Made by a program: the position numbers and the translations under genes | Source: a virus | Virus record (IMG/VR): IMGVR_UViG_3300035663_000001 | Coordinates: 32,001-96,000 of that record | Length of the DNA: 64,000 nt | Reading direction: 5' to 3' (one strand) | Notes under the pieces: generated by a model | What the model was told of the DNA's origin: nothing | The model's database searches: none | Seen by the model: the letters and a program-made list of their open reading frames with translations, nothing else | Shown: piece after piece, positions 1 through 64,000 of the stretch | Layout of the letters: each line of letters begins with the position of its first letter | How positions within the stretch are numbered: the first letter of the stretch is position 1

Positions 1-61
1 CGCTGGTATTGGTCCTGGTCAGTCTGGTACTGACGCGTGTGTTCTTGTGGTGTCTGGATTA

Positions 62-255
62 AGACACTTAAATGATGGGGTGAAGGTCAGGCATCTCTAG
101 CTTAGTAGAGACCGTGGTTGTCTAGTAGGTTGCTTGGTGCTACGGGTGAGCCCTAGAGTAATCTAGGAAGTAGCGTCCATTCATACTACCGAATCAATCA
201 AAACCTAATTAAGAGCCAGCTCACCATGATTCTTCACCTCATCATTTAAGTGTCT
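62..255 (+). ncRNA. Putative structured RNA closed by a 24-bp stem
   Basis: 62-85 AGACACTTAAATGATGGGGTGAAG pairs with 232-255 CTTCACCTCATCATTTAAGTGTCT (one G-U); internal hairpins; intergenic. Confidence 0.55.
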
Positions 256-275
256 AACTTCTGAAGGAGAGACGC

Positions 276-689
276 ATGAGTCTGCGACAGTTTTCTGACA
301 TGTTGGGTCAAGTGATGGTCTCGGTGGAGACCGTCCGTGCCATCGGCATGGATGGAAAGGAGTATCATCTCGAGATGAACTTTGTGGACGAAAATGGAAC
401 ACAATATCGTTTCTACCATGAACAAGATTGTTGTGAGGGGGTGTGGATTCAAGACATCTGTGGAGACTTGTCTGATTTAGTTGGATCTCCGCTGCTGCAA
501 GCAGAAGAGGTCTCATCAGATGTAGATGAGAATGAGTTGGAAGTAGAGCTGTCGGATCCTGATAATGGCAGTAATTGGACTTTCTACAAGTTTGGGACGG
601 AGAAGGGGAGTGTGACGGTTCGTTGGTTGGGGGAGGGTAATGGAAATTATTCATTAGATGTCGATTACCAACGAATCGAGCGAGTGTAA
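276..689 (+). CDS. Conserved phage-type hypothetical protein (HEQDCCE motif)
   Basis: SD AAGGAG upstream; motifs HxQDCCE, WTFY and VRWLGEGNGxYS. Confidence 0.8.
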   Translation: MSLRQFSDMLGQVMVSVETVRAIGMDGKEYHLEMNFVDENGTQYRFYHEQDCCEGVWIQDICGDLSDLVGSPLLQAEEVSSDVDENELEVELSDPDNGSNWTFYKFGTEKGSVTVRWLGEGNGNYSLDVDYQRIERV

Positions 690-755
690 ATGTTGATCCA
701 TTCGATTCTCCATCGACTCCAGTCTCAGGTGAGTGCTGCCACGGAGAAGAGTGAT

Positions 756-980
756 ATGTCTAAGACTTGGCAACAGATTGCGGAGACCTATCGACACGAG
801 CGCGATGCGGCGATTCGAGAGCGGGAAACTCTGCGAGCCAGTCGAGATGCTTGGAATGCGTCAGCTTTGGACTGGCAGTCGCGTTGTCTTCGACTCCAGA
901 CAGAGTTAGAGAAACATGGACTTCCAATCCCAGAAGATGTGTCAATTACCACCAGCACAAGGCTGGCGGCTTGTAAGTAG
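756..980 (+). CDS. Small coiled-coil protein, paralog of 1207-1464
   Basis: GGAG upstream of ATG 756; shares IAxTYRxERxxAI...WQxR...LExHGxPxPED with next gene. Confidence 0.7.
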   Translation: MSKTWQQIAETYRHERDAAIRERETLRASRDAWNASALDWQSRCLRLQTELEKHGLPIPEDVSITTSTRLAACK

Positions 981-999
981 TATCTCTACTCCTACAATA

Positions 1000-1199
1000 G
1001 GCTGATTGACTTCAGCCCTGTTAACTAACATATAGTTAAGTTAACATTCAACTCTAAGATTAGGTTGAATCTACTAAGTCTAGTATCGAGTATTAATCGA
1101 TATGACTTGTGATAATATTTATATCACCTAATATAGAAGTTTCACTTAAAAAGGAGAGGCAATTCCTCCCGCAGCACGAGGCTGTGGGTGTCCTTGCCT
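1000..1199 (+). mobile_element. Possible non-autonomous IS200/IS605-type remnant (end hairpin)
   Basis: AAAGGAGAGGCAATTCCTCCCGCAGCACGAGGCTGTGGGTGTCCTTGCCT (about 1150-1199) resembles IS200/IS605 right-end hairpins; no transposase ORF. Confidence 0.4.
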
Positions 1200-1206
1200 A
1201 AAAATC

Positions 1207-1464
1207 ATGAAAATCAAGTCGACACGAAAACCGGCAGCTAAGAAGAAGGCAAACGTCAAGAAGTCGGCGCAGAAGCTGGCGGAGGATAATGCTCGATTAA
1301 TCGAGGCGCTGCAAAATATTGCTGATACCTATCGTCAGGAGAGGAATGAAGCGATTGTCAATCGGAATGAATGGCGGCACAATGCCTATGAATGGCAGAT
1401 GCGTTTCATCAAACTCAAGAACCTCTTGGAAGAGCATGGCATTCCGATGCCGGAGGATCTGTGA
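1207..1464 (+). CDS. Small basic/coiled-coil protein, paralog of 756-980
   Basis: ORF plus paralogy. Confidence 0.75.
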   Translation: MKIKSTRKPAAKKKANVKKSAQKLAEDNARLIEALQNIADTYRQERNEAIVNRNEWRHNAYEWQMRFIKLKNLLEEHGIPMPEDL

Positions 1465-1790
1465 ATAAGCGGAAGCGTCAGAGTTTTTCTGGGGAAGCAA
1501 AATACGAAGAGTTAGTTCGCCGACTGAGAGGCATGATCTCGGGTCTACAAGAAGTGGGAGTTTTATCGAACAAAGATAAACCAGCCATTGAGGATTTTTA
1601 TCTAGATCCAAAACTGATGGAGGTGGATCCAGATAAGGTTGGACTGAAAATTTATTTCGGTCAATATGGGTGGTACACTACTCGTCAACTTCGGCTGATC
1701 GCTGGTGTCTTGATGGATATGGCGGATCTGTTGGATTATGCACGACAGCATAAGAATCTGTCCGAGAGACACCTATCAGGGCCTGGGTAA
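1461..1790 (+). CDS. Hypothetical protein
   Basis: GTGA start/stop overlap with previous gene; GGAGG upstream. Confidence 0.65.
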   Translation: MNKRKRQSFSGEAKYEELVRRLRGMISGLQEVGVLSNKDKPAIEDFYLDPKLMEVDPDKVGLKIYFGQYGWYTTRQLRLIAGVLMDMADLLDYARQHKNLSERHLSGPG

Positions 1791-1810
1791 AAACTTATGG
1801 GAGCGAGCAC

Positions 1811-2095
1811 ATGCAGGATGATGTCTGGAAGTGTCATCTAGAAGGCAATGCGTTATTGTGGAGTTACCAAGTAACGCATGCTGACTTTTTTGCCATCTGG
1901 GATTGTGGAGCGGAGACATTGGCAGATCATGCCATGCATAAGCTGTTACGCAGTGGTCATTGTCGATCGGTGTTGGTGGAGAAGTTGTCGACAGATTCTC
2001 CGGTGGAGATGCATGTGTTCCGCTATCTCGAGGGGAAAGTGGTCTTTTCTGGAATCTTTCAGTTTCGTTTGACTTTTCGAGCCACACTGTGTTAG
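1811..2095 (+). CDS. Hypothetical protein
   Basis: ORF with GGAG upstream. Confidence 0.55.
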   Translation: MQDDVWKCHLEGNALLWSYQVTHADFFAIWDCGAETLADHAMHKLLRSGHCRSVLVEKLSTDSPVEMHVFRYLEGKVVFSGIFQFRLTFRATLC

Positions 2096-2108
2096 ACAGT
2101 TGGGTCCA

Positions 2109-2177
2109 TGGAATGGGCGTGTTACTGCGCCACTGAGAAGCTATTTAGCGAAAGAAGTGCGAATCTTCTTCATTCCA
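2109..2177 (+). ncRNA. Four-way-junction RNA motif, copy A
   Basis: Shares 29 identical nt and compensatory stems with 7755-7825. Confidence 0.6.
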
Positions 2178-2501
2178 CTGGCTTGGCAACGAGCCGCCAT
2201 TTTGGAACCTGGTGCAGATCCGTGCACCAGGTTGAAGCGAGATACTTTGGTTATTCTGGTGTGGAGAGAATTCAGCGTGGGCACACGTCTGACTCCCTCT
2301 GGAAGAAGCTAAAGCTATGATCGAGGGTGTAATTTAATGGGAAACTATTTAGTTACACTTACGATCATGAGTGATAGTATTAAATCATGGTGACATGATT
2401 TGATTGGATATCATTTATTTCTCTTCACCTCTCTATCCTATGCTCTTGGCCAGGAGACGCAGATCCCCGGCTGCACTAGGTTCCAAACTTTTGGTGTGAT
2501 C

Positions 2502-3917
2502 ATGACCAACGACATCCAGCGGAAGAAAAAAGCTGTCTCTACTCAGCCAGTGATGGAAGTAGATACAGATGGTAATAAATTTTGGAAGTTGAATGGTCAA
2601 TGGCATCGAGAAGATGGTCCAGCGGTAGAATATGCTGATGGAGATAAACAATGGTGGCTTCATGATAAAAAATACACTCAAGCCGGGTGGAAGAAGAAAG
2701 TCGCTGCCATGAAGAAGAAAGCCGTCTCTACTTCTGTTTCAACTCCGAAGGTTGATGCTACTCAACCCGTGATGGAAGTAGATAAAGATGGAACTAAGCG
2801 ATGGAAGTTGAACGGTCAATTCCATCGAGAAGATGGACCAGCAGTAGTTTATGCTGATGGCCACAAAGAATGGTGGGTTCATGGCCAACGGCATCGAGAA
2901 GATGGCCCGGCCATAGAATGGCCTAATGGAGATAAATGGTGGTATCTTCACGGTCAACTCCATCGACCGGATGGTCCAGCAATAGAAAGGGCTGATGGAA
3001 GTAAAGAGTGGTGGCTTCATGGAAAAAACCATCGAGAAGATGGACCAGCGGTAGAATGGCCTCATGGTCGTAAAGATTGGGTTCTTCACGGAGAAATACT
3101 CACTCCAACCGAGTGGCAACAAAAAGTTGCGGCCATGAAGAAGAAAGCAGCCTCTACTTCAACTCCTGCTCCCAAGGTTGAGTCTACTCAACCGGTGATG
3201 GAAGTAGATAAATATGGAACTAAGATCTGGAAGTTGAATGGTCAGTTCCATCGAGAAGATGGTCCAGCAGTAGAATATACTAATGGAGATAAATTTTGGT
3301 ATTTACATGACAAATGTCATCGAGAAGATGGTCCAGCATTAGAATATGCTAATGGAACTAAAGTTTGGTGGATTCACGGAGAGATACTCACTCAAACCGA
3401 GTGGCAACAAAAAGTTGCGGCCATGAAGAAGAAAGCCGAATCTACTTCTCCTCCCAAGGTGACGACATCTCCCTCGATGATGGATCATATCAAGTCGGAT
3501 CTGTCTCAAGGGACTTTCCGAGTCGCGGCTAAGACCATTCCCAAAACCGCTCGCACGGCCCTGTTGGCTTTCTTGAAAGCCAAGAAGGCACCCAAGCATT
3601 GGTTGGTGACGGCTCAGGAAGTGATGGCCACCGAGTATGGGTTAGCCATGATTCAACAAGCTTTGGCGTGGGCTTTTCGTTATCTTCCCTCATTGCGGGA
3701 AGATGTACGTGCGCAAGCGTTAGCCAATGAATGGGCGATTGATTCTTTGGCAGTGGTAGGAAATGAAGTGATTAATGAGGGGATGGCAGTTTTGTCTCCT
3801 ATTATCGCTCAAGTGATGGAGCTTCCTGCTCCTCAAAACATTCGAGTAGTTTCTGTTTCTCAGGAGAATCTGGAGGAGACGGAAGAAGAAACAAGCGCCA
3901 AGCGGGCAGTTGCATAA
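2502..3917 (+). CDS. HREDGPA-repeat protein, long class with shared C-terminal domain
   Basis: Three QPVMEVD-led repeat modules plus SDLSQGTFRVAAK domain; start set at ATG 2502. Confidence 0.9.
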   Translation: MTNDIQRKKKAVSTQPVMEVDTDGNKFWKLNGQWHREDGPAVEYADGDKQWWLHDKKYTQAGWKKKVAAMKKKAVSTSVSTPKVDATQPVMEVDKDGTKRWKLNGQFHREDGPAVVYADGHKEWWVHGQRHREDGPAIEWPNGDKWWYLHGQLHRPDGPAIERADGSKEWWLHGKNHREDGPAVEWPHGRKDWVLHGEILTPTEWQQKVAAMKKKAASTSTPAPKVESTQPVMEVDKYGTKIWKLNGQFHREDGPAVEYTNGDKFWYLHDKCHREDGPALEYANGTKVWWIHGEILTQTEWQQKVAAMKKKAESTSPPKVTTSPSMMDHIKSDLSQGTFRVAAKTIPKTARTALLAFLKAKKAPKHWLVTAQEVMATEYGLAMIQQALAWAFRYLPSLREDVRAQALANEWAIDSLAVVGNEVINEGMAVLSPIIAQVMELPAPQNIRVVSVSQENLEETEEETSAKRAVA

Positions 3918-3953
3918 TCTGCCCGGTTCGGTCTGGTAGGTTACCATATACCA

Positions 3954-4028
3954 GGACGAAACCCGTTCTGACTGGCCACCATTCCTGGTCAGAGCGGGTC
4001 CAACCGTGAAGCGGTTGCTGATGAGTCC
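3954..4028 (+). ncRNA. Type II hammerhead ribozyme
   Basis: GGAC-GAAA-stem III-GUC-stem I (CAACCG/CGGTTG)-CUGAUGA-GUCC; complete canonical core, cleavage predicted after C4000. Confidence 0.9.
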
Positions 4029-4040
4029 AAGGAGTAAGGG

Positions 4041-4250
4041 ATGAATATATTTCCTGGGGATCCAGTTCAGGTTAATAAAGTCTGGGCTAGTAGTGAAAGT
4101 GGTGTGTATCGCAGTTGGGTGTCAGGTTACCAATGGGTGCGCCAAGATGGCAATTGTGCCATTGTCTCGCCTCAAACTGGAACCTATCAATTTCAAGAGG
4201 TGCGCTATCCGTTAGCGGATGTGCGACCAGATACGGGTCATCATGGGTAA
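4041..4250 (+). CDS. Hypothetical protein
   Basis: SD AAGGAG; overlaps next start. Confidence 0.7.
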   Translation: MNIFPGDPVQVNKVWASSESGVYRSWVSGYQWVRQDGNCAIVSPQTGTYQFQEVRYPLADVRPDTGHHG

Positions 4251-4431
4251 GTCATTTCGAGAAGAGTTTTCCGAGAAAGAATTTCGTCGTCAACGTTTCG
4301 AGAAGCGAAAGCGTCGTCAATCGGAGGATTGGGATTCCGACTGGGAGCCCAAGAATCTGGTCATTCGTCCCGAAGAGTACTGCACTTGTTATGGTCGAGG
4401 CAAGCATCGACCCGGACCCAGGTGTGAGTAA
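4243..4431 (+). CDS. Small basic hypothetical protein
   Basis: Overlapping start/stop with both neighbours. Confidence 0.6.
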   Translation: MGKSFREEFSEKEFRRQRFEKRKRRQSEDWDSDWEPKNLVIRPEEYCTCYGRGKHRPGPRCE

Positions 4432-4709
4432 TGGCTAAGCTTTCCGCTCGGAATCGCCAAGAACTGGCTCGCTTTTCCAAAGAATACCATTCTGGTCTCA
4501 ATAACCAAGTGGTCTGGGCTCGGACCACTTACGCCTACATGTCGGATAATCGTTTACTACGGAAGCGAGATGTCCGATTTGCGCCGAATGAGAATTTGGG
4601 GGAAAAGGAACCGGTGAGTCACAGTTATGGGTGGAAAGAGGATCGGGTGGGAGTCAGTTTGGAGGCAGTGAGAACGGAGTTGCTGGCGCAAGGTTTTACG
4701 GAAGTATGA
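4431..4709 (+). CDS. Hypothetical protein, paralog of 4706-5077
   Basis: Shared HSYGWK...GFxEV ending. Confidence 0.7.
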   Translation: MAKLSARNRQELARFSKEYHSGLNNQVVWARTTYAYMSDNRLLRKRDVRFAPNENLGEKEPVSHSYGWKEDRVGVSLEAVRTELLAQGFTEV

Positions 4710-5077
4710 GTCAGCGAACGGTGGTGGCGCTCTTTGTTAGATCACGAATCATACCTCGGACCACTGATCTGGAGGATGTGGCGGAAGATGAGTACATGAG
4801 TGAGCGAATTGCTTATCTCTGTTGGTCAGACGAGACGGTGTCTCGAAGGAGAGAGGTTCAGTATCGGCTCCATCGCAAGTTTTACAGTAACGTGAGTGAG
4901 GAGTTGAAGATCAATCCTCCGGAAGAGACTTGTTTTCATTCTTATGGGTGGAAGCATCTGGGTCTGACAACGGGTGTCAACGCGATGCGTTATAAGTTGA
5001 TTTCGGAAGGTTTTGTGGAAGTTCCGGTGGACCATGTGTTTGGCTATTGTTTTGAGTCTTCTGGATTCAAAATTTAG
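4706..5077 (+). CDS. Hypothetical protein, paralog of 4431-4709
   Basis: ATGA overlap; HSYGWK motif. Confidence 0.7.
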   Translation: MSQRTVVALFVRSRIIPRTTDLEDVAEDEYMSERIAYLCWSDETVSRRREVQYRLHRKFYSNVSEELKINPPEETCFHSYGWKHLGLTTGVNAMRYKLISEGFVEVPVDHVFGYCFESSGFKI

Positions 5078-5095
5078 TGTAAAAAGGATTGTGTC

Positions 5096-5287
5096 ATGAG
5101 TGAATCGAATTTTCTCGAGTCAGTGATCAACACGGTATTTTCTGATGATGGGGTTATCAGTGAATTCTCTGATGATCTGTATTATCAATTGGATAATACT
5201 TCTTTTCCGAAGAGCCGATTTCGGACACGTTTGAATCTATCTGATTCGCCCCACTTTACTTACAAGTTTCGGACTCGACACCGATGA
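5096..5287 (+). CDS. Hypothetical protein
   Basis: AAGGA upstream; ATGA overlap downstream. Confidence 0.55.
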   Translation: MSESNFLESVINTVFSDDGVISEFSDDLYYQLDNTSFPKSRFRTRLNLSDSPHFTYKFRTRHR

Positions 5288-5700
5288 GATTAAACTCAAA
5301 ACTGATGATGCAGTTGTTACATGGAGCGTTGGAATATTGGGGATATGAAGAAGAGAATGGCAAGTATTCTCAACTTCGTTCCTATTCTGGGCGCTGCATG
5401 TATGGCAAAAACTGCATTGGGGTGGTATTGTCGAATGAGGGACCTTTTGAATTGGGGGTGATGTTGGGCTCTCAATTGGTCCAGCTGGGATTCACGATGG
5501 GTCTCTCCTCTTATCAGACGAAGTGTTTGATGAGCGATCTCTGCGAGATCCGGGTTCGACAAGATTCGATGGGGATGGATACCATCATCTATTTTCCAGA
5601 GTTGGAATGGCTTCCCGAGTTTGAAGAAGAATTCAGGGCTGATGAAGACGAAGACGAAGAGGAAGACGAAGACGAAGAGGAGCCAACCACGGTTTCATAG
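5284..5700 (+). CDS. Phage-type hypothetical protein with acidic tail
   Basis: YSGRxMYGxxC and DSMGxxxIIYFP motifs. Confidence 0.75.
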   Translation: MRLNSKLMMQLLHGALEYWGYEEENGKYSQLRSYSGRCMYGKNCIGVVLSNEGPFELGVMLGSQLVQLGFTMGLSSYQTKCLMSDLCEIRVRQDSMGMDTIIYFPELEWLPEFEEEFRADEDEDEEEDEDEEEPTTVS

Positions 5701-5711
5701 GGAAAAAGCAG

Positions 5712-6017
5712 ATGTCTATTTATTCACTGACTATGATTCAGAGTCAGCCAGGAACGGATGATATTTTTCGTGTCGTTCAGCCTGATGGAGTTATCGAGTA
5801 TAAACTCTGTAATGGCCGTGGACTTCTTCACAGACTGGATGGTCCGGCTATGGAATGTCCTAATGGGACCAAGATTTGGTACTATTATGGTCAAAAACAC
5901 AGATTCGATGGTCCGGCCATCGAATTGCCTAATGGAACTAGAGAATTTTTCATTAGGGACGAAGAATATTCAGAGTCAGACTATTGGGCAGCAATCAACG
6001 AGGAACTCAATCTTTAA
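5712..6017 (+). CDS. Divergent HRxDGPA-repeat protein
   Basis: HRLDGPA and HRFDGPA repeats. Confidence 0.8.
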   Translation: MSIYSLTMIQSQPGTDDIFRVVQPDGVIEYKLCNGRGLLHRLDGPAMECPNGTKIWYYYGQKHRFDGPAIELPNGTREFFIRDEEYSESDYWAAINEELNL

Positions 6018-6038
6018 CCATCATTCACAGGAGCAAAT

Positions 6039-6278
6039 ATGAACAAGGGTAAGATGTATCAGGACAGCATGGATAGCACTCGGGTGGTTCAGCCTCGACA
6101 GGATGTCGGGCGGGTGAAGGTGTGTGGGATTTTCTGGAAGGAGAAGGGAGGATTGGTTTATGGAGGGGAGGCAGAGATTCCGGCCCATCTCTTTTCTTTG
6201 GAGGAGGATCCCAAGTTCCAGGGGCGATTGGGGCACATTGGTTTCGTGCCTTATGTGGGTGAAGCCAAGGTCTCGTAA
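6039..6278 (+). CDS. Hypothetical protein
   Basis: SD AGGAG. Confidence 0.65.
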   Translation: MNKGKMYQDSMDSTRVVQPRQDVGRVKVCGIFWKEKGGLVYGGEAEIPAHLFSLEEDPKFQGRLGHIGFVPYVGEAKVS

Positions 6279-6290
6279 CTAGAAACTTAC

Positions 6291-6450
6291 ATCAGAATGT
6301 TATATTCTTAATCGGGGGTGACTATCTTGTTAGTGGGAACGTAGGTGACCCAGGGTAGTCAGTAGCATTCTGATAGTTCCTTAATGATCCGGGTGAAAAG
6401 ACTCATTAAGGAATGGCTTAAGGCTCATACTTGCAGATGAGCCTTAAGTT
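6291..6450 (+). ncRNA. Structured leader with three long hairpins before tRNA-Lys
   Basis: Stems 6291-6302/6363-6374, 6377-6387/6403-6413 and 6415-6428/6437-6450. Confidence 0.45.
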
Positions 6451-6452
6451 TT

Positions 6453-6525
6453 GGGTCCATAGCTTAATTGGTAGAGCAGCAGACTTTTAATCTGTCGGTT
6501 GAGAGTTCGATTCTCTCTGGACCCA
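6453..6525 (+). tRNA. trnK: tRNA-Lys (anticodon UUU)
   Basis: Cloverleaf: acceptor GGGTCCA/TGGACCC, anticodon loop CTTTTAA, T loop TTCGATT; CCA not encoded. Confidence 0.95.
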
Positions 6526-6546
6526 CCTAAACATGTGTCGAATAAT

Positions 6547-7410
6547 ATGAAGAAAACCATCGCCGCCAAAAAATCTTCTCTTAAGAAGCCGATTGCTAAC
6601 CAGAGGCCGTTGAAAAAAGGCTTAACCTCTTCTTCTAAAAAGAAGGTTGAGTCTACTGTTCCTGTGATGGAAGTAGATACAGCTGGTAATAAGTATTGGA
6701 TTTTAAATAGAAAATTGCATCGAATAGATGGTCCGGCCATAGAATTTATTTCTGGAACTAAAAGGTGGTATCTACAAGATATCTCTTATACTGAAGCTGA
6801 GTGGAAGAAGAAAGTAGCTGCCATGAAAAAGAAAGCTGCGTCTACCTCTGCCTCTACTCCGAAGGTTGATGCTACTCAACCAGTGATGTACGACCCCAAA
6901 TTCTTGAATGGTAAACTTCATCGAGAAGATGAGCCAGCAGTGGCCCAATCAACCTCGGTTAGTGACCATCTTAAATCAGATTTGTCTCAAGGGACTTTCC
7001 GAGTCGCTGCCAAAACTATTCCCAAAACCGCTCGCACCGCTTTGCTCGCCTTCTTGAAGGCTAAGAAAGTGAAGAAGAGCTGGCTCATTTCCGCTGAAGA
7101 GATGATGTCCACCGAATGGGGTTTAGCCTTTATTCAACAGGTGTTAGCTTGGAGTTTTAGGTCTTTGCCTCAACTGAAGGAAGACCCGAGAGCGACAGCT
7201 TTAGCTGATGAATGGGCGATTGATAGTATTGCGGTCATTGGCAATGAAGTAATATCAGAAGCTATGACATTTATCAATCCTATACTGACTCAAGTGCTGA
7301 CAGTAGAAACTCCGGTTAGGATTGCTGCTAGGCAGCTTGAGAGTCAACAGGTAGAGGATCTGAGAGATCACGTGGAAGACAATCATTTTGCGAGAGAGGC
7401 GACCGTATGA
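6547..7410 (+). CDS. HREDGPA-repeat protein, long class (repeat region reduced)
   Basis: One intact and one degenerate repeat plus shared C-terminal domain. Confidence 0.85.
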   Translation: MKKTIAAKKSSLKKPIANQRPLKKGLTSSSKKKVESTVPVMEVDTAGNKYWILNRKLHRIDGPAIEFISGTKRWYLQDISYTEAEWKKKVAAMKKKAASTSASTPKVDATQPVMYDPKFLNGKLHREDEPAVAQSTSVSDHLKSDLSQGTFRVAAKTIPKTARTALLAFLKAKKVKKSWLISAEEMMSTEWGLAFIQQVLAWSFRSLPQLKEDPRATALADEWAIDSIAVIGNEVISEAMTFINPILTQVLTVETPVRIAARQLESQQVEDLRDHVEDNHFAREATV

Positions 7411-7748
7411 GGTATCAGATTCCGATTGGTAGTTCTCCGTGGGGAGAGGAGTGTGTGCAAACGATTGAGGCCGATTACTCTTCTCGTGCACGACAGGAGT
7501 GTCAGGTATTTGCCTCTCAATTGAAGAGGCATTACCGAGAGAAAATGGGGCAAGATTTGCCGCAGAGTGTTCGACTCAAAGTGAAGGGTTCGCCGCATGA
7601 CTTTACCACTTACTATGAAGTGTATGCGGAATGTTCAGAATCTGATGAAGAGGGGATGGAAGCTCTCTTTGAGTTAGAGAATAACAGTCCAGAAAAGTGG
7701 GATGAGTTGGCCTTGGCCGAACTGAGAGTCAATCGGCTTAATTCTTGA
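7407..7748 (+). CDS. Phage-type hypothetical protein
   Basis: ATGA overlap; IGSSPxxExCVQ and HDFxxYYEV motifs. Confidence 0.75.
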   Translation: MRYQIPIGSSPWGEECVQTIEADYSSRARQECQVFASQLKRHYREKMGQDLPQSVRLKVKGSPHDFTTYYEVYAECSESDEEGMEALFELENNSPEKWDELALAELRVNRLNS

Positions 7749-7754
7749 TATAAA

Positions 7755-7825
7755 TAGAATGGGTGTCTTGACACCGCCTAGAAGCTCGCTTGAGAGCGAA
7801 AGAAGTGCGAATCTTCTTCATTCTA
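7755..7825 (+). ncRNA. Four-way-junction RNA motif, copy B
   Basis: See 2109-2177; fully intergenic. Confidence 0.6.
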
Positions 7826-7857
7826 CCAGTGGATCAACCAATAGATAAGGATCTGCT

Positions 7858-8586
7858 ATGAAACTGTTATTAGTGAGTGATTTACATACTGAATTCCAGG
7901 CAGATCAGGGGGCCTCCTTAGTTTCTTCCTTACCTACGGGCGACCAGGTAGACGTCTGTGTGTTAGCCGGAGATATTACGACTCGTAGTATCATGGAGAA
8001 GACGTTAGGATTTTTTGCGGATCGATATTCGCAAGTCCTGTATGTTCATGGAAACCATGAGTTTTATGGTTCTACCCGAGCGCAATTACTGAATGAAACT
8101 CAACGAGTGGTAGATTTGCATAGCAATCTCCACTGGTTAGATAATTCGGTGGTCGAGCTAGAAAGAGTGAGATTTCTTGGGACTCCGATGTGGTATGTGG
8201 ATCATCCGACCAATGCGAGGTATTACTCGAACATGGGAGATTTTCTTCACATTACGGGGTTAGCCTCCTGGGTCTATCAGGAGAACGAGAAGGCGTTGAA
8301 TTTTTTTCAACGAGAGATGAAGGAAGGTGATGTGGTGATTACGCATTACTTACCGAGTCATCGTTCGGTGTTGAAGGAATTCAAGAATAGTCCTCTGAAT
8401 CGGTTTTTTGTGTGTGAGCAAGAGCCATTGATTCGAGAGAGGAAGCCACGATACTGGTTACATGGACATACCCATGGGTCTTTCCATTATCAGATTGGGG
8501 AGACGGAGGTAGTTTGCAATCCATTTGGAGTGGCCCGATTTGGGGAGAACGCCAAGTTTGACTGGTCTAAGGTGTTAGAGATTTAA
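7858..8586 (+). CDS. Calcineurin-like metallophosphoesterase
   Basis: Motifs SDLH, AGD, GNHE, TH and HGHTH. Confidence 0.92.
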   Translation: MKLLLVSDLHTEFQADQGASLVSSLPTGDQVDVCVLAGDITTRSIMEKTLGFFADRYSQVLYVHGNHEFYGSTRAQLLNETQRVVDLHSNLHWLDNSVVELERVRFLGTPMWYVDHPTNARYYSNMGDFLHITGLASWVYQENEKALNFFQREMKEGDVVITHYLPSHRSVLKEFKNSPLNRFFVCEQEPLIRERKPRYWLHGHTHGSFHYQIGETEVVCNPFGVARFGENAKFDWSKVLEI

Positions 8587-8587
8587 G

Positions 8588-8770
8588 ATGTTATCTTCTG
8601 ACAAGATTGATCTGCTCAAGAGAGGGTCTGTCTTGGTGTGGGTGGATGAGTTTTTGTGTTCTTTGGGAGCTTATCCAGTCAGCGAGAGTGACTGGGAAGT
8701 GGCCTATGATTTATTGGTCGAGCAATATGGATCAACGTGTTTGAATGTTCCAACCCAGACGCCAGGCTAA
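8588..8770 (+). CDS. Hypothetical protein
   Basis: Fills the gap between neighbours. Confidence 0.5.
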   Translation: MLSSDKIDLLKRGSVLVWVDEFLCSLGAYPVSESDWEVAYDLLVEQYGSTCLNVPTQTPG

Positions 8771-8772
8771 TC

Positions 8773-10224
8773 ATGACAACTAACTGTTTAAACGCTGCTG
8801 CTCCAACTCAACCAGAGATGACCATAAATAAAGATGGTCATAAGTACTGGACCATGAATTTCCAATTTCATCGAGAAGATGGTCCAGCCATAGAATTGAC
8901 TGATGGCACTAAATATTGGTATCTTCATAATAAATTTCATCGAGAAGATGGTCCAGCCATAGAGTGGGCTGATGGAAGTAAAGAATGGTATCTTCATGAT
9001 CAACGCCATCGAGAAGATGGTCCGGCAGTAGAATATGCTAATGGAGATAAATGGTGGTACCTTCATGGTAAAGAATACACTGAGACTGAGTGGAAGAAGA
9101 AAGTCGCGGCCATGAAGAAAGCTTCATCTACCTCTGTGTCTTCCTCGAAGTCTGACTCTACTCAACCCGTGATGGAAGTAGATGTTAATGGAACTAAGAG
9201 CTGGAAGTTTAATGGCCGACTTCATCGAGAAGGTGGTCCAGCATTAGAATATACTGATGGAACTAAAGAGTGGTGGCTTCATGGTCAACGACATCGAGAA
9301 GATGGTCCGGCCATAGAATTTATTTCTGGAAATAAAAGGTGGTATCTACAAGATATCTTTTATACTGAGGCTGAGTGGAAGAGGGAAGTAGCTGCCATGA
9401 AAAAGAAAACTGCCTCTACTCCTACTACTAAGGTTGACTCTACTCAACCGGTGATGGAAGTAGGCAAATGCCGACATGATACTAAAGAATGGAAGCTGCA
9501 TGGCAAACGACATCGAGAAGATGGTCCAGCAGTAGAATGGCCTGATGGATATAAAGAGTGGTGGCTTCATGGAAAGCTCCATCGAGAAGATGGCCCAGCA
9601 ATAGAGTATGCAGAGGGCAATAAATGGTGGTGTCGTCATGGTAAACTCCATCGAGAGGATGGGCCAGCATTAGAGTATATTGATGGACGTAAATATTGGT
9701 ATCTTCATGGTACTAAATATAGTGAGGCTGATTGGCAGAAAGAAGTAAACAAGATGAAAAGGACTGAGATGTTGGCCCAATCAACCTCGGTCAGTGACCA
9801 TCTTAAATCAGATTTGTCTCAAGGGACTTTTCGAGTCGCCGCTAAGACTATTCCCAAAACCGCTCGCACCGCTTTGCTCGCCTTCTTGAAGGCTAAGAAA
9901 GTGAAGAAGAGTTGGCTCATTTCGGCCGAAGAGATGATGTCCACCGAGTGGGGTTTAGCCTTTATTCAACAGGTGTTAGCCTGGAGTTTTAGGTCTCTGC
10001 CTCAACTGAAGGAAGACCCGAGAGCCACAGCTTTAGCTAATGAATGGGCGATTGATAGTGTGGCAGTGATGGGAAATGAAGTCATTCAAGAGTTGACCGC
10101 GTTGTTAACTCCGATGATGACTCAGGTGATGGAATTACCTACTTCTCAGATTCGGATTCAGACTACTGATTCTGAAGCGATGGAGATGGAAGAATCAAGT
10201 CAGCAACCACGGGCTTACGTTTAG
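8773..10224 (+). CDS. HREDGPA-repeat protein, long class
   Basis: Three repeat modules plus shared C-terminal domain. Confidence 0.9.
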   Translation: MTTNCLNAAAPTQPEMTINKDGHKYWTMNFQFHREDGPAIELTDGTKYWYLHNKFHREDGPAIEWADGSKEWYLHDQRHREDGPAVEYANGDKWWYLHGKEYTETEWKKKVAAMKKASSTSVSSSKSDSTQPVMEVDVNGTKSWKFNGRLHREGGPALEYTDGTKEWWLHGQRHREDGPAIEFISGNKRWYLQDIFYTEAEWKREVAAMKKKTASTPTTKVDSTQPVMEVGKCRHDTKEWKLHGKRHREDGPAVEWPDGYKEWWLHGKLHREDGPAIEYAEGNKWWCRHGKLHREDGPALEYIDGRKYWYLHGTKYSEADWQKEVNKMKRTEMLAQSTSVSDHLKSDLSQGTFRVAAKTIPKTARTALLAFLKAKKVKKSWLISAEEMMSTEWGLAFIQQVLAWSFRSLPQLKEDPRATALANEWAIDSVAVMGNEVIQELTALLTPMMTQVMELPTSQIRIQTTDSEAMEMEESSQQPRAYV

Positions 10225-10232
10225 AGGTAAAT

Positions 10233-10466
10233 ATGGAAGCAACTAAGTTACGTTTGAGTGAGACTCATCCTTTGCGCTTGAAGTTTGAGGAACTGTGTGC
10301 TAAAGCAGAAGAGTTAGGCATCACTCTCAGTCAGTTACGAGATGGAATGATGGTCTCAGATGGACAGATGTCGGTGTTAGTGTGTGATTTAGAAGATCCT
10401 GAAAACAATCGTTTGACAGATTTTCCTCCAGGTTTTGAATTCAAACTGATCGTTTTGAAGGAGTAA
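10233..10466 (+). CDS. Hypothetical protein
   Basis: SD GAGGT. Confidence 0.65.
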   Translation: MEATKLRLSETHPLRLKFEELCAKAEELGITLSQLRDGMMVSDGQMSVLVCDLEDPENNRLTDFPPGFEFKLIVLKE

Positions 10467-10626
10467 AGCTTCCATGAAATGGAGTTGGTGTTTTTTTGTT
10501 CTTGTCGGGATGTTTGGTGTCTACTTTGCGACCTACACCGGAACACATGGTAGAAGGCTGTGTGTTTCCGACTCGCAAAGGAAGTCAGGATCTCACCTAT
10601 TTGTGTGAGCGTTTGGAAAACCAGCC

Positions 10627-11022
10627 GTGAATGACACTACTAAGTTACTAACTTTGTTGGAAGAGAAGTTTTTCTCTCTTCAATCAGAGGTTGAATTTCA
10701 GCAAATGATGGTTGTGTTGGGACATTACATGAGTCAGACCGAAATGTCTGACTTATTGTCAGTCTCTCAGAGGCCAATTCTTCATTGGCAAGAAGGAAAG
10801 TCCTCTCCTGATCCGTTGATCTATCGAATAGTGTATGGGAAGGTAGTTGAATATATTCTTGAAGGGATGAATCGAGAGCAATCACAGGTTTATTTTCAAG
10901 ATAGGAGTTTGAGTGCTCCGGTTCAGTTTGAGACTTGGTGTCATTCTACCTGTCATGATTATTGTCATGAGTCGGAGTGTAATCGTGAATGCGGTCATAC
11001 TTGTCGTGAAGGAAAGTATTAA
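10627..11022 (+). CDS. Possible XRE-type HTH protein with Cys/His-rich tail
   Basis: MSQTEMSDLLSVSQRPILHWQEGKSSP resembles an XRE HTH; tail CHxxCHxxCHxxxCxxxCxHxC. Confidence 0.55.
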   Translation: MNDTTKLLTLLEEKFFSLQSEVEFQQMMVVLGHYMSQTEMSDLLSVSQRPILHWQEGKSSPDPLIYRIVYGKVVEYILEGMNREQSQVYFQDRSLSAPVQFETWCHSTCHDYCHESECNRECGHTCREGKY

Positions 11023-11024
11023 AG

Positions 11025-11420
11025 ATGAGTCGAGAGCAAGATTATTCCGCGCCTTCGGGAACCAAGTATCCTTGGAACCCTAAGTCTTTGAATTATTCAC
11101 CTTGGGTGTGTCAGCTATCAGATCACTTAGCAGCTAAGAAGAAACTATCGGCTGTACGTATCATACCGATGAATATTACGTTAACTGTTAATTTGTCGGA
11201 AGGCGTGTTTCACTGGGAGATGAGGGTTCGTGATTGGTGCGGAGAAGTAACTGATCGCACTGGAAATCAAATATCTGCCTTGAAGGCATGTTTAGAGGCT
11301 GAGAAAGTGGGAGAGAAAGCTTTCCGTAAATTAACTCCGGAATGGGTATTACTCGCTTTGGCTCATGGATGGGGACCGCCAGTTAGGCATACCGTTAGTG
11401 GCATCAGAATTCCTTTTTAA
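11025..11420 (+). CDS. Hypothetical protein
   Basis: ORF in operon context. Confidence 0.6.
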   Translation: MSREQDYSAPSGTKYPWNPKSLNYSPWVCQLSDHLAAKKKLSAVRIIPMNITLTVNLSEGVFHWEMRVRDWCGEVTDRTGNQISALKACLEAEKVGEKAFRKLTPEWVLLALAHGWGPPVRHTVSGIRIPF

Positions 11421-11433
11421 TTAGGAAATTAAC

Positions 11434-11643
11434 ATGATCATGTTTCGTTTACCAGTGGTACATATTCCAATTGATCTTGAAGATCAAGACAAGTGCCTTT
11501 CAAAATGTCAATTCTTAAAAGAAATCAAATCTAAAGGCCAAGACACAGAGTACGAATGTGGATATTATGGACCACTCACTAGATTGATGGTCCATCCTAA
11601 GAGACATCGGCTTTGCTTATTGCAAGCCACTCCTGCGGAGTAA
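11434..11643 (+). CDS. Small Cys-containing hypothetical protein
   Basis: AGGA upstream. Confidence 0.55.
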   Translation: MIMFRLPVVHIPIDLEDQDKCLSKCQFLKEIKSKGQDTEYECGYYGPLTRLMVHPKRHRLCLLQATPAE

Positions 11644-11832
11644 TGGATGAAAAAATATCAGTTTCCTGAAGGAACATATACTATCCAAGATTGGATCAGT
11701 CGATATGCAGATTCCGTAGAATCTTATGTCAAACCCGCGACATTTAATAAGCGGCATTTTAACCAGTTAAATGGTGAACATCTCATCCATTGATTATCAA
11801 TGGGCACTTGCTCAAGGAATTCAGATTCGATC

Positions 11833-12021
11833 ATGAATCGATTAGCAATTTGTGAAGCCTATTATGTGTATGCCAGTCTATACCATACTGGGCAATGGTC
11901 GAAGCCATATCGCATTTTTGCTCGATTGAATCGAATCGGATTCCGGCCCAGATTGAATTTGTCGGAAGCCTCTTTATGTGAGGATGGCCGCGAGTGTTTA
12001 AGGAAATTACTTAATGACTAA
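11833..12021 (+). CDS. Hypothetical protein
   Basis: ICEAYY...YHxGQWS motif; overlaps next start. Confidence 0.6.
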   Translation: MNRLAICEAYYVYASLYHTGQWSKPYRIFARLNRIGFRPRLNLSEASLCEDGRECLRKLLND

Positions 12022-12994
12022 GTCATATCGTGCATATCGTGTTAAACTCTTTACCACTCATAAAGAGTGGCATTGGAATGGTCTCTTACATCGAGAAGAT
12101 GGCTCAGCGGTAGAATATGTTGATGGAAGTAAATCATGGTGTATTCATGGTAAATTACATCGAGAAGGTGGGCCTGCCATAGAATGGCCTAATGGATCTA
12201 AAGAATGGTATCTTCATGGCAAATGTCATCGAGAAGATGGTCCCGCTGTAGAATTGGTTAGTGGGTATAAAGAGTGGTGGCTTCGAGATCAAAAATACAC
12301 TCAAGAAGAATGGAAAGAAAAAGTTCAAGCTATGAATAAGATTAATTCTGACACTAACACTCAGTTACCTGTTGCCTCACTTCCCGTAATGGAAGTAGAT
12401 AAAGATGGAACTAAGCGATGGAAGTTGAATGGCCAACTCCATCGAGAAGATGGTCCCGCCGTCATACTTGATGATGGTTCTCAATATTGGTATCTTCACG
12501 ATAAACTACATCGAGAAGATGGTCCCGCCTCAATGGAAAATCCTAACGGAGATAAGGAGTGGTGGATTCATGGTAAACTCCATCGAGAAGATGGTCCAGC
12601 AAGAGAATTTACTGATGGAACTCAAGAATGGTATCGTCATGGTCAACGTCATCGAGAAGATGGTCCAGCTATAGTTACTCGTTTTGGAACCAAATCCTGG
12701 TTTCTTGATGGCCAGTTGCTTTCGGAAGAAGAATGGCAAAAGAAAATCTCTGCTATGAAAACAAACAAACCAGATATGACTCAGCTAGGTGCTGTTGTTA
12801 ATCGACAGGAAGTATGGAAAAAATTTGAAACTGCTGATATTTTCAGTGATGAAGAATTAAACCTCTTACTTCAAGAGGTCGAAGCGGCTCTGCCTTATTT
12901 AGAGCATCGAATGCCGCACACTTCCTTGGCTACTATTGATGCTTGGAGAACTTTAGATCGGTTGCGTGATATTAAACGTGCCCGTCAACTGTAG
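12014..12994 (+). CDS. HREDGPA-repeat protein with a distinct C-terminal domain
   Basis: Seven repeats in two modules. Confidence 0.9.
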   Translation: MTKSYRAYRVKLFTTHKEWHWNGLLHREDGSAVEYVDGSKSWCIHGKLHREGGPAIEWPNGSKEWYLHGKCHREDGPAVELVSGYKEWWLRDQKYTQEEWKEKVQAMNKINSDTNTQLPVASLPVMEVDKDGTKRWKLNGQLHREDGPAVILDDGSQYWYLHDKLHREDGPASMENPNGDKEWWIHGKLHREDGPAREFTDGTQEWYRHGQRHREDGPAIVTRFGTKSWFLDGQLLSEEEWQKKISAMKTNKPDMTQLGAVVNRQEVWKKFETADIFSDEELNLLLQEVEAALPYLEHRMPHTSLATIDAWRTLDRLRDIKRARQL

Positions 12995-13001
12995 GTAAAC
13001 T

Positions 13002-13250
13002 ATGTTAGTCCGTAGATTTAGCACTAATACTCTAGGCATTCCTAGTACATTAGTGTTACATGGCATTGAGTGGGGATATTTTACTCACCAAGGCCAATTA
13101 GCTTTGGGATGGAAGAATATCGCCATTCATTGGGAGCCTGTTCACAAGACTTATGTGATCAAGGTTCGTGGAGAGATTAAGTTTGAATCGGAGACCATGT
13201 CCAAATGTTTGGATTGGATTCCGGAACTAATGGAGGAAATTCGTGGGTGA
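13002..13250 (+). CDS. Hypothetical protein
   Basis: AGGT upstream. Confidence 0.6.
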   Translation: MLVRRFSTNTLGIPSTLVLHGIEWGYFTHQGQLALGWKNIAIHWEPVHKTYVIKVRGEIKFESETMSKCLDWIPELMEEIRG

Positions 13251-13428
13251 GAAGGTTAAGCCGCGTCACTTGGTTCGCAATCATCTAGTTAAGGATATGT
13301 TTCTTAATCAAGGTCGCAAAGCTGGCCCGATGAGAGATCGTCGAGAGAAACGACTTAAAAGTCATCGCAATTTGAAGGCAGAAGATTTTGAAGATGATTT
13401 TCCGGAGGAAGTAGATGACTTATCCTAG
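13243..13428 (+). CDS. Small basic hypothetical protein
   Basis: GGAGG then GTG start. Confidence 0.6.
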   Translation: MGEKVKPRHLVRNHLVKDMFLNQGRKAGPMRDRREKRLKSHRNLKAEDFEDDFPEEVDDLS

Positions 13429-13786
13429 CCACCCTCAATACTTAGAGTATTTAGAGTTTTGGTCAGATCCATGTTGGACTACCTCTCAGGTAGAAAACTA
13501 TACTGATCAGGATGGCACTACCCATTGGAAGTTAAATGGCCAATATCATCGAGAAGATGGTCCGGCTATGGTTATTGAAGATGGAACGCAATTTTGGTTC
13601 CGATACGGCCAATTGCATCGGTTAGATGGTCCGGCAGTTTTGTGGCCAGAGGGATCATATGAATACCATGTATATGGTCAATTACATCGAGAGGATGGCC
13701 CTGCTGCGTGGTATCAAACTGCCGAAGGTCATGTCTTTTGTGAAGAATATTATGAGTATGGTGAATTAGAGCACAAAGCAGTATAA
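13415..13786 (+). CDS. HREDGPA-repeat protein (short)
   Basis: Three repeats; GGAGG upstream. Confidence 0.85.
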   Translation: MTYPSHPQYLEYLEFWSDPCWTTSQVENYTDQDGTTHWKLNGQYHREDGPAMVIEDGTQFWFRYGQLHRLDGPAVLWPEGSYEYHVYGQLHREDGPAAWYQTAEGHVFCEEYYEYGELEHKAV

Positions 13787-13832
13787 GATATATCATCTTG
13801 GGGATCCAAATTTTCTGGGCGCCAGATAAAAC

Positions 13833-14855
13833 ATGAAAAAAACAACGACCAAAAAATCCTCTATCAAAAAGCCAGCGACTAAAAAGATTTCTTCTCTGAA
13901 GAAGAAGTTAGCTAATTCTACTCGTCCTGTGATGAAAGTAGATAAGGATGGCACCAAGATTTGGAAGCTGAATAACAAGTACCATAGAGAAGATGGTCCG
14001 GCTGTAGAGTGGGATAATGGAGATAAAGAATGGTATCGTCATGATAAATTACATCGAGAAGATGGTCCAGCCGTAGAGTGGGGTAATAGATATAAAGAAT
14101 GGTGGCTTAATGGTAAATTACATCGAAAAGATGGCCCGGCTCTAGAATTTTCTGATGGAACTAAATATTGGTACCTTGAAGGTATAGAATATTCCCAGGC
14201 AGATTGGATGAAAAAAGTCAAAGCTATGAAGAAGAAATCTACCTCTAAACTTTCTAATAAGAAAGTAGCTAATCATATTCAACCAGTGATGGAAGTAGAT
14301 GCCAATGGCAGTAAGTATTGGAGGATGAATGATCGTCTCCATCGAGAAGATGGCCCAGCAATAGAAGCTTATAATGGAGATAAAGAATGGTGGCTTGATG
14401 GTGAACGTCATCGAGACGATGGTCCAGCAATAGAATGGGCTGATGGAAGTAAAGAGTGGTGGATTCATGATCTTCTACATCGAGAAGATGGCCCAGCAGT
14501 AGAATTTGCTAGTGGAGATAAACAATGGTTCCTTGAAGATAAGGAATATTCTGAAAACGATTGGAAAAAGAAAGTCGCTGAGATGAAGAATAAAACCTCT
14601 TCTCAACCTTCCATTAAGAAGGCAGATAATAACGAGCAAAGTGAATTAATTTCCGCTTTACAAAATTCATTGGCTCATTATCGCCATCAAAGTGAGGAAT
14701 TGGCGAAAACTCTTTCTGTGTATAAAGAGCATTTACACTGCTATAAAACATTGCATACTCAGGCTATTGAAGTAATTGCGGAATTACGTTCGCAGATCGA
14801 AGCTTATCGTGAAAGAGATCGTACCAAAATCGATACATCCTTATCGAGATCATAA
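13833..14855 (+). CDS. HREDGPA-repeat protein with Lys-rich N-terminus and coiled-coil C-terminus
   Basis: Six repeats in two modules. Confidence 0.9.
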   Translation: MKKTTTKKSSIKKPATKKISSLKKKLANSTRPVMKVDKDGTKIWKLNNKYHREDGPAVEWDNGDKEWYRHDKLHREDGPAVEWGNRYKEWWLNGKLHRKDGPALEFSDGTKYWYLEGIEYSQADWMKKVKAMKKKSTSKLSNKKVANHIQPVMEVDANGSKYWRMNDRLHREDGPAIEAYNGDKEWWLDGERHRDDGPAIEWADGSKEWWIHDLLHREDGPAVEFASGDKQWFLEDKEYSENDWKKKVAEMKNKTSSQPSIKKADNNEQSELISALQNSLAHYRHQSEELAKTLSVYKEHLHCYKTLHTQAIEVIAELRSQIEAYRERDRTKIDTSLSRS

Positions 14856-14859
14856 GATT

Positions 14860-15177
14860 ATGGTTGTTCCAACCTTAAGTGGTTGGAATAAGTTTCGTCG
14901 AATTGTTTCTCGAACATTTCAGAAAATACAAATTTTCTATCATGGTACTTGGAAACATCGATACCAAAGATGTCCTTGGTGCCAAAAAGTATTTGATAAA
15001 TATCCTCGTGAGCGGGATCTCGATTTTACAAAAAACTTTATCTTCAATCAACATTGTTTTGATTGTCGTTTAAAGGCTGTAAATAATCCTACAAACATTG
15101 AGATGATTGAAGTTAATCAATCGTTAATACCTACAGTACGTGTTCCACATAAAGAAACTGTTACAGTACGCATGTAA
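14860..15177 (+). CDS. Hypothetical protein, possible Zn ribbon
   Basis: CPWC and CFDC pairs. Confidence 0.6.
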   Translation: MVVPTLSGWNKFRRIVSRTFQKIQIFYHGTWKHRYQRCPWCQKVFDKYPRERDLDFTKNFIFNQHCFDCRLKAVNNPTNIEMIEVNQSLIPTVRVPHKETVTVRM

Positions 15178-15178
15178 A

Positions 15179-15234
15179 GCACGAACCGTGCCACAGGGCG
15201 GCCCCAGCGACTAAATTTTTTCGCTGCCACCTAG
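15179..15234. promoter_or_regulatory. Repeated motif copy 1 with minus-strand sigma54-like site
   Basis: CCCAGCGACTAAATTTT at 15203, CCTAG at +27; reverse complement of 15179-15193 is TGGCACGGTTCGTGC. Confidence 0.7.
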
Positions 15235-15409
15235 TAGTGACTCCGACGTCAACGACTCGGAGGGCAATTAAACTTATAACTTAACATTAAACTTATAACT
15301 TATTACATGGAAGCTAGAATCCTTAAATATCTAGATAACTAGCAGATTCCACAATGTCGTGGGACTGGGATAGTGAGAGTTTCAATTTTTCAGGAGAATC
15401 AAAATAATT

Positions 15410-15829
15410 ATGTCGTCTTTTTCTATTAGTGTTCCGGTGATGTTTGACAATGACGGTCAGGTTGATGACCAGGCTACTCTGACTGGATTCCAGTCGACTC
15501 TAGCTCAGTATAAGGCTGAGCGAGAGACGGAGGAGGCTACTATTGCGGCCGAAGTCCATCGTGTGTTTGATCAGCATACTGGATATATTGGCATGCCATT
15601 CTTGGTTAACACCGCCGTGTCGGCTCTCAATCCTCAGAACGGCAATTTCGCCATCCTGAAGGCCAAGGTTGAGGCATATATTCATGACAACTCGGATCGG
15701 ATGCAGAAGAAGGATCGTCAGACTGGGAAGGTAACTCAGGAAGCTGAGCCGCCTCGCACTCGCACTTTTGGCATTCGTAAGGGTGCTGGTGGTGGAGTCT
15801 GCCGCTGGTCGGATATTCCTCAGAAGTGA
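15410..15829 (+). CDS. Hypothetical protein with winged-helix-like RKGAGGG wing
   Basis: SD AGGAG; motif shared with 41614 and 54043. Confidence 0.7.
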   Translation: MSSFSISVPVMFDNDGQVDDQATLTGFQSTLAQYKAERETEEATIAAEVHRVFDQHTGYIGMPFLVNTAVSALNPQNGNFAILKAKVEAYIHDNSDRMQKKDRQTGKVTQEAEPPRTRTFGIRKGAGGGVCRWSDIPQK

Positions 15830-15875
15830 GTGTTGAGGCAAGTTTAACTTGCCTCTTCAAAGAAGAGATTTAAAC

Positions 15876-16073
15876 ATGGATCCTAATCAAACTTTAACAG
15901 ATCTTCGTTCCAAAGCTTTTCGTTTGTTACGTGCTTCAGAACGGGCTCAAGCCAATGATCAGTCTCCTTCCTTTTCCGAGGAAGATGTTCTGGCCTTGGT
16001 AGAAGGAGTCATCGCATTGGATGAATGGCTGGTTAAGGGAGGCTTCTTGCCTCAAGATTGGAACCAGAAGTAA
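15876..16073 (+). CDS. Phage-type small protein (MDPN...LDEWLxKGGFLPxDW)
   Basis: ORF with characteristic motif. Confidence 0.7.
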   Translation: MDPNQTLTDLRSKAFRLLRASERAQANDQSPSFSEEDVLALVEGVIALDEWLVKGGFLPQDWNQK

Positions 16074-16202
16074 CAAGTTTTTCTCCAATATGGAGAAGAA
16101 GATGCTCCCAGTGACGGTTACCAAAACTGGGCTTGACCGCAGAGTAACGGCTAAGTGACCCCGATAGCTTAATGTTCGGGGGATATTGAATAGGCGATAA
16201 GT

Positions 16203-16751
16203 CTATTCAATCAATGGCTCCATGCCGGAATTGGCAGACGGAGCGGACTTAAAATCCGCCGCTCTTAACGAGCGTCCCGGTTCGACTCCGGGTGGAGCCA
16301 CTCTTTTTTTATTCTTGCCCCGATAAGTTGGCGTTAAGGCATGACAATTAGGGCATAGCATTCTCAAATTGCTCAAGGAATTATCTTGAGAATTGCCGTT
16401 GATATGATCCAATTCCAAGGGAATGGGCTGGTCTAGCCATTCTGTTCTTTGGCAATTGGAGCATTGATGCGGGAAAATTCCTTCTAACAACAGACGCCTT
16501 TTCAATTTATACGATTGAATTGTTTGTTGATTAGAGAGGTAATCATTTAATGATCGTTTTGATCCCAATGCTTGGTGTCGACTCCAAGCTTGACCGATTA
16601 GGTGAGAGGTATCGATGTGCCATTTTTTAATGGCTCGATTAAGGGATTGGTAATTGCCACCGGCGGGTACTAGTCCTAATTTTTGTAATACTTCTCTGCG
16701 AGAAGTGGAAGTTAGGATCGCTTGTCTTAGTTGTATTTCAGAATAAGCCAT
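16203..16751 (-). CDS. HNH endonuclease (free-standing, homing-type)
   Basis: CSNC...LELDHINGN...NLRMLCPNCH; 3' end overlaps tRNA-Leu antisense. Confidence 0.9.
   Translation of the reverse strand: MAYSEIQLRQAILTSTSRREVLQKLGLVPAGGNYQSLNRAIKKWHIDTSHLIGQAWSRHQALGSKRSLNDYLSNQQTIQSYKLKRRLLLEGIFPHQCSNCQRTEWLDQPIPLELDHINGNSQDNSLSNLRMLCPNCHALTPTYRGKNKKRVAPPGVEPGRSLRAADFKSAPSANSGMEPLIE
16216..16300 (+). tRNA. trnL: tRNA-Leu (anticodon UAA)
   Basis: Acceptor GGCTCCA/TGGAGCC, anticodon loop CTTAAAA, long variable arm, T loop TTCGACT. Confidence 0.95.
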
Positions 16752-16780
16752 TAACGATAATATATCTACTTAGGAAATAT

Positions 16781-17254
16781 ATGCAATATCAATCGATGGT
16801 TCAGAATTCTCCAGATTATTGGCAGCAGCAATTACCGACTTGGTTAGAGGTCAAGCGGAGCAAAAAGTTTGTGTCACCAGTCAAGTCCAATCCAATTCAG
16901 GGATCGGAAGATGTGGCGGCAGCTTTCTCTTTTTTAAGAGAGTTGTTGCATGAGGAGTTGCATGTCTTAGCTTTGACGGCGAGCAATCATATTTTGCATG
17001 CGACTAAGGTAGGGATGGGAGGTCCGGGAGGAGTTTCCTGTTATGCGGCGGATTTTTTCCGGATGCCATTAGTGGTGGGGGCTCGGGGAGTAATTGTGGT
17101 TCACAACCATCCCAGTGGTAATTCTCGACCTAGTCCGGAAGATATTTTTTTTACTCAGGAATTAATGAAGGTTGCGCATGTGCTAAAGATTACTTTATTA
17201 GATCATGTGGTAATTGGGGAAGATCATTCTTCTATTATTAATCTCATTTCTTGA
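16781..17254 (+). CDS. radC: RadC-like JAB domain protein
   Basis: HNHPSG...PSxED...LLDHVVIG. Confidence 0.9.
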   Translation: MQYQSMVQNSPDYWQQQLPTWLEVKRSKKFVSPVKSNPIQGSEDVAAAFSFLRELLHEELHVLALTASNHILHATKVGMGGPGGVSCYAADFFRMPLVVGARGVIVVHNHPSGNSRPSPEDIFFTQELMKVAHVLKITLLDHVVIGEDHSSIINLIS

Positions 17255-17260
17255 GGAAAA

Positions 17261-17479
17261 ATGCATCAATATAATATTGAAAATAGATTTGTTATTCAAG
17301 ACAATGGTGAAGATATTCTGAGCATTACTGATCATGATGATTACACTACCAGTATTAAGATTAATCATCCTGGAGCCTCTATTTCTTTACGGCTTGGTGA
17401 GAATGATCTTAAAAAGATTGTCACGAGATTAAATTCTCGAATTCAAGAGTTAGCGACTATTAAACAAAATAAAGGATAA
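17261..17479 (+). CDS. Hypothetical protein
   Basis: SD GAGG. Confidence 0.6.
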   Translation: MHQYNIENRFVIQDNGEDILSITDHDDYTTSIKINHPGASISLRLGENDLKKIVTRLNSRIQELATIKQNKG

Positions 17480-17593
17480 ATATATGTTATTAATGGTATT
17501 TTTTATGTTATTGGTGCTGGGTACGTTGGGTGGATTTTTGGCGGGACTCATGACTTCTTTTTTGGTGAAGAGGTATGTAAAGAGAATCTTTGC

Positions 17594-18067
17594 ATGACAC
17601 AGGAAAACAAATCTATTGCAACAATAAAAGAAGATCTATATGGTAAAATTTATAAACTCAATGGTCAATTCCATCGAGAAGATGGTCCGGCAATAGAAGA
17701 TTATAATGGAGATAAAGAGTGGTGGCTTAATGGTCAACGGCATCGAGAAAATGGTCCCGCTATAGAATATATTAATGGATATAAAGAATGGTTTATTCAT
17801 GGCAAAAGACATCGAGAAGATGGTCCAGCTATCGAATATTCTAATGGAACTAAATATTGGTATCTTCATGGCAAACGACATCGAGAAGATGGTCCAGCAG
17901 TAGAAGATACTACTGGCTATAAAGAATGGTGTCTGAATGGACGCCTTCATCGAGAAGGTGGCCCTGCCATAGAATATGATAATGGCGATAAAGAATGGTG
18001 GATTAATGGTCAACAATATTTAGAAGAAGAATATTGGCGAGTAGTTAAATTAAAAGCTTTATGGTAA
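17594..18067 (+). CDS. HREDGPA-repeat protein, KLKALW class
   Basis: Five repeats; ends EEEYWRVVKLKALW. Confidence 0.9.
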   Translation: MTQENKSIATIKEDLYGKIYKLNGQFHREDGPAIEDYNGDKEWWLNGQRHRENGPAIEYINGYKEWFIHGKRHREDGPAIEYSNGTKYWYLHGKRHREDGPAVEDTTGYKEWCLNGRLHREGGPAIEYDNGDKEWWINGQQYLEEEYWRVVKLKALW

Positions 18068-18071
18068 TCTA

Positions 18072-18470
18072 ATGGCAGACTATTTAATCTCATATTATGA
18101 TGATGAGAAGACATATTATCATCCAACCAAATTTTGTTACCATCGAACAGATGGCCCTGCTAAAGAATATGCTAATGGAGATAAAGAATGGTTTTTTCAT
18201 GGCAAACGACATCGAGAAGATGGTCCGGCGGTAGAGACTGCTTTAGGTAGTAAACATTGGTACTTAAATAATTATCTTCATCGAGAGCATGGTCCTGCCA
18301 TAGAATGGCAGACTGGAGATAAGGAATGGTGGCTTCATGGTCAACTTCATCGAGAAGATGGTCCGGCCAAAGAATATGCTGATGGATTGAAAGTATGGTA
18401 CCTTCAAGGTAAAAAATATACCGAAGAAGAACATTCGCGATTAGTCAAACTTAAATATTTTTGGAGATAA
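18072..18470 (+). CDS. HREDGPA-repeat protein, KLKALW class
   Basis: Four repeats; ends RLVKLKYFWR. Confidence 0.9.
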   Translation: MADYLISYYDDEKTYYHPTKFCYHRTDGPAKEYANGDKEWFFHGKRHREDGPAVETALGSKHWYLNNYLHREHGPAIEWQTGDKEWWLHGQLHREDGPAKEYADGLKVWYLQGKKYTEEEHSRLVKLKYFWR

Positions 18471-18473
18471 ATC

Positions 18474-20759
18474 TTGAGTTTTCAACAAGATGAGAAGGGA
18501 AATAAGCGATGGACCGTTAAGGGTCAATATCACCGAGAGGATGGCCCAGCTATTGAATGGGTAGACGGGACCAAGTTCTGGTACCAGAATGGTAAGAAGC
18601 ATCGTTTACATGGTCCGGCTATTGAGTGGCCGAATGGTAATCAAGAATATTACTTGCATGGTAATGCTTTTAATAAAGAAGATTACTTATCATTAATGGC
18701 TTCTTTAGCCAAGAAAGAGCCATTTATTATTTCTGGCAATACCGAAACTTCTTCGGTTGAGTATCAAAATGGAATTACCAGTTATGTTTTAAATGGGAAA
18801 TTACACCGAGAAGATGGCCCAGCTAGAGAATATGCTAATGGAACTAAAGAGTGGTGGTTTCATGGTGAGCTTCATCGAGAAGATGGACCGGCAGTAGAAG
18901 GTACTGATGGGCATAAAGAATGGTGGGTTAATTATAAATTGCATCGAGAAGGTGGTCCAGCTATCGAATGTGTTAATGGAAATAAAAAATGGTATCTTCA
19001 TAACGAATTACATCGAGCAGATGGTCCAGCGGTAGACTGGGCTGATGGATTCAAACAATGGTGGATTCATGGCGAAAACTATTCAGAACAAGACTGGAAT
19101 ATCGCCAAGAAAAAATTATCTATTGAGGCATCGTCTAATAAAAAGAAGACAACTTCTAGCTTGCCAAAGGCTGTCAAAGTGACAAATATTAAAAAGAAAA
19201 GTGTAACATCTAAAAATTCTGCTGATAATAAAAAGTTAGTTGATTCTACTCAACCGATGATGACAATAGATGAAGCTGGCACTAAGTGCTGGAAACTGAA
19301 TGACCAACTCCATCGAGAAGATGGTCCAGCGTTAGAATATATTAATGGAGCTAAATGGTGGTATCGTCATGGAGATCTTCATCGAGAAGATGGTCCGGCG
19401 ATAGAATATGCTAATGGAGATACATCATGGTATCTTAATAATAAATTACATCGAGAAGATGGGCCAGCGTTAGAGAGTGCTGAGGGTCTAAAATTTTGGT
19501 ACCTGCAAGGTAACCAATATACTGAAGCTGGGTGGAAGAAGAAAGTTTCTGCGATGAAGAAGAAAGATATTAAGTCTAAAACTGCGTCTCATGAAGCTAC
19601 TGATTCTACTCAACCAGTGATGGAAGTAGACAACTATGGAATTAAGCGATGGAAATTAAATGGTAGATTACATCGAGAGGATGGTCCAGCAGTAGAATCT
19701 ATTAATGGAAATAAAGAGTGGTATTGTCATGGCCAACTTCATCGAGTAGATGGTCCTGCCATAGAATGGTATGATGGAGATAAATGGTGGTACCTGAAAG
19801 GTAAAAAATATACTGAAGCTGGGTGGAAGAAGCAAGTTTCTTCGATGAAGAAGAGAGATGTTAACTCTAAAACTGTGTCTCATGAAGCTAATGATCCTAC
19901 TCAACAAGTAATGGAAGTAGTTGAAGATGGCACTAAGTACTGGAAACTAAATGGTCAATTACATCGAGAAGATGGTCCGGCCATAGAATGGTTTAATGGA
20001 CGTAAAGATTGGTATCTTCATGATAAACTTCATCGAGAAGATGGACCCGCTTTAGAATATACTGATGGTAGTAAATTTTGGTATCTTCATGGTCAATGCC
20101 ATCGAGTAGATGGTCCGGCGATAGAGTGGACTGATGGAGATAAGTATTGGTATCTTCATGGGAAATTACATCGAGACGATGGGCCAGCTATCGAATGGTG
20201 TAATGGAGATAAAAAATGGTTCCTTCAAGGTAAAGAATATACAGAAGAAGAGTATGGTAAAAAACTTTTTCCAGCAGTCAATACCATCGCAAAACCAGCC
20301 GATTCTGCTTGGCAACATTTAACCTCTGATCTATCTCACGGAACTTTCCGAGTAGCCGCTAAGACTATTCCCAAAACTGCTCGTACTGCCTTATTAGCTT
20401 TTCTCAAAACTAAGAAAGTTAAAAAGAGCTGGCTTCTTTCAGCCGAAGAGATGATGTCCACCGAGTTGGGTTTAGCCTTTATTCAGCAAGTCTTAGCCTG
20501 GAGTTTTAGGTCTCTACCTCAACTGAAGGAAGACCCCAGGGCAACAGCTTTGGCTAATGAATGGGCGATTGATAGCGTAGCTATTATTGGAAATGAAGTC
20601 ACTCAAGAATTAGCTGCATATTTTGCTCCAATTATTTCTCAAGTTATGGAATTGCCTTCCTCTAACATTAGAGTATCCCCTCTGACTTCTACAGATCGCT
20701 CTTTAGAAGAAGAGGAAATTGAGACTATGGAAACTCTCCAACAACAGGCAACAAGTTAA
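18474..20759 (+). CDS. HREDGPA-repeat protein, long class (largest member)
   Basis: Five modules plus shared C-terminal domain; TTG start uncertain. Confidence 0.9.
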   Translation: MSFQQDEKGNKRWTVKGQYHREDGPAIEWVDGTKFWYQNGKKHRLHGPAIEWPNGNQEYYLHGNAFNKEDYLSLMASLAKKEPFIISGNTETSSVEYQNGITSYVLNGKLHREDGPAREYANGTKEWWFHGELHREDGPAVEGTDGHKEWWVNYKLHREGGPAIECVNGNKKWYLHNELHRADGPAVDWADGFKQWWIHGENYSEQDWNIAKKKLSIEASSNKKKTTSSLPKAVKVTNIKKKSVTSKNSADNKKLVDSTQPMMTIDEAGTKCWKLNDQLHREDGPALEYINGAKWWYRHGDLHREDGPAIEYANGDTSWYLNNKLHREDGPALESAEGLKFWYLQGNQYTEAGWKKKVSAMKKKDIKSKTASHEATDSTQPVMEVDNYGIKRWKLNGRLHREDGPAVESINGNKEWYCHGQLHRVDGPAIEWYDGDKWWYLKGKKYTEAGWKKQVSSMKKRDVNSKTVSHEANDPTQQVMEVVEDGTKYWKLNGQLHREDGPAIEWFNGRKDWYLHDKLHREDGPALEYTDGSKFWYLHGQCHRVDGPAIEWTDGDKYWYLHGKLHRDDGPAIEWCNGDKKWFLQGKEYTEEEYGKKLFPAVNTIAKPADSAWQHLTSDLSHGTFRVAAKTIPKTARTALLAFLKTKKVKKSWLLSAEEMMSTELGLAFIQQVLAWSFRSLPQLKEDPRATALANEWAIDSVAIIGNEVTQELAAYFAPIISQVMELPSSNIRVSPLTSTDRSLEEEEIETMETLQQQATS

Positions 20760-20760
20760 T

Positions 20761-21162
20761 ATGATTAATAAGAAAATGCCCATTATGTCCACTACCTTTG
20801 CTGGTGGAAAAATTTGGAAATTAAATGGACTATATCATCGACAAGATGGTCCTGCCATTGAAAGACACAATGGCTCGAAAGAATACTACCTGTTCGGCCA
20901 ACTTCATCGAGAAGATGGTCCAGCCATTATTAACCGTAATGGTGACCAAGAATGGTGGAGTCATAATCAATTACACCGAGATGATGGTCCAGCGGTAGAA
21001 TATGCTGATGGAACTAAGATGTGGTATTTTCACGGTCTTCTCCATCGAGAAGGCGGGCCAGCCATTATCTATCCCAATGGAGTAGAATTATTTTACCTAG
21101 AAGGTAAAGAATTAGAACCTGAAGAATATTCTCAAAAACTTCTAATTAAAAATGAATTTTAA
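20761..21162 (+). CDS. HREDGPA-repeat protein (short)
   Basis: Four repeats. Confidence 0.85.
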   Translation: MINKKMPIMSTTFAGGKIWKLNGLYHRQDGPAIERHNGSKEYYLFGQLHREDGPAIINRNGDQEWWSHNQLHRDDGPAVEYADGTKMWYFHGLLHREGGPAIIYPNGVELFYLEGKELEPEEYSQKLLIKNEF

Positions 21163-21214
21163 TATCTTATGGGTCACCAAAGATAGTTTATCTGATTTTC
21201 GACTGGAGAATTAA

Positions 21215-21619
21215 ATGAGAATTCTAATTTTAGATGACGACCAATTTCGCCATAATTTTTTCCGAGAATCTTTTATTGCAGACGAAGTAATTAGTGTGCA
21301 TAAATTTTCTGAATTCTTGCATCATTTACACACCGGTTCTCCTTGGGATTTAATTCACTTAGACCATGATTTATGTGATTTGGTGGAAGGTGATACTTTT
21401 GTCGATGATTTTGGTAAACAGCAAGAGTTTAATGGTCAACATGCGGCTTGGCAGATTTGTCAACTAACAGATAATCTGTTACCTAAACAGATTATCATTC
21501 AATCGGTGAATGATGATGGGGCGTTGGCTATGTTAAAAATTATCAAAGCTCGTGGTGTAGAAGTTAAGTGGGAACCTTTTGCAGAATGCCCTCCAGATTT
21601 AGAGGTATTACATGACTAA
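21215..21619 (+). CDS. Stand-alone receiver-like protein (cyclic-phosphate-processing receiver type)
   Basis: MRILILDDDxxR...DLIHLDHDL...IIIQSVN; SD GGAG. Confidence 0.7.
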   Translation: MRILILDDDQFRHNFFRESFIADEVISVHKFSEFLHHLHTGSPWDLIHLDHDLCDLVEGDTFVDDFGKQQEFNGQHAAWQICQLTDNLLPKQIIIQSVNDDGALAMLKIIKARGVEVKWEPFAECPPDLEVLHD

Positions 21620-22844
21620 CCCTTCTTTTTTAATGTGTGTTGATCTTGATGGAAATAAAAGTTACTATAATCCTGATGAGGATTATCTCCATCGAGAGGA
21701 TGGTCCAGCCATAGAACGGGTTAATGGAAATAAAGAATGGTGGCTTAATGGTCAGCGACATCGAGAAGATGGTCCGGCCATAGAATGGTCTAATGGAAAT
21801 AAACAATGGTATCTTCATGATCAACTACATCGAGAAGATGGTCCAGCAGTAGAGCTGTTTAATGGATATAAAGAATGGCGTCTTCATGACAAATTACATC
21901 GAGAAGATGGCCCAGCACTAGAATATTCTAATGGAGATAAATTCTGGTATCTTCAAGGCGAAAAATATTCATAAACCGAGTGGATGAAAAAAGTGGCTGC
22001 CATGAAAAAGAAAACTGCCGCTCCAACCCATCAACAGATTGATTCTACTCAGCCAGTGATGGAAGTAGATAAAGATGGCAATAAGTTTTGGAAGTTGAAT
22101 GGTCTCTTACATCGAGAAGATGGGCCAGCCGTAGAATATCCTAATGGAAATAAATGCTGGTGTTTTCATGGAAAACTCCATCGAGAAGATGGTCCAGCTA
22201 TAGAATATAATAATGGGGCTAAATGTTGGTGTATTCATGGTAAACTCCATCGAGAAGATGGGCCAGCATTAGAAATGCCTAATGGATATAAAGAATGGCG
22301 GCTTCAAGATAAAATCTACACTGAAACCGAGTGGAAAGAAAAAACAGCTAATATAAATAAGAAATGTGTCTCTCCATCTAATGGAGAGATAAATGTCCTG
22401 CCTTCAGCATGGAATTATTTTACTGCTGATGTAAATCAAGCTGCCTTTAGAGTAGCGGCTAAATCTATTTCTAAAACCGCCAGAGTAATGTTACTTGCTT
22501 TTCTGAAAAACAAGCAAGTAAAAAAGAGCTGGATTAAAACAGCTAAAGAAATTATGGAGACAGAATGGGGTTTAGCTTTTATTCAACAGATTCTAGCTTG
22601 GATTTTTAGATATCTGCCATCATTGCAAAATGAACCTCGAGCTCAAGCATTAGCTAATGAATGGGCTATTGATAGTGTAGCTATCATTGGAAATGAAATG
22701 TTATCAGAAGTAATTTCGTTTTTGAAACCCATTATGTCTCAAGTAATAGAACTTCCTCATCCTTCAATCAGGATTTCTGAATCTTCTAACACAGCAGAAG
22801 AAGAATTACTTGAACTGCCAGCAGTCAAACATCAAACAGTTTGA
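21612..22844 (+). pseudogene. Long-class repeat gene split by an in-frame TAA at 21972-21974
   Basis: Reads GEKYS*TEWMKKVAAM in one frame; paralogs have Q or E at this position. Confidence 0.75.
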
Positions 22845-22881
22845 TTAGTTTTTAATCGCTGGATTCTAGTCAGGCTGGAAT

Positions 22882-22913
22882 CCCAGCGACTAAATTTTTT
22901 CGCTGCTCCCTAA
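22882..22913. promoter_or_regulatory. Repeated motif copy 2
   Basis: CCCAGCGACTAAATTTTTTCGCTGCTCCCTAA. Confidence 0.7.
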
Positions 22914-22966
22914 GGGTGCAAGAGCGCAACGCTCCAAACCGTAACATTCTTCTCAGTCAGAGGATC

Positions 22967-23488
22967 ATGTACACTATTCAATTTTTGCGTGGCGACATCG
23001 AGAAACGAGATAAAGTTATGAACTATTTACAATCTCGTTTAAATGCTGATGGCCGATTTAACTGCCGATTAATTCCAACTTCGTTGCGTATGAGTCGTTC
23101 AGATTGTCGTCAAGCTGGAGAGACTAAAGATTATGCGCCGGGCATTTTAGTGCAGAAGGTTCGATTAGCTTCGGCTAAACCTTACTGTGGCAATCATCCT
23201 GGTCCCTGTCTGGTGTCTCAGAAACCTAAGCCAATGTCTAAGTATTTAGAATGGGATGACTGGGTGTCGTTTCATAATCTAGTTAATAAAGTATTAAATA
23301 GATTTAAAGCCGATGCCAATGTCTGGAGTCTACCGCCAGATGTTAAAGGTAGAATGTGGATTAGGCGAGGTCAACAAGCTCGCGTTAGATATGATTGGTC
23401 CGAGAGAATTAACTCATATGGGGTCATGATTCGAGATTGGAATCCTGGCACCTTGGATCAATATCAAAAGATTTGCTCATCTGATTAA
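22967..23488 (+). CDS. Hypothetical protein
   Basis: SD GAGGA before ATG 22967; KPYCGNHPGPC motif. Confidence 0.7.
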   Translation: MYTIQFLRGDIEKRDKVMNYLQSRLNADGRFNCRLIPTSLRMSRSDCRQAGETKDYAPGILVQKVRLASAKPYCGNHPGPCLVSQKPKPMSKYLEWDDWVSFHNLVNKVLNRFKADANVWSLPPDVKGRMWIRRGQQARVRYDWSERINSYGVMIRDWNPGTLDQYQKICSSD

Positions 23489-23551
23489 GTGGGACGCCAC
23501 GCAATTGGGTGGTATTATTTACCGGTAATAATATTTCCATCTGGAGGCAAA

Positions 23552-23685
23552 CTGGTTGTATATTCCAGGCTGAATAAATAACAAAATTATTGTTAGCTTA
23601 ATGGTAAAAGCGCCCACTACAAATGGGAGATTAAGGCTTCGATACCTTAACAATAAAAAGTTATTTATACAGCGATGTATACTAG
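23552..23685 (+). ncRNA. tRNA-like domain (23587-23656) on a long bulged stem
   Basis: D arm GCTT-AATGGTA-AAGC, anticodon-like loop CTACAAA, T-like arm; flanks 23569-23582/23660-23673 pair at 13 of 14 positions. Confidence 0.6.
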
Positions 23686-23942
23686 CGGTATAGGCTAGCG
23701 AAGAATGCCTATCTTTTTAGGTCTGATTTATGAAAAATTCAGTCTTAGCTCGTCCATCGAGCGAATATAACTTAGGGGTCAATTTTTGACAGGTTTTAAT
23801 TCCTTAACTAAAACTTGTCTGGTGCCAATTATACCATAAATACTGGGCAGCATTTTCGGCTCCGTTTTACGCTGAAGGTGAAAATCTTTTTGTTCACTCT
23901 AGCTAAGTGATCAGATAAGAAATTCTAAAAACGGGCAGCTAA

Positions 23943-24017
23943 GACTCTATCGTCTAACTAGGTTAAGACAACGGCATCTAACACCGTCTAATATGGGTTC
24001 GATTCCCATTAGAGTCT
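23943..24017 (+). tRNA. tRNA with CUA anticodon (putative amber suppressor)
   Basis: Acceptor GACTCTA/TAGAGTC, D stem GTCT/AGAC, loop AT-CTA-AC, T arm ATGGG-TTCGATT-CCCAT; C31-A39 mismatch and A32 are atypical. Confidence 0.75.
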
Positions 24018-24122
24018 CTATGACATATATGTTTATTATCATTGGATTAATGGCTGCTAGTTTTATAGTTCAATCTATTATTGTTTGGGTCTTATGGTCT
24101 TCGTGGGAAGATTAAAAACCAC

Positions 24123-24437
24123 ATGCAAGAAAAGATAATTACTTTTAATGGAACAGTAAAATACTATTTTCATGGTCATTTCCATCGAGAAGATGGTCCA
24201 GCAATAGAGTGGGCTAATGGCCATAAAGAGTGGTTTCTTCATGGCAAATGGCATCGAGAAGATGGCCCAGCCCGTGAATATCATGAAAGCAAAGAATGGT
24301 GGATTCATGGCAAAAGACATCGAGAAGATGGTCCAGCTCGTGAATATCCTGGTGGGCATAAACGCTACTATCTTTGTAATAAAGAATATTCCGAAGAAGA
24401 ATATTGGCGCTTAGTAAAACTAAAAGCTTTATGGTAA
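24123..24437 (+). CDS. HREDGPA-repeat protein, KLKALW class
   Basis: MQEKI start, KLKALW end. Confidence 0.9.
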   Translation: MQEKIITFNGTVKYYFHGHFHREDGPAIEWANGHKEWFLHGKWHREDGPAREYHESKEWWIHGKRHREDGPAREYPGGHKRYYLCNKEYSEEEYWRLVKLKALW

Positions 24438-24440
24438 AGT

Positions 24441-24755
24441 ATGCAAGAAATTACAATAGATGAATACAATAAAAAATATTATTGGAATGGTCAGCTACAT
24501 CGAGAAGATGGCCCAGCTATAGAGTGGGCTAATGGAGATAAACAATGGTGGCTTCATGGCGAATTACATCGAGAAGATGGCCCAGCAGTAGAATATGCTA
24601 ATGGCACTACAGTCTGGTATTTTCATGGCCAACGTCATCGAGAAGATGGTCCAACTATAGAATGGCCTGATGGAACTAAAGAGTGGTATCTTCAAGGTAA
24701 ACAATACGCAGAAAAAGAGTATTGGCTAATGGTAAAGCTAAAAGCTTTATGGTAA
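24441..24755 (+). CDS. HREDGPA-repeat protein, KLKALW class
   Basis: Three repeats. Confidence 0.9.
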   Translation: MQEITIDEYNKKYYWNGQLHREDGPAIEWANGDKQWWLHGELHREDGPAVEYANGTTVWYFHGQRHREDGPTIEWPDGTKEWYLQGKQYAEKEYWLMVKLKALW

Positions 24756-24758
24756 AGT

Positions 24759-25145
24759 ATGCAAAAAATTGAAATAGATCAAATAGGCATTAAATATTAT
24801 TATTGGAATGATCTTCTTCACCGAGAAGATGGTCCAGCGGTAGAATGGCCTAATGGAGATAAACATTGGTATTTTCATGACCAATTTCATCGAGAAGATG
24901 GTCCGGCAGCAGATAATGCTAATGGAGATAAATACTGGTTTTTTCATGGTCAACACCATCGAGGAGATGGTCCGGCAGTAGAATGGGCTAATGGATCTAA
25001 AGAATGGTGGATTCACGATCAACTTCATCGAGAAGATGGTCCCGCAGTAGAAAATACTGATGGATCTAAAGAGTGGTACCTTCAAGGAAAAGAATATTCA
25101 GAAGAAGAATATTGGAGACTAGTAAAGCTAAAAGCTTTATGGTAA
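24759..25145 (+). CDS. HREDGPA-repeat protein, KLKALW class
   Basis: Four repeats. Confidence 0.9.
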   Translation: MQKIEIDQIGIKYYYWNDLLHREDGPAVEWPNGDKHWYFHDQFHREDGPAADNANGDKYWFFHGQHHRGDGPAVEWANGSKEWWIHDQLHREDGPAVENTDGSKEWYLQGKEYSEEEYWRLVKLKALW

Positions 25146-25351
25146 ATTTTTCTACCGCAAATTAAAATGCAATATAATTCTGAATTATTAATTCCAGATC
25201 TAATTAACGAAGCTATCAAAAAAACATTCCCGGATAATTATCAAATTATTCTCCAAGAATTAAAATGGAATGTAGATCATTATTATTTTTTCGATAATAA
25301 TGTTTATGTCGGAATTGATACAGATGGTTACATCTATACTTAAAGGAAGTT

Positions 25352-25600
25352 ATGTCTCGTCAAAGATTTGCTGAAAAAATGGTTAATCGTCATGGGCTCT
25401 TCCAATATTGCTCTGGGTATGTGCCTCTAGGTTTAGAATACTTTACTGGTACCTATCTTAATCGTCCAGTGGAATTTAGTCTCTTTCGAGACGAAACTCC
25501 TGAAACAGTCAATATTGTCTATTTGGATTCTGGAGAAACTAACTCTCTAGAAATTGATGTTATTGATTTCAATAGCATTGAAAATATCAATCCTTCTTGA
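25352..25600 (+). CDS. Hypothetical protein
   Basis: SD AAGGA. Confidence 0.6.
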   Translation: MSRQRFAEKMVNRHGLFQYCSGYVPLGLEYFTGTYLNRPVEFSLFRDETPETVNIVYLDSGETNSLEIDVIDFNSIENINPS

Positions 25601-25614
25601 ATTGTAATTAATAT

Positions 25615-27108
25615 ATGGCTTACAGCGCCCGTCGTACCAATTATTCTAAATTTACTCCACTTCAAGTTGTGAAGGAGCCTCGAACCCAACGTTCTTGGTC
25701 CGCTTATCAGCAAGCGGTCTTTGATGATATTGCGAATGGGCAAGGTCATACACAAGTAGATAGCTATGCAGGTACGGGTAAGTCCACTACTATTGTGGAA
25801 GGCTTCTATCATGTGCCGTTAAATCGGCAACCCTCTTTAATGTGTGCCTTTGCTAAGGACATTAAAAAAGAATTAGAGCGCAAGGCTCCGGCCGGAGTAA
25901 CAGTTTCTACCATCCATTCTTTAGGCTTGCAAGCTAGCAAAAGGATGTTTCCTAAGGTTAAGATTGATGACCGTAACGAAAAGCTGTATGGTTTTATCAA
26001 GGCAGAAAAAGGTGATGATTCTGAAACTTTAGATATTCGTCAGAACTTAGCTAAGTGCGTCTCTTTGTCTAAAAGCTATCTGGCAGACAGGTACGAAGAT
26101 ATCGATGAGATCATGGACCGTCATGATATTGATACTTGCAATACGACTCGAGAGTCTTTTATTACGAGCGTCATTAAAGTCATGACTGGTTGTAAGAATG
26201 ATACTCATCGCATGGATTTTGATGATATGATTTGGTTTCCCAATGTGTATCAAGCTCCATTAGAAACTTATGGCATGGTCTTTGTCGATGAGGCTCAAGA
26301 CTTAAACAAAGCTCAAATTGAATTGGCTCTTCGTTCAGCAGGTCGTCATGGCCGAGTTATCTCGGTCGGAGATGAGCGACAAGCTATTTACTCCTTTATG
26401 GGTGCCGATAGCAATGCTATTCAAAACATTGTTAATCGTCTTCAATCTAAAAGATTAACTCTCTCAGTTACTTATCGTTGTGCTAAAGCAATTGTGGCTT
26501 TGGCTCAACAATTTGTTCCTGATTTACAGGCGGCCCCTTCAGCCGAAGAAGGTTTGGTCTCTGAGATTTCAGACCATCAAATCTTAGATAAGGTAAAGCC
26601 TGGAGATTTCATTCTCTCGCGCACGAATGCACCTTTGATTCGATGGTGTCTCAATTTATTAAAAGCTCATATTCCGGCTAATATTCAGGGCAAGGATTTA
26701 GGCAAAAATATGATCGCCTTGATTCGCCGCTCTAAGGCTGAGTCGGTTATTAATTTCTTAAATTGGTTAGAGGAATATGAGAATTCGGAATTGGAGCGAC
26801 TAAGCAAGTCCAAGCGAAGTACGGATATCATCTCTGATAAGATGGATTGCCTTCGTACTCTATGTGAGGGAACTCGGTCTTTGGAAGAGGTAAAGGTTAA
26901 TATTGAGAAGTTATTCCATGAGGGAGATGATCGGAGGGATCGAGTGATGCTCTCTACTACTCATAAAGCCAAGGGCTTGGAGCGTGATAGGGTTTTTATG
27001 CTCTCTGATACTTATCGACCTGGCACCGGAATCGAAGAAGACAATCTTACTTATGTCGCTTATACTCGTGCTAAGAGGGAGCTGTATTTAGCTTCTAGTA
27101 AAAAATGA
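25615..27108 (+). CDS. SF1 UvrD/Rep-family helicase
   Basis: AGTGKST, VDEAQD, VGDERQAIY, YRC, THKAKGLE and YVAYTRA motifs. Confidence 0.93.
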   Translation: MAYSARRTNYSKFTPLQVVKEPRTQRSWSAYQQAVFDDIANGQGHTQVDSYAGTGKSTTIVEGFYHVPLNRQPSLMCAFAKDIKKELERKAPAGVTVSTIHSLGLQASKRMFPKVKIDDRNEKLYGFIKAEKGDDSETLDIRQNLAKCVSLSKSYLADRYEDIDEIMDRHDIDTCNTTRESFITSVIKVMTGCKNDTHRMDFDDMIWFPNVYQAPLETYGMVFVDEAQDLNKAQIELALRSAGRHGRVISVGDERQAIYSFMGADSNAIQNIVNRLQSKRLTLSVTYRCAKAIVALAQQFVPDLQAAPSAEEGLVSEISDHQILDKVKPGDFILSRTNAPLIRWCLNLLKAHIPANIQGKDLGKNMIALIRRSKAESVINFLNWLEEYENSELERLSKSKRSTDIISDKMDCLRTLCEGTRSLEEVKVNIEKLFHEGDDRRDRVMLSTTHKAKGLERDRVFMLSDTYRPGTGIEEDNLTYVAYTRAKRELYLASSKK

Positions 27109-27581
27109 AATCTAAAATTGAAAAAGTAGAAAAATTATTATCGCTCGCTAAGAGCGATAATAAACATGAGGCCGCCGCTGCATTAACTGCGGTCAATAAT
27201 TTGATTGATAAATATCAATTAAACTTGAATCCTCCACTACCAGAGCCTTTTTCAGTAAAAATTAATGAGCAAACAAATAGCTCCGTTAAAGGGGAGACTA
27301 AAAAATATTATGTTAATGGTCAACTATATCGAGAAGATGGCCCTGACATCTACCAGGCTAATGTCGATAAAAAATATCAAAGTAAGCAAGATGTAATTGA
27401 CCATTTAAATCATATCCGTAAAACATGCGGAGATACAGTTTGTTACGATTTATGTAAATATATCAAGCCAGAAAACTTTGAAGATCATAGGGATTATGAA
27501 TGCCATGAAGATAAATATATTTATTCTAATGGTTCTACTTATGGTAGAGTAACTCCGAATGGTCAAACTATCAAATATTAA
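27105..27581 (+). CDS. Hypothetical protein with DUF2786-like N-terminus and one degenerate repeat
   Basis: KIEKVEKLLSLAxSxNxHEAxAA; internal NGQLYREDGP. Confidence 0.65.
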   Translation: MKSKIEKVEKLLSLAKSDNKHEAAAALTAVNNLIDKYQLNLNPPLPEPFSVKINEQTNSSVKGETKKYYVNGQLYREDGPDIYQANVDKKYQSKQDVIDHLNHIRKTCGDTVCYDLCKYIKPENFEDHRDYECHEDKYIYSNGSTYGRVTPNGQTIKY

Positions 27582-27593
27582 TTAGGAGAACAG

Positions 27594-28079
27594 ATGCCCT
27601 GGATTGTTGAATATGCTCACCATATGGAGCAAGAAGTAAATATTACTATCTATAATAGTAAGGAAGAAGCTTTACAATCTGCTTGTGCTGATATGGTAGA
27701 TGTGATTAACAATCATTTTGATTTTCAAATTGCTAAAGAATTACAAGTGGCGGAAGAAATTAATGAGCTGCTTGATAATAAACAATATCAAAGTGCATTA
27801 ACTAAATTCAATCATTATGTTAAATATCATTGGATGATTAATCATCATCGTTCTTTTCATGTCTATGAAAAGGATATTCATAAAGCATTTAGAATTAAGA
27901 AGATTAGATTTCCATATACGGTAGATACCTCGTATGAGTTGGAGGAGGGAGCTACTTGTCGTGGACCATGTGGTCAATATTATGAGTATGCTCATCCGGA
28001 TCAAAGTAATAAAACTTTTGTCTGTCAATCTTGTAAGTTGATGAGTGCGTTTTTTAACGGAATCTCTACCATTAAATGA
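27594..28079 (+). CDS. Hypothetical protein with C-terminal Zn finger
   Basis: SD AGGAG; CRGPC and CQSC. Confidence 0.7.
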   Translation: MPWIVEYAHHMEQEVNITIYNSKEEALQSACADMVDVINNHFDFQIAKELQVAEEINELLDNKQYQSALTKFNHYVKYHWMINHHRSFHVYEKDIHKAFRIKKIRFPYTVDTSYELEEGATCRGPCGQYYEYAHPDQSNKTFVCQSCKLMSAFFNGISTIK

Positions 28080-28086
28080 ACTACCA

Positions 28087-28149
28087 CTAGTTAAACTAAA
28101 ATCTTTATGGTAAAATTGGCGAATGGTTAAATTGAAAGCTTTATGGTAA
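28087..28149 (+). repeat. Two orphan copies of the KLKALW 3' junction without gene bodies
   Basis: CTAGTTAAACTAAAATCTTTATGGTAA followed by AATTGGCGAATGGTTAAATTGAAAGCTTTATGGTAA. Confidence 0.8.
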
Positions 28150-28152
28150 AGT

Positions 28153-28467
28153 ATGCAAGAAATTAAGATAGATGAATATGGCTCTAAATATTATTGGAAT
28201 GGTCTCTTACATCGAGAAGATGGTCCAGCGGTAGCAAGTACTCGTGGTCATAAAGAATGGTGGTTTCATGGCCAACGACATCGAAAAGATGGACCAGCCG
28301 TAGAATATGCTAATGGAACTAAATTTTGGTTTCTTCATGACAAATTACATCGAGAAGATGGTCCAGCAGCAGAATATGCTAATGGAGATAAAGAGTGGTT
28401 TCTTCAAGGTAAAGAATATTCAGAAGAAGAATATTGGCGAGTAGTCAAACTGAAAGCTTTGTGGTGA
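28153..28467 (+). CDS. HREDGPA-repeat protein, KLKALW class
   Basis: Three repeats. Confidence 0.9.
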   Translation: MQEIKIDEYGSKYYWNGLLHREDGPAVASTRGHKEWWFHGQRHRKDGPAVEYANGTKFWFLHDKLHREDGPAAEYANGDKEWFLQGKEYSEEEYWRVVKLKALW

Positions 28468-28470
28468 AAT

Positions 28471-28786
28471 ATGAAAAAAATTAAAAAAGATAAATTTGGC
28501 TCTAAATATTATTATTGGAATAATAAGTTACATCGAGAAGATGGTCCGGCAATAGAATGGGCTGATGGAGGTAAAGAGTGGTATCTTCATGGTAAATTAC
28601 ATCGAGAAGATGGGCCGGCATTAGAATGGGCTGATGGAAGTAAAGGATGGTTTATCGATGATAAACTTCATCGAGAAGATGGGCCAGCAGTAGAAAAAGC
28701 TAATGGAACTAAAAAAATGGTTCCTTCAAGGTAAAGAGTATTCCGAAGAAGAGTATTGGAAATTAGTTAAGCCAAAAACTTTATGA
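28471..28786 (+). pseudogene. KLKALW-class gene frameshifted in an A7 run (28711-28717)
   Basis: Removing one A restores WFLQGKEYSEEEYWKLVKPKTL*. Confidence 0.75.
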
Positions 28787-29385
28787 TAAAAAAACGAATC
28801 AACCAGAATAATGCACAAATTTTATTAAATAAAAATGACATTATGAAGGTCCTTTTTTCCAAAGATAAGCCTCTAACTAAAAATATAGTTATAGACCTTG
28901 AAAAGGAAGAGCTAACTATTCCTCTAGGTAAAGGATCGAAATTAAAATTTGGTCCTGAAGGACTCATAACATTTATGTTAAATGGCAAATTTCATCGAGA
29001 AGATGGTCCTGCACTCATCAGCTACCGGACTCAAGAATGGTATCTTCATGGTCAACACCATCGACTAGATGGTCCAGCCGTAGAAGCCTATGAAGATAAA
29101 GAGTGGTGGATTAATGGAAAGCGCCATCGAGAAGATGGCCCAGCCAAAGAATGCGAAAATGGAGATCAAGAATGGTATCTTGATGGTAAGCTTCATCGAA
29201 CAGATGGTCCCGCTATCATAGATACTGATGGAGATAAATCATGGTATATTCACGGCTCTCTTCATCGAGAAGATGGCCCAGCCATGGAATTGTCTAATGG
29301 AACTAAAAAATGGTTTTTAAATGGTAAAAGAATAAATTCTGAAAAAGAATACTTGAAATTACTTAAGTTAAAAACTTTGTGGTGA
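28783..29385 (+). CDS. HREDGPA-repeat protein with N-terminal extension
   Basis: Five repeats; ends KLKTLW. Confidence 0.85.
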   Translation: MIKKRINQNNAQILLNKNDIMKVLFSKDKPLTKNIVIDLEKEELTIPLGKGSKLKFGPEGLITFMLNGKFHREDGPALISYRTQEWYLHGQHHRLDGPAVEAYEDKEWWINGKRHREDGPAKECENGDQEWYLDGKLHRTDGPAIIDTDGDKSWYIHGSLHREDGPAMELSNGTKKWFLNGKRINSEKEYLKLLKLKTLW

Positions 29386-29562
29386 TGGAGAAATTATGCA
29401 GGATATTGCAGTAGAAATTTTAAATATTTGGATGAAGGAAGCTTTCGCGGCAGGCGATTATGATCGCTTTTGTCGGATGGAAATGTTACGGCAAATTATT
29501 TCTACCAAGAACAACTAACATATTTTTAGTGTCACGGTAATTACCGTGAGACTGTAACGCGT

Positions 29563-29594
29563 CCCAGCGACTAAATTTTTTTACTGGTCCCTAG
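29563..29594. promoter_or_regulatory. Repeated motif copy 3
   Basis: CCCAGCGACTAAATTTTTTTACTGGTCCCTAG, 4 nt before ATG 29599. Confidence 0.7.
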
Positions 29595-29598
29595 TAAC

Positions 29599-29796
29599 AT
29601 GAAAAAGCTATCTTACGAAGAAGTGAGTCTAGGATTAGATCGGTTAATGTTTACTGATGTTAACTCAACTAATACAGTTGATAGAGCTGAATTAATTGAA
29701 GCATATCTTTCTTGTTGCGGATGGAACTGGGATGAAATATTGGAAAAAATATGCCTTGATTCGACGGTCAAACTTCGACCCACAATTTATCACTAA
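29599..29796 (+). CDS. Small CGW-motif protein
   Basis: Paralogs at 30473 and 50483. Confidence 0.65.
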   Translation: MKKLSYEEVSLGLDRLMFTDVNSTNTVDRAELIEAYLSCCGWNWDEILEKICLDSTVKLRPTIYH

Positions 29797-30142
29797 CCAA
29801 ATTTTTTACGATATTGACCCGACCATTATTAATTTTGGTCGGTGTTTTTTATGGGCCTATTCGGCCCATTTGTTATTTCGACACACCACGCTCTGTAGCG
29901 TTGAAAGTCATGCCTTTATCCGATATAAAGGAAAATATTATGACTCCGATCATCCTCAAGGAGTAAAGTCCTGGCACTTGTTGCCAGCTACTTCTTTTAG
30001 TAAGTGTCTAGAATATTCTAGCTATCCAGTCGATCTCTTCAAAAGAGAATGGGCTAGACAATTAGTAGCGCTAAATACTTCTTGGGAAGAAATTGAAAAA
30101 CGTGCTCAGCGAGCGTTAATAAAATTATATGAAAAATCCTAA
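29696..30142 (+). CDS. Hypothetical protein (start uncertain)
   Basis: INxGxC...HAFI...KYYD suggests a papain-like or transglutaminase-like Cys/His/Asp set. Confidence 0.55.
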   Translation: MKHIFLVADGTGMKYWKKYALIRRSNFDPQFITNQIFYDIDPTIINFGRCFLWAYSAHLLFRHTTLCSVESHAFIRYKGKYYDSDHPQGVKSWHLLPATSFSKCLEYSSYPVDLFKREWARQLVALNTSWEEIEKRAQRALIKLYEKS

Positions 30143-30473
30143 AAAATTATTAACTCTAGCAGCGAAGGCGGCTAGGATTTATAAAAACAAAAGGAGCTTT
30201 TGTTTGGGTGCCATTGCACTTCGCAGTGATGATGTGATGGTGTATGCCTATAATGGGCACCCTAGTGGTCCGGTTCCTAGTTCTCATTGTGAGGCTCGGT
30301 TAGTGAGAAAGTTAGATCAGGGAGCTATTGTTTATTTGGCCCGTGTGACTAAAAATGGTCAATGGGCCAACAGTCAGCCGTGTGCTGATTGTATGAGAGC
30401 TATGCGTCGAGCCAAAGTCAAGAAAGTTTATTATACTTGCGGTCCCAATCAATGGGACAGTTTGGAGCCATAG
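30129..30473 (+). CDS. Zn-dependent cytidine/dCMP deaminase-fold protein
   Basis: HCE...SQPCADC...KKVYYT. Confidence 0.8.
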   Translation: MKNPKKLLTLAAKAARIYKNKRSFCLGAIALRSDDVMVYAYNGHPSGPVPSSHCEARLVRKLDQGAIVYLARVTKNGQWANSQPCADCMRAMRRAKVKKVYYTCGPNQWDSLEP

Positions 30474-30664
30474 TGAAATTACCGTATCAATACGTATCAG
30501 ATCAGGTAGATAAATTGTATGAAAAGGAATTTCCTCTTTCTGATTTAGAAGGAATTAGTCAACATTGTGATTTTATTCGAGCATTTATTAATGCTTGTGG
30601 TTGGGATGAGGTAGATTTCATCCGAGTCATGATGGGATTTGAGACAGAATCTTCTGTCAATTAG
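30473..30664 (+). CDS. Small CGW-motif protein
   Basis: GTG start overlapping the previous stop; FINACGW. Confidence 0.6.
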   Translation: MKLPYQYVSDQVDKLYEKEFPLSDLEGISQHCDFIRAFINACGWDEVDFIRVMMGFETESSVN

Positions 30665-30746
30665 AATTTATTCTACTACACTTACGCAGTAGAATACTTA
30701 ACAATAACAACTGAATCGCCCTAGGCGAGTGCAAAGGAACAGTATT

Positions 30747-31022
30747 ATGAGTGAAGATAATAATCGTGGTAATCGTGGAGAAGTTGGTCATGGAAGTCCG
30801 GGCTCTCGATTGAAGGCTCTTTGGCATGCTAAGAAGTGTCCTGGTACACTCAAGCAATTCGTTCGTTCTCTCAAGGATAATCCTGATGTTGCACTCTGGA
30901 AAGCCAATAAGAGTGGCAAGAATAACACGCCTCGTTCGGCAGATACTATTCGACGAGCCAAGGAAGTAGGCCAGGCTACTAAGCAAGCTCGACGTAAGAA
31001 GTCTGATAAGGGTGGAAAATGA
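30747..31022 (+). CDS. Basic hypothetical protein
   Basis: AAGGA upstream. Confidence 0.65.
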   Translation: MSEDNNRGNRGEVGHGSPGSRLKALWHAKKCPGTLKQFVRSLKDNPDVALWKANKSGKNNTPRSADTIRRAKEVGQATKQARRKKSDKGGK

Positions 31023-31318
31023 TTGATGCTTTTATGCTAGTAATGTTACCAGTGGTACTCACTTTAGTGGTATTTTTGGTAGCCGCTTATTATAAGACTA
31101 AGAAACCTCTTCCTCCTTGTGAGGAAGTCAAATCCGAAGTTATTGCTTCTGGATATGATGAAGATGATCCTTCTGAAGGTTCTTCTAAAAATTCTTAGTC
31201 TTTGCTATGTCAGTTTGAAATATCAAGAGTAGCAAGCAGAATAAATAGGGACTTGAACAATTGTGTGACTGATACTTATTTATTCGTTAACTTTTTTACG
31301 ATAAAGGAAATAATTTAC

Positions 31319-31615
31319 ATGAAGTTTTTTAAGAGGTTTCAGGCAGGTGATAAGGTAACTTATATTGGGCATAAGTTTGCTCAGAAGTTATCTGGAAGTT
31401 TGGGGGTAGTTGATTCCCATGTTCAGGGAACAGAGGGCGGGATTGTGGTCACTTTTGGTAGTGAATCATATATTCTAGATGAGAATGTTCATCTTACCCG
31501 TTTCCAGGGCAAGATGCGAGAAGCTCTTCCAGAAGTAGAGGTAGAGCAGCCTAAGGATGTAGAAGTAACTAAACGTAGGGGCGGCAAGCGGCGGTCTCAG
31601 GAAGAAATGGAGTGA
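31319..31615 (+). CDS. Hypothetical protein (KOW/SH3-like FQAGDKV start)
   Basis: AAGGA upstream of ATG 31319. Confidence 0.65.
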   Translation: MKFFKRFQAGDKVTYIGHKFAQKLSGSLGVVDSHVQGTEGGIVVTFGSESYILDENVHLTRFQGKMREALPEVEVEQPKDVEVTKRRGGKRRSQEEME

Positions 31616-31618
31616 TAT

Positions 31619-31852
31619 ATGTTTCGATGTGAAATTACTAATAAACTGAGTAAGCCTCGTGAAAAGGTGACTAAGGTCGTCGTTAAGACTCGTTCAGTTA
31701 AATATCGTCATTGGAATCGAGAGGCTGAAGAAGTTTGGTTTACTCAAGGAACTGAAATTGTGAGGGAGCTCAACGCCACTGAAGAAGGCGTAGCTTTCTG
31801 GAATCGATTAACAGATGAGGAGCGTCAAGAGTTTGTTAAGGGATTAAGTTAA
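31619..31852 (+). CDS. Hypothetical protein
   Basis: GGAG upstream. Confidence 0.65.
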   Translation: MFRCEITNKLSKPREKVTKVVVKTRSVKYRHWNREAEEVWFTQGTEIVRELNATEEGVAFWNRLTDEERQEFVKGLS

Positions 31853-32111
31853 TTTCAATCGGAAAGATATCAACAGGATGTCATCGTTATTGGCGTAGGC
31901 TGGGGCTAATAACATAAAGGATTTGCATGTTAGAACAAGAATTGATGCTTCTAATTAGTAAATTAGATGAAGCTCGGTCAGAAATTAAAAAAGAATTAAA
32001 TTCTTTAAGAAATGAATTTCTTTCTTTAGAAACTAAATTAATTGATGTAACTCTTAAAAAAGAAAGACTCCAAGAAAAGTTAAGGAGACTTAGGGACCGT
32101 TAGGGCAAATT

Positions 32112-32330
32112 ATGGATCAAGCCACCGATTTAGAATTAGAATTTACTAAGTTAGTCGAAGAGATGCGAGCTAAAGTAAATGACTTGCAAAAATCTTCTCA
32201 GCTTTCATCTAAAGATGCAAGTATCTTGCAGAATATGATTTCTGAGAGAATTTATTTTCCATCATCTTCTTCAGATGAAGAGTGGTATTCTTCTTCAGAA
32301 GCCTGGACACCTTCTGGTTGTAGTTATTAA
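32112..32330 (+). CDS. Hypothetical protein
   Basis: ORF. Confidence 0.55.
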   Translation: MDQATDLELEFTKLVEEMRAKVNDLQKSSQLSSKDASILQNMISERIYFPSSSSDEEWYSSSEAWTPSGCSY

Positions 32331-32331
32331 T

Positions 32332-32697
32332 ATGGATAAAAATAAAATTTCAATCGGATTGAAAGTTTATTTATCTGATGCTACTGATACCATTTACACA
32401 ATAATGGATCTTCCTAATTTAAAAGATATGGTTCTGTGTCAGGATGCGGCTGGAAAATTTTTAGACCTACCATTATCTAAATTATCATCGTACGATGATT
32501 GGCATCGTCAACAGCTCCATCAAGAAATAGAAGATAAAATCAAGTGCCTTGACACTTCTTTAAGTGAAGTCACACAATATCTTAATTCTTTAATGGATTT
32601 GTTGGAAACAAATAAAATTTCTATTCAGTATTTTAATAATAAAAATATAGAACAACACTATAATTTACTATGCGACAAATTAAAGAAACTGATTTAA
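32332..32697 (+). CDS. Hypothetical protein
   Basis: ATG 1 nt after previous stop. Confidence 0.6.
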   Translation: MDKNKISIGLKVYLSDATDTIYTIMDLPNLKDMVLCQDAAGKFLDLPLSKLSSYDDWHRQQLHQEIEDKIKCLDTSLSEVTQYLNSLMDLLETNKISIQYFNNKNIEQHYNLLCDKLKKLI

Positions 32698-32850
32698 TCG
32701 GGAAAACAATTAAACATATTAGTCAACCTTCGGTTAATGTAGTAACTCTTACTTTTGAAGATGATAGTGCAGTTGACTTGGTGGCTGATTGGGCCATTGA
32801 AACTCCTATGGGTTTAGTAGCTGGTATTTTTCTTGAAGAAAAAAGTTAAT

Positions 32851-33759
32851 ATGATTCTGATTGGTAGTCGAGCTTTAGCTTTACGGGCGCCTTATCTACT
32901 GACTAAAAAACCAGTAGATTTTGATTTTGTTTGTTCAGAAGAAGAATTTACTCAATGGTTAAATAATAATGAAAAGAAAGTTGCTCCCAATAAAATTTAT
33001 TCTATCCACAATAAACAAATTGTAGAAGGTTTAGTTAATTGTGAATTTGAAATTGTGGGTCAACAACCCTCTACTCAAATGTTAGTAGATTTAGTCAATA
33101 ATGATCCTGAGACGATGGAGACTTCATTTGGTAAAGTTCTTTCTTTAGATTTGTTGTTTACCCTTAAGTGTTCTCATAGATATCTAAAGAATAGTCCATA
33201 TTTTTGGAAAACCTTATTAGATTATCATCGAATGAAATTCGCTGGAGCTAAGGTCAAGGAAGCTTTCCAAGATTTTCTTAAAGTTCGAGAGCGAGAAACA
33301 TACAATTATTCTCATCCTAAATTGAATGTATCTAAGGATAACTTCTTTAAGGATGATCATATTGACTATAAATTTGATCATGATACTTTGCATCAGGCAG
33401 TGGCTTTATATGGTCAGCCGGCTTATCTATCTTATATGAAGGATGGAGAAGAGGTTAAGTCTGATAAAAAGAAATTTTTCCAATGTTCGAGAGAGATTCA
33501 ATTAGCTGGAGTAATTGAGGAGGCTTGTGTTTTAGCCGCAGAACGATCTTTGATTCCGCATCCTGGAGTTTGGTCGCCAGAATATGCTTGGAGGTTTGCG
33601 TTAAGTAAAGTATGTACTTCTATTACCAGCGGTTGGTTTCGTGAATTTGCTTATGAGAATGCCTTAGACATTTTGAAAATGTATCCGGTGTATTTTTGGG
33701 ATAAAATTCAACATGGAATTACTACTGGCTTAGTAAAGCCATTTATTACTAAAGGTTAA
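32851..33759 (+). CDS. Phage protein with nucleotidyltransferase-like N-terminus
   Basis: LIGSRAL...DFDF; TLKCSH, DHDxLH, EExxVLAxER and SGWFREFA. Confidence 0.7.
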   Translation: MILIGSRALALRAPYLLTKKPVDFDFVCSEEEFTQWLNNNEKKVAPNKIYSIHNKQIVEGLVNCEFEIVGQQPSTQMLVDLVNNDPETMETSFGKVLSLDLLFTLKCSHRYLKNSPYFWKTLLDYHRMKFAGAKVKEAFQDFLKVRERETYNYSHPKLNVSKDNFFKDDHIDYKFDHDTLHQAVALYGQPAYLSYMKDGEEVKSDKKKFFQCSREIQLAGVIEEACVLAAERSLIPHPGVWSPEYAWRFALSKVCTSITSGWFREFAYENALDILKMYPVYFWDKIQHGITTGLVKPFITKG

Positions 33760-33761
33760 AA

Positions 33762-34013
33762 ATGAATTTTAAGTGGTCTCGTTCTTTTTTAATGTGTTAT
33801 GCAGAATTAGAAAAATACTTAAGTAAGGATACAGAAGGTTTATCTTTATTAAAGAGATTCGGAAATCTTGCTGAAGATTCTAATATGTGGGGGTCTGCAA
33901 AGCTTACTATCTCTTTCTCTAAGATAGAGAAACATTTAGTCAATGATATTAACGCTAAGGATCTATTAAATAAGTTAACTTTAGCTTTTGATGAGATGTT
34001 CGATCATCTTTAG
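33762..34013 (+). CDS. Hypothetical protein
   Basis: AAGGT upstream. Confidence 0.6.
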   Translation: MNFKWSRSFLMCYAELEKYLSKDTEGLSLLKRFGNLAEDSNMWGSAKLTISFSKIEKHLVNDINAKDLLNKLTLAFDEMFDHL

Positions 34014-34028
34014 GATGAAGAGTAGCAA

Positions 34029-34448
34029 ATGTCAATTAAAATTATACAAGACCCTATCGGATATATTAAATATACTAAGAATAATGAATTACACCGAGAA
34101 GATGGACCGGCAGTAGAATGGCCTTCAATAGAAGGTGATAATGGGCATCAAGCTTGGTATCTTAATGGTAAGAGACATCGAGAAAATGGTCCCGCAGTAT
34201 TTCATGTAAATGGAGATATTGAGTGGTATTACCATGGGGCTTTACATCGAGAGAATGGCCCGGCCATAGAGAGTACTATTGATGGAACAATTAAGATTTA
34301 CGAATGGTATCTCCATGATATGCGGCATCGAGAAAATGGTCCGGCTGTAGAATGTTCGGATGGATATAAAGAGTTTTGGTTGAATAATGTTCTTATTCCT
34401 TCAGAAGAAGAATATTGGAGATTAATTAAGTTAAAAAACTTTTGGTAA
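34029..34448 (+). CDS. HREDGPA-repeat protein, KLKALW class
   Basis: Ends KLKNFW. Confidence 0.9.
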   Translation: MSIKIIQDPIGYIKYTKNNELHREDGPAVEWPSIEGDNGHQAWYLNGKRHRENGPAVFHVNGDIEWYYHGALHRENGPAIESTIDGTIKIYEWYLHDMRHRENGPAVECSDGYKEFWLNNVLIPSEEEYWRLIKLKNFW

Positions 34449-34455
34449 AATTAAA

Positions 34456-34944
34456 ATGACCACCACAAAAAATAAACCAATCTATAAAAGAAAAAAAAGT
34501 AAAGACGGAGTTATAAAACATTATAGAAATAACAAATTACATCGAGTAAAAGGGCCAGCAGTAGAATATCCTAATGGAAATAAAGAATGGTATCTTTATG
34601 GTAAATTACATCGAGAAAATGGTCCTGCAGTAGAATTTGCTTGCGGATCTAAATATTGGTATTGTTATGGTAAAAGACATCGAGAAGATGGTCCAGCTGT
34701 TGAGGCTGCTAATGGAAATAAGTTTTGGTGGTTTCATGGTCAAAAACATCGAGAAGATGGTCCAGCAGCAGAATTTATTTCTGGAACTAAAGAATGGTGG
34801 CTTCATGGCAAATGCCATCGAGAAGATGGTCCGGCTGTGCATCCAGTTAAAGGTGCCAAACAATGGTATTATCATGGGAAATTTATTCCCGTTAAATCTA
34901 CTAAGCAATTTAAAAGATGGTTAAAATTGCAAGCTTTATGGTAA
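34456..34944 (+). CDS. HREDGPA-repeat protein, KLKALW class
   Basis: Ends KLQALW. Confidence 0.9.
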   Translation: MTTTKNKPIYKRKKSKDGVIKHYRNNKLHRVKGPAVEYPNGNKEWYLYGKLHRENGPAVEFACGSKYWYCYGKRHREDGPAVEAANGNKFWWFHGQKHREDGPAAEFISGTKEWWLHGKCHREDGPAVHPVKGAKQWYYHGKFIPVKSTKQFKRWLKLQALW

Positions 34945-34947
34945 ATT

Positions 34948-35334
34948 ATGCGAGAAATTAAGATAAGTGAATTTGGCACTATAAGATATTATTGGAATGG
35001 TAAGTTGCATCGAGAAGATGGTCCGGCAGTAGAATGGGATGACGGCTCTAAAGAATGGTGGATTCAAGATATCTTACATCGAGAAGATGGTCCAGCAGCA
35101 GAATATATTGAAGGTACCAAATATTGGTACCATCATGGTCAACTCCATCGAGTTGATGGTCCGGCCATAGAATTTGCTGATGGAACCAAATATTGGTATT
35201 GTTATCAACAATTACATCGAGCGGATGGTCCAGCCATAGAGTATTGTACTGGAAATAAAGAATATTGGATTTATAGTAAAAAATATACAGAAAAAGAATA
35301 TTGGCGTTTAGTTAAGCTAAAAGCTTTATGGTAA
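34948..35334 (+). CDS. HREDGPA-repeat protein, KLKALW class
   Basis: Four repeats. Confidence 0.9.
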   Translation: MREIKISEFGTIRYYWNGKLHREDGPAVEWDDGSKEWWIQDILHREDGPAAEYIEGTKYWYHHGQLHRVDGPAIEFADGTKYWYCYQQLHRADGPAIEYCTGNKEYWIYSKKYTEKEYWRLVKLKALW

Positions 35335-35774
35335 AATATAAAAATAATAAATTGGGCGATATTTATTTACGTCTCGACCGACACATTGAAATAATTAAAG
35401 ATCCTATTTTTGGTAAATTTTGTTACTATTATGATAATCTAATTCATCGAGAAGATGGTCCCGCTATCCTATATTTGAATGGTGATAAAGCTTGGTTTCG
35501 CTATGGAGAGATTCATCGAGAAGATGGGCCGGCCATAGAATATGCTAGTGGAGAAAAACAATGGTGGTTTCAAGGACAATTGCATAGATCAAATGGTCCA
35601 GCTCTTATTGATAAGAAACGCAATTATACCGCCTGGTATTATTTTGGTCTTCGCCATCGAGAAGATGGGCCAGCTGTTCAACATCATAATGGAGATAAAG
35701 AATTTTGGATTCAAAATAAAAAATATTCCGAAGCAGAATATTGGCGGATGGTTAAATTAAAATCTTTATGGTAA
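35328..35774 (+). CDS. HREDGPA-repeat protein, KLKALW class
   Basis: Starts at the ATG inside the upstream TTATGGTAA. Confidence 0.85.
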   Translation: MVKYKNNKLGDIYLRLDRHIEIIKDPIFGKFCYYYDNLIHREDGPAILYLNGDKAWFRYGEIHREDGPAIEYASGEKQWWFQGQLHRSNGPALIDKKRNYTAWYYFGLRHREDGPAVQHHNGDKEFWIQNKKYSEAEYWRMVKLKSLW

Positions 35775-35777
35775 AAT

Positions 35778-36095
35778 ATGCAAGAAATTAAAGAAGACGA
35801 ATTTGGAAATAAATTTTATTATTGGAATGGTAAATTGCATCGAGACGATGGTCCAGCCATAGAATGGGCTGATGGAAGTAAAAAATGGTATCTTCATGGC
35901 CAACTACATCGAGAAGCTGGACCAGCTATAGAAGATCCTAATGGAGATAAATGGTGGTATCTTTATGGTAAATGTCATCGAGAAGATGGTCCAGCAGTAG
36001 AAAAAGCTAATGGATCTAAAAGATGGTACCTTCAAGGTATAGGATATATAGAAGAAGAATATTGGCGTTTAGTTAAATTAAAAGCTTTATGGTAA
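35778..36095 (+). CDS. HREDGPA-repeat protein, KLKALW class
   Basis: Three repeats. Confidence 0.9.
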   Translation: MQEIKEDEFGNKFYYWNGKLHRDDGPAIEWADGSKKWYLHGQLHREAGPAIEDPNGDKWWYLYGKCHREDGPAVEKANGSKRWYLQGIGYIEEEYWRLVKLKALW

Positions 36096-36099
36096 AGAT

Positions 36100-36489
36100 A
36101 TGCAAGAAATTAAAATAGATAAAGAAGGAACTAAAAGCTACCATTATAATAGTCAATTACATCGAGAAGATGGTCCAGCGGTAGAATATAGTGATGGATC
36201 TAAAGAATGGTGGCGTCATGATCAACGCCATCGAGAAGATGGTCCAGCCGTAGTATGGATTGGTAGTAGTAAAAAATGGTATTATAATAATAAATTACAT
36301 CGAGAAGACGGCCCAGCTGTAGAATGGTCTGATAGCAGTAAAGAATGGTGGCGTCATGGTCAACGCCATCGAGAAGATGGTCCAGCTATAGAGTATTTCT
36401 ATGGAGAGAAAAACTGGTTTCTTCAAAATGAAGAAATAGAATCAGAAGAAGAATATCGGCGTTTAGTTAAGTTGAAAGCTTTATGGTAA
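36100..36489 (+). CDS. HREDGPA-repeat protein, KLKALW class
   Basis: Four repeats. Confidence 0.9.
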   Translation: MQEIKIDKEGTKSYHYNSQLHREDGPAVEYSDGSKEWWRHDQRHREDGPAVVWIGSSKKWYYNNKLHREDGPAVEWSDSSKEWWRHGQRHREDGPAIEYFYGEKNWFLQNEEIESEEEYRRLVKLKALW

Positions 36490-36501
36490 TAAAAGGATGT
36501 T

Positions 36502-36705
36502 ATGTTAACTTTAAAACAAGCAAAGAATAAATTAAAAAATCATTTAGTTCCATTACTAGGAGATAACCTAAAAGGTGTAGGAATTTCTAGCGTGACAACT
36601 ATTGCTGTCAGAGTAGCTACAGAAAAAGATAAAAAAATAGTTCCAACCTCCTGGGAAGGTTTTAATGTAGAATGTTTAGTGGTTGGAGATTTATTTAAAT
36701 TTTAA
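36502..36705 (+). CDS. Hypothetical protein
   Basis: SD AAGGA. Confidence 0.6.
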   Translation: MLTLKQAKNKLKNHLVPLLGDNLKGVGISSVTTIAVRVATEKDKKIVPTSWEGFNVECLVVGDLFKF

Positions 36706-36709
36706 ATAT

Positions 36710-37042
36710 ATGGATTTTGAGCAATATATCGTTGACATTAAAAAATTAACCAAGGCTATTTCTAAAAAAGAATCGGAAGTTTTTATAACCTATAAAGGTT
36801 ACGAATTGGGAATATCCAAGCCCTGGCATATTAAATGCGACACAAAAGAATTTTATTCAGAGTCGCATTTGAATGCGGCTCAATCTTTATATAATATTCT
36901 AATAGAAGAATTAAAAAGAAAAATATCTGCCACTGAAGACCAAGTTTTTTCTTATAAAGAATCATTAACTGAAATAGTTAATCACCCTGGATTGGAATTA
37001 AAACGTGAAATATCTAGACGCCAAGAGACTTCACTCTCATGA
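36710..37042 (+). CDS. Hypothetical protein
   Basis: ORF. Confidence 0.6.
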   Translation: MDFEQYIVDIKKLTKAISKKESEVFITYKGYELGISKPWHIKCDTKEFYSESHLNAAQSLYNILIEELKRKISATEDQVFSYKESLTEIVNHPGLELKREISRRQETSLS

Positions 37043-37241
37043 TTCAGTTCTTAGTAAGAAAGATAATCAACTATTAACTGTATTAAGTATTGAAATAAAT
37101 ACTGAATATAAAACCGTAAAGATAAATTGTATAGACGCTAATAATTATTTAGTAACTTTATATCATAACGAAATTAAATAATAAATATTTAAAATTACTT
37201 AGTAAGTGCAACGTGGGTAAATTTTGCGATACAGGTGAATT

Positions 37242-38324
37242 ATGTCAGATTGGAATTGTCAAGTTTGTCGAATAGAAAAGTTAGAAAAACATCCTAATGC
37301 AGATAGTCTCTCTATTGCCACCGTAATGTCCGACTATCCAGTCGTGGTAAAAACAGAAGACTACCATCTCAACCAATTAGTAGGTTATATTGCTATCGAT
37401 ACTATTGTTCCAGATACAGAACAATTCTATTTTCTATCTCCTAAAAATATAGAGAAATATGAAGAAAATGGAGAAATTAAAACTCGACCCAATGGGATGA
37501 AATATCCTCTTGGCTCTGTTCCAGAAAAGAATCGAGTAATTAAAGCTAAGAAAATTAGAAATGTTTATTCTCAGGGAATGTTAGTTCCAGCCCCACCTCA
37601 CCTACAAGAAGGAGATTCTCTAGTAGAAGTCCTTAACCTAAAAAAGGTAGTAGAAGAGGAAGAAGAGAATATTACTAAATTTAAAAATAGTAATGCTGAG
37701 AAACCTCCAACTAACTGGGCCATTCCTTATTATGATATTGAAGGAATTCGGAAGTATATTAATTGTTTTCGTCCTCAAGAAGAGATTACCATTACAGAAA
37801 AATTACATGGAAGTAATGCAGCTTTTTGCTATGATGGTCAGCGTTTATGGGTTAAATCTAGAAATTTTTATAAAAAATTAGACCCGGATGATATGTGGTG
37901 GGATCTTGCTCTCAGGTATAATTTAGAAGAAAAACTATCTAAGTTTCCCAAACTAGTCTTCTTTGGAGAGGCTATTGGACAAGTCAAAGGATTTAGATAT
38001 GATTCTAGTATTAAAGATGGTAAATTACATACTACAGTTCATTTCTTTGATGTTTATGATGCTCATAATAATAGGTATTTAGATTATCAAGAAAGAGTTG
38101 ATAAAATCAATCAACTGGAATTGTCTCCGGCTCCAGAATTATATCGTGGCCCCTGGTTAGGAAAAGAGCACGCCTATCAATTTGCCGAAGGAATGTCTAC
38201 TCTTAACTCTAAACATGTTAGAGAAGGCGCCGTAATAGTTCCTCTTCATGAGAGATTTGAGCCACGACTTAATGGCAGATTACAATTAAAAATAATTGGT
38301 CAAGGATACAATTTGTTAAAGTGA
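37242..38324 (+). CDS. ATP-dependent RNA ligase, DRB0094/Rnl5-like
   Basis: N-terminal HPNADxL...SQG OB-like module; TEKLHGSN (motif I), FGE, FFD, REG and C-terminal K. Confidence 0.88.
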   Translation: MSDWNCQVCRIEKLEKHPNADSLSIATVMSDYPVVVKTEDYHLNQLVGYIAIDTIVPDTEQFYFLSPKNIEKYEENGEIKTRPNGMKYPLGSVPEKNRVIKAKKIRNVYSQGMLVPAPPHLQEGDSLVEVLNLKKVVEEEEENITKFKNSNAEKPPTNWAIPYYDIEGIRKYINCFRPQEEITITEKLHGSNAAFCYDGQRLWVKSRNFYKKLDPDDMWWDLALRYNLEEKLSKFPKLVFFGEAIGQVKGFRYDSSIKDGKLHTTVHFFDVYDAHNNRYLDYQERVDKINQLELSPAPELYRGPWLGKEHAYQFAEGMSTLNSKHVREGAVIVPLHERFEPRLNGRLQLKIIGQGYNLLK

Positions 38325-38334
38325 AAGGAAAAAA

Positions 38335-38523
38335 ATGAAAAGCGAAGATTATTTAGGATTAACAAAAAAGGCGGCACAAAATAAAGCAGAGCAACAAAAT
38401 CTAATTTTCAGATTGATTAGAATCAATGATAAATCATATTTTGATTATCCTGAAGATACTAGATCTGATCGGGTTTGTGTTGAAATTGATCATGATAAAG
38501 TAGTAAAGGTCACTTTTCAATGA
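38335..38523 (+). CDS. Small protein, peptidase-inhibitor-like fold possible
   Basis: YLGL...DxRxDRVxVxxD pattern; SD AAGGA. Confidence 0.55.
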   Translation: MKSEDYLGLTKKAAQNKAEQQNLIFRLIRINDKSYFDYPEDTRSDRVCVEIDHDKVVKVTFQ

Positions 38524-38738
38524 CAGCTTGTCGTTGCGGATATATTGAAAATCAATCACATCATCCTTGTCATGGGCAAGAATATACTTGTTGTAAGCCT
38601 AGTACTATAAGATGGATTACTTATCCTACCGCATTAGCTGGTCAACAAATGAAATTGGGAGCTTATCAAACTTGGGCTTGTGATTCTTGTTGGGAAGATT
38701 TTCAGAAAAAATTGAAAGACCATTCAGATGGAAATTGA
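38520..38738 (+). CDS. Cys-rich hypothetical protein
   Basis: ATGA overlap. Confidence 0.6.
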   Translation: MTACRCGYIENQSHHPCHGQEYTCCKPSTIRWITYPTALAGQQMKLGAYQTWACDSCWEDFQKKLKDHSDGN

Positions 38739-39042
38739 AATTAATTATTCAAAAGCTGAATTAGAGGCGGCGGTTAAATTTTTATCAAAACATAATACAT
38801 CTTTTCTAGGTAAAGACGAAGAGATTCGTCAAACAATTTTAGATTATATTAATAAATTATCAACTGATGTTGATCGTTGGATGATTGGAACAATGGGTTT
38901 TGTCATTTTGGCTGAGAGAGAATTTGAAGGAATTAATTCTGATAAGAATACTATTTATTACGAAATCCTAATTAATCCAGCAGTAAGTAAAGAACGAGAA
39001 TATGTGACTTACTTGGTCAATGACCAAGAGGAAACATGTTAA
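38728..39042 (+). CDS. Hypothetical protein
   Basis: ORF. Confidence 0.6.
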   Translation: MEIEINYSKAELEAAVKFLSKHNTSFLGKDEEIRQTILDYINKLSTDVDRWMIGTMGFVILAEREFEGINSDKNTIYYEILINPAVSKEREYVTYLVNDQEETC

Positions 39043-39083
39043 CTATTAATCTAGGATTAGAGTTAATTTGACGCCAACAATCT

Positions 39084-39137
39084 TGGCACGTTTCTTGCCA
39101 CCGCTCCCAGCGACTAAATTTTTTCGCTGCTCCCTAA
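39084..39137. promoter_or_regulatory. Repeated motif copy 4 with sigma54-like site readable on both strands
   Basis: TGGCACGTTTCTTGC (39084-39098) on +, TGGCAAGAAACGTGC on -; motif at 39106. Confidence 0.7.
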
Positions 39138-39182
39138 GTAGGAATGCAGCGGAGTTAAGATTAATTTAGGAAACCAGACATA

Positions 39183-40319
39183 ATGACTACACGTTCTTTT
39201 ATTGTCCCGGTCGCTAACCAAAGCATCGTGGAGCAAAAAATTGAGAAATTAAATAAGCGGGCTCTAAAATTAAAACTGGAGCCCGTTTCCATTACCTGGG
39301 GTAAAGCATTCTTAGAGCAAGATAAACTATGCTTGCCTTGCGAATTAACTGGACCTTTTCAAGTGTCTTATGATGGTTGGGAGTTTATTGCTACCTTACA
39401 GCATCTTCCTACCGGAGAAAATATCATTAGAGCCATTACTAATGATTATGAAATTCCTCTTCAATATCGTACTTCCGGTAGCGCTTGCGAACATTGTAAT
39501 GTTAAAAGATATCGCAAAGATACTTACGTTGTACGACATGATGCTACTTGTGAGGCATTGCAAGTAGGATCTTCTTGTATTAAAGATTTTCTAGGAGGAA
39601 ATTCTCCTGATAATATCTTGCAGCAAGCTGCCTTGGTCGGCGAATTAATTTCCTTTATGGAAGGTGCTCGTCACAATAATTTTGAAAATAATGAAGGCAT
39701 TTATTATTTAAACCATGTCTTAGCGCAAGCGGCAGCTTGTATTAGAGAATGTGGATGGATGTCTAAGACTGAAGCTAAAGAAACTGGAAAACTAGCTACG
39801 GCTACCGTAGTAGAATATAATCTATTACAAGATAGCACTTATGGTTTATTTCCGGTGTCGACTGAAGATCGAGAGTTAGCAGAACAAGCTATTAATTGGG
39901 TAGAAAATCTGTCTGATGAAGAAGTAGAAAACTCTGATTATCTCTATAACATTAGAGCCATTGCTCGTTCTGGAATGGTTGGAGTTAGAACTATTGGATA
40001 TAGTGTTAGTATTATTTCTTCATATTTACGTCAAGTTAAACAGTTACAGTTTAAAAAAGAATCTCAATTTGTTGGATTAGTAAATGATAGAAGTGTTTTT
40101 ACTCTCAACCTTAAAAAGGTGACCGGGTTTTCTGGAAATTATGGTTGGACCAATAAATATATTTTTCATGACCCTGCTGGTAACATTTTAGTATGGTTAA
40201 CCTCTACCTCTAAAGATTTGCAAGAGGGGCAGCAATACCAAATTAAAGCCACAGTCAAGGCTCACCAAGAATTCAAATCCATTAAAGAAACAATTCTTAC
40301 TAGATGCGAAATTTTATGA
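39183..40319 (+). CDS. Phage protein with Zn-binding motif and probable C-terminal OB fold
   Basis: CEHC...QVGSSC; C-terminal IKATVKAHxEFxxIKETILTR. Confidence 0.75.
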   Translation: MTTRSFIVPVANQSIVEQKIEKLNKRALKLKLEPVSITWGKAFLEQDKLCLPCELTGPFQVSYDGWEFIATLQHLPTGENIIRAITNDYEIPLQYRTSGSACEHCNVKRYRKDTYVVRHDATCEALQVGSSCIKDFLGGNSPDNILQQAALVGELISFMEGARHNNFENNEGIYYLNHVLAQAAACIRECGWMSKTEAKETGKLATATVVEYNLLQDSTYGLFPVSTEDRELAEQAINWVENLSDEEVENSDYLYNIRAIARSGMVGVRTIGYSVSIISSYLRQVKQLQFKKESQFVGLVNDRSVFTLNLKKVTGFSGNYGWTNKYIFHDPAGNILVWLTSTSKDLQEGQQYQIKATVKAHQEFKSIKETILTRCEIL

Positions 40320-40633
40320 GTGATCCGTATAACGAAACAGTATTTTTTGAATTTGAATTAGAAAGATTATTCGATCCAAAAACTCAAGTATTTTCTAATT
40401 CTTTAGAAGAGTCAGAAGATGTTGAGTTTAAAACTATCAAATTAAAAGTTGAAGGCAGATCATACTATCATCCTGGACAATATTATGGTCCACCAGAATA
40501 TTGTTATCCTAGTGAATCAGATACCGAAATTCTTTCGGTTGAAAATGAAAATGGAGAAGATTGGTTAGATAAATTAACAGAGCCTGAAGTTCAATCTTTA
40601 TTGGAAGAGATTGAAGACCGGGCTCAATCATAG
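40316..40633 (+). CDS. Hypothetical protein
   Basis: ATGA overlap; GPPEYCYP motif. Confidence 0.65.
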   Translation: MSDPYNETVFFEFELERLFDPKTQVFSNSLEESEDVEFKTIKLKVEGRSYYHPGQYYGPPEYCYPSESDTEILSVENENGEDWLDKLTEPEVQSLLEEIEDRAQS

Positions 40634-40652
40634 GAGTAACGTCAATAAGATT

Positions 40653-41090
40653 ATGAAAAAATTTAAAGTTGGAGATTTAGTACAAAAAATAAAAGATAAT
40701 TCTATTATGGATGGTCAAGTAACCGAATTAGTAGGAGAAAAATTTTTAGTATCATGGACTGATGGCTCTTCCTCTGAAGAGGACTACTATCGTCTCTCTA
40801 ATAGAGACTCTCTTTTCGAGAGAGAATTTAGACTAGAAGCTATGAAGAGATTAAAAGAAATTGATGAGCATTTAGAAAATGCTTGTCGGGAATTAGATGC
40901 GGCCGTAAATATTTCAGAAAAATATGGCATCCCATTTTCTACAAATATTTCTTTTATTAGTCAAAATTATAATCCTAAATCCAGATCAAAAAAATATCCT
41001 GATCTGGATTCAGACTTCTTAGAAAGTGTCACGGGCACTTATGGTAGCGAAGATGATTATGGATGGCAGCATTCTGCTGTATGCTATTAA
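40653..41090 (+). CDS. Hypothetical protein
   Basis: FKVGDLV start. Confidence 0.65.
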   Translation: MKKFKVGDLVQKIKDNSIMDGQVTELVGEKFLVSWTDGSSSEEDYYRLSNRDSLFEREFRLEAMKRLKEIDEHLENACRELDAAVNISEKYGIPFSTNISFISQNYNPKSRSKKYPDLDSDFLESVTGTYGSEDDYGWQHSAVCY

Positions 41091-41137
41091 AATTAACTTA
41101 ACAATTAATAATTAACCTTGATAGAAAGATAAAAAAT

Positions 41138-41461
41138 ATGACAAACCGAATTATGTTTTTGCGAGATACTAAGAATCATCCTGTAGGATGTGTAGCTATT
41201 AATTTTGATTTTCAGACTAGCCAACTGAGTTATCAGTTGTCAGTTTTGAATCCAAACGATAAGTTTGACCGTAAGATGGCTCGCCATTTAGCTTTGGGTC
41301 GTTTAGTAGAAAGGCCCTTTAGTGTTACTATTCCAGCGGTACTTAAGTATAGTATGCATGATGTGACCAAGCTAGTTATGAGTGATATTAGCAATAATAT
41401 CAAGTCGCCTTCTCGAGCTAAAAAGGCAGCTCAATTATGGTTGCATCAGAATAGTGTTTGA
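41138..41461 (+). CDS. Hypothetical protein
   Basis: NPxDxFxRKxARxxALGR motif. Confidence 0.7.
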   Translation: MTNRIMFLRDTKNHPVGCVAINFDFQTSQLSYQLSVLNPNDKFDRKMARHLALGRLVERPFSVTIPAVLKYSMHDVTKLVMSDISNNIKSPSRAKKAAQLWLHQNSV

Positions 41462-41480
41462 CTAGTTTTTACTGGCGGCT

Positions 41481-41542
41481 TGCAAGCCTCGTGCCAGCTG
41501 GGTAGGTGTTCCCAGCGACTAAATTTTTTTAACACCACCTAG
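41481..41542. promoter_or_regulatory. Repeated motif copy 5 with minus-strand sigma54 consensus site
   Basis: Reverse complement of 41481-41496 is TGGCACGAGGCTTGCA; motif at 41511. Confidence 0.75.
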
Positions 41543-41548
41543 TACTGC

Positions 41549-41584
41549 GACCAACCAACGAGAGATAAGTTGGTTGGTCTTTTT
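41549..41584 (+). terminator. Intrinsic terminator-like hairpin
   Basis: GACCAACCAAC-loop-GTTGGTTGGTC followed by TTTTT. Confidence 0.6.
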
Positions 41585-41613
41585 ATTACCTTTTAATTGG
41601 AGAATTTAAAATT

Positions 41614-41943
41614 ATGGATAGCAAGCAACACATCGAGTTAGTTCTGAATCAGCGTCTTCGTCCCATTTTTGAGAAGGCGGCTGCTAAAATTGATAGCCTT
41701 CGACCCGGAGAGAAAGTTCCCGCAACTGAGTTAGCTAAGGAACTCGGCAAAGAAATTGGTATGACAGGACCTCAATTGTATCCTACTCTTTTGTTCCTCT
41801 TTAAGGATTTTCCTGGTATTGAGATTAAGCGTGGGGCTCATGGCGGTTTATGTAAGTTACCTACCACGAAAACCGTGGTAGATACGGCCACACCAGATGT
41901 TAAGGTAGATGTTACTAATTCAGAAGAGACTCTCTCAGAGTGA
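41614..41943 (+). CDS. Winged-helix-like DNA-binding protein
   Basis: PGEKVPATELAKELG...IKRGAHGG; SD GGAG. Confidence 0.7.
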   Translation: MDSKQHIELVLNQRLRPIFEKAAAKIDSLRPGEKVPATELAKELGKEIGMTGPQLYPTLLFLFKDFPGIEIKRGAHGGLCKLPTTKTVVDTATPDVKVDVTNSEETLSE

Positions 41944-41991
41944 ACGAAATATACTAATTAAAATATATTTGATTTGTTTAAAGGAGAAAAA

Positions 41992-42222
41992 ATGAATTTA
42001 GAAGATCTTGAAGAGGCGTTAGAAGAGTTATTTCCATCAGGTTTTCATACGACTAAGGATAGTCGGGGTCAAATTATTATTATGACTGGTCTGTGTGAAG
42101 AGGATGATGGAGAGTTAGTAGAACTTCTATCTGCTGAAGATGAAGAGGATGATGATTTTGATTCTGATTTTTCATCCATGGATGATGAAGATTTTGTTGA
42201 TGAGTCTGATGACGATCATTGA
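41992..42222 (+). CDS. Acidic small protein
   Basis: SD AAGGAG. Confidence 0.65.
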   Translation: MNLEDLEEALEELFPSGFHTTKDSRGQIIIMTGLCEEDDGELVELLSAEDEEDDDFDSDFSSMDDEDFVDESDDDH

Positions 42223-42628
42223 TCTTAATCAAGAAATTAAATGCCACGAAGAAGGAGATTACTCTATTATAGAAATTTCTTGTGGCATTAAGAAATATTA
42301 TTACCGTAATGTTGGTTATCGAACTGTATATCCTAATGGATTTTCTATCTACCATAAAAATGGTACTCTTCATCGAGAAGATGGTCCTGCTATAGAGCGC
42401 CCAGATGGCCATCAAGAATGGCGTCTCAATGGTCTATTTCATAGGACTGATGGTCCAGCTTTAATAGATAAAAAAGGTAATAAAAAGTGGTATTGTAATG
42501 GAGAATTACATCGTACAGATGGGCCGGCTATTGAAATGATTAGTGGTCGCGTGTATTATTACTTACAGGGTAAAAGAATTTATTCTGTCAATAAATTTAA
42601 TCGTTTAGTTAAACTTCAATTTATTTAG
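42209..42628 (+). CDS. HREDGPA-repeat protein (start uncertain)
   Basis: Three repeats; ends RLVKLQFI. Confidence 0.8.
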   Translation: MTIIDLNQEIKCHEEGDYSIIEISCGIKKYYYRNVGYRTVYPNGFSIYHKNGTLHREDGPAIERPDGHQEWRLNGLFHRTDGPALIDKKGNKKWYCNGELHRTDGPAIEMISGRVYYYLQGKRIYSVNKFNRLVKLQFI

Positions 42629-42642
42629 AATTTACAAGACAA

Positions 42643-43104
42643 ATGAAGCCGACTTATATCTTAACCTCTAATAAAACTAAAAAATATATGTTGAATGGGC
42701 AGCTTCATCGAGAAGATGGACCGGCTATTATAAATACAAATGGAGATAAGTTGTGGTATTTAAACGATCTTCTCCATCGAGAAGATGGCCCAGCCATAGA
42801 GCGTGTTAATGAAAGTAAACATTGGTTTCTTCATGGCGAATGCCATCGAGCAGATGGCCCTGCTACTGAATATAAAGATCATACCAGATATTATCTTTAT
42901 AATAAGTTACATCGAACAGATGGGCCAGCAGTAGAGTGGAGTAATAATTCTAATTCTTATCAGGTATGGTACTTTTTAATGTCAGGTTTGACAGATTATA
43001 AAGATATAGAATATCCTGTTGAAGGAAAACGCTGGTATCTTGAAGATAAAGAATATACCGAAGAAGAATATTGGCGAATGCTTAAGTTACAAGCTTTATG
43101 GTAA
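42643..43104 (+). CDS. HREDGPA-repeat protein, KLKALW class
   Basis: Ends KLQALW. Confidence 0.9.
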   Translation: MKPTYILTSNKTKKYMLNGQLHREDGPAIINTNGDKLWYLNDLLHREDGPAIERVNESKHWFLHGECHRADGPATEYKDHTRYYLYNKLHRTDGPAVEWSNNSNSYQVWYFLMSGLTDYKDIEYPVEGKRWYLEDKEYTEEEYWRMLKLQALW

Positions 43105-43409
43105 AGTATGATGAATTTGGTATTAAAAGATATTTAGTAAATGGAGAATTACATCGAGAAGATGGCCCGGCCGTAGAATTTAGCAATGGAGAAAAACATT
43201 GGTGTCTTCATGGTCAGCTTCATCGAGAAGATGGACCTACAGTAATATATGCTAATGGAAGTAAAAACTGGTATTTGCATGATCGATTGCATCGAGAAGA
43301 TGGTCCAGCGATAGAAAACGCTAATGGAGAGAAATGGTGGTACCTTCAAGGTAAACAATATACAGAAGAAGAATATTGGCGGACGGTTAAATTAAAAACT
43401 TTATGGTAA
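43098..43409 (+). CDS. HREDGPA-repeat protein, KLKALW class
   Basis: Starts at ATG within the junction; ends KLKTLW. Confidence 0.85.
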   Translation: MVKYDEFGIKRYLVNGELHREDGPAVEFSNGEKHWCLHGQLHREDGPTVIYANGSKNWYLHDRLHREDGPAIENANGEKWWYLQGKQYTEEEYWRTVKLKTLW

Positions 43410-44101
43410 AAATTAAAGAAAAAAATTTTAATAGGTATTTAATACAGAGCTTGTGCGTTCTATTTACTCTACTAATTTATAGTATATTTCTGGGTTGGAA
43501 ACTAGGTATACTTTTAGTAGTAAGTATCTCTTTACATGAGATGAGTCATCTTTGGGCGGCCCAAAGATTGGGAATGAAAACTCATGGTTTTATCTTGTTA
43601 CCTTTTATTGGAGGCTTGGCTTTTATTGGAGGAACTTATAAAAGTCATAAACATAATGTCATTGTGTCTTTAGCCGGTCCCTTGGGTGGAAGTTTATTTG
43701 CGGCATTGACAGCCGTTCTATATCAGTTAACCGGCCTTTTAATTCTGAAAGAAACGGTAGTTTTAATGAGCATATTAAATATATTTAATATGCTTCCGCT
43801 AGCATTTTTAGATGGCGGACAAGTTTTTAATTGTATTGGAAGCTCTATTGATAAACGTTTAGGATTTTATCATTTAATTTTTACTTCAGTAGTAATTGTA
43901 TTCTTCTTATGGAAGATTAATGTCATCTTAGCGGTGGCTATTATTCTGCTTTCTTCCTTAAGAATATTAGATGATTACTCTAATATCTTTAAAAAGAAAA
44001 AGGTATTTGTTGCCTTAACATTAAGTGAGATATTTCAAACACTACTAGCTTGGTTATTTATTTACTACCTACTACTATTTCTATTACTTACCTTTATCTA
44101 A
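43403..44101 (+). CDS. M50/site-2 membrane metalloprotease
   Basis: HEMSH, AGP and NMLPxxxLDGG motifs; multiple hydrophobic segments. Confidence 0.88.
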   Translation: MVKIKEKNFNRYLIQSLCVLFTLLIYSIFLGWKLGILLVVSISLHEMSHLWAAQRLGMKTHGFILLPFIGGLAFIGGTYKSHKHNVIVSLAGPLGGSLFAALTAVLYQLTGLLILKETVVLMSILNIFNMLPLAFLDGGQVFNCIGSSIDKRLGFYHLIFTSVVIVFFLWKINVILAVAIILLSSLRILDDYSNIFKKKKVFVALTLSEIFQTLLAWLFIYYLLLFLLLTFI

Positions 44102-44357
44102 ATTACTAAAAATTAGGTTAAGTAGTACAGCAACACTTCCCCCTATTAGATCCCCCGATCATTTGTCGAGAGACACTTCGTATATTAAAATCTTTTAACG
44201 TGTCTAAAGCTATAAATATATTTAACACAAACGCGGCTAGTGGAAGCGTCACAGCTAGGTTTTAAACTTTAAAAATATGTATAATTTCAGGATGACTGTT
44301 TATAAATTGTTCTTAAGGCTAGTCAAGATTTAATCCCAGTGCCAGCATAAAATGATC

Positions 44358-44675
44358 ATGCAAAAGATAAAATCTGATAAATATGGAAATAAATATTATT
44401 TTTGGGACCTTTGTCTTCATCGAGAAGATGGTCCGGCCGTAGAATTTGTTAGCGGAACTAAAGAGTGGTATATTCACGACAAACTCCATCGACTAGATGG
44501 TCCAGCGATAGAATATTTTGATGGAGGTAAATCATGGTATCTTCATGGTCGACGCCATCGAGAAGATGGCCCGGCATTAGAATTTATTAATGGATACCGA
44601 GAATATTACCTTCAAGGTAAAGAATATTCAGAAGAAGAGTATTGGCGAGTGGTTAAATTAAAAGCTTTATGGTAA
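44358..44675 (+). CDS. HREDGPA-repeat protein, KLKALW class
   Basis: First gene of a six-gene array. Confidence 0.9.
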   Translation: MQKIKSDKYGNKYYFWDLCLHREDGPAVEFVSGTKEWYIHDKLHRLDGPAIEYFDGGKSWYLHGRRHREDGPALEFINGYREYYLQGKEYSEEEYWRVVKLKALW

Positions 44676-44678
44676 AAT

Positions 44679-45065
44679 ATGCAAGAAATTAAGATAAATA
44701 AATATGGTACTAAATTTTATTATTGGAACGGTCAGCTTCATCGAGAAGCTGGACCCGCCATAGAATTTACTAATGGCAGTAACGAATGGAGGCTTTATGA
44801 TCGTTGGCATCGAGAAGCTGGGCCAGCAATAGAATATATTAATAAATATAAAGCTTGGTATGTTAATGGTAAAAGACATCGAGAAGATGGGCCTGCTCTA
44901 GAATATGTTAGTGGATATAAAGAATGGTATCATCATGGCGATCTACATCGAGAAGATGGACCAGCCGTAGAAGATGCTAATGGTACTAAATATTGGTGCC
45001 TTCAAGGCAAAAGATATTCCGAAGAAGAATATTGGAGATTAGTCAAGCTAAAAGCATTATGGTAA
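44679..45065 (+). CDS. HREDGPA-repeat protein, KLKALW class
   Basis: Four repeats. Confidence 0.9.
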   Translation: MQEIKINKYGTKFYYWNGQLHREAGPAIEFTNGSNEWRLYDRWHREAGPAIEYINKYKAWYVNGKRHREDGPALEYVSGYKEWYHHGDLHREDGPAVEDANGTKYWCLQGKRYSEEEYWRLVKLKALW

Positions 45066-45068
45066 AGT

Positions 45069-45386
45069 ATGCAAGAAATTACAATAGATGAACACGGGAC
45101 TAAAAGATATTATTGGAATAACCAATTACATCGAGAAGATGGTCCTGCGATAGAATATGCTAATGGATCTAAAGAGTGGTGTCTTAATGGTCAATATCAT
45201 CGAGAAGATGGCCCGGCATTAGAATATTCTAATGGAGACAAATTCTGGTATTTGCATGATCAATTTCATCGAGAAGATGGTCCGGCCGCAGAATATGCTA
45301 ATGGAGATAAAGAGTGGTTCCTTCACGGTAAAAAATATACAGAAGAAAAATATTGGCGTTTAGTTAAGCTAAAAGCTTTGTGGTAA
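45069..45386 (+). CDS. HREDGPA-repeat protein, KLKALW class
   Basis: Three repeats. Confidence 0.9.
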   Translation: MQEITIDEHGTKRYYWNNQLHREDGPAIEYANGSKEWCLNGQYHREDGPALEYSNGDKFWYLHDQFHREDGPAAEYANGDKEWFLHGKKYTEEKYWRLVKLKALW

Positions 45387-45389
45387 AAT

Positions 45390-45638
45390 ATGCAAGAAAT
45401 TACGATAGATAAATTTGGCACTAAAAGATATTTTTGGAGTAATAAACTCCATCGAGAAGATGGACCAGCAATAAAATATATTAATGGATATAAACAATGG
45501 TATCATCATGGTCAACGGCATCGAGAAGGTGGTCCGGCCATAGATTATGTTAATGGATTTAAAAAATGGTATCTTCAAGGTGAATCATATTCAGAAGAAG
45601 AGTATTGGAGATTAGTTAAATTAAAAGCATTATGGTGA
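45390..45638 (+). CDS. HREDGPA-repeat protein, KLKALW class
   Basis: Two repeats. Confidence 0.9.
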   Translation: MQEITIDKFGTKRYFWSNKLHREDGPAIKYINGYKQWYHHGQRHREGGPAIDYVNGFKKWYLQGESYSEEEYWRLVKLKALW

Positions 45639-45641
45639 AGT

Positions 45642-46028
45642 ATGCAAGAAATTAAAATAGATGAACGTGGGACTAAAAGATACTATTGGAATGGCCAACT
45701 CCATCGAGAAGATGGACCAGCTATCGAATGGTATGATGGAAATAAATATTGGTATCTTCATGGTCAACGACATCGAGAAGATGGTCCGGCTGTAGAGTAT
45801 GTTAATGGAGATAAATATTGGTATCGTCATGATCAACTACATCGAGAAGATGGTCCAGCCGTAGAGTGGAGTAATGGATCTAAAGAATGGTTGCTTCATA
45901 ATCAACTCCATCGAGAAGATGGTCCGGCAGTAGAATATGTTGATGGTACTAAATTTTGGCATCTTAAAAATAAGAGATACACAGAAAAAAAGTATTGGCG
46001 AATGGTTAAATTAAAAGCTTTATGGTAA
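45642..46028 (+). CDS. HREDGPA-repeat protein, KLKALW class
   Basis: Four repeats. Confidence 0.9.
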   Translation: MQEIKIDERGTKRYYWNGQLHREDGPAIEWYDGNKYWYLHGQRHREDGPAVEYVNGDKYWYRHDQLHREDGPAVEWSNGSKEWLLHNQLHREDGPAVEYVDGTKFWHLKNKRYTEKKYWRMVKLKALW

Positions 46029-46032
46029 AGTA

Positions 46033-46281
46033 ATGCACGGAATTAATATAGACAAAAATGGAAATAAATTTTATTATTGGAATGATCGATATCATCGAGA
46101 AGACGGTCCAGCGATAGAATTTTCTAATGGAAATAAATGGTGGTATCTTCATGATCTCTTACATCGAGAAGATGGGCCAGCGGTAGAATATGCTGATGGA
46201 TATAAAGAGTGGTATCTTCAAAATAAACAATATACAGAAGAAGAATATTGGCGAATACTTAAATTAAAAACTTTATGGTAA
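46033..46281 (+). CDS. HREDGPA-repeat protein, KLKALW class
   Basis: Two repeats. Confidence 0.9.
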   Translation: MHGINIDKNGNKFYYWNDRYHREDGPAIEFSNGNKWWYLHDLLHREDGPAVEYADGYKEWYLQNKQYTEEEYWRILKLKTLW

Positions 46282-46307
46282 AGTATGCAAGAAATTGAAA
46301 GGTACGT

Positions 46308-47130
46308 ATGAAACAAGGTTTTTCCTGCCCAAGTCCCGAGATATTTGTTCCGATTGACCTCAGTAAATGTACTGATGTTTTTCCTCCAGGTTTGTACGAA
46401 ACCTGTTATGACCGTCAATATGGGTTTTTATTTTAAAAAATTAGATATTGAGCAAAGAAGAATCTTTGCTTTTCAAGATGATACGAGTGACTTTATCATT
46501 AAAGACATCCAAAAATTTTGGACCCTGAAAGATAAGTACGCAGCATATCAAATGCCATTTAAGAGAGGAATCTTAATGTATGGACCGCCCGGATGTGGTA
46601 AGTCATCTATTATCTCTTTGTTGACATCTAATGTCACTTCTAAAGATGGCGTCGTAATTAAGTTTAATACTAACATCGACGTTTATAAAGAGTGTCTCTC
46701 TAAATTTAGAGAAATTTATCCGGATAAACCGATCATTGTTCTATTAGAAGATTTAAATTATATACTAGATAGTATTGATGAATCAGATTTTCTAAACATG
46801 TTAGATGGTTTAGAAAAATTTTCACACTCTACAGTATATCTTGGAACTACTAATTACATTAAAGATTTACAAAATAACATTAAAAATAGACCCAATAGAT
46901 TCGATCTAGTTTTAGAAGTTAAGCCTCCTCAAGCAAAAATTAGAAAAGAATATTTGCAAAAATTACTGTTAGGGAAATCTAAAATTGAAAACTTAGACCA
47001 ATGGGTCAAAGATACTGCTGGTTTTTCTTTTGCACATCTAGAAGAATTATTCAAATCTGTTTTCTTATTTGGAAGTGATTATCGATCTTCTATCACTAGA
47101 ATTAAAAGTATGATTGCGAATTCCGATTGA
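46308..47130 (+). CDS. AAA+ ATPase, probably frameshifted near 46425-46429
   Basis: GPPGCGKS, LLED, FLNMLDG, TTN and RPNRFD; a plausible N-terminus lies in another frame from ATG 46308. Confidence 0.85.
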
Positions 47131-47136
47131 ACCGGA

Positions 47137-47193
47137 TGCAATTTTCGTGCCACGGCCAGCTCCCAGCGACTAAATTTTATTCTCACGCCCTAG
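47137..47193. promoter_or_regulatory. Repeated motif copy 6 with minus-strand sigma54 consensus site
   Basis: Reverse complement of 47137-47152 is TGGCACGAAAATTGCA; motif at 47162. Confidence 0.75.
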
Positions 47194-47221
47194 ATAGTGA
47201 GGGCACTCAGAAAGAATAGTT

Positions 47222-47551
47222 ATGATGTATGCCCTTTATGTAGTTTGGTATTTGTTTAATTTTGTGTTGAGAGCATTTTATATTTCCATATTTTGGAAAT
47301 GGTTTGTTGTTAAACAATTTACTAACTTTCCCTTATTAGGGCCTGCTCATTTTATTGGAGTGTTGCTTTTATTGCAGCTCTTTAAAACTAAAGAGGTAGT
47401 TGATTTGTTTAATCAAACTTCTGTGGTTATTCAATTAGCAGCTAAACAAGCCACTTCTTCCTATTTGTTTTTTAAATTATTTTATGATTTGCTATTTGCC
47501 ACAATTATTTTTGTGGTAGGAGCTATTTTTCACACATTATTAATGTGGTAA
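47222..47551 (+). CDS. Membrane protein
   Basis: About three hydrophobic segments. Confidence 0.65.
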   Translation: MMYALYVVWYLFNFVLRAFYISIFWKWFVVKQFTNFPLLGPAHFIGVLLLLQLFKTKEVVDLFNQTSVVIQLAAKQATSSYLFFKLFYDLLFATIIFVVGAIFHTLLMW

Positions 47552-47573
47552 ATTTTCAATTAAACGGGGTTGT

Positions 47574-47912
47574 ATGTTACAAAAATTAATCTCACTAGGT
47601 CTAGTTGTGTTTATCTTGGGTTGCGTAGAGGAAGATTCTTCTGAAAATTTTAGTGAAAATGAATTTTCTACTCAAGAAGAGTTACCATTTTCTTCTTATG
47701 AAGAAAATAAAGAGGGATTATCCTGTGGTTTGTTTCAAACCATTAAAACTAACGTAGATGGCTCTAAATTTACTTTAGAAGTTCCCGTTATGTGCGATCC
47801 TTTTCAGTTACCATATCATCTAGATCCCTTAGAAGAAATTCTTCCTCATGAAGATGAGGAGATAATGGAACATTATTTTAATACCTCTCCAGATTATTCT
47901 ACCCATACTTAA
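47574..47912 (+). CDS. Putative lipoprotein
   Basis: Signal peptide ending ILG-C. Confidence 0.65.
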   Translation: MLQKLISLGLVVFILGCVEEDSSENFSENEFSTQEELPFSSYEENKEGLSCGLFQTIKTNVDGSKFTLEVPVMCDPFQLPYHLDPLEEILPHEDEEIMEHYFNTSPDYSTHT

Positions 47913-47913
47913 T

Positions 47914-49458
47914 ATGTCAAGTCAAGAAAGTTTAAAGGAAGTAAGATTAAATAAGCACACCATCTTAAATGGTGGTACTTATCCCTTGGCAGAGAAGCAT
48001 CATTCTATTGCTTCTGTTCTTAAAGAAAGCAGTCATAATCATCCGCCCACCTCTATTTCTCCAGACGAGTTATCTGAAGAGTGGAAACTACACGGCAGAA
48101 TTACTAATATTCGTAAGTCTGGAGGAATTACTTTCATCAAGATGACGGATGCTTCTGGGTCAATTCAATTGATTGCTTCTAAGTCATCTCTTTCAAATTA
48201 TCAAGACCTTTATCTTCTTGATCTAGGAGATATTATTGAGATTTCTGGATTATCTTGCCTATCTAAGACGGGAGAAATTTCTATTCTACTCCAAACTTGG
48301 AAAGTGCTAACTAAATCACATCTTCCTCCGCCAGAGAAGTTTTCTGGACTTTCAGATGAAGAAGTTAAGTATCGTCAAAGATATTTAGATCTTCTATCCT
48401 CCGAAGAAACTAGAGCGCGATTTATTGTTCGTTCTATGGTCATTAAGGCTATTAGACAGTTTATGGAGACTCGCTCTTTTATGGAAGTAGAAACTCCAAC
48501 TCTATCTGCTATTAGTTCAGGAGCTAACGCTAAGCCTTTTAATACTTTTCATAACTCTCTAAATTGTTCCTTGCAATTAAGAATTGCTCCAGAACTTTAT
48601 CTAAAAAGATTATTAGTGGGAGGCTATGAAAAGGTATTTGAAATTGGTAAAAATTATCGAAATGAAGGATTGTCGCCTCGACATAATCCAGAATTTACTA
48701 TGCTGGAAAGTTATGAAGCATATGGTAACTTTAAAGATTTGATTTCGCATACCTCTAATCTTTGGAATTTTATTATTTCTTATTTAGAAAATAATTTGCC
48801 TGCTAGTGCATTAAATTATTTTAATAATTGGATGGTTAATTCTCCTATTGATTGGAGTAGATTTCATTCTGTTTCCATGCTCAATTCCATTGAATATGCT
48901 GCTCATAAGTCTGGAATTGATTTATCAACACTGCAAGTGCAACAAGAAAATAATCCTAGACTGCAGAAAATTTCTCTGCCAGATCTTTCAGAGGCAGTCA
49001 AGAATGTTTCTTCTGGTTCCAAAATTGGAATTTTATTCGAGCACCTAGTTGAACCTTTTCTAACTGAAGATTATAGGAATGAAAATGGCACTAAATCAGT
49101 GCCAGTCTTTATTACTGATTATCCAAAAGATATTTCTCCGTTAGCCAGAGCCTCAGATCAAGACCCTAATTTTTGCGATAGGTTTGAGCTTTTTGTTAAT
49201 GGTCAAGAATTAGCGAATGCTTTCCAAGAATTAAATGACCCTCAAGAACAATTTTTAAGATTTCAACAGCAATTGTCATCCTCCGAAAAGGATCCAATGG
49301 CTTTTGACCAAGATTATATTGAAGCATTAGAATATGGAATGCCTCCCGCTATCGGTCTAGGTCTAGGTATCGATCGCTTAGTTTCCTTTCTAACTAATTC
49401 TTCTAACATCAAAGATGTAATACTTTTCCCTACCTTAAAGCCTATTGAATTAAAATAA
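47914..49458 (+). CDS. lysS: Lysyl-tRNA synthetase, class II
   Basis: OB anticodon domain, YRQRYLDL, LRIAPELYLKRL, YRNEG...HNPEF, GMPP...GIDRL and DVILFP. Confidence 0.95.
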   Translation: MSSQESLKEVRLNKHTILNGGTYPLAEKHHSIASVLKESSHNHPPTSISPDELSEEWKLHGRITNIRKSGGITFIKMTDASGSIQLIASKSSLSNYQDLYLLDLGDIIEISGLSCLSKTGEISILLQTWKVLTKSHLPPPEKFSGLSDEEVKYRQRYLDLLSSEETRARFIVRSMVIKAIRQFMETRSFMEVETPTLSAISSGANAKPFNTFHNSLNCSLQLRIAPELYLKRLLVGGYEKVFEIGKNYRNEGLSPRHNPEFTMLESYEAYGNFKDLISHTSNLWNFIISYLENNLPASALNYFNNWMVNSPIDWSRFHSVSMLNSIEYAAHKSGIDLSTLQVQQENNPRLQKISLPDLSEAVKNVSSGSKIGILFEHLVEPFLTEDYRNENGTKSVPVFITDYPKDISPLARASDQDPNFCDRFELFVNGQELANAFQELNDPQEQFLRFQQQLSSSEKDPMAFDQDYIEALEYGMPPAIGLGLGIDRLVSFLTNSSNIKDVILFPTLKPIELK

Positions 49459-49459
49459 T

Positions 49460-50479
49460 ATGGATAATTTAATTTTAGCATCTAATAAATGTCCTCCGGG
49501 TTTTATTGATTGTGCTATTGGTGAACCACATGTAGTTCGAGACAATCTATTAAATTCTTTTAATTTAGATGATAAAATTTTAGATTCCTTATCCGCTGAA
49601 GATCTTATTTATCCTGCTCCAGCAGGATATGGACCATTAGTTAAATATCTAGAAGATAAGTACCACTATCCAGTGGTTATTACTAATGGAGCTAAACAAG
49701 CTTTAGGTGCTTGTTTCTATGCTTGGAAAAAAATGGGGTGGAGTCAATATACCATGAAAAAACCATTTTGGGCTTTGATTCCACCTCTATCATCCATCCA
49801 TAACATGGAATGTTCTTTTTATGCCAATCAAGGAAAATTACCGTTTCTCTTATTAGATCCTAATAATCCAAATGGTGATTCTGTAAAGGTAGAGGAACTA
49901 ATAAATTTAGAAAAAAAATATTCCGTTTTTCATGTTCCGTTAGTTCATGATGCGGCTTATTATAATCACATTTACTTGCCTACCGAACATCCATTACCAG
50001 TTATTGGTGACGCTCAAATATATTCAGTTTCTAAAATGTTAGGTCTGTCTGGACTTCGTTTAGGATATGTAGTATGTAAAAATAAGTTAATGCATTCATA
50101 TATTACAGAATATATGGAGGCTATGACTGTTGGCGTGTCTATTTTGTCTCAGAAGTTTTATTTTCAGATCTTAGCTAAACATTTAGACCTGTACCCTCAA
50201 ACTACGCTCAATTTTGAGCGGACTAGTGCTGCCGATATTTTACATAATAAAAAGCTATGTAAAGAAATAAATCCTAACATTTTGTTAGTTCCAGAAGATA
50301 TTGAACAACAGTTTGGAATGTTTGGATTTTTTAAATGCCATAATGTCTTAGCATTTGAGCAAGCAAAAATTAAAATAATTCAGGGAGCACCTTTTGGCGC
50401 GCCAGGATTCATTAGAATGAACTTAGCCATTCCTCGTTCTTTGATGCAAGAAGTAGTAACTCGTCTCAATAATACTTAA
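49460..50479 (+). CDS. PLP-dependent aminotransferase, class I/II
   Basis: PNNPNG, DAAY and SVSKxxGLSGLRLG. Confidence 0.9.
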   Translation: MDNLILASNKCPPGFIDCAIGEPHVVRDNLLNSFNLDDKILDSLSAEDLIYPAPAGYGPLVKYLEDKYHYPVVITNGAKQALGACFYAWKKMGWSQYTMKKPFWALIPPLSSIHNMECSFYANQGKLPFLLLDPNNPNGDSVKVEELINLEKKYSVFHVPLVHDAAYYNHIYLPTEHPLPVIGDAQIYSVSKMLGLSGLRLGYVVCKNKLMHSYITEYMEAMTVGVSILSQKFYFQILAKHLDLYPQTTLNFERTSAADILHNKKLCKEINPNILLVPEDIEQQFGMFGFFKCHNVLAFEQAKIKIIQGAPFGAPGFIRMNLAIPRSLMQEVVTRLNNT

Positions 50480-50482
50480 ATT

Positions 50483-50683
50483 ATGGTCAAGCTTCCTTTT
50501 CAAACTATTGAAGATTTTGCTCTCTATTTAATTAGGATGGCTGCTGCCGGTGATTCAGAATATTATTTTAAATTGTATTTTAATTACTTAGCCGAATGCG
50601 GCTGGACCGATCAAGAGTTTAATCAAGAGCTCTTACGGCAGATTGATGATTCTTGGTCATTAGATATTAATTCTTTACATTAA
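50483..50683 (+). CDS. Small CGW-motif protein
   Basis: YLAECGW; paralog of 29599 and 30473. Confidence 0.6.
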   Translation: MVKLPFQTIEDFALYLIRMAAAGDSEYYFKLYFNYLAECGWTDQEFNQELLRQIDDSWSLDINSLH

Positions 50684-50688
50684 AACAT

Positions 50689-51309
50689 ATGCAAGTTAAA
50701 AATAGAACCTCCCCTGATTTTTCTCTAACTTCTGAAGTACACCAACAAGCTATGGCTGCGGGCACTTCTCATTTTAGTACCTGGCAATATAATGTTACAG
50801 ATGCTCTTAAAGGAAAATCTGTAGAAGAAATTAAACAAGTTTTACGATCAACTGCGCATCCATTTTCCGTTCTCATGGAACGTTGGGTGGGTGATTTTAA
50901 TTTTGGCACAATGATTCGTAATGCCAATGCTTTTAATGCTCAAAAAGTTTTTTATCTGGGAGATAAGAAATGGGATCGGCGTTCTGCTTTAGGCACCCAT
51001 AATTATACAGATTTGCAGTGGCTTTCTACCGTGGAAGAAATATCAACTCTTCAATCCCAATATACTATTGTTGGAGTAGATAATATTACAGGCAAGTCTG
51101 TTCCACTTACTAACTATCAATTTGTGCCTAATACCCTCTTCATTTTTGGAGAGGAAGGTGTGGGATTAACTCCCCAGATGCAATCTTTCTGCCAAGATAT
51201 TGTAGAAATTGAAATGTATGGATCTGTTCGCAGTCTTAACTGCGGAGTAGCTTCTGGTATTTTAATGCACCAATATGTTTCTTGGTGGAAGTCTACTCAT
51301 CAGAGTTAA
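50689..51309 (+). CDS. SpoU/TrmH-family RNA methyltransferase
   Basis: NFGTMIRNA, FIFGEEGVG and IxMYGSVRSLN. Confidence 0.92.
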   Translation: MQVKNRTSPDFSLTSEVHQQAMAAGTSHFSTWQYNVTDALKGKSVEEIKQVLRSTAHPFSVLMERWVGDFNFGTMIRNANAFNAQKVFYLGDKKWDRRSALGTHNYTDLQWLSTVEEISTLQSQYTIVGVDNITGKSVPLTNYQFVPNTLFIFGEEGVGLTPQMQSFCQDIVEIEMYGSVRSLNCGVASGILMHQYVSWWKSTHQS

Positions 51310-51331
51310 TTTTAAAAATAAGCGCTGGCAC

Positions 51332-51359
51332 TTGACACGGTATTTAAAAAAAATACAAT
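51332..51359 (+). promoter_or_regulatory. Sigma70-type promoter
   Basis: TTGACA-N16-TACAAT with an AT-rich upstream tract. Confidence 0.55.
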
Positions 51360-51402
51360 AATAAGAGATTCCCCATTCAACATTAACACAAAGGAAAATA
51401 AT

Positions 51403-51642
51403 ATGTCAAAACGCGGTAAACCAGTTACTCAGGCTATTCGTACAGAGCGTCGTCTTCGGGCAGAAAAAATGTTAGAAGAGTACCATCAAAAATATCCAAC
51501 TACCCAAGATAAGTTAAACGCTTTGCCTCCTACTGGAGCAACTCGTCAGAGGCAACGTTTGCTAGCTAAATTAGCAGAAGAACAAAAAGTATCAGCTGCT
51601 ACTGAGCAGACCACTAATAAAAATAAAAAAGAAGGTAAGTGA
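51403..51642 (+). CDS. Basic hypothetical protein
   Basis: SD AAGGA. Confidence 0.65.
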   Translation: MSKRGKPVTQAIRTERRLRAEKMLEEYHQKYPTTQDKLNALPPTGATRQRQRLLAKLAEEQKVSAATEQTTNKNKKEGK

Positions 51643-51846
51643 TGTTAGTTGTAATTTGTATCTTAGCTACATTTTTCCCCTTATTAGGTGGGGTAGCTTT
51701 CCATCTTCATCAAGCTAATGGGGAGCGTCTCAAAAAGGCTTATATGGCTTATAAAGCCAATGATCCTTTTGTAGATGTGAAGGATTCAACTCTATCTACT
51801 GACACTAAATAATAACACTCAGAGCTAAGTGCAAAGCGGGTAAAAT

Positions 51847-52572
51847 ATGAGCGTAGCAATATACGTTTCAGATTCTGGCAATAAAAAAATTATGGGGTCA
51901 CATAAAGCAGATGCTACTTATGTTTCTATTAAGGCGTCTTGCCCGACTGATTGCCCATTAATGGGAGAAGGATGCTATGCCCAAACATCTTATGTTGGGA
52001 TAACTAATGCCCGTCTCGATCAAAAGTCAGAGCACATTTCTCCCGTGCAAGCGGCGCAGGCTGAAGTCAAAGCTATTGATTCTGCTTATCAAGGAGGAGA
52101 TGTTCCAGCACATCGAGATCTAAGATTGCATGTCGCCGGAGATTCTCGGACTATTACTGGAACTCGTTTGATCAATAAAGCGATTGCTCGCTGGAAAAAA
52201 AGAGGAGGAGGAGACTGTTGGTCTTATACTCACGCTTGGAAAAAAGTTCCTCGACATGAATGGTCTCAAGTATCTATTTTAGCTTCAGTTACCTCTACCG
52301 CAGAGGTAGAGTTGGCTAGACAGCAAGGTTATGCTCCGGCTATTGTGGTTCCAGAACATACCACCACTAAAGCTTATTCTTTACCAGGGTCTGATGTTAA
52401 GTGGATTCCTTGCCCAGCTCAAACAAAGCCGGGAGGCAAAGAAATTGGATGTACTGATTGTCGATTATGCTTCAATGCTGATCGATTGTATCGAGACCAG
52501 ATGGGTATTTCTTTTGCCGCACATGGAGTTAAACAAAATAATCTTAAACGTCGATTAATAGTTTTAAAGTGA
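51847..52572 (+). CDS. Cys-rich phage protein, possibly Fe-S binding
   Basis: CPxxCPLxxxGCYA, RLHVAGD, WSYTH, CPAQ and CxxCxLC. Confidence 0.75.
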   Translation: MSVAIYVSDSGNKKIMGSHKADATYVSIKASCPTDCPLMGEGCYAQTSYVGITNARLDQKSEHISPVQAAQAEVKAIDSAYQGGDVPAHRDLRLHVAGDSRTITGTRLINKAIARWKKRGGGDCWSYTHAWKKVPRHEWSQVSILASVTSTAEVELARQQGYAPAIVVPEHTTTKAYSLPGSDVKWIPCPAQTKPGGKEIGCTDCRLCFNADRLYRDQMGISFAAHGVKQNNLKRRLIVLK

Positions 52573-52573
52573 A

Positions 52574-53194
52574 ATGCAGGTTTTACCTTTAGTTAACCAG
52601 TATAATTATTGTTTCATTGATGAGAACAATCAAACCCTTTCCTTAGGAAAGGAATTGGGATCTGGCGCAGATGGTCAAGTATTTAATATCATTGAGTGCC
52701 CAGATAAAGTAATTAAATTGGGGGCTTATTACGAGCCGCCATATTCTACGGATAAAAATATCGAACATACTTGGATTCACTTATCGAAAGTATTACACTC
52801 AATATTATTATCAAATAATAACTTGCTCGCTAAAGTTTATTATTATGATAAATTAGGAGTCCATACTAGAACGATAAATAATCAGCCGCAAAGATTTTTA
52901 CTTTATTATTATATTATGGAAAAACTCCATCCTCTGTCAGAGGATGAAATTAAAGTTTTTCATTCTTTAGTCTCTCATGAAGATCAAAATAAAATAAAGA
53001 AATATTCTTCATTAGAAATTAATAAAATATTACAAGGCTTATCGATTGGGCTTGACTTCGACTTACACAAGGTTATGTTTTTTTGTAAAAATTTAAATAA
53101 ATTAACTATCCAACATTCGGATCTTCATCCAAGAAATCTTATGAAGGATAGTGATGGAAACTTTAAACTTATAGATTTTGATAGAACAAAATAG
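52574..53194 (+). CDS. Protein-kinase-fold enzyme
   Basis: LGSGADGQV, VIK, HSDLHPRN and LIDFD. Confidence 0.8.
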   Translation: MQVLPLVNQYNYCFIDENNQTLSLGKELGSGADGQVFNIIECPDKVIKLGAYYEPPYSTDKNIEHTWIHLSKVLHSILLSNNNLLAKVYYYDKLGVHTRTINNQPQRFLLYYYIMEKLHPLSEDEIKVFHSLVSHEDQNKIKKYSSLEINKILQGLSIGLDFDLHKVMFFCKNLNKLTIQHSDLHPRNLMKDSDGNFKLIDFDRTK

Positions 53195-53203
53195 GAGATA
53201 ATT

Positions 53204-53485
53204 ATGGCAAATATTGATTTATCGTTACTCAAGTCACTAGTGGCAGAATTAGAAGCCAGTATGAAAACCACAGAAGAGAATAAAAAAACTGCGGAAAAGC
53301 ATCAGTATGTACTTAACATGTCTAAATGTATGGGCCTTGCGGTTAGTATCGCAAATGAGTCTACCGCACTCATTGCTGACATGAAGAGTGTTATTGCTCA
53401 ATCTTCTATTCCGGGTAAAGAAGATGCTTTAGCTAAAATTATTAGTGTGTTAGCTAATCCCAATGGTTTACCAGAAACTAATTGA
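53204..53485 (+). CDS. Hypothetical protein
   Basis: SD AGGAG. Confidence 0.7.
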   Translation: MANIDLSLLKSLVAELEASMKTTEENKKTAEKHQYVLNMSKCMGLAVSIANESTALIADMKSVIAQSSIPGKEDALAKIISVLANPNGLPETN

Positions 53486-53499
53486 TAAAAGGATTGATT

Positions 53500-53772
53500 A
53501 TGTCAAATAAGTTAAATGATGTTAAGGTGTTAGCTGCCAAAATTGAGAATTTGGCTCGTGATGTTCAAAAGCAAGTAGATTCTGAGACTGATTTCTTGCC
53601 TGTTGCGAACGAGTTAGTTCGTAATAATTTGACTTTTGTTTTCACGTTGGGCGAATTTTATGCGCTCCAGCAGTCCAAAAATAAAAAAAATAACGGAGCC
53701 CTAGCCACAGCTGGAAACAAGACGTACTATAATGTACGTGACTTGCGAGGCAGATTCGTTAAGTCAGTCTAA
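53500..53772 (+). CDS. Hypothetical protein ending RDxRGRFVK
   Basis: SD AAGGA. Confidence 0.7.
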   Translation: MSNKLNDVKVLAAKIENLARDVQKQVDSETDFLPVANELVRNNLTFVFTLGEFYALQQSKNKKNNGALATAGNKTYYNVRDLRGRFVKSV

Positions 53773-53795
53773 TTTCTGACTAAGACACTCATCTT

Positions 53796-54050
53796 ATGAA
53801 AAGATTTAAGACCAATCTACACTTGTTAAGTAGGAAAGCGCCACTGTTAGTATTAGTCTCAATGATGAATACTATTATTTGCTCTACCATTGCTCTAGTG
53901 GTGATGTTAGAACTGACTCAAGCGTATCCTACTTCTAAATGGCCATTGGTAATTGGGATTTTAATTGCCCTGGTTGTCTGGGCCTGGATAGCATACAACC
54001 ATAAAATTGTTAATTACATTAACACAGATAAGGAAGAAAAACATGAATAA
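53796..54050 (+). CDS. Small membrane protein
   Basis: Two hydrophobic segments. Confidence 0.6.
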   Translation: MKRFKTNLHLLSRKAPLLVLVSMMNTIICSTIALVVMLELTQAYPTSKWPLVIGILIALVVWAWIAYNHKIVNYINTDKEEKHE

Positions 54051-54450
54051 CCCTACTAAGGATAAATTACTACAAGATATCAATCAATTAATTGATTCGA
54101 CAGATGAAGTTCTCAATAGCTGGTCTGGAGATACCAATCTACAATTCCCTGTTTTATTAGGAATGATTGCTGTTCGTAATAACTGGGATGAGAAACAGGT
54201 ACGACGGGCCGATCCTTTTGTCCGAGAATATATTCGGAACCATCCTGAATGGTATGTCACTCGTGGTGCTCATGGCGGCATTATGAGGGCAGCTGATAAA
54301 AATAAAAAAGAACAAGCTAAACTGTCTAAAGAGTTGACTAAAAAACAAATGAAAAGTGATTTAGAGGCTAAGGTAGCTGCGATGGAAAGCAAAGTAACCT
54401 CACAGGTTACCTCAGATGTATCCGAGGATGATTCGGCAGAAAACGAGTGA
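54043..54450 (+). CDS. Hypothetical protein with RGAHGG motif
   Basis: SD AAGGA; motif shared with 41614. Confidence 0.7.
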   Translation: MNNPTKDKLLQDINQLIDSTDEVLNSWSGDTNLQFPVLLGMIAVRNNWDEKQVRRADPFVREYIRNHPEWYVTRGAHGGIMRAADKNKKEQAKLSKELTKKQMKSDLEAKVAAMESKVTSQVTSDVSEDDSAENE

Positions 54451-54557
54451 TATAGGAATCATGCCCCTTACGAGATACGAAGGGGCCATTATTCTTAGAT
54501 AATAGAATCTAGATATCTAGATGTCTAAAGACGCCGACAAGGCATAGAAAGGTTCAT

Positions 54558-55124
54558 ATGAAAAGTATTTTTTTAACATCTCTATTAGCAGTTAGTTTAA
54601 TGTCTTGCTCGGCTTGTGCAGGAAATTCGTCCTCTAACGGAGGGAATACGGTAGATTTGCCTGCTACCATTGTTCCCTCTGCAGAACCTACTGAAGTTCC
54701 AGTACCCAAACCACCAGAGAAATTTACATTTTCCCAAGAAAATTGGGAGTTTACGTTGCCAGAACCATGGCCCCTAGAAGGAGAGCAAGGAGAATGTACT
54801 CCACAAAATTGTGGGGTTGTCTTACGATCTCCCAATCGTGAGGCCATGGTAATTTTCATTAGGGAAACTTTTAATGAATCATTTGATACTTTTGTAATTC
54901 TTTCACTGAGAAGTCTCAAAGGAATTGATGCAGAAGTAATTTCTGCCGATCCAGTTATGATAAATGGTCATAATTTTGTATTAATTAAAGCCCTCAAGAA
55001 TGAGGTAATTGTAGATAATTGGGTGACTGTCAAGAATAATAATGCATATAATTTATCTTGCGGCGGATTTGGAGATAATGCTGAATTATGTTCGCAGATA
55101 GCGGCTAGTTTAATTATTAGGTAA
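54558..55124 (+). CDS. Putative lipoprotein
   Basis: Signal peptide with Cys (SLMS-C or CSA-C) and a Pro-rich linker. Confidence 0.7.
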   Translation: MKSIFLTSLLAVSLMSCSACAGNSSSNGGNTVDLPATIVPSAEPTEVPVPKPPEKFTFSQENWEFTLPEPWPLEGEQGECTPQNCGVVLRSPNREAMVIFIRETFNESFDTFVILSLRSLKGIDAEVISADPVMINGHNFVLIKALKNEVIVDNWVTVKNNNAYNLSCGGFGDNAELCSQIAASLIIR

Positions 55125-55336
55125 TGTCAATAAAAAACACCTTTCTAGACATTGAAGAAATAAATGAGGCTAATAAGGAACGTCTACTACAAATTAGACA
55201 GAACTTATTTGCCTCATGTGTTCGCAATGCTCAAAATGAAGAAAGAAAAGGGATGTATTTAATATCGGTTATTATTTTTACTGAGTTTGAAAGATTAACC
55301 CGACATATTACCGAGCCGGATATAATTAAAAATTAA
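55124..55336 (+). CDS. Hypothetical protein
   Basis: TAATG overlap. Confidence 0.55.
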   Translation: MSIKNTFLDIEEINEANKERLLQIRQNLFASCVRNAQNEERKGMYLISVIIFTEFERLTRHITEPDIIKN

Positions 55337-55674
55337 ACCAAAATTTCTTGAAATCCTAAATCAAAATCCTTTTGAAAGTTTTCTTTCAAAGAACTTTTAA
55401 CTGCTAAGTTAATTAACTTATCTCTTTTTTCTTTATGTTTATTAATAGTCTCTTGTTTATTCTTGTCTAGATTAAGAGTAAAAGCTATCGTCTGTTCAGC
55501 TGGCATAGTAACATGAGATACATAGACTAAACCATCCATAACTAATGGAAACTTTTTGAAGAGATCTTCAATAGAGTTTCTGACTATTTTTTTAACTAAA
55601 TTAATCTCAGGTTTAGCGGCTTGCTTTTGTTGATAAAGCCAAGCCCATCTTAACATGTATCCCGTTTTATTCAT
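55333..55674 (-). CDS. Hypothetical protein
   Basis: Only long ORF in the gap. Confidence 0.6.
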   Translation of the reverse strand: MNKTGYMLRWAWLYQQKQAAKPEINLVKKIVRNSIEDLFKKFPLVMDGLVYVSHVTMPAEQTIAFTLNLDKNKQETINKHKEKRDKLINLAVKSSLKENFQKDFDLGFQEILV

Positions 55675-55714
55675 ATTATCAATGCGTTTAAATTGACAGC
55701 CTTAGGTGCAACTA

Positions 55715-56026
55715 ATGTTAAAATTAACAGAAAAAAAAAATCTATCACGACTAATTAAGAGAGAAATTAGGAAATCGGTAAATGCCGAATCCAATTGCCC
55801 CATCTCTATTATTGATGGAGATAGCCCACCTATATTAGTAGGTGAGTCCTATCATTATCAAAATAAATCAGGGGATAAGATTCAATATCCCAATGCTTAT
55901 CGAAAAGCTTGGGGCAAACCAGTTTATATTAATTCTACTCGTCGTATTGAAGTAGGATCAGATTGGTTACTTAACCAAATGAGCCTGTACAATTTTAGAT
56001 TATTGCGTTTGAAAGTTCTCCAATAA
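55715..56026 (+). CDS. Hypothetical protein ending FRLLRLKVLQ
   Basis: ORF; tail resembles the repeat-gene tail. Confidence 0.6.
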   Translation: MLKLTEKKNLSRLIKREIRKSVNAESNCPISIIDGDSPPILVGESYHYQNKSGDKIQYPNAYRKAWGKPVYINSTRRIEVGSDWLLNQMSLYNFRLLRLKVLQ

Positions 56027-56027
56027 G

Positions 56028-56855
56028 ATGGACAATATTTTATTAATTGATGGTTTAAATTTTATCTGGAGAGCCTGTATCAAATTTGGAGTACCACCAG
56101 TAGCCGATGTGGATGATACTACTATCTTTACTTTTAACTTCTTTAGAAATCTCAGGCCAATCATTGAAGATTTTAAACCACATAAATGCTTCTTCGTCTT
56201 AGAAGGTCATCCTCAATTTAGATACGATCTATTCGCCGATTATAAAGCCAACAGAATTATCAAACAAGCTTCTAAACAAGAAACTCGAGATAAGTTTTAC
56301 GCCACTAAAGAAAAAATATTGCAATTAATGCAATTTCTTCCCATCACTTTATGTCGAGCGGAAGCTTATGAAGCCGATGATGTGATTGCCACTCTGTGTG
56401 ATAATATGCAGTTAGAGTCATTAACTATTATCAGTAGCGATTCTGATTTTACTCAGTTATTACAAAGAAATTATCCTCATATTCAAATTTATAATCCCAT
56501 TAAAAAAATATTTGTCGAAGCGCCACCTTATCCTTATGTCGCTCATAAATGTTTAGTAGGAGATAAGTCAGATAATATTCCTGGCATCTTAAAACCTAAA
56601 AAAGCTTTAGACACTATTAGTCATCCTCAACTATTTCAATCTTTTCTTTCGATCGAAGAAAATCGTGCCAATTTCAATATTAATCGACAATTAATTGAAT
56701 TTAGACACGTTCCTGAAGAAGAAATTATTTTGCTGGATGGTCATGCTAATTTTGATGCTTTGCATCAAGCATTTCAAGAAATGAAATTTGAATCCATTAC
56801 TAATGATAAGTCTTGGCATAAGTATGTGACAACTTTTAATTGCCTAAAATATTAG
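56028..56855 (+). CDS. 5'-3' exonuclease / flap endonuclease (T4 RNase H or T5 D15 type)
   Basis: LLIDG, YKANR, EADD, SSDSDFxQL and GDKSDNIPG. Confidence 0.92.
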   Translation: MDNILLIDGLNFIWRACIKFGVPPVADVDDTTIFTFNFFRNLRPIIEDFKPHKCFFVLEGHPQFRYDLFADYKANRIIKQASKQETRDKFYATKEKILQLMQFLPITLCRAEAYEADDVIATLCDNMQLESLTIISSDSDFTQLLQRNYPHIQIYNPIKKIFVEAPPYPYVAHKCLVGDKSDNIPGILKPKKALDTISHPQLFQSFLSIEENRANFNINRQLIEFRHVPEEEIILLDGHANFDALHQAFQEMKFESITNDKSWHKYVTTFNCLKY

Positions 56856-56862
56856 GATTATT

Positions 56863-57465
56863 ATGCAAATTTTTCTGATAGGTATGCCCCAAAGTGGAAG
56901 AACCACCGTGGCCAAATATATTGCGTCCCATCATAATTATGGATATATTGATGCTACGTCTTGGATTCTCTCCTCTTTTAGAGAGCCATTAGAATCAGAA
57001 ACGATAAGTCAATATCAAGACGCTAAACATACTTGGCTGTTAGAAAGAATAAAAGAAAATCCCAAACTAATTGTTAGCAATATTCAAGATATTATTTCAA
57101 TTAATAAAAAAAATTATCAGACACATCAGTTTGTAATCGATGGTCTCTTTTCTCCCAAAGATTTTACTGAGTTATTTGATTACCATCAAGATATGGTAAT
57201 CTTTGTTAACCGTCTTAATAATCCAGCCGATTATCAAGATTATGAAAACATTGGCGCCTCAGTTATTAGAGATTATTGTTTTTGGTTGTCTTCCGCTGAT
57301 TGCTTACCAAAAGAAAGATGGATAGAATTTAATTTCTCTATTCCAGGAGAAAATAATAATTACATGAGACAAATTGGTAGTAAGAACTCTATCTTTTTAG
57401 TGAAGAATTTAAATAAAGTAAATGAAATTTTAACTGGGTTATTATCTCAACAACCTTATTCTTGA
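56863..57465 (+). CDS. P-loop NMP-kinase-like protein
   Basis: IGMPQSGRTT (variant Walker A) and FVIDG. Confidence 0.65.
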   Translation: MQIFLIGMPQSGRTTVAKYIASHHNYGYIDATSWILSSFREPLESETISQYQDAKHTWLLERIKENPKLIVSNIQDIISINKKNYQTHQFVIDGLFSPKDFTELFDYHQDMVIFVNRLNNPADYQDYENIGASVIRDYCFWLSSADCLPKERWIEFNFSIPGENNNYMRQIGSKNSIFLVKNLNKVNEILTGLLSQQPYS

Positions 57466-57653
57466 GCTAAAATAGCAGCTAATTTTTTATCCTCTTCATC
57501 AATTAATTCTTGAATAACCTTATCAATAACTGCAGAACTATATGCTTCTGCTTCGGCTAATACTTCTGGAGAGGCTCTTCTTAATGCGGCTTCTTCTTCA
57601 GCAGTTAGTTTGAGGTTTCTATCATCTAAGAAAGCTATTTTTTTATTTTTCAT
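57456..57653 (-). CDS. Hypothetical protein
   Basis: ATGA overlap with 57650-59191; SD AAGGA. Confidence 0.65.
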   Translation of the reverse strand: MKNKKIAFLDDRNLKLTAEEEAALRRASPEVLAEAEAYSSAVIDKVIQELIDEEDKKLAAILAQE

Positions 57654-59191
57654 TGGTTCCTTAAGGAGTCTAAGACTACTTGCAAAGCATTAAGTGGAGA
57701 TTTATATTCTTTCTCTTTATTAAAGTTAACTATTAACTTTTCTCCCATAGATATCAATTCTTCTATTGAGAATGGTAAAGATTCTTGTTTAACTACTTTC
57801 TCTACCATTTTTCTAAAATTTTCAATTTGATTAATATCTTCACTAGCCTTGATAAAAATAGGGTTTACATTCACTAATGTATCAGCCATATTTTTAGCTA
57901 TTGCTTCTAATCTCTTTAAATTCTCTTTATTCTCCTCAGTTGGGGATTCTTTGAATAACGCAAAGGCCGCTGTTATTTTTAAACGTATCTCAATAATTTC
58001 TGGATGTTTATCTACGCTTTTTAGCAATTTCTTTTTAATTTCACTTTTTGCGCTTTGAGTTTTTTGTTTTAAACTCAAATTGACACCATCCAAAGTGCCA
58101 GAATCTCGACGAACTTTTCTATCTTCTATTTCTTTTTCACGTGATACATGAAAGCTACTTTGCTCTGTAGCTGCTAAAACTTTAGCAATAGCAGTCATTT
58201 TTTGCTGTAATTTTTTATTTTCATTTATTAGTTTCGACTTTTCTGGGTCGTTATCTGGTAATAAGCCAATTTTAGCAGCATTAGCTTTATATACAATAGC
58301 TAGTTGTTCAATGTCTACCACTCGTTTTTTTCTAGTTTCTTGAACAGCACTTCTTATTTTATCTCGATATTGAACATAAAGTTCAGGATCTTCTTTCATT
58401 TTTTTACGTAATTCTGTTTGTCTAGATTTTTCTCTAGCTAATATTGAATCATATTTATCTTTATCTTTTTGCGTCTCTTGATACCATGCTTGTCTTTTAG
58501 CTTGATGCAATTTCCATTTTTCTGGGTCGGCTTTCATTTTTAAATATCTTTTTCTAGCTGCCGCTTGTAATGCTTCGTATTTCTTTTTAAATAGAGGATT
58601 AGTCTTATACAATTCAAGTGTTTCTTTGGCTTTTTCAGAGGCATCGTGCATTCTTTTAGCCCGATAACCCTCAGCATTAGGATTACCTTCCATTTCAGTC
58701 GAATAACCAAATTCTTCCGGTAATACCAAAGCCATCATTTCTGCTTCAGACACACCGTCTTCTTCATGTTTTTTAATATGCTGGTACACATCGTTAAAAA
58801 CATTTTCAATAAATTTATTTAATGAAGCAGGATCTATATCCTCATTCTCTAAAAATGACGAACTTCCAATATACGCATTATTCAGTAACTTTTCATACAA
58901 CCTTTTAAAGGTATCATACACTTCAATAGAATTACCTACATCCTCATCTTCCTCTTCTAAAGTATCCATAAATACATTATATTGATTATAGAATGCTTCT
59001 AATAAAGAAAATAATTCTGGATTTTTAATATCAATGGAGTCATAATCAGCTTCAATATTTCCAGTTAAAGAAAAGTCATCCTCTCCCGTGTCATCATCTG
59101 GCATAGTATAATATGTAGTTTGACCGAGAGACCGCAAGACCCTTCGATAAAATAAATCAGCTAATTTTAAGATTGTAGATAGTTGGCTCAT
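57650..59191 (-). CDS. Large coiled-coil hypothetical protein
   Basis: 513-aa ORF, acidic N-terminus and Lys-rich helical region. Confidence 0.8.
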   Translation of the reverse strand: MSQLSTILKLADLFYRRVLRSLGQTTYYTMPDDDTGEDDFSLTGNIEADYDSIDIKNPELFSLLEAFYNQYNVFMDTLEEEDEDVGNSIEVYDTFKRLYEKLLNNAYIGSSSFLENEDIDPASLNKFIENVFNDVYQHIKKHEEDGVSEAEMMALVLPEEFGYSTEMEGNPNAEGYRAKRMHDASEKAKETLELYKTNPLFKKKYEALQAAARKRYLKMKADPEKWKLHQAKRQAWYQETQKDKDKYDSILAREKSRQTELRKKMKEDPELYVQYRDKIRSAVQETRKKRVVDIEQLAIVYKANAAKIGLLPDNDPEKSKLINENKKLQQKMTAIAKVLAATEQSSFHVSREKEIEDRKVRRDSGTLDGVNLSLKQKTQSAKSEIKKKLLKSVDKHPEIIEIRLKITAAFALFKESPTEENKENLKRLEAIAKNMADTLVNVNPIFIKASEDINQIENFRKMVEKVVKQESLPFSIEELISMGEKLIVNFNKEKEYKSPLNALQVVLDSLRNQ

Positions 59192-59223
59192 GTGTACCTT
59201 GTCTTTATGGTATATATAGTTTT

Positions 59224-60114
59224 ATGAGTAAAATAAAATCTCCTTTTCCCTTTTTTGGAGGAAAAAGCAAGGTCGCTGATTTGATTTGGTCAAGATTGGG
59301 TCATGTTTCCAATTATATCGAACCTTTTGCCGGTTCATTAGCTGTCTTGTTAGCTAATCCTCATCCAGCCAAAATTGAAACTATTAATGATAAAAATCAT
59401 TTTATTGCTAATTTTTGGCGAGCTATCACCATCGACCCAGCAGGAGTTGCTAAATTTGCCGACCATCCAGTCAATGAGGCTGATTTGCATGCCCGTCATC
59501 ATTGGTTAGTATCTGATGCTACTGATGACTTTAAATATCAAATGGATCATAATCCAGATTTTTATGATCTAAAAATTGCCGGATGGTGGGTCTGGGGAAT
59601 CAGCGCCTCGATTGGATCCAGTTGGATGAACCCATATGGTGTAAATTCTTTACCCTTACTCTCTTCCGCCGGTTCAGGCATTCACGGATTAACTCATAAT
59701 ATTTTTGATTGGTTTACTGCTTTACAAACTAGATTGAGACGAGTAAGAGTAGCCTGTGGTGATTGGGAACGTGTCATGTCCCCCTCGATTACTTTTAAAA
59801 ATAAAGGCTTGTCTCACAATGATGTGACCGCTATTTTTTTAGACCCACCTTACCTGACCTCAGGTCGAGATAAGGTTTATTTAGAGGAGTCTAATATTTT
59901 TCCTCAAGTTTATCAATGGGCATTAGACCATGGAGATTTACCGAATGTAAGAATTGCTTTATGCGGTTATGACAGCGAGTTAACTTTCCCAGATACTTGG
60001 GAAACGGTGGCATGGAAAACTAATGGGGGTTTTGCTAATGCTTCTAATACTCGTGGTAGAGCTAACTCAGATAAAGAAAGAATTTGGTTTAGCCCTCATT
60101 GTTTGAAAATATGA
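59224..60114 (+). CDS. DNA adenine methyltransferase (D12/Dam class)
   Basis: FPFFGGKS, EPFAGS, IND and DPPY. Confidence 0.9.
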   Translation: MSKIKSPFPFFGGKSKVADLIWSRLGHVSNYIEPFAGSLAVLLANPHPAKIETINDKNHFIANFWRAITIDPAGVAKFADHPVNEADLHARHHWLVSDATDDFKYQMDHNPDFYDLKIAGWWVWGISASIGSSWMNPYGVNSLPLLSSAGSGIHGLTHNIFDWFTALQTRLRRVRVACGDWERVMSPSITFKNKGLSHNDVTAIFLDPPYLTSGRDKVYLEESNIFPQVYQWALDHGDLPNVRIALCGYDSELTFPDTWETVAWKTNGGFANASNTRGRANSDKERIWFSPHCLKI

Positions 60115-60133
60115 TTTTTGAAACATTATAATT

Positions 60134-60298
60134 ATGGACTACAGTTTTCCGTCTCGAAAATTTTTATTTAAATGTGACTCCTGTCATATGATTATTAGCG
60201 TCACCTTTGACGAAGAAGAAGACCTTGAAAAAGTTCAAGAAGATACCATGGTATTGGAATGTACTTGCGAGGGTCGCTGCACCGTGCTTCGAGACTAA
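60134..60298 (+). CDS. Small Cys-rich protein
   Basis: Manual translation MDYSFPSRKFLFKCDSC...ECTCEGRC. Confidence 0.5.
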   Translation: MDYSFPSRKFLFKCDSCHMIISVTFDEEEDLEKVQEDTMVLECTCEGRCTVLRD

Positions 60299-60371
60299 TT
60301 TTTAAAAATGCGCCCGGCCTTGACAGCCAATTTATAGTTTTTACCTTAGGTGGACGAAAGGGAGTCGCACC

Positions 60372-60902
60372 TTGGATCAAGAAAAGCTATTATCGGAATT
60401 GTCAACGATCCGTCAAGGATCAACGTTTATAACCCTGTTAGGTTATCGAAATAATAATCAAGAGTTAGCGGATTACAATATTATTTTCAATATCAATTAT
60501 CGTAATGCACTATTACGATCTATTTCTATTCTTTCTAAAATAGAAACCTCCTTTGATATAGAGGCACAAGCCAAGCAACAATTAATGAGAGAATTAAATA
60601 ATTCTCTGTCTAAAAAATCTCCACATGCGATATATACCCAAGTTACAGGTCCCAATGGTCAAATCATTTCGGGAATTAAAAAGCATCATCAGACTGGTGT
60701 TCTTTATCTATCTGGGCTTATTAATAGTAAGCGTGTCATTGTGCCTGGGACTTATTCAAATCGTCAGCGTTGTGGCCTGGCACAAACTAAAGAACATTTT
60801 CGTAAAATGTTACCGATTAGTAAAATTAGACAGTTTACCTTAACCCCACAACATCTCAATACAATTGCCGTGCAAGGCAAACGATTAACTCTTCAATCTT
60901 AA
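60372..60902 (+). CDS. Hypothetical protein
   Basis: GGGAG before TTG start; TTGACA at 60320. Confidence 0.7.
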   Translation: MDQEKLLSELSTIRQGSTFITLLGYRNNNQELADYNIIFNINYRNALLRSISILSKIETSFDIEAQAKQQLMRELNNSLSKKSPHAIYTQVTGPNGQIISGIKKHHQTGVLYLSGLINSKRVIVPGTYSNRQRCGLAQTKEHFRKMLPISKIRQFTLTPQHLNTIAVQGKRLTLQS

Positions 60903-60935
60903 ATTGTTGTATTTATTTACAAATAAAGGATTTTT

Positions 60936-62489
60936 ATGGCTTCCAAGAAATTATTCAACTCTAAATCTACTGTCGCAGCACCTGTCACCAATACTACTAA
61001 TAATGCCGGAGGATCAGCTTATGCCATGTCAGATAAGGCAGCCCTGGCTCAATTAGCCATGACCGGCTGTTTTAATGGCACCTATTATGTATCAGCCGAA
61101 CATCAATTAGAAAAAGTTATCGAGTTGGCTAATAAATTGAGCCCCAAGTATGTAGCCAAGTTAGCAGTGTATTCTCGTCAACAAGGTTTAATGAAAGATA
61201 TGCCAGCTGTCTTAGCAGCGGTAGTGGCTGGTAAAGATTCAGCGCTTTTATCACGAATCTTTCCTCAAGTTATTGATAGTCCCAAAATGTTGCGGAACTT
61301 TGTTCAAGTACTCCGTTCCGGAGTGACTGGTCGTAAATCCTTAGGTACCCGCCCGAAGAAATTAATCCAACAATATTTAGCATCCTTAACAGATGAGCAG
61401 CTGTTTAACGCCGATGTGGGCCAAGATCCATCATTAAAAGACATCATTAAGATGGTGCATCCTAAACCAAATAGCGAATCTCGTTCAGCTTTATATGGAT
61501 ATCTTCTAGATAAGAAATATAATCCTCAGCACTTATGTCAACTAGCAAAGCAGTTTGAACTTTTTAAAAAGGAAATGGGATCAGAAATACCAGACGTTCC
61601 ATTTCAAATGTTAACACAGTTGCCATTGACTGACAGTCATTGGAAGCAAATTGCAGCTAATGCCACTTGGACCCAAACTCGATTGAATCTCAATACTTTT
61701 GAGCGTCATGGCGTTTTTAAAGATGCCAAACTGACGCAACTTCTGGCCAATAAATTGCAAGATGCACACCAAGTTGAGAAAGCGAAAGTGTTCCCGTATC
61801 AGTTATTTACTGCTTTCAAAAATATGAACTCAACGATTCCTTCTTCGGTCTCTATCGCTTTGCAACAAGCAGCCGAGATTTCGATGGAAAATATCCCTAC
61901 CTTTCCAGGTCAAGTATATGTTATGGTTGATACTTCTGGCTCTATGAGTTCTCCGGTGACAGGTCATCGAGGCAGTGTTACTAGTAAAATGCGATGTATT
62001 GATGTCGCAGCTTTAGTCGCAGCAGCCATTATGCGAAAGAATCCTAATGCCGAAATTATTCCTTTTGATACTCAAGTTCATTCCCATCGATTGAATCCAT
62101 GGGATTCTGTCATGACTAATGCTCAGAAATTATCTAATTTTGGTGGAGGTGGAACGGATTGTTCAATTGCTTTGCGTCATCTTAATAATACACAGGCTTC
62201 CGGAGACCTAGTTATCTATGTCTCCGATAATGAATCTTGGGTAGATCCGACTCGTTATCGGAGTACCGCAACCATGGCTGAATGGGTTAAATTTAAGTCG
62301 CGTAATAAAAATGCTAAACTGGTCTGTATTGATGTTACTCCTAATGGTACTGTGCAAGCTAGTGATGGCAATGCCATTTTAAATATTGGCGGGTTTTCTG
62401 ATTCGGTCTTTGAAGTAATTGCTAAATTTACGGAATTAGGAAATCACAAAGATCTGTGGATTAATACCATAGAATCAGTGGAGATATAA
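60936..62489 (+). CDS. TROVE-domain Ro60-like RNA-binding protein
   Basis: NNAGGxAY, MVHPKP, PYQLF, vWA MIDAS DTSGSMS, GGGTD and VSDNESW. Confidence 0.92.
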   Translation: MASKKLFNSKSTVAAPVTNTTNNAGGSAYAMSDKAALAQLAMTGCFNGTYYVSAEHQLEKVIELANKLSPKYVAKLAVYSRQQGLMKDMPAVLAAVVAGKDSALLSRIFPQVIDSPKMLRNFVQVLRSGVTGRKSLGTRPKKLIQQYLASLTDEQLFNADVGQDPSLKDIIKMVHPKPNSESRSALYGYLLDKKYNPQHLCQLAKQFELFKKEMGSEIPDVPFQMLTQLPLTDSHWKQIAANATWTQTRLNLNTFERHGVFKDAKLTQLLANKLQDAHQVEKAKVFPYQLFTAFKNMNSTIPSSVSIALQQAAEISMENIPTFPGQVYVMVDTSGSMSSPVTGHRGSVTSKMRCIDVAALVAAAIMRKNPNAEIIPFDTQVHSHRLNPWDSVMTNAQKLSNFGGGGTDCSIALRHLNNTQASGDLVIYVSDNESWVDPTRYRSTATMAEWVKFKSRNKNAKLVCIDVTPNGTVQASDGNAILNIGGFSDSVFEVIAKFTELGNHKDLWINTIESVEI

Positions 62490-62494
62490 AATAG

Positions 62495-62734
62495 ATGGCT
62501 ATACATTTAATTATTACTGCCAAAGAGAAGGTTGATGCGGCCTTATTAACTGAACTTCAACATCTTGGCGTCACAGTTTCTAGTTCTTTAGAAGAGTTAG
62601 GGATTGTCTTAGGATCTGTTTCTGAAATCAATTTTGACAATACTCTACAACAGATACAAAATCTTACTCCTGTTCTAGGAGTAGAAATTGAAAACGAACT
62701 ATCAGTTGGACCGCCAGATACAGAAATTTATTAA
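62495..62734 (+). CDS. Small acidic protein
   Basis: GGAG upstream. Confidence 0.6.
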   Translation: MAIHLIITAKEKVDAALLTELQHLGVTVSSSLEELGIVLGSVSEINFDNTLQQIQNLTPVLGVEIENELSVGPPDTEIY

Positions 62735-62749
62735 ACAATAGGAACAAGT

Positions 62750-63463
62750 ATGACTAAACCAAATTTTTCTTCCATCAATATGATTATTGACCAAAGCGGC
62801 TCGATGGCTCATCTATCTAAAGATACCATTGGAAGCTTTAATAACTTTTTAGCGGAACAAAAACTTGTTCCGGGTGAAGCGGCGTTAACTGTTACCACTT
62901 TTAATTATACTCCTCATACCCTTCATGATTTTGTTAACTTAACCGAAGTTCCAGATCTTACCCCAGAAACCTACCAACCGTCTGGTGGTACCGCTTTGCT
63001 CGATGCCATTGGATTAACCATGGATACTTTAGGCCAAAAGCTAGCCGCGATGGCCGAACCAGATCGACCCTCTAAAGTATTGTTTGTCATTATTACTGAT
63101 GGAGAAGAGAACTCTTCTAGAAAATATACTTTGTCTAAAATAAAAGACATGATTGAGCATCAACGTCAAGTATATTCTTGGGAGTTTATTTTCTTAGGAG
63201 CTAATATTGATGCCGTCTCAGTGGGATCTTCTTTAGGAGTGGCGGCGAATAATTCTTTTAATTATAGTTCCGATTCGATCGGAATTCGTAACGTCTATAA
63301 AGGTATTAGTGCCACTACTCAAAGTTTCCGATCAGGTTCAGGGTCTAGTACGTTTACAAGTAACTTTACCGCTACTACTACCTCTAGTAAGACAAATTCT
63401 CAGCAAAAAAATACTGTTCTTGCTAGAGATAGTCGGGGCAGATTTGTTAAAGTAACAAACTAA
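62750..63463 (+). CDS. vWA-domain protein
   Basis: DQSGSM, GGTALLDA, ITDGEENSS and WEFIFLGAN. Confidence 0.9.
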   Translation: MTKPNFSSINMIIDQSGSMAHLSKDTIGSFNNFLAEQKLVPGEAALTVTTFNYTPHTLHDFVNLTEVPDLTPETYQPSGGTALLDAIGLTMDTLGQKLAAMAEPDRPSKVLFVIITDGEENSSRKYTLSKIKDMIEHQRQVYSWEFIFLGANIDAVSVGSSLGVAANNSFNYSSDSIGIRNVYKGISATTQSFRSGSGSSTFTSNFTATTTSSKTNSQQKNTVLARDSRGRFVKVTN

Positions 63464-63488
63464 TCTACTAATTATTAAATATTCTGCC

Positions 63489-64000
63489 ATGGAACCATGG
63501 CAGAATCCTAAATTAACGTTGGGCGAACGTTGTATAACTTTCGCCCAACAAGAATTAGCTAATAAAGTAGCAGAAGATAAACCTAATTCTTTTACTTCTC
63601 CTCGTATTAGAGAATACTTTTCTATTTGCACCCGATTAGTTAATGGAAAAGAATTTCCTATTGGAAAAACATTTAGGGTGGGTAATTGGTGTAGTGCCGC
63701 AGTCTCTTTTACCTTATCACAATCACTTTTGCCTCACGAAACTCCTCCTCATGGCTTTCGTTTAGGGGTAGTAGAAATAATAGCTGATATGCAAAAACTT
63801 GATACTTATCGGCCACTTAGCGAAGTTAAAAATGGAAATTATCAGATAAAAGTAGGAGACCCTGTTTTTTTTGATCGTAGTCGCCCCAATGAGCCACATA
63901 CCGCTTGGTTTCGTCATATTGGTTTTGTCTTAGATCCTGGCTCAGGAGATGCTGCTAAATTTACTTGTATTTCTGGAAATAGTTTGGGTAAATGGAGAAT
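63489..64000 (+). CDS. CHAP/NlpC-like cysteine hydrolase (runs off the window)
   Basis: Manual translation MEPWQNPK...NWCSAAVS...GDPVFFDR...HIGFV...CISGN. Confidence 0.65.
   Translation, partial: MEPWQNPKLTLGERCITFAQQELANKVAEDKPNSFTSPRIREYFSICTRLVNGKEFPIGKTFRVGNWCSAAVSFTLSQSLLPHETPPHGFRLGVVEIIADMQKLDTYRPLSEVKNGNYQIKVGDPVFFDRSRPNEPHTAWFRHIGFVLDPGSGDAAKFTCISGNSLGKWR

Follow-up and report, generated by a model that had tools for sequence, protein, structure and literature searches.

The -24/-12 promoters of sigma-54 (RpoN), with the consensus TGGCACG-N4-TTGCW, are textbook bacterial promoters. In the PeSLs of T4-type phages, a stem-loop is coupled to an early promoter of the sigma-70 type. In accounts of bacterial sigma-54, the holoenzyme binds promoters inactively, many of the sites lie antisense or within genes, and sigma-54 acts as a repressor where its site overlaps another promoter (PMC4591121; PMC3844500). 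For the antisense and intragenic sites of E. coli and Salmonella, these accounts describe inactive binding and propose roles in repression, interference and antisense RNA (PMC4591121; PMC3844500). PeSLs are described as composite terminator/promoter cassettes that mediate gene shuffling (PMC4122927). A literature search (supplements excluded) found no paper describing sigma-54 sites as recurring elements of phage genomes.

Here we describe sigma-54-type boxes in a contig from an uncultured giant lake phage (megaphage). The window is the 64,000-nt stretch that we analysed, positions 32,001-96,000 of IMGVR_UViG_3300035663_000001. The whole contig is 128.5 kb, or 28% of the genome (CheckV). Like bacterial RpoN promoters, the boxes carry GG and GC at a ten-base distance, within complete TGGCACG and TTGC blocks that an unconstrained N4 separates. 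Unlike those promoters, three of the four window sites are oriented away from all genes, our searches gave neither an enhancer site nor an activator gene for the sites, and they abut a second, phage-specific signal. They resemble the antisense and intragenic sites reported from E. coli and Salmonella, many of which are antisense or distant from gene starts (PMC4591121; PMC3844500). However, as reported there, the bacterial sites are scattered over the chromosome and mostly imperfect, whereas the phage sites are near-perfect, intergenic, fixed beside a repeated motif and kept in relatives. The layout is also like that of the T4-type PeSLs (PMC4122927; see also PMC2839356), a short repeated composite signal among small early genes in which a boundary element is followed by a promoter. 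In contrast to PeSLs, the phage signal has no sigma-70 consensus, and its boundary element is a sigma-54 box.

Results

The repeated motif has the form CCCAGCGACTAA-N15-CCTA. It includes an invariant 17-mer, CCCAGCGACTAAATTTT, and CCTA occupies motif positions 28-31. The motif is strictly directional (25/25 copies in the whole contig are on the + strand) and is a member of a CCCA(G/T)C... family that is found ahead of genes in related megaphages. There was no sigma-70-like match at the motif, and such matches were rarer than in shuffled DNA (25 vs 37, and 40 vs 50). We infer that this directional, phage-lineage-specific, promoter-like signal is a promoter.

We scored boxes as matches to the 11 specified bases of TGGCACG-N4-TTGC. 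A preliminary description of this DNA had placed sigma-54 boxes beside four of the six motif copies in the window. We found all of them, 5-14 nt upstream of copies of CCCAGCGACTAAATTTT, and they closely match the textbook sigma-54 consensus, as that description had proposed. Its four sites were right, but two of its left edges (41481 and 47137) were each one base too far left.

The first box, TGGCACGGTTCGTGC (15179-15193, - strand), scores 10/11, with GTGC replacing TTGC, and lies 9 nt from the motif copy at 15203-15233 (+), which carries CCCAGCGACTAAATTTT. This box doubles as a 5-bp palindrome (GCACG/CGTGC). Immediately to its left is a palindrome of the TTACAG-N5-CTGTAA type, TTACAGTACGCATGTAA (15161-15177; 11/12), which shares bases with the stop codon that ends the upstream ORF. 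The second box is palindromic and has two overlapping readings. As had been claimed, it reads as consensus on the + strand (TGGCACGTTTCTTGC, 39084-39098; 11/11, 7 nt from the motif), vs 9/11 on the - strand (TGGCAAGAAACGTGC, 39086-39100; 5 nt from the motif). The box (39084-39100) is 82-84 nt ahead of the ATG at 39183, and its motif copy (39106-39136, +) precedes a phrog_2319-like gene (39183-40319). The third box, TGGCACGAGGCTTGC (41482-41496, -), is perfect (11/11) and lies 14 nt from the motif copy at 41511-41541 (+); a stop codon at 41461 lies 20 nt before the box. The syntenic gap in the related phage G005 has its own motif and no box. The fourth, TGGCACGAAAATTGC (47138-47152, -), is also perfect (11/11), begins 7 nt past the stop codon of an AAA+ ATPase gene (46345-47130) and lies 9 nt from the motif copy at 47162-47192 (+), which precedes the gene at 47222-47551 and a class II tRNA-synthetase gene. 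Thus, the window has three sites at 11/11 and one at 10/11, with GG and GC ten bases apart.

Two motif copies in the window have no box. Upstream of the copy at 22882-22912 (+), an inverted repeat pairs with the motif's first bases. At the copy at 29563-29593 (+), a second palindrome of the TTACAG-N5-CTGTAA type, TTACCGTGAGACTGTAA (29541-29557; 11/12), ends 5 nt ahead of the motif and occupies the slot where other copies have a box. This palindrome type also occurs four times in G005, 5-11 nt from the motif.

We found that the boxes are far above chance and tied to the motif, in comparisons with shuffled DNA. In the window, a loose pattern gave six matches vs 0.46 expected, and none of 100 shuffles reached six. 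Across the 128.5-kb contig there were five perfect boxes, whereas 40 dinucleotide shuffles averaged 0.025; boxes of at least 10/11 numbered 11, vs 0.9 in the shuffles. The reversed pattern, used as a control, gave no perfect match and one of at least 10/11. All 11 of the contig boxes of at least 10/11 fall within 130 nt upstream of some motif copy, and 7/25 motif copies have such a box in the 40 nt upstream (vs 0.007 in 2000 shuffles). Among the 31 window gaps of at least 60 nt, a box of at least 10/11 is present in 4/6 motif-bearing gaps and in 0/25 gaps that have no motif (Fisher p = 4.8e-4); none of the latter attains even 9/11. The N4 spacers of the perfect boxes are all distinct (GTTC, TTTC, AGGC, AAAA and CAGG), as expected of a protein site and not of a stem.

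The boxes had been described as pointing antisense. This holds for 15179, 41482 and 47138: each faces the 3' end of the + strand gene before it, and no minus-strand genes come after. It does not hold as a rule, since the contig boxes of at least 10/11 comprise six on the + strand and five on the - strand. Box 39084 and the sense boxes of the contig do face genes. Three strong sense boxes upstream of the window are each exactly 11 nt ahead of a motif copy. Counting bases past the -12 GC, we estimated that the sigma-54 start of these boxes would be the motif's first base (a C). The motif copies behind these three boxes are paralogous tandem units. In G005, 5/5 perfect boxes are antisense to genes, a bias that pure occupancy of the sites would not predict.

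Some boxes elsewhere occur as face-to-face pairs, both in G005 and, with a 6-nt spacer, at 24035/24056 of the contig. These pairs are about 35 nt from the motif. In contrast, the window boxes are closer (5-14 nt) and are single or form one overlapping palindrome; none has an opposed partner, the best candidates scoring 5-7 of 11.

The upstream regions of the four box sites gave folding z-scores of -1.7, -0.7, -0.1 and +1.1. No intrinsic terminator (a GC-rich stem-loop plus a T run) was found at 15179, 41482 or 47138, and near 39084 there was just a weak 5-bp stem (39073-39087) with no T-run terminator. No consistent minus-strand terminator was found at the boxes. At the copy that has no box at 29563, a hairpin is present in the box's place (z = -4.35). 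In the relatives L071 and L080, GC hairpins lie immediately ahead of their motif.

One box is kept at a syntenic place in relatives. G005 and L070 both have a perfect antisense box within GCAAG(A/G)ACCGTGCCA, 81 nt before the ATG orthologous to that of the 39183 gene and 9 nt ahead of each phage's own motif variant. This stretch is 19/20 identical between the two phages, the surrounding spacers have diverged, and the locus is syntenic. The orthologous proteins are 69% identical between G005 and L070, and 52-56% identical to that of the window. The orientation of the homologous site differs: sense/palindromic in the window (39084) and antisense in G005 and L070. The boxes are evidently under selection, since one has been kept in place while its flanks diverged. 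Among loci in relatives with at least 44% identity, 3/18 have any box of at least 9/11 upstream of the ortholog. G005 has 17 boxes of at least 10/11 (control, 0); 16 of these lie between 54.7 and 81.5 kb, each set upstream of one of the phage's motif copies, which also number 16. Farther afield, 28 perfect boxes occur in G001, an unrelated record of a huge phage, and the 12 boxes that we read in L022 share one orientation and precede start codons by about 35-50 nt. Because of the count in G001, and the co-orientation and distance to start codons in L022, phages apparently can use sigma-54 boxes as gene promoters.

We searched for factors that might act at the boxes. A profile search of the contig (28% of the genome) found no sigma-54 gene and no PF00158 or PF14532 activator. 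In G005 (79% complete), there was no PF00158 or PF04552 match above cut-off and one sub-threshold AAA match. The search for a phage enhancer-binding protein that had been proposed thus found no such gene in either. The four window sites share no enhancer site; the motif alone is conserved around them. It is reasonable to suppose that the host uses RpoN, and the sites restrict the candidate hosts to rpoN-bearing bacteria.

Discussion

The association of the boxes with the phage's promoter-like signal, and their syntenic retention across about 50% protein divergence, argue for function. Our best explanation, which we hold tentatively, is that the boxes are genuine sigma-54 holoenzyme docking sites in a regulatory slot by the phage promoter, and that they act by occupancy. 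In this short slot (box centre 12-22 bp upstream of the directional motif), host sigma-54 polymerase would sit as a closed complex, stable and silent, abutting the phage promoter on its upstream edge. The complex would shield the promoter from transcription arriving out of the upstream unit, or would gate the promoter, and the boxes would not be there for making a required transcript. We infer both RpoN binding and occupancy as the working principle from the arrangement of sites. Occupancy is suggested because orientation is mixed (antisense, sense and palindromic) and because the slot elsewhere holds an unrelated palindrome or hairpin. The box is optional, as a strong one lies within 40 nt at just 7/25 motif copies and few of the relatives' loci (3/18) have any box of at least 9/11.

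It might also be, although we consider it doubtful, that the boxes function as sigma-54 promoters and that an activator from the host or the phage turns them on. Antisense boxes would then shut the upstream unit by interference or antisense RNA, and sense boxes would start transcription at the motif's first base. The exact 11-nt gap of the three sense boxes would put +1 on the first C of the motif, which passive occupancy explains less well than real promoters do, although those copies are paralogous. The uniform antisense orientation in G005, the boxes of G001 and L022, and a consensus quality exceeding that of the E. coli sites listed in PMC4591121 are also consistent with promoters, and 4/8 tested intragenic Salmonella sites were active with a promiscuous activator, as reported in PMC3844500. 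However, our profile search gave no sigma-54 or activator gene in the contig (28% of the genome), the 79%-complete G005 had no PF00158 or PF04552 match above cut-off, the motif alone is conserved around the four sites, the window boxes have neither minus-strand genes after them nor a consistent minus-strand terminator, and homologous sites differ in orientation (39084 vs G005 and L070). It is unlikely that the boxes instead bind a protein encoded by the phage (a regulator, or a factor for recombination at the borders of cassettes) whose DNA specificity happens to resemble the sigma-54 consensus. Many copies are palindromic (15179, 39084) or face-to-face (24035/24056, G005), which suits dimeric proteins, the slot accepts another palindrome too, and the box-plus-motif layout recalls the gene-shuffling PeSL cassettes described in PMC4122927. 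Yet matching 11 bases by coincidence, at exactly the N4 distance and with the spacer free to vary, would be unlikely, boxes 41482 and 47138 are single and non-palindromic, and recurrence of the consensus in unrelated phage records points to a shared host factor.

Rather less probable still is that the boxes are decoys, with replicating genomes soaking up sigma-54 holoenzyme and silencing the host regulon, and that their adjacency to the motif is incidental. A decoy role would fit the near-perfect consensus, the clustering, the lack of a preferred orientation and the holoenzyme binding described in PMC4591121, which is stable but inactive. Decoys fail to explain why boxes are restricted to gaps with the motif and always lie upstream of it, 5-14 nt off, or the constant distance to an orthologous gene, and there are just 11 strong sites per 128.5 kb. 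It is very improbable that the boxes are RNA or DNA hairpins, for example ones that serve the upstream unit as terminators or processing signals, and match the consensus by chance. They would account for the short inverted repeats in 15179 and 39084, the hairpin at 29563, and the hairpins right before the motif in L071 and L080. But 47138 (z = +1.07) and 41482 (z = -0.06) fold no better than shuffles, the boxes have no T-run terminators, the spacer bases are not pairwise complementary, and just 0.025 perfect boxes are expected by chance. The folding z-scores and this chance expectation nearly refute a hairpin or terminator identity of the boxes.

It is conceivable, though we would not count it probable, that a clade of lake megaphages uses host sigma-54 polymerase as a trans-acting regulator. 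Docked in an operator-like slot just ahead of a phage-specific promoter, its silent closed complex would insulate or gate that promoter, perhaps leaving by antisense firing once an activator appears, and phage gene timing would be wired to the sigma-54 state of the host. If host sigma-54 polymerase does serve as a barrier or switch beside phage promoters, viruses would have a novel means of reading or exploiting a host's sigma factor, and the many "silent" bacterial sigma-54 sites would gain a use.

Boxes of the sigma-54 type are concentrated beside the repeated motif

The motif is strictly oriented in the phage. The 17-mer CCCAGCGACTAAATTTT is invariant in six window copies, all intergenic and all on the plus strand, which carries nearly all of the window's genes, and CCTA occupies motif positions 28-31 in 6/6 of them. 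There are 25 copies in the whole contig (25/25 on the plus strand), and 18 of these crowd together immediately before the window, at contig positions 22.0-28.4 kb. The tandem units there are paralogous and 56-93 nt long, and one 112-nt unit contains a tRNA. Three copies (contig 24361, 26359 and 28320) are directly preceded by tRNA or tRNA-like 3' ends, and others begin 2 nt past stop codons and have a ribosome-binding site within their second half. Because copies abut tRNA ends or carry a ribosome-binding site in this way, what the motif requires seems to be the 17-mer alone.

Folding z-scores of the motif's RNA scattered around zero, and Rfam found only tRNAs. Sigma-70-like matches were rarer than in shuffles and none marked the motif. 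A search of IMG/VR for the exact motif gave three single matches, all unrelated. A T7-like promoter reading, prompted by the CGACT that the 17-mer and the T7 promoter have in common at an equal offset, was left as unsupported.

[quoted passage not shown] Boxes were scored by counting matches to the 11 specified bases of TGGCACG-N4-TTGC, not with a published weight matrix. The box at 15179-15193 (minus strand) matches at 10/11 bases and ends 9 nt before the motif. Those at 41482-41496 and 47138-47152 (both minus, both 11/11) lie 14 and 9 nt before it. The fourth, at 39084-39098, is an 11/11 match on the plus strand overlapping a 9/11 match on the minus strand (39086-39100), 5-7 nt before the motif. 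All four follow the stop codon of the upstream gene and precede the motif, and none has a partner box. The N4 spacer bases vary among boxes, as expected for a protein site.

These boxes are far more frequent than in shuffled DNA. The contig contains 5 perfect boxes and 11 of at least 10/11, whereas 40 dinucleotide shuffles averaged 0.025 and 0.9; the reversed-pattern control gave 0 perfect matches and 1 at 10/11 or better. The predicted enrichment next to the motif was borne out by the same scoring: 7/25 copies have a box of at least 10/11 in the preceding 40 nt (0.007 in shuffles). Every one of the 11 boxes at this threshold has a motif copy no more than 130 nt downstream, although the zones so defined cover just 2.2% of the contig. 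Among the 31 window gaps of at least 60 nt, a strong box was present in 4/6 with a motif, and 0/25 of the others reached even 9/11 (Fisher p = 4.8e-4). A search of IMG/VR with a combined box and CCCAGCG pattern gave 21 matches, about the chance number by our estimate, none of them in a relative.

The boxes are neither hairpins nor terminators, nor are they sigma-70 promoters. In the four boxed motif copies the preceding 40 nt folded no better than shuffles (z = -1.7, -0.7, -0.1 and +1.1), and the boxes at 15179, 41482 and 47138 drew no call of a terminator with a stem and T run.

A directional motif beside boxes of mixed orientation

All 25 motif copies are on the plus strand, whereas the contig's boxes of at least 10/11 are divided between the strands, 6 on plus and 5 on minus; the motif is thus directional and the boxes are not. 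The boxes had been described as pointing antisense, which holds for those at 15179, 41482 and 47138 but neither for 39084, where the perfect match is on the plus strand, nor for the contig as a whole.

Upstream of the window the boxes take two further arrangements. For three strong sense boxes (contig 25905, 25998 and 26076) the gap to the following motif copy is exactly 11 nt, such that, by base count, a sigma-54 start from one of them would fall on the first base of the motif. In addition, boxes occur in face-to-face pairs, 5-6 bp apart, about 35 nt ahead of the copy that opens each motif array. Genes are mostly on the minus strand at 2.6-21.1 kb of the contig and on the plus strand from 22 kb, and the first box pairs and motif arrays stand exactly at this point of strand divergence, about 21.5-22 kb.

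The phage and its relatives

The window spans bases 32001-96000 of a viral contig of 128,541 bp. CheckV rates this contig as 28% complete, and the phage it comes from is therefore very large. At least half of the sampled words of the window are present in ten DNA runs labelled lake water metagenome; the 23 matching runs listed included no RNA run. Several lake-water runs contain the same strain; in four DNA runs, for which contigs only were used, the box sites had no listed differences, a result uninformative on expression or conservation, and joints at motif copies were repeat-driven only, with sides of 21-22 nt. The window encodes a tRNA with anticodon CTA (23943-24018, ARAGORN) that would read the amber stop codon, as well as tRNA-Lys, tRNA-Leu and a weakly called tRNA-Cys. 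Other genes encode an RNA ligase (37242-38324), a class II (Lys-type) tRNA synthetase (47914-49458) and a Ro60/TROVE protein (60936-62489), and five phage genes match DUF6745.

Single-protein searches found no close relatives, and megablast with 10 kb of the window matched no GenBank phage. Salicola phage SCTP-2, the top GenBank match for one protein (30% identity), was set aside, with 0 boxes at one mismatch or fewer. For the gene downstream of the 39-kb site (39183-40319, phrog_2319) there are 178 homologues at E <= 1e-10, and contigs of 200-440 kb carry many of these. From an alignment of 28 homologues we fetched 11 viral and 27 metagenome loci.

One relative is G005, a viral record of 353,765 bp (79% complete) in which six genes (40-62% identity) are syntenic with those at 37-42 kb of the window. 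Its ortholog is preceded by a perfect antisense box, GCAAGAACCGTGCCA, and its own motif, CCCATCATGAAAC, begins nine nt past that box. The distance from box end to ATG is 81 nt in G005 and 82-84 nt in the window. The gap syntenic to the 41.5-kb site has G005's own motif and no box. In total G005 has 16 motif copies, every one on the same strand as the genes, and three of these copies have a box within 30 nt. Boxes of at least 10/11 number 17 (control, 0), with 16/17 at 54.7-81.5 kb; 12 are antisense and 5 sense, and the perfect ones are antisense in 5/5 cases. Face-to-face pairs are present here as in the contig.

Two further loci have boxes upstream of the ortholog. The L070 protein is 69% identical to that of G005 and 56% to that of the window, and its box, GCAAGGACCGTGCCA, is likewise 81 nt before the ATG and 9 nt before a motif variant. 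In an alignment of L070 with G005, 19/20 bases around the box are identical and the flanks have diverged. In L067 (64% identity) the box is palindromic, matches at 9/11 and lies 7 nt ahead of CCCAGCGACCAAC. We read 18 loci of at least 44% identity; G005, L070 and L067 were the three with a box of 9/11 or better upstream of the ortholog, and in most of the 18 a CCCA(G/T)C... motif preceded the start by 31-98 nt. At 38% identity or less, 0/5 loci had either a box or a CCCA(G/T)C match. G006, a 67-kb viral record, has nine CCCATC..TAACGG copies on the plus strand and only one perfect box, not adjoining a motif. The family CCCA(G/T)C...AAC extends across G005, G006 and loci L066-L092, its place ahead of orthologous genes kept and its sequence different. 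These records and ortholog loci show that the motif belongs to a lineage-wide family with drifting sequence, and that the box, which is optional, stays true to the universal consensus.

Different elements share the place upstream of the motif

We found a second element, the 17-bp palindrome TTACAG-N5-CTGTAA, in the place occupied elsewhere by a box in two related megaphages. One copy (29541-29557) is 5 nt before a motif copy that has no box, another (15161-15177) is just left of the 15179 box, and four sites in G005 are 5-11 nt before motif copies. The palindrome is probably an operator for some regulator. In other relatives, e.g., L071 and L080, a small GC hairpin stands here. Because box, palindrome and hairpin alternate in the same place, the stretch just upstream of the motif behaves like an operator position that accepts different inserts.

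Boxes in other phages

The same consensus occurs in other phages. G001, a record of an unrelated huge phage (216,910 bp), has 28 perfect boxes, 22 forward and 6 reverse (control, 0). In one of its loci, L022, all 12 boxes of at least 10/11 share one orientation and precede start codons by about 35-50 nt, with a conserved GTAACC leader downstream of them, an arrangement that resembles a separate sense promoter for each small gene. The search for a sigma-54 gene in G001 was negative, and its sole PF00158 match is a ClpB-like AAA+ protein, not an activator. In another phage, complete at 53 kb and bearing terminal repeats, three strong boxes fall within 100 nt (L011, 1789-1886), two of them back-to-back, 6 bp apart. 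Full-text searches, covering main texts, turned up no paper that treats sigma-54 sites as elements of phage genomes. In layout, the published system nearest to box plus motif is the PeSL cassette (PMC4122927).

Transcription machinery

A phage enhancer-binding protein had been suggested as something to look for. The contig, 28% of the genome, contains no match to the activator domains PF00158 and PF14532 or to the sigma-54 domains PF04552 and PF04963. G005 and G006 have no match to PF04552, and for PF00158 only one sub-threshold AAA match, in G005. A gene for a 261-residue classical AAA+ ATPase (46345-47130) stops 7 nt before the 47138 box. GAFTGA is the signature loop of enhancer-binding proteins; no GAFTGA was seen in the translation, which has no PF00158 match and no sigma-54-interaction domain, and we rejected this protein as an activator.

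Neither in the contig nor in G005 did we find a beta-subunit polymerase (PF00562) or a single-subunit T7-type polymerase (PF00940; this search had no working control and is a weak blank). Sigma-70 region 2 was not found in the contig. G005 does have a gene for a protein of the sigma-70 family (L061, G005:141670-144789); region 2 is the only part that can be recognized in its 209 residues, and the protein is a candidate reader of the CCCA... motif. The absence of both polymerases from these searches and the presence of this protein suggest that the lineage transcribes with the host core polymerase. If so, a sigma-70-type factor of phage or host may read the motif.

Possible function of the boxes

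In our reading RpoN recognizes the boxes, a prediction from their match to the consensus, from the selection that acts on them and from its recurrence in phages unrelated to this one, such as G001. A strong rival to the occupancy reading favored below is that they would be real promoters, with antisense boxes shutting off the upstream unit and sense boxes starting transcription at the motif. The exact 11-nt gap of the sense boxes before the motif, the antisense bias in G005 and the co-oriented boxes before start codons in G001 are all consistent with this.

We favor the reading that the boxes would act through occupancy by a stable closed complex, since their place is fixed, their orientation is free and other elements interchange with them. 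Two papers (PMC4591121, PMC3844500) report that sigma-54 holoenzyme binds DNA in an inactive state, that many bacterial sigma-54 sites are antisense or intragenic, and that a site overlapping another promoter can cause repression. The same sources report that intragenic sites in E. coli failed to act as roadblocks, which weighs against the version of occupancy in which the complex is a barrier. Under occupancy, sigma-54 polymerase would sit in a stable closed complex on the box next to a phage promoter, where it could either hold back incoming transcription as a barrier or act as a gate.

What the first reader, a model, noticed from the sequence alone, without database searches (positions are those of the whole stretch)
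17594..46311. Cassette-like arrays of variable repeat mini-proteins with a conserved gene junction and C-terminal KLKALW tag
Seen: about 22 short genes lie in six clusters (17.6, 24.1, 28.2, 34.0, 42.2 and 44.4 kb). Each has 2-5 copies of a 23-aa HREDGPA repeat with variable residues at fixed positions, and most share an MQEIxID start and an EEEYWRLVKLKALW end. The DNA junction AAAGCTTTATGGTAA-N3-ATGCAAGAAATT recurs. Nine junctions have an exact 3-nt spacer, which puts consecutive genes in the same frame (e.g. 24437/24441, 44675/44679, 45638/45642). Inference: this is a diversified binder repertoire with a variable beta-sheet surface and a constant docking or sorting tail, expanded by recombination at the junction. 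It could act in counter-defence or host-protein targeting. I do not recognise a described system with this layout.
Basis: partly seen in the sequence, partly recalled or inferred. Interest (0 to 1): 0.9.

Follow-up and report, generated by a model that had tools for sequence, protein, structure and literature searches.

The report
Phage arrays of MORN-like binder genes
A huge uncultured lake-water phage spends about a quarter of this DNA on dozens of small sister genes built from a 23-residue beta-hairpin repeat with a fixed frame and a few free surface positions, probably a set of protein binders, from a very large virus-borne family that nobody has studied.

Summary
The finding's span holds 28 repeat genes, 21 with the KLKALW-type tail. 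The 128,541-base viral contig holds 74, which is 27% of its DNA.

AlphaFold gives a confident beta-hairpin solenoid plus a C-terminal helix (pLDDT 96). Its nearest solved folds are MORN proteins, but the MORN HMMs do not match.

Variation sits at the same five or six columns per repeat, here and in nine other phage arrays. Those columns change at about the synonymous rate or faster.

The head and tail are parts of the module, not free-end tags. The same head, repeats and helix recur internally in fused multi-module proteins.

Copies are old (median 54% identity). Long contigs from four lake metagenomes are letter-identical to the window. No reverse transcriptase was found.

Other phages carry similar arrays, each with its own constant tail. 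Two bacterial isolates carry them between mobC and relaxase genes.

Function is inferred: early-expressed protein binders of mobile elements. This scan met the family before on other DNA. My paper searches found no description.

The parts
2400..3917 (+). Long multi-module family member (505 aa, 7 motif hits). It has three head-repeats-helix modules joined by linkers, then a shared ~150-aa helical C-terminal domain.
5712..6017 (+). Small family member without the KLKALW tail (101 aa, 2 units)
6499..7410 (+). Family member with the shared helical C-terminal domain (303 aa)
8737..10224 (+). Long multi-module member (495 aa, 8 units) with the shared C-terminal domain
12014..14855 (+). Three further members (326, 123 and 340 aa) with other C-terminal ends
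17594..18470 (+). Two tail-bearing mini-genes (157 aa with 5 units; 132 aa with 4 units)
18474..20759 (+). 761-aa multi-module member (15 units) ending in the shared helical C-terminal domain
20719..21974 (+). Two members without the standard tail (147 and 120 aa). A cREC_REC receiver-domain gene (21215-21619) lies between them.
21984..22844 (+). 286-aa member: one module (3 units plus helix 114-127), then the shared C-terminal domain
24081..25145 (+). Array of three tail-bearing mini-genes (3, 3 and 4 units) with 3-nt junctions
28087..28149 (+). Two orphan tails (LVKLKSLW-stop and NWRMVKLKALW-stop) with no gene body: deletion scars
28153..29385 (+). Three members: 104 aa with tail, 87 aa truncated without tail, 200 aa with tail
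34029..36489 (+). Array of six tail-bearing mini-genes (4, 5, 4, 4, 3, 4 units). One junction is the 7-nt ATGGTAA overlap.
42140..43409 (+). Array of three members (162 aa with variant tail, 153 aa, 103 aa)
43403..44101 (+). Peptidase M50 (site-2-protease type) gene. Its start overlaps the last array gene through the same ATGGTAA junction. It is a neighbour; any link is unproven.
44352..46281 (+). Array of six tail-bearing mini-genes (3, 4, 3, 2, 4, 2 units). The gene at 44679-45065 was modelled.
46285..46311 (+). Orphan head (MQEIERYV-stop): a scar at the end of the array
46345..47130 (+). AAA ATPase gene directly after the array. It is a neighbour; any link is unproven.

Best explanation
What it is (shown).
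- It is a massively expanded family of small cytoplasmic repeat proteins in a huge uncultured lake phage.
- One module is a starting beta-hairpin (the 'MQEIKID' head), then 1-7 copies of a 23-residue hairpin unit, then a closing amphipathic helix (the 'EEEYWRLVKLKALW' tail). The unit consensus is G-x-K-x-W-Y-x-H/N-G-x-L-H-R-E-D-G-P-A-I/V-E-x-x-N.
- The predicted fold is a single-layer MORN-like beta-solenoid.
- Modules occur as separate, tightly coupled genes in operon-like arrays, and also fused 2-5 in a row in longer proteins.
- The frame is held by purifying selection.
- About six positions per unit are free. The most variable ones flank the hairpin turn and alternate along the next strand.

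How it evolves (shown).
- It evolves by old whole-gene duplication and by in-register gain or loss of 23-residue units.
- Whole modules are occasionally deleted at the module border.
- It is not driven by current shuffling or by a mutator.

What it does (inferred).
- Each copy binds a different protein partner through its variable ridge.
- Together the copies form a germline set of binders that the mobile element expresses inside the cell.
- The most likely purpose is to hold or block host proteins (defence or takeover targets) at or soon after entry.
- The closing helix is mainly a structural cap of the module. A second role as a common contact is possible but not shown.
For: Structure:
- AlphaFold2 on 53 aligned family members gives pLDDT 96.1 and pTM 0.82: hairpins plus helix 115-127.
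- All of the best solved-structure matches listed at E <= 0.1 are MORN-repeat proteins or subunits of ciliary/axonemal complexes. Examples are TbMORN1 6t68 (E 2.9e-4), MORN4 6jle, and radial-spoke and central-pair complex chains.
- MORN repeats are described as protein-protein interaction modules (PMC7725318, abstract and section 33 read).

Pattern of variation:
- Column entropy is 3.0-3.3 bits at -10, -8, -5, +9 and +10. It is 0 bits at H, R, G and P (209 units).
- The same columns vary in nine arrays from other viral contigs.
- pN/pS is 1.34 at the variable columns against 0.46 elsewhere on this contig. Over eleven sets it is 0.83-2.51 against 0.25-0.86.
- In younger arrays the third codon base is fixed per column while bases 1-2 vary. 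In L028, column -10 is NNC and column +7 is NNT. In L081, column -10 is NNA.

Selection on the protein:
- Tail codons vary synonymously: Arg is CGA 21 / AGA 22, and Leu uses 6 codons.
- 59 intact copies persist at a median of 54% identity.

Module-intrinsic ends:
- Fused proteins repeat head, units and helix internally.

Mobile-element context:
- At least 555 confirmed stretches in viral contigs.
- 33,320 cluster representatives at E <= 1e-3.
- Nearest protein-atlas clusters are 94-100% viral.
- In Janthinobacterium and Duganella isolates, seven-gene arrays lie between mobC/nikA-like and relaxase genes and overlap them by 4 nt.
- In Acidovorax, one copy lies near a relaxase and a DNA methylase.
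- In this window the arrays sit among helicase, RNA-ligase, tRNA and synthetase genes, not among recognised structural genes.
Against: - No partner, expression data or phenotype exists. The binding role is inferred from fold and variation pattern only.
- pN/pS near 1 at the variable columns in 5 of 11 sets is also what unconstrained surface positions would give. My counts are uncorrected, partly saturated, and sensitive to codon bias.
- I could not inspect model coordinates. 'One variable ridge' rests on strand register (secondary structure plus columns), not on measured distances.
- One distant family member is fused to a phage tail-collar domain and EF-hands (1 of 7 long members scanned). 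This points to a virion role for at least some members.
- Three of the six isolate-genome loci whose neighbours I scanned show no mobilisation genes.
Confidence: 0.5

Rival explanations
1. Virion decoration or adhesin set. The mini-proteins dock on the capsid, tail or fibres through their constant ends and show the variable ridge to the outside, widening what the particle can stick to.
For: - One distant member carries a phage tail-collar domain.
- Relatives occur in Agrobacterium phage Atu_ph07. A review describes that phage as having hair-like fibres (PMC7824862, passage read).
- Each array has its own constant end, which would fit docking on a lineage-specific lattice.
Against: - In this window the arrays sit among helicase, RNA-ligase, tRNA and synthetase genes.
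- The same kind of array lies inside mobilisation operons of non-phage elements, where there is no virion.
- Head and helix also occur internally in fused proteins.
Confidence: 0.15
2. Self-assembling scaffold. The conserved face and helix let many paralogs join each other, helix in groove, into a mixed lattice or compartment. The variable positions are simply unconstrained.
For: - MORN1 proteins dimerise through their C-termini and can oligomerise (PMC7725318, abstract).
- H, R, G and P are invariant and there is an aromatic face.
- pN/pS is near 1 in several arrays.
Against: - A scaffold would not need 59 diverged copies kept intact.
- It would not need the same columns to stay free in ten independent arrays.
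- It would not need pN/pS above 1 in the youngest arrays.
Confidence: 0.1
3. Arrays of immunity or antitoxin proteins. They would be like the MORN-variant YwqK-type antitoxins and the tandem immunity genes of polymorphic toxin loci (recalled, not from a call), each neutralising one toxin met in hosts or rival elements.
For: - The fold class is similar.
- The genes are small and tandem, have no signal sequences, and sit on mobile elements.
Against: - The MORN_2 model (PF07661) gives no match on the contig even at E <= 10.
- No toxin-like neighbour came up among the neighbours I scanned with Pfam, but those scans covered only selected ORFs.
- This rival is really a special case of the best explanation.
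Confidence: 0.1
4. Active diversification machine. Either a diversity-generating retroelement rewrites the variable codons, or cassettes are currently shuffled by recombination at the junction.
For: - Third codon base fixed while bases 1-2 vary, which resembles retroelement-driven change.
- The DNA junction is conserved.
- Orphan tails and an orphan head exist.
Against: - No reverse transcriptase in 6 of 6 records, two of them at least 96% complete.
- Conserved codons rich in A stay fixed, including the synonymous third base of CGA (200 of 209). Adenine-directed mutagenesis would scramble that base.
- For only 2 of 59 genes is the most similar copy the adjacent family gene.
- For 2 of 209 units the nearest unit lies in the same gene, against 3.0 expected by chance.
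- Long contigs from four runs are identical to the window.
Confidence: 0.04
5. Read-through polyprotein. In-frame stop-NNN-ATG junctions would let ribosomes make multi-module chains from the arrays.
For: - 24 of 50 junctions are in frame.
- Fused multi-module relatives exist.
- A tRNA with anticodon CTA lies at 23943-24018.
Against: - 26 of 50 junctions are out of frame or overlapping.
- The stops are TAA 47, TGA 9 and TAG 3, so an amber reader could serve 3 of 59.
Confidence: 0.03

Closest known systems
MORN repeat proteins (TbMORN1, MORN4, junctophilins, radial-spoke proteins; Pfam PF02493)
   Same: - 23-residue period.
- Beta-hairpin units stacked into a single-layer sheet.
- Aromatic ladder.
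- They are the best structural matches.
- They act as protein-protein interaction modules (PMC7725318, abstract and section 33).
   Different: - The defining sequence motifs (GxG, Gly10, YEGEW) are replaced by H-R-E-D-G-P-A and K-x-W-Y.
- PF02493 and PF07661 find nothing on the contig at E <= 10.
- A profile search of PDB sequences finds no relative.
- TM-scores are only 0.41-0.48.
Repeat-protein multigene families of giant viruses (ankyrin, MORN, FNIP and others)
   Same: - Many paralogs of a repeat scaffold in clusters, taking a large share of a viral genome (PMC5753266, passages read).
- Direct relatives of this repeat occur in Harvfovirus, Hyperionvirus, mimivirus R871 and megaviruses at 33-43% identity.
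   Different: - Here the host is bacterial and the proteins are very small single modules.
- The genes are translationally coupled.
- Each array has its own constant head and tail.
Poxvirus ankyrin/PRANC (F-box-like) families (recalled, not from a call)
   Same: A variable repeat part for the target plus a constant C-terminal element, in many paralogs.
   Different: The constant helix here is also found internally in fused proteins, so it need not be an adaptor. No partner machinery is known.
Lineage-specific expansion of a zinc ribbon (~35 copies) in Bacillus phage G
   Same: A large single-family expansion in a jumbo phage, called 'unprecedented' in a comparative review (PMC7824862, passage read).
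   Different: - A different fold and a different proposed role.
- The present contig has 74 copies in 128.5 kb.
- That review does not contain the word MORN.
Pfam DUF6745
   Same: It is the only curated model that touches the repeat.
   Different: - Matches cover only about profile positions 52-107 of 206.
- Among the eight proteins scanned, only the 761-aa member passes the cut-off; none of the six small genes does.
- The family has no known function, and no paper in the library names it.

Membership tests
MORN repeat (Pfam PF02493; structure-based definition of Sajko et al. 2020) | 23-residue repeat period | tested here: met
   177 of 204 successive motif pairs are 23 residues apart.
MORN repeat (Pfam PF02493; structure-based definition of Sajko et al. 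2020) | Each unit is a beta-hairpin plus loop, stacked into an elongated single-layer sheet | tested here: met
   AlphaFold2 model with pLDDT 96.1. Top Foldseek PDB matches are MORN proteins. This is a prediction, not a solved structure.
MORN repeat (Pfam PF02493; structure-based definition of Sajko et al. 2020) | Sequence motifs GxG, Gly at position 10 and YEGEW (PMC7725318 section 33), i.e. a match to the family HMM | tested here: not met
   PF02493 gives 0 matches on the contig at E <= 10. It is absent from the Pfam scans at E <= 1. The unit consensus is different.
MORN repeat (Pfam PF02493; structure-based definition of Sajko et al. 2020) | Tail-to-tail dimerisation through the C-terminal repeats | not testable with these tools
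   Needs purified protein (size-exclusion chromatography with light scattering, or crystals).
MORN_2 / YwqK-type antitoxin (Pfam PF07661) | Match to the family HMM | tested here: not met
   0 matches at E <= 10; 5 candidates were scored.
MORN_2 / YwqK-type antitoxin (Pfam PF07661) | A cognate toxin gene next door | tested here: inconclusive
   No toxin family came up among the neighbours scanned, but many small neighbours were not scanned.
DUF6745 (Pfam PF20530) | Whole-domain match over the curated cut-off (27 bits) | tested here: not met
   Six small genes score 0-25 bits. Only long multi-repeat proteins pass, and only through profile positions ~52-107 of 206.
Diversity-generating retroelement target | A reverse transcriptase on the same element | tested here: not met
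   PF00078 is absent from the contig and from 5 of 5 other array-bearing records, two of them at least 96% complete. The window's own record is only 28% complete.
Diversity-generating retroelement target | Variation confined to template adenines | tested here: not met
   A-rich conserved codons stay fixed, including the silent third base of CGA (200 of 209).
Viral repeat-protein multigene family (giant-virus type) | Many paralogs of one repeat scaffold, clustered, taking a sizeable share of the genome | tested here: met
   74 genes and 35,181 of 128,541 bases. Arrays of up to 18 genes occur in other viral contigs.

The most novel reading that the evidence does not exclude
Phages, giant viruses and mobilisable elements share a germline 'binder library'. 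These are arrays of tiny MORN-like scaffolds whose hairpin-tip residues are kept diverse by selection. Each scaffold is tuned to grip a different host defence or control protein as the element enters a new cell. Each lineage has its own constant end-piece that couples the binders to one common partner. In this phage that partner could be the M50 protease or the AAA ATPase encoded at the ends of two arrays. If so, this would be a widespread, unrecognised class of anti-defence system with tens of thousands of members.
Probability: 0.22. Interest if true: 0.9.

Novelty: new variant of a known kind. Interest (0 to 1): 0.62.

Why it matters
- Scale. The family is very large: 33,320 cluster representatives at 50% identity. 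It is mostly viral and has no name beyond a weak DUF match.
- Cost to the phage. One phage fragment gives it 27% of its DNA, twice the copy number of the expansion a jumbo-phage review called unprecedented (PMC7824862, passage).
- If they are binders aimed at host proteins. They would be a new and abundant source of phage-host interaction factors. They would also be a compact natural scaffold (about 80-130 residues, no cysteines needed) for engineered binders.
- A route to experiments. Arrays inside mobilisation operons of cultivable Janthinobacterium and Duganella strains give a tractable system, which the uncultured phages do not.
- A practical point. These arrays break short-read assemblies. 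A long-read study found MORN annotations 37 times enriched in long reads (PMC9238414, passage). The family is therefore probably under-counted.

Tried and rejected
- Curated families. PHROGs and NCBIfam gave nothing useful for eight and six family proteins.
- PDB sequence profile search. Only three chance-level rows at E 0.19-0.66.
- Nearby relatives through a flanking unique gene (39183-40319) in viral contigs: none. Megablast of 20 kb of the window against phage records: no match.
- L010/L009, the only close kin found. They have the same head and tail, but their copies are 65-75% identical to many window copies, with no one-to-one orthologs and no shared flanks. Array order could therefore not be compared gene by gene.
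- Reads. All 24 listed runs are DNA; no RNA holder is listed. The laid material was contigs. They stop inside the arrays, and the many 'joints' and 'other letters' there come with sides of 21-68 letters at 90% likeness. They are most simply paralogs laid on each other, so I draw nothing from them.
- Homodimer prediction for the 128-aa protein: no verdict (score 0.00, controls not run). It counts neither for nor against binding.
- The ~150-aa C-terminal domain of the long members. Only 6 database relatives, mostly this phage and its kin. The model there is below pLDDT 60, so no fold search was made.
- Protease and ATPase neighbours. M50 peptidase is present in 1 of 5 array-bearing records. AAA ATPases are present in 5 of 5, but lie near arrays in only about two. 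This is a lead only.
- Promoter and terminator scan of 33.5-46.6 kb. Promoter-like sites were fewer than in shuffles (41 against 54.9), and no informative pattern emerged.
- Model coordinates are not given by the tools, so the variable residues could not be mapped in three dimensions.
- Supplementary files of the papers were not consulted. Those of PMC7824862 may list lineage-specific expansions that bear on novelty.
- Paper searches that found nothing on this family: 'HREDGPA', 'DUF6745', MORN repeat + phage + paralog, MORN + bacteriophage + tandem, jumbo phage + multigene family + tandem, MORN repeat + huge phage, MORN + jumbo phage (only the listing was read).

Full report
**Where the window lies.** The window is bases 32001-96000 of a single 128,541-base virus record. 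The record is classed as linear and estimated 28% complete. That would imply a genome of several hundred kilobases (my inference).
- Nearly all genes are on one strand.
- There are four tRNA genes.
- There are a UvrD-type helicase, an RNA ligase, a class II aminoacyl-tRNA synthetase and a Ro60/TROVE protein.
- Several proteins match phage protein families.
- Ten public runs, all labelled lake water metagenome, hold half or more of the sampled words of a 5-kb stretch.

**Checking the observation.** The six clusters and the gene structure are as described.
- Inside 17594-46311 there are 28 ORFs with the motif. Of these, 21 have the tail and 12 have the MQEI-type head. They cover 46% of the span.
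- The junction pattern with a 3-nt spacer occurs 10 times, against none in any of 100 shuffles.
- The picture is larger than reported. There are 74 motif-bearing ORFs on the contig, 59 with the tail. There are 278 repeat units. They take 35,181 bases, or 27% of the contig.
- An exact codon pattern for H-R-E-D-G-P-A occurs 191 times, against 0 for the reversed control.
- The 3-nt spacer holds for 24 of 50 adjacent pairs. Eight have 4 nt. Six use an ATG inside the preceding TTATGGTAA.
- Stop codons are TAA 47, TGA 9 and TAG 3.
- So the tight spacing fits translational coupling, and the shared frame is incidental.

**The protein.** No curated family explains it.
- Pfam gives only sub-threshold matches of the small genes to a ~45-residue stretch of DUF6745. 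PHROGs and NCBIfam give nothing.
- An AlphaFold2 model of the 128-residue copy at 44679-45065, with 53 aligned relatives, is very confident: pLDDT 96.1 and pTM 0.82. It shows short paired strands throughout and one helix at residues 115-127.
- Foldseek against solved structures returns MORN proteins first: Trypanosoma and Toxoplasma MORN1, MORN4, radial-spoke and central-pair subunits, and junctophilins. TM-scores are modest, 0.41-0.48.
- Sajko et al. define a MORN repeat as 23 residues: a hairpin of two 6-residue strands plus a 6-residue loop, with GxG, Gly10 and YEGEW motifs. They describe the repeats as protein-protein interaction modules (PMC7725318; abstract and section 33 read).
- The period and the predicted architecture fit. 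The motifs do not. PF02493 and PF07661 find nothing on the contig even at E <= 10. A profile search of PDB sequences finds no relative.
- I therefore file it as MORN-like in fold and not as a member of the Pfam families.

**Fixed frame, free positions.** In 209 units from tail-bearing genes, H, R, G and P never change, and A, E, D, K and W rarely do.
- Columns -10, -8, -5, +9 and +10 carry 3.0-3.3 bits of entropy, and column -2 carries 2.6 bits.
- Columns +10 and -10 flank the N-G turn. Column -8 alternates with the conserved K and W on the next strand.
- By strand register, +10, -10 and -8 should therefore point to one side near the hairpin tips.
- The unit consensus and the same variable columns recur in nine arrays from other viral contigs.

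**Rates of change.**
- Crude Nei-Gojobori counts give pN/pS of 1.34 at the six variable columns and 0.46 elsewhere on this contig. Across eleven sets the values are 0.83-2.51 against 0.25-0.86. Single columns reach 1.9 (column -10) and 2.8 (column +10).
- These are uncorrected proportions on partly saturated data, so they show 'free or faster', not proven positive selection.
- A second, independent sign comes from young arrays. The third codon base is column-specific and nearly fixed while bases 1 and 2 vary. In L028, column -10 is NNC with at least nine amino acids, column +7 is NNT, Arg is CGT in 33 of 33 units, and Leu at -5 is CTA in 33 of 33. In L081, column -10 is NNA. In L062, column -5 is NNA.
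- Because the fixed base depends on the column and not on the amino acid, codon usage does not explain it. Amino-acid-changing substitutions have outrun silent ones at these codons.

**Head and tail are parts of the module.** The head aligns with the first strand of a unit, and the model makes it the first hairpin. The tail begins with a Ser/Thr-x-x-Glu cap and is the only helix.
- The decisive point is the long proteins at 2400-3917, 8737-10224, 18474-20759 and 21984-22844. They consist of two to five modules. Each has a PVMEVDKDGTK-type head, 2-5 units and a YTEAEWKKKVAAMKKK-type helix. The modules are joined by Lys/Ser/Thr-rich linkers and followed by a shared ~150-residue helical domain.
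- In the model of the 286-residue member, the module and its helix (114-127) are again confident, while the rest is not.
- A helix that works in the middle of a chain does not need a free C-terminus. This argues against a degron-like or sorting tag and for a capping element.
- The tail is kept by selection on the protein. Its Arg, Lys, Val and Leu codons vary silently.
- Only the last four codons and the first four of the next gene show less silent variation than expected. Ala is GCT in 36 of 38, Lys is AAA in 49 of 49, and Gln is CAA in 32 of 33. This fits a short re-initiation signal (inference).

**History.**
- Paralogs are about equally distant: median 54%, maximum 76% identity. For only 2 of 59 genes is the most similar copy the adjacent family gene.
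- For only 2 of 209 units is the nearest unit in the same gene, against 3.0 expected by chance.
- So there is no recent tandem duplication or intragenic homogenisation.
- Lengths fall in 23-residue steps. Two body-less tails (28087-28149) and one body-less head (46285-46311) show that units and whole modules are gained and lost at repeat and module borders.
- Long contigs from four lake metagenomes dated 2020 and 2024 match the window with no differences. They include pieces that run into arrays: 29764-35103, 39109-43315, 43353-44658 and 44667-45317. I see no sign of rapid change between samples.
- A retroelement mutator is excluded as far as the data go. There is no reverse transcriptase in 6 of 6 records, and silent A positions in conserved codons are not scrambled.

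**Wider family.**
- One word-indexed search gave 1,421 relatives in the size range.
- An exhaustive profile search gave 33,320 cluster representatives at E <= 1e-3 and 19,078 at E <= 1e-10.
- The nearest protein-atlas clusters are 94-100% viral.
- Predicted viral structures with the same fold and 33-52% identity come from uncultured tailed phages, Agrobacterium phage Atu_ph07 and Celeribacter phage P12053L. They also come from Harvfovirus (there named 'MORN repeat-containing protein'), Hyperionvirus, mimivirus R871 and megaviruses.
- Among the 79 loci kept, many hold arrays: 18 genes in 12 kb (L023), 15 (L062), 11 (L081, L086), 10 (L028, L047, L055).
- Each array has its own constant head and its own constant C-terminal end, unrelated between arrays. 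Within-array tail identity is 0.62-0.95 in seven of nine arrays; the two low values are partly register artefacts.
- Only L009/L010, and partly L019, share the tail seen here.

**Cellular genomes.**
- 207 of 488 candidate stretches were confirmed, across many phyla. Most loci hold a single copy: 52 of 79.
- Janthinobacterium sp. (L096) and Duganella (L123) carry seven-gene arrays with 4-nt overlaps. They lie between a MobC/NikA-like gene and a gene with a weak, below-cut-off relaxase match in L096.
- An Acidovorax copy lies near a similarly weak relaxase match and a DNA methylase.
- Three other isolate loci (L128, L133, L117) show no such neighbours.

**Reading.** The shown facts are these:
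- a small, confidently predicted protein-interaction scaffold;
- a frame under constraint, with a handful of free positions that are the same in every lineage;
- dozens of old copies kept intact;
- tight operons;
- residence on phages, giant viruses and mobilisable elements.

The best fit is a germline set of protein binders made inside the cell. Which proteins they bind, and whether the purpose is counter-defence, takeover or something else, is not shown.

In this window one array runs directly into an M50 peptidase gene (43403-44101) and another ends at an AAA ATPase gene (46345-47130). The peptidase is absent from four other array-bearing records. The ATPase is near arrays in only some. I keep them as leads.

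**Novelty.**
- Repeat-protein multigene families are familiar from giant viruses (PMC5753266, passages).
- A review of 224 jumbo phages calls a ~35-copy zinc-ribbon expansion unprecedented and does not contain the word MORN (PMC7824862, passages).
- A long-read study notes that MORN annotations are 37 times enriched in long reads (PMC9238414, passage).
- None of my seven paper searches found a description of these arrays (see Tried and rejected).
- This scan has met the family at least eight times on other DNA, with follow-ups reaching the same general reading. Notes on this same genome agree on the copy number and the orphan tails.

**What this report adds:**
- the scale on this contig;
- the fused multi-module proteins, which show that head and tail are module-intrinsic;
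- the lineage-specific ends;
- the column-specific third-base pattern;
- the arrays inside mobilisation operons of cultivable bacteria.

Noticed in passing
window 23943-24018 (also 23587-23657): ARAGORN calls a tRNA with anticodon CTA (it reads TAG and is labelled tRNA-Pyl) just upstream of the 24.1-kb array, and a tRNA-Cys with anticodon ACA. In a crude gene set, TAG ends 25 of 193 ORFs. Whether TAG is partly read through in this phage is open.
   Followed up: partly
window 1-16000 (contig 16-48 kb): G+C is 41-51% here against 32-38% in the rest of the contig. The long multi-module family members lie in the G+C-richer part.
   Followed up: no
all 209 repeat units of tail-bearing genes on the contig: The Arg of the motif is CGA in 200 of 209 units. 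The fourfold third bases of the neighbouring Gly, Pro and Ala codons are scrambled and G+C-rich. Val/Ile at column +7 end in A (GTA 70, ATA 68), and column +10 codons end in T (181 of 209). Every Gly-Pro pair also makes a GGNCC site. I have no explanation for why silent sites differ so much.
   Followed up: partly
window 43403-44101: A phage-encoded M50 (site-2-protease type) membrane peptidase with an HExxH motif. Its start codon lies inside the stop region of the last array gene.
   Followed up: partly
window 16781-17254, 21215-21619, 30129-30473: A RadC-like JAB domain protein, a cREC_REC receiver-domain protein (inside the 17.6-22.8 kb cluster) and a cytidine/dCMP deaminase.
   Followed up: no
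window 47914-50479 and 60936-62489: A class II aminoacyl-tRNA synthetase (D/K/N type), an aminotransferase-like protein and a Ro60/TROVE protein with a vWA domain.
   Followed up: no
L005:5343-7088 (-), L007:3275-4534 (-), L008:2043-3191 (+): A thymidylate-synthase-like gene with an HNH endonuclease-like insert, and two transposase-like genes (PHROG 506/12300), on the contig outside the window.
   Followed up: no
L096:3929-9125 and L123:3547-8263: In Janthinobacterium and Duganella isolates, seven family mini-genes with their own constant head and tail sit between a MobC/NikA-like gene and a gene whose relaxase match in L096 is below the curated cut-off. All overlap by 4 nt.
   Followed up: partly
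G003 (record of L023), about 1-2.7 kb and 182-203 kb: In a 204-kb viral record estimated 96% complete, the motif copies (86 exact matches) cluster at both ends of the record. This is reminiscent of the terminal multigene families of large eukaryotic viruses.
   Followed up: no
protein P0206 (1480 aa): A distant family member combines the repeats with a phage tail-collar domain and EF-hand pairs.
   Followed up: no
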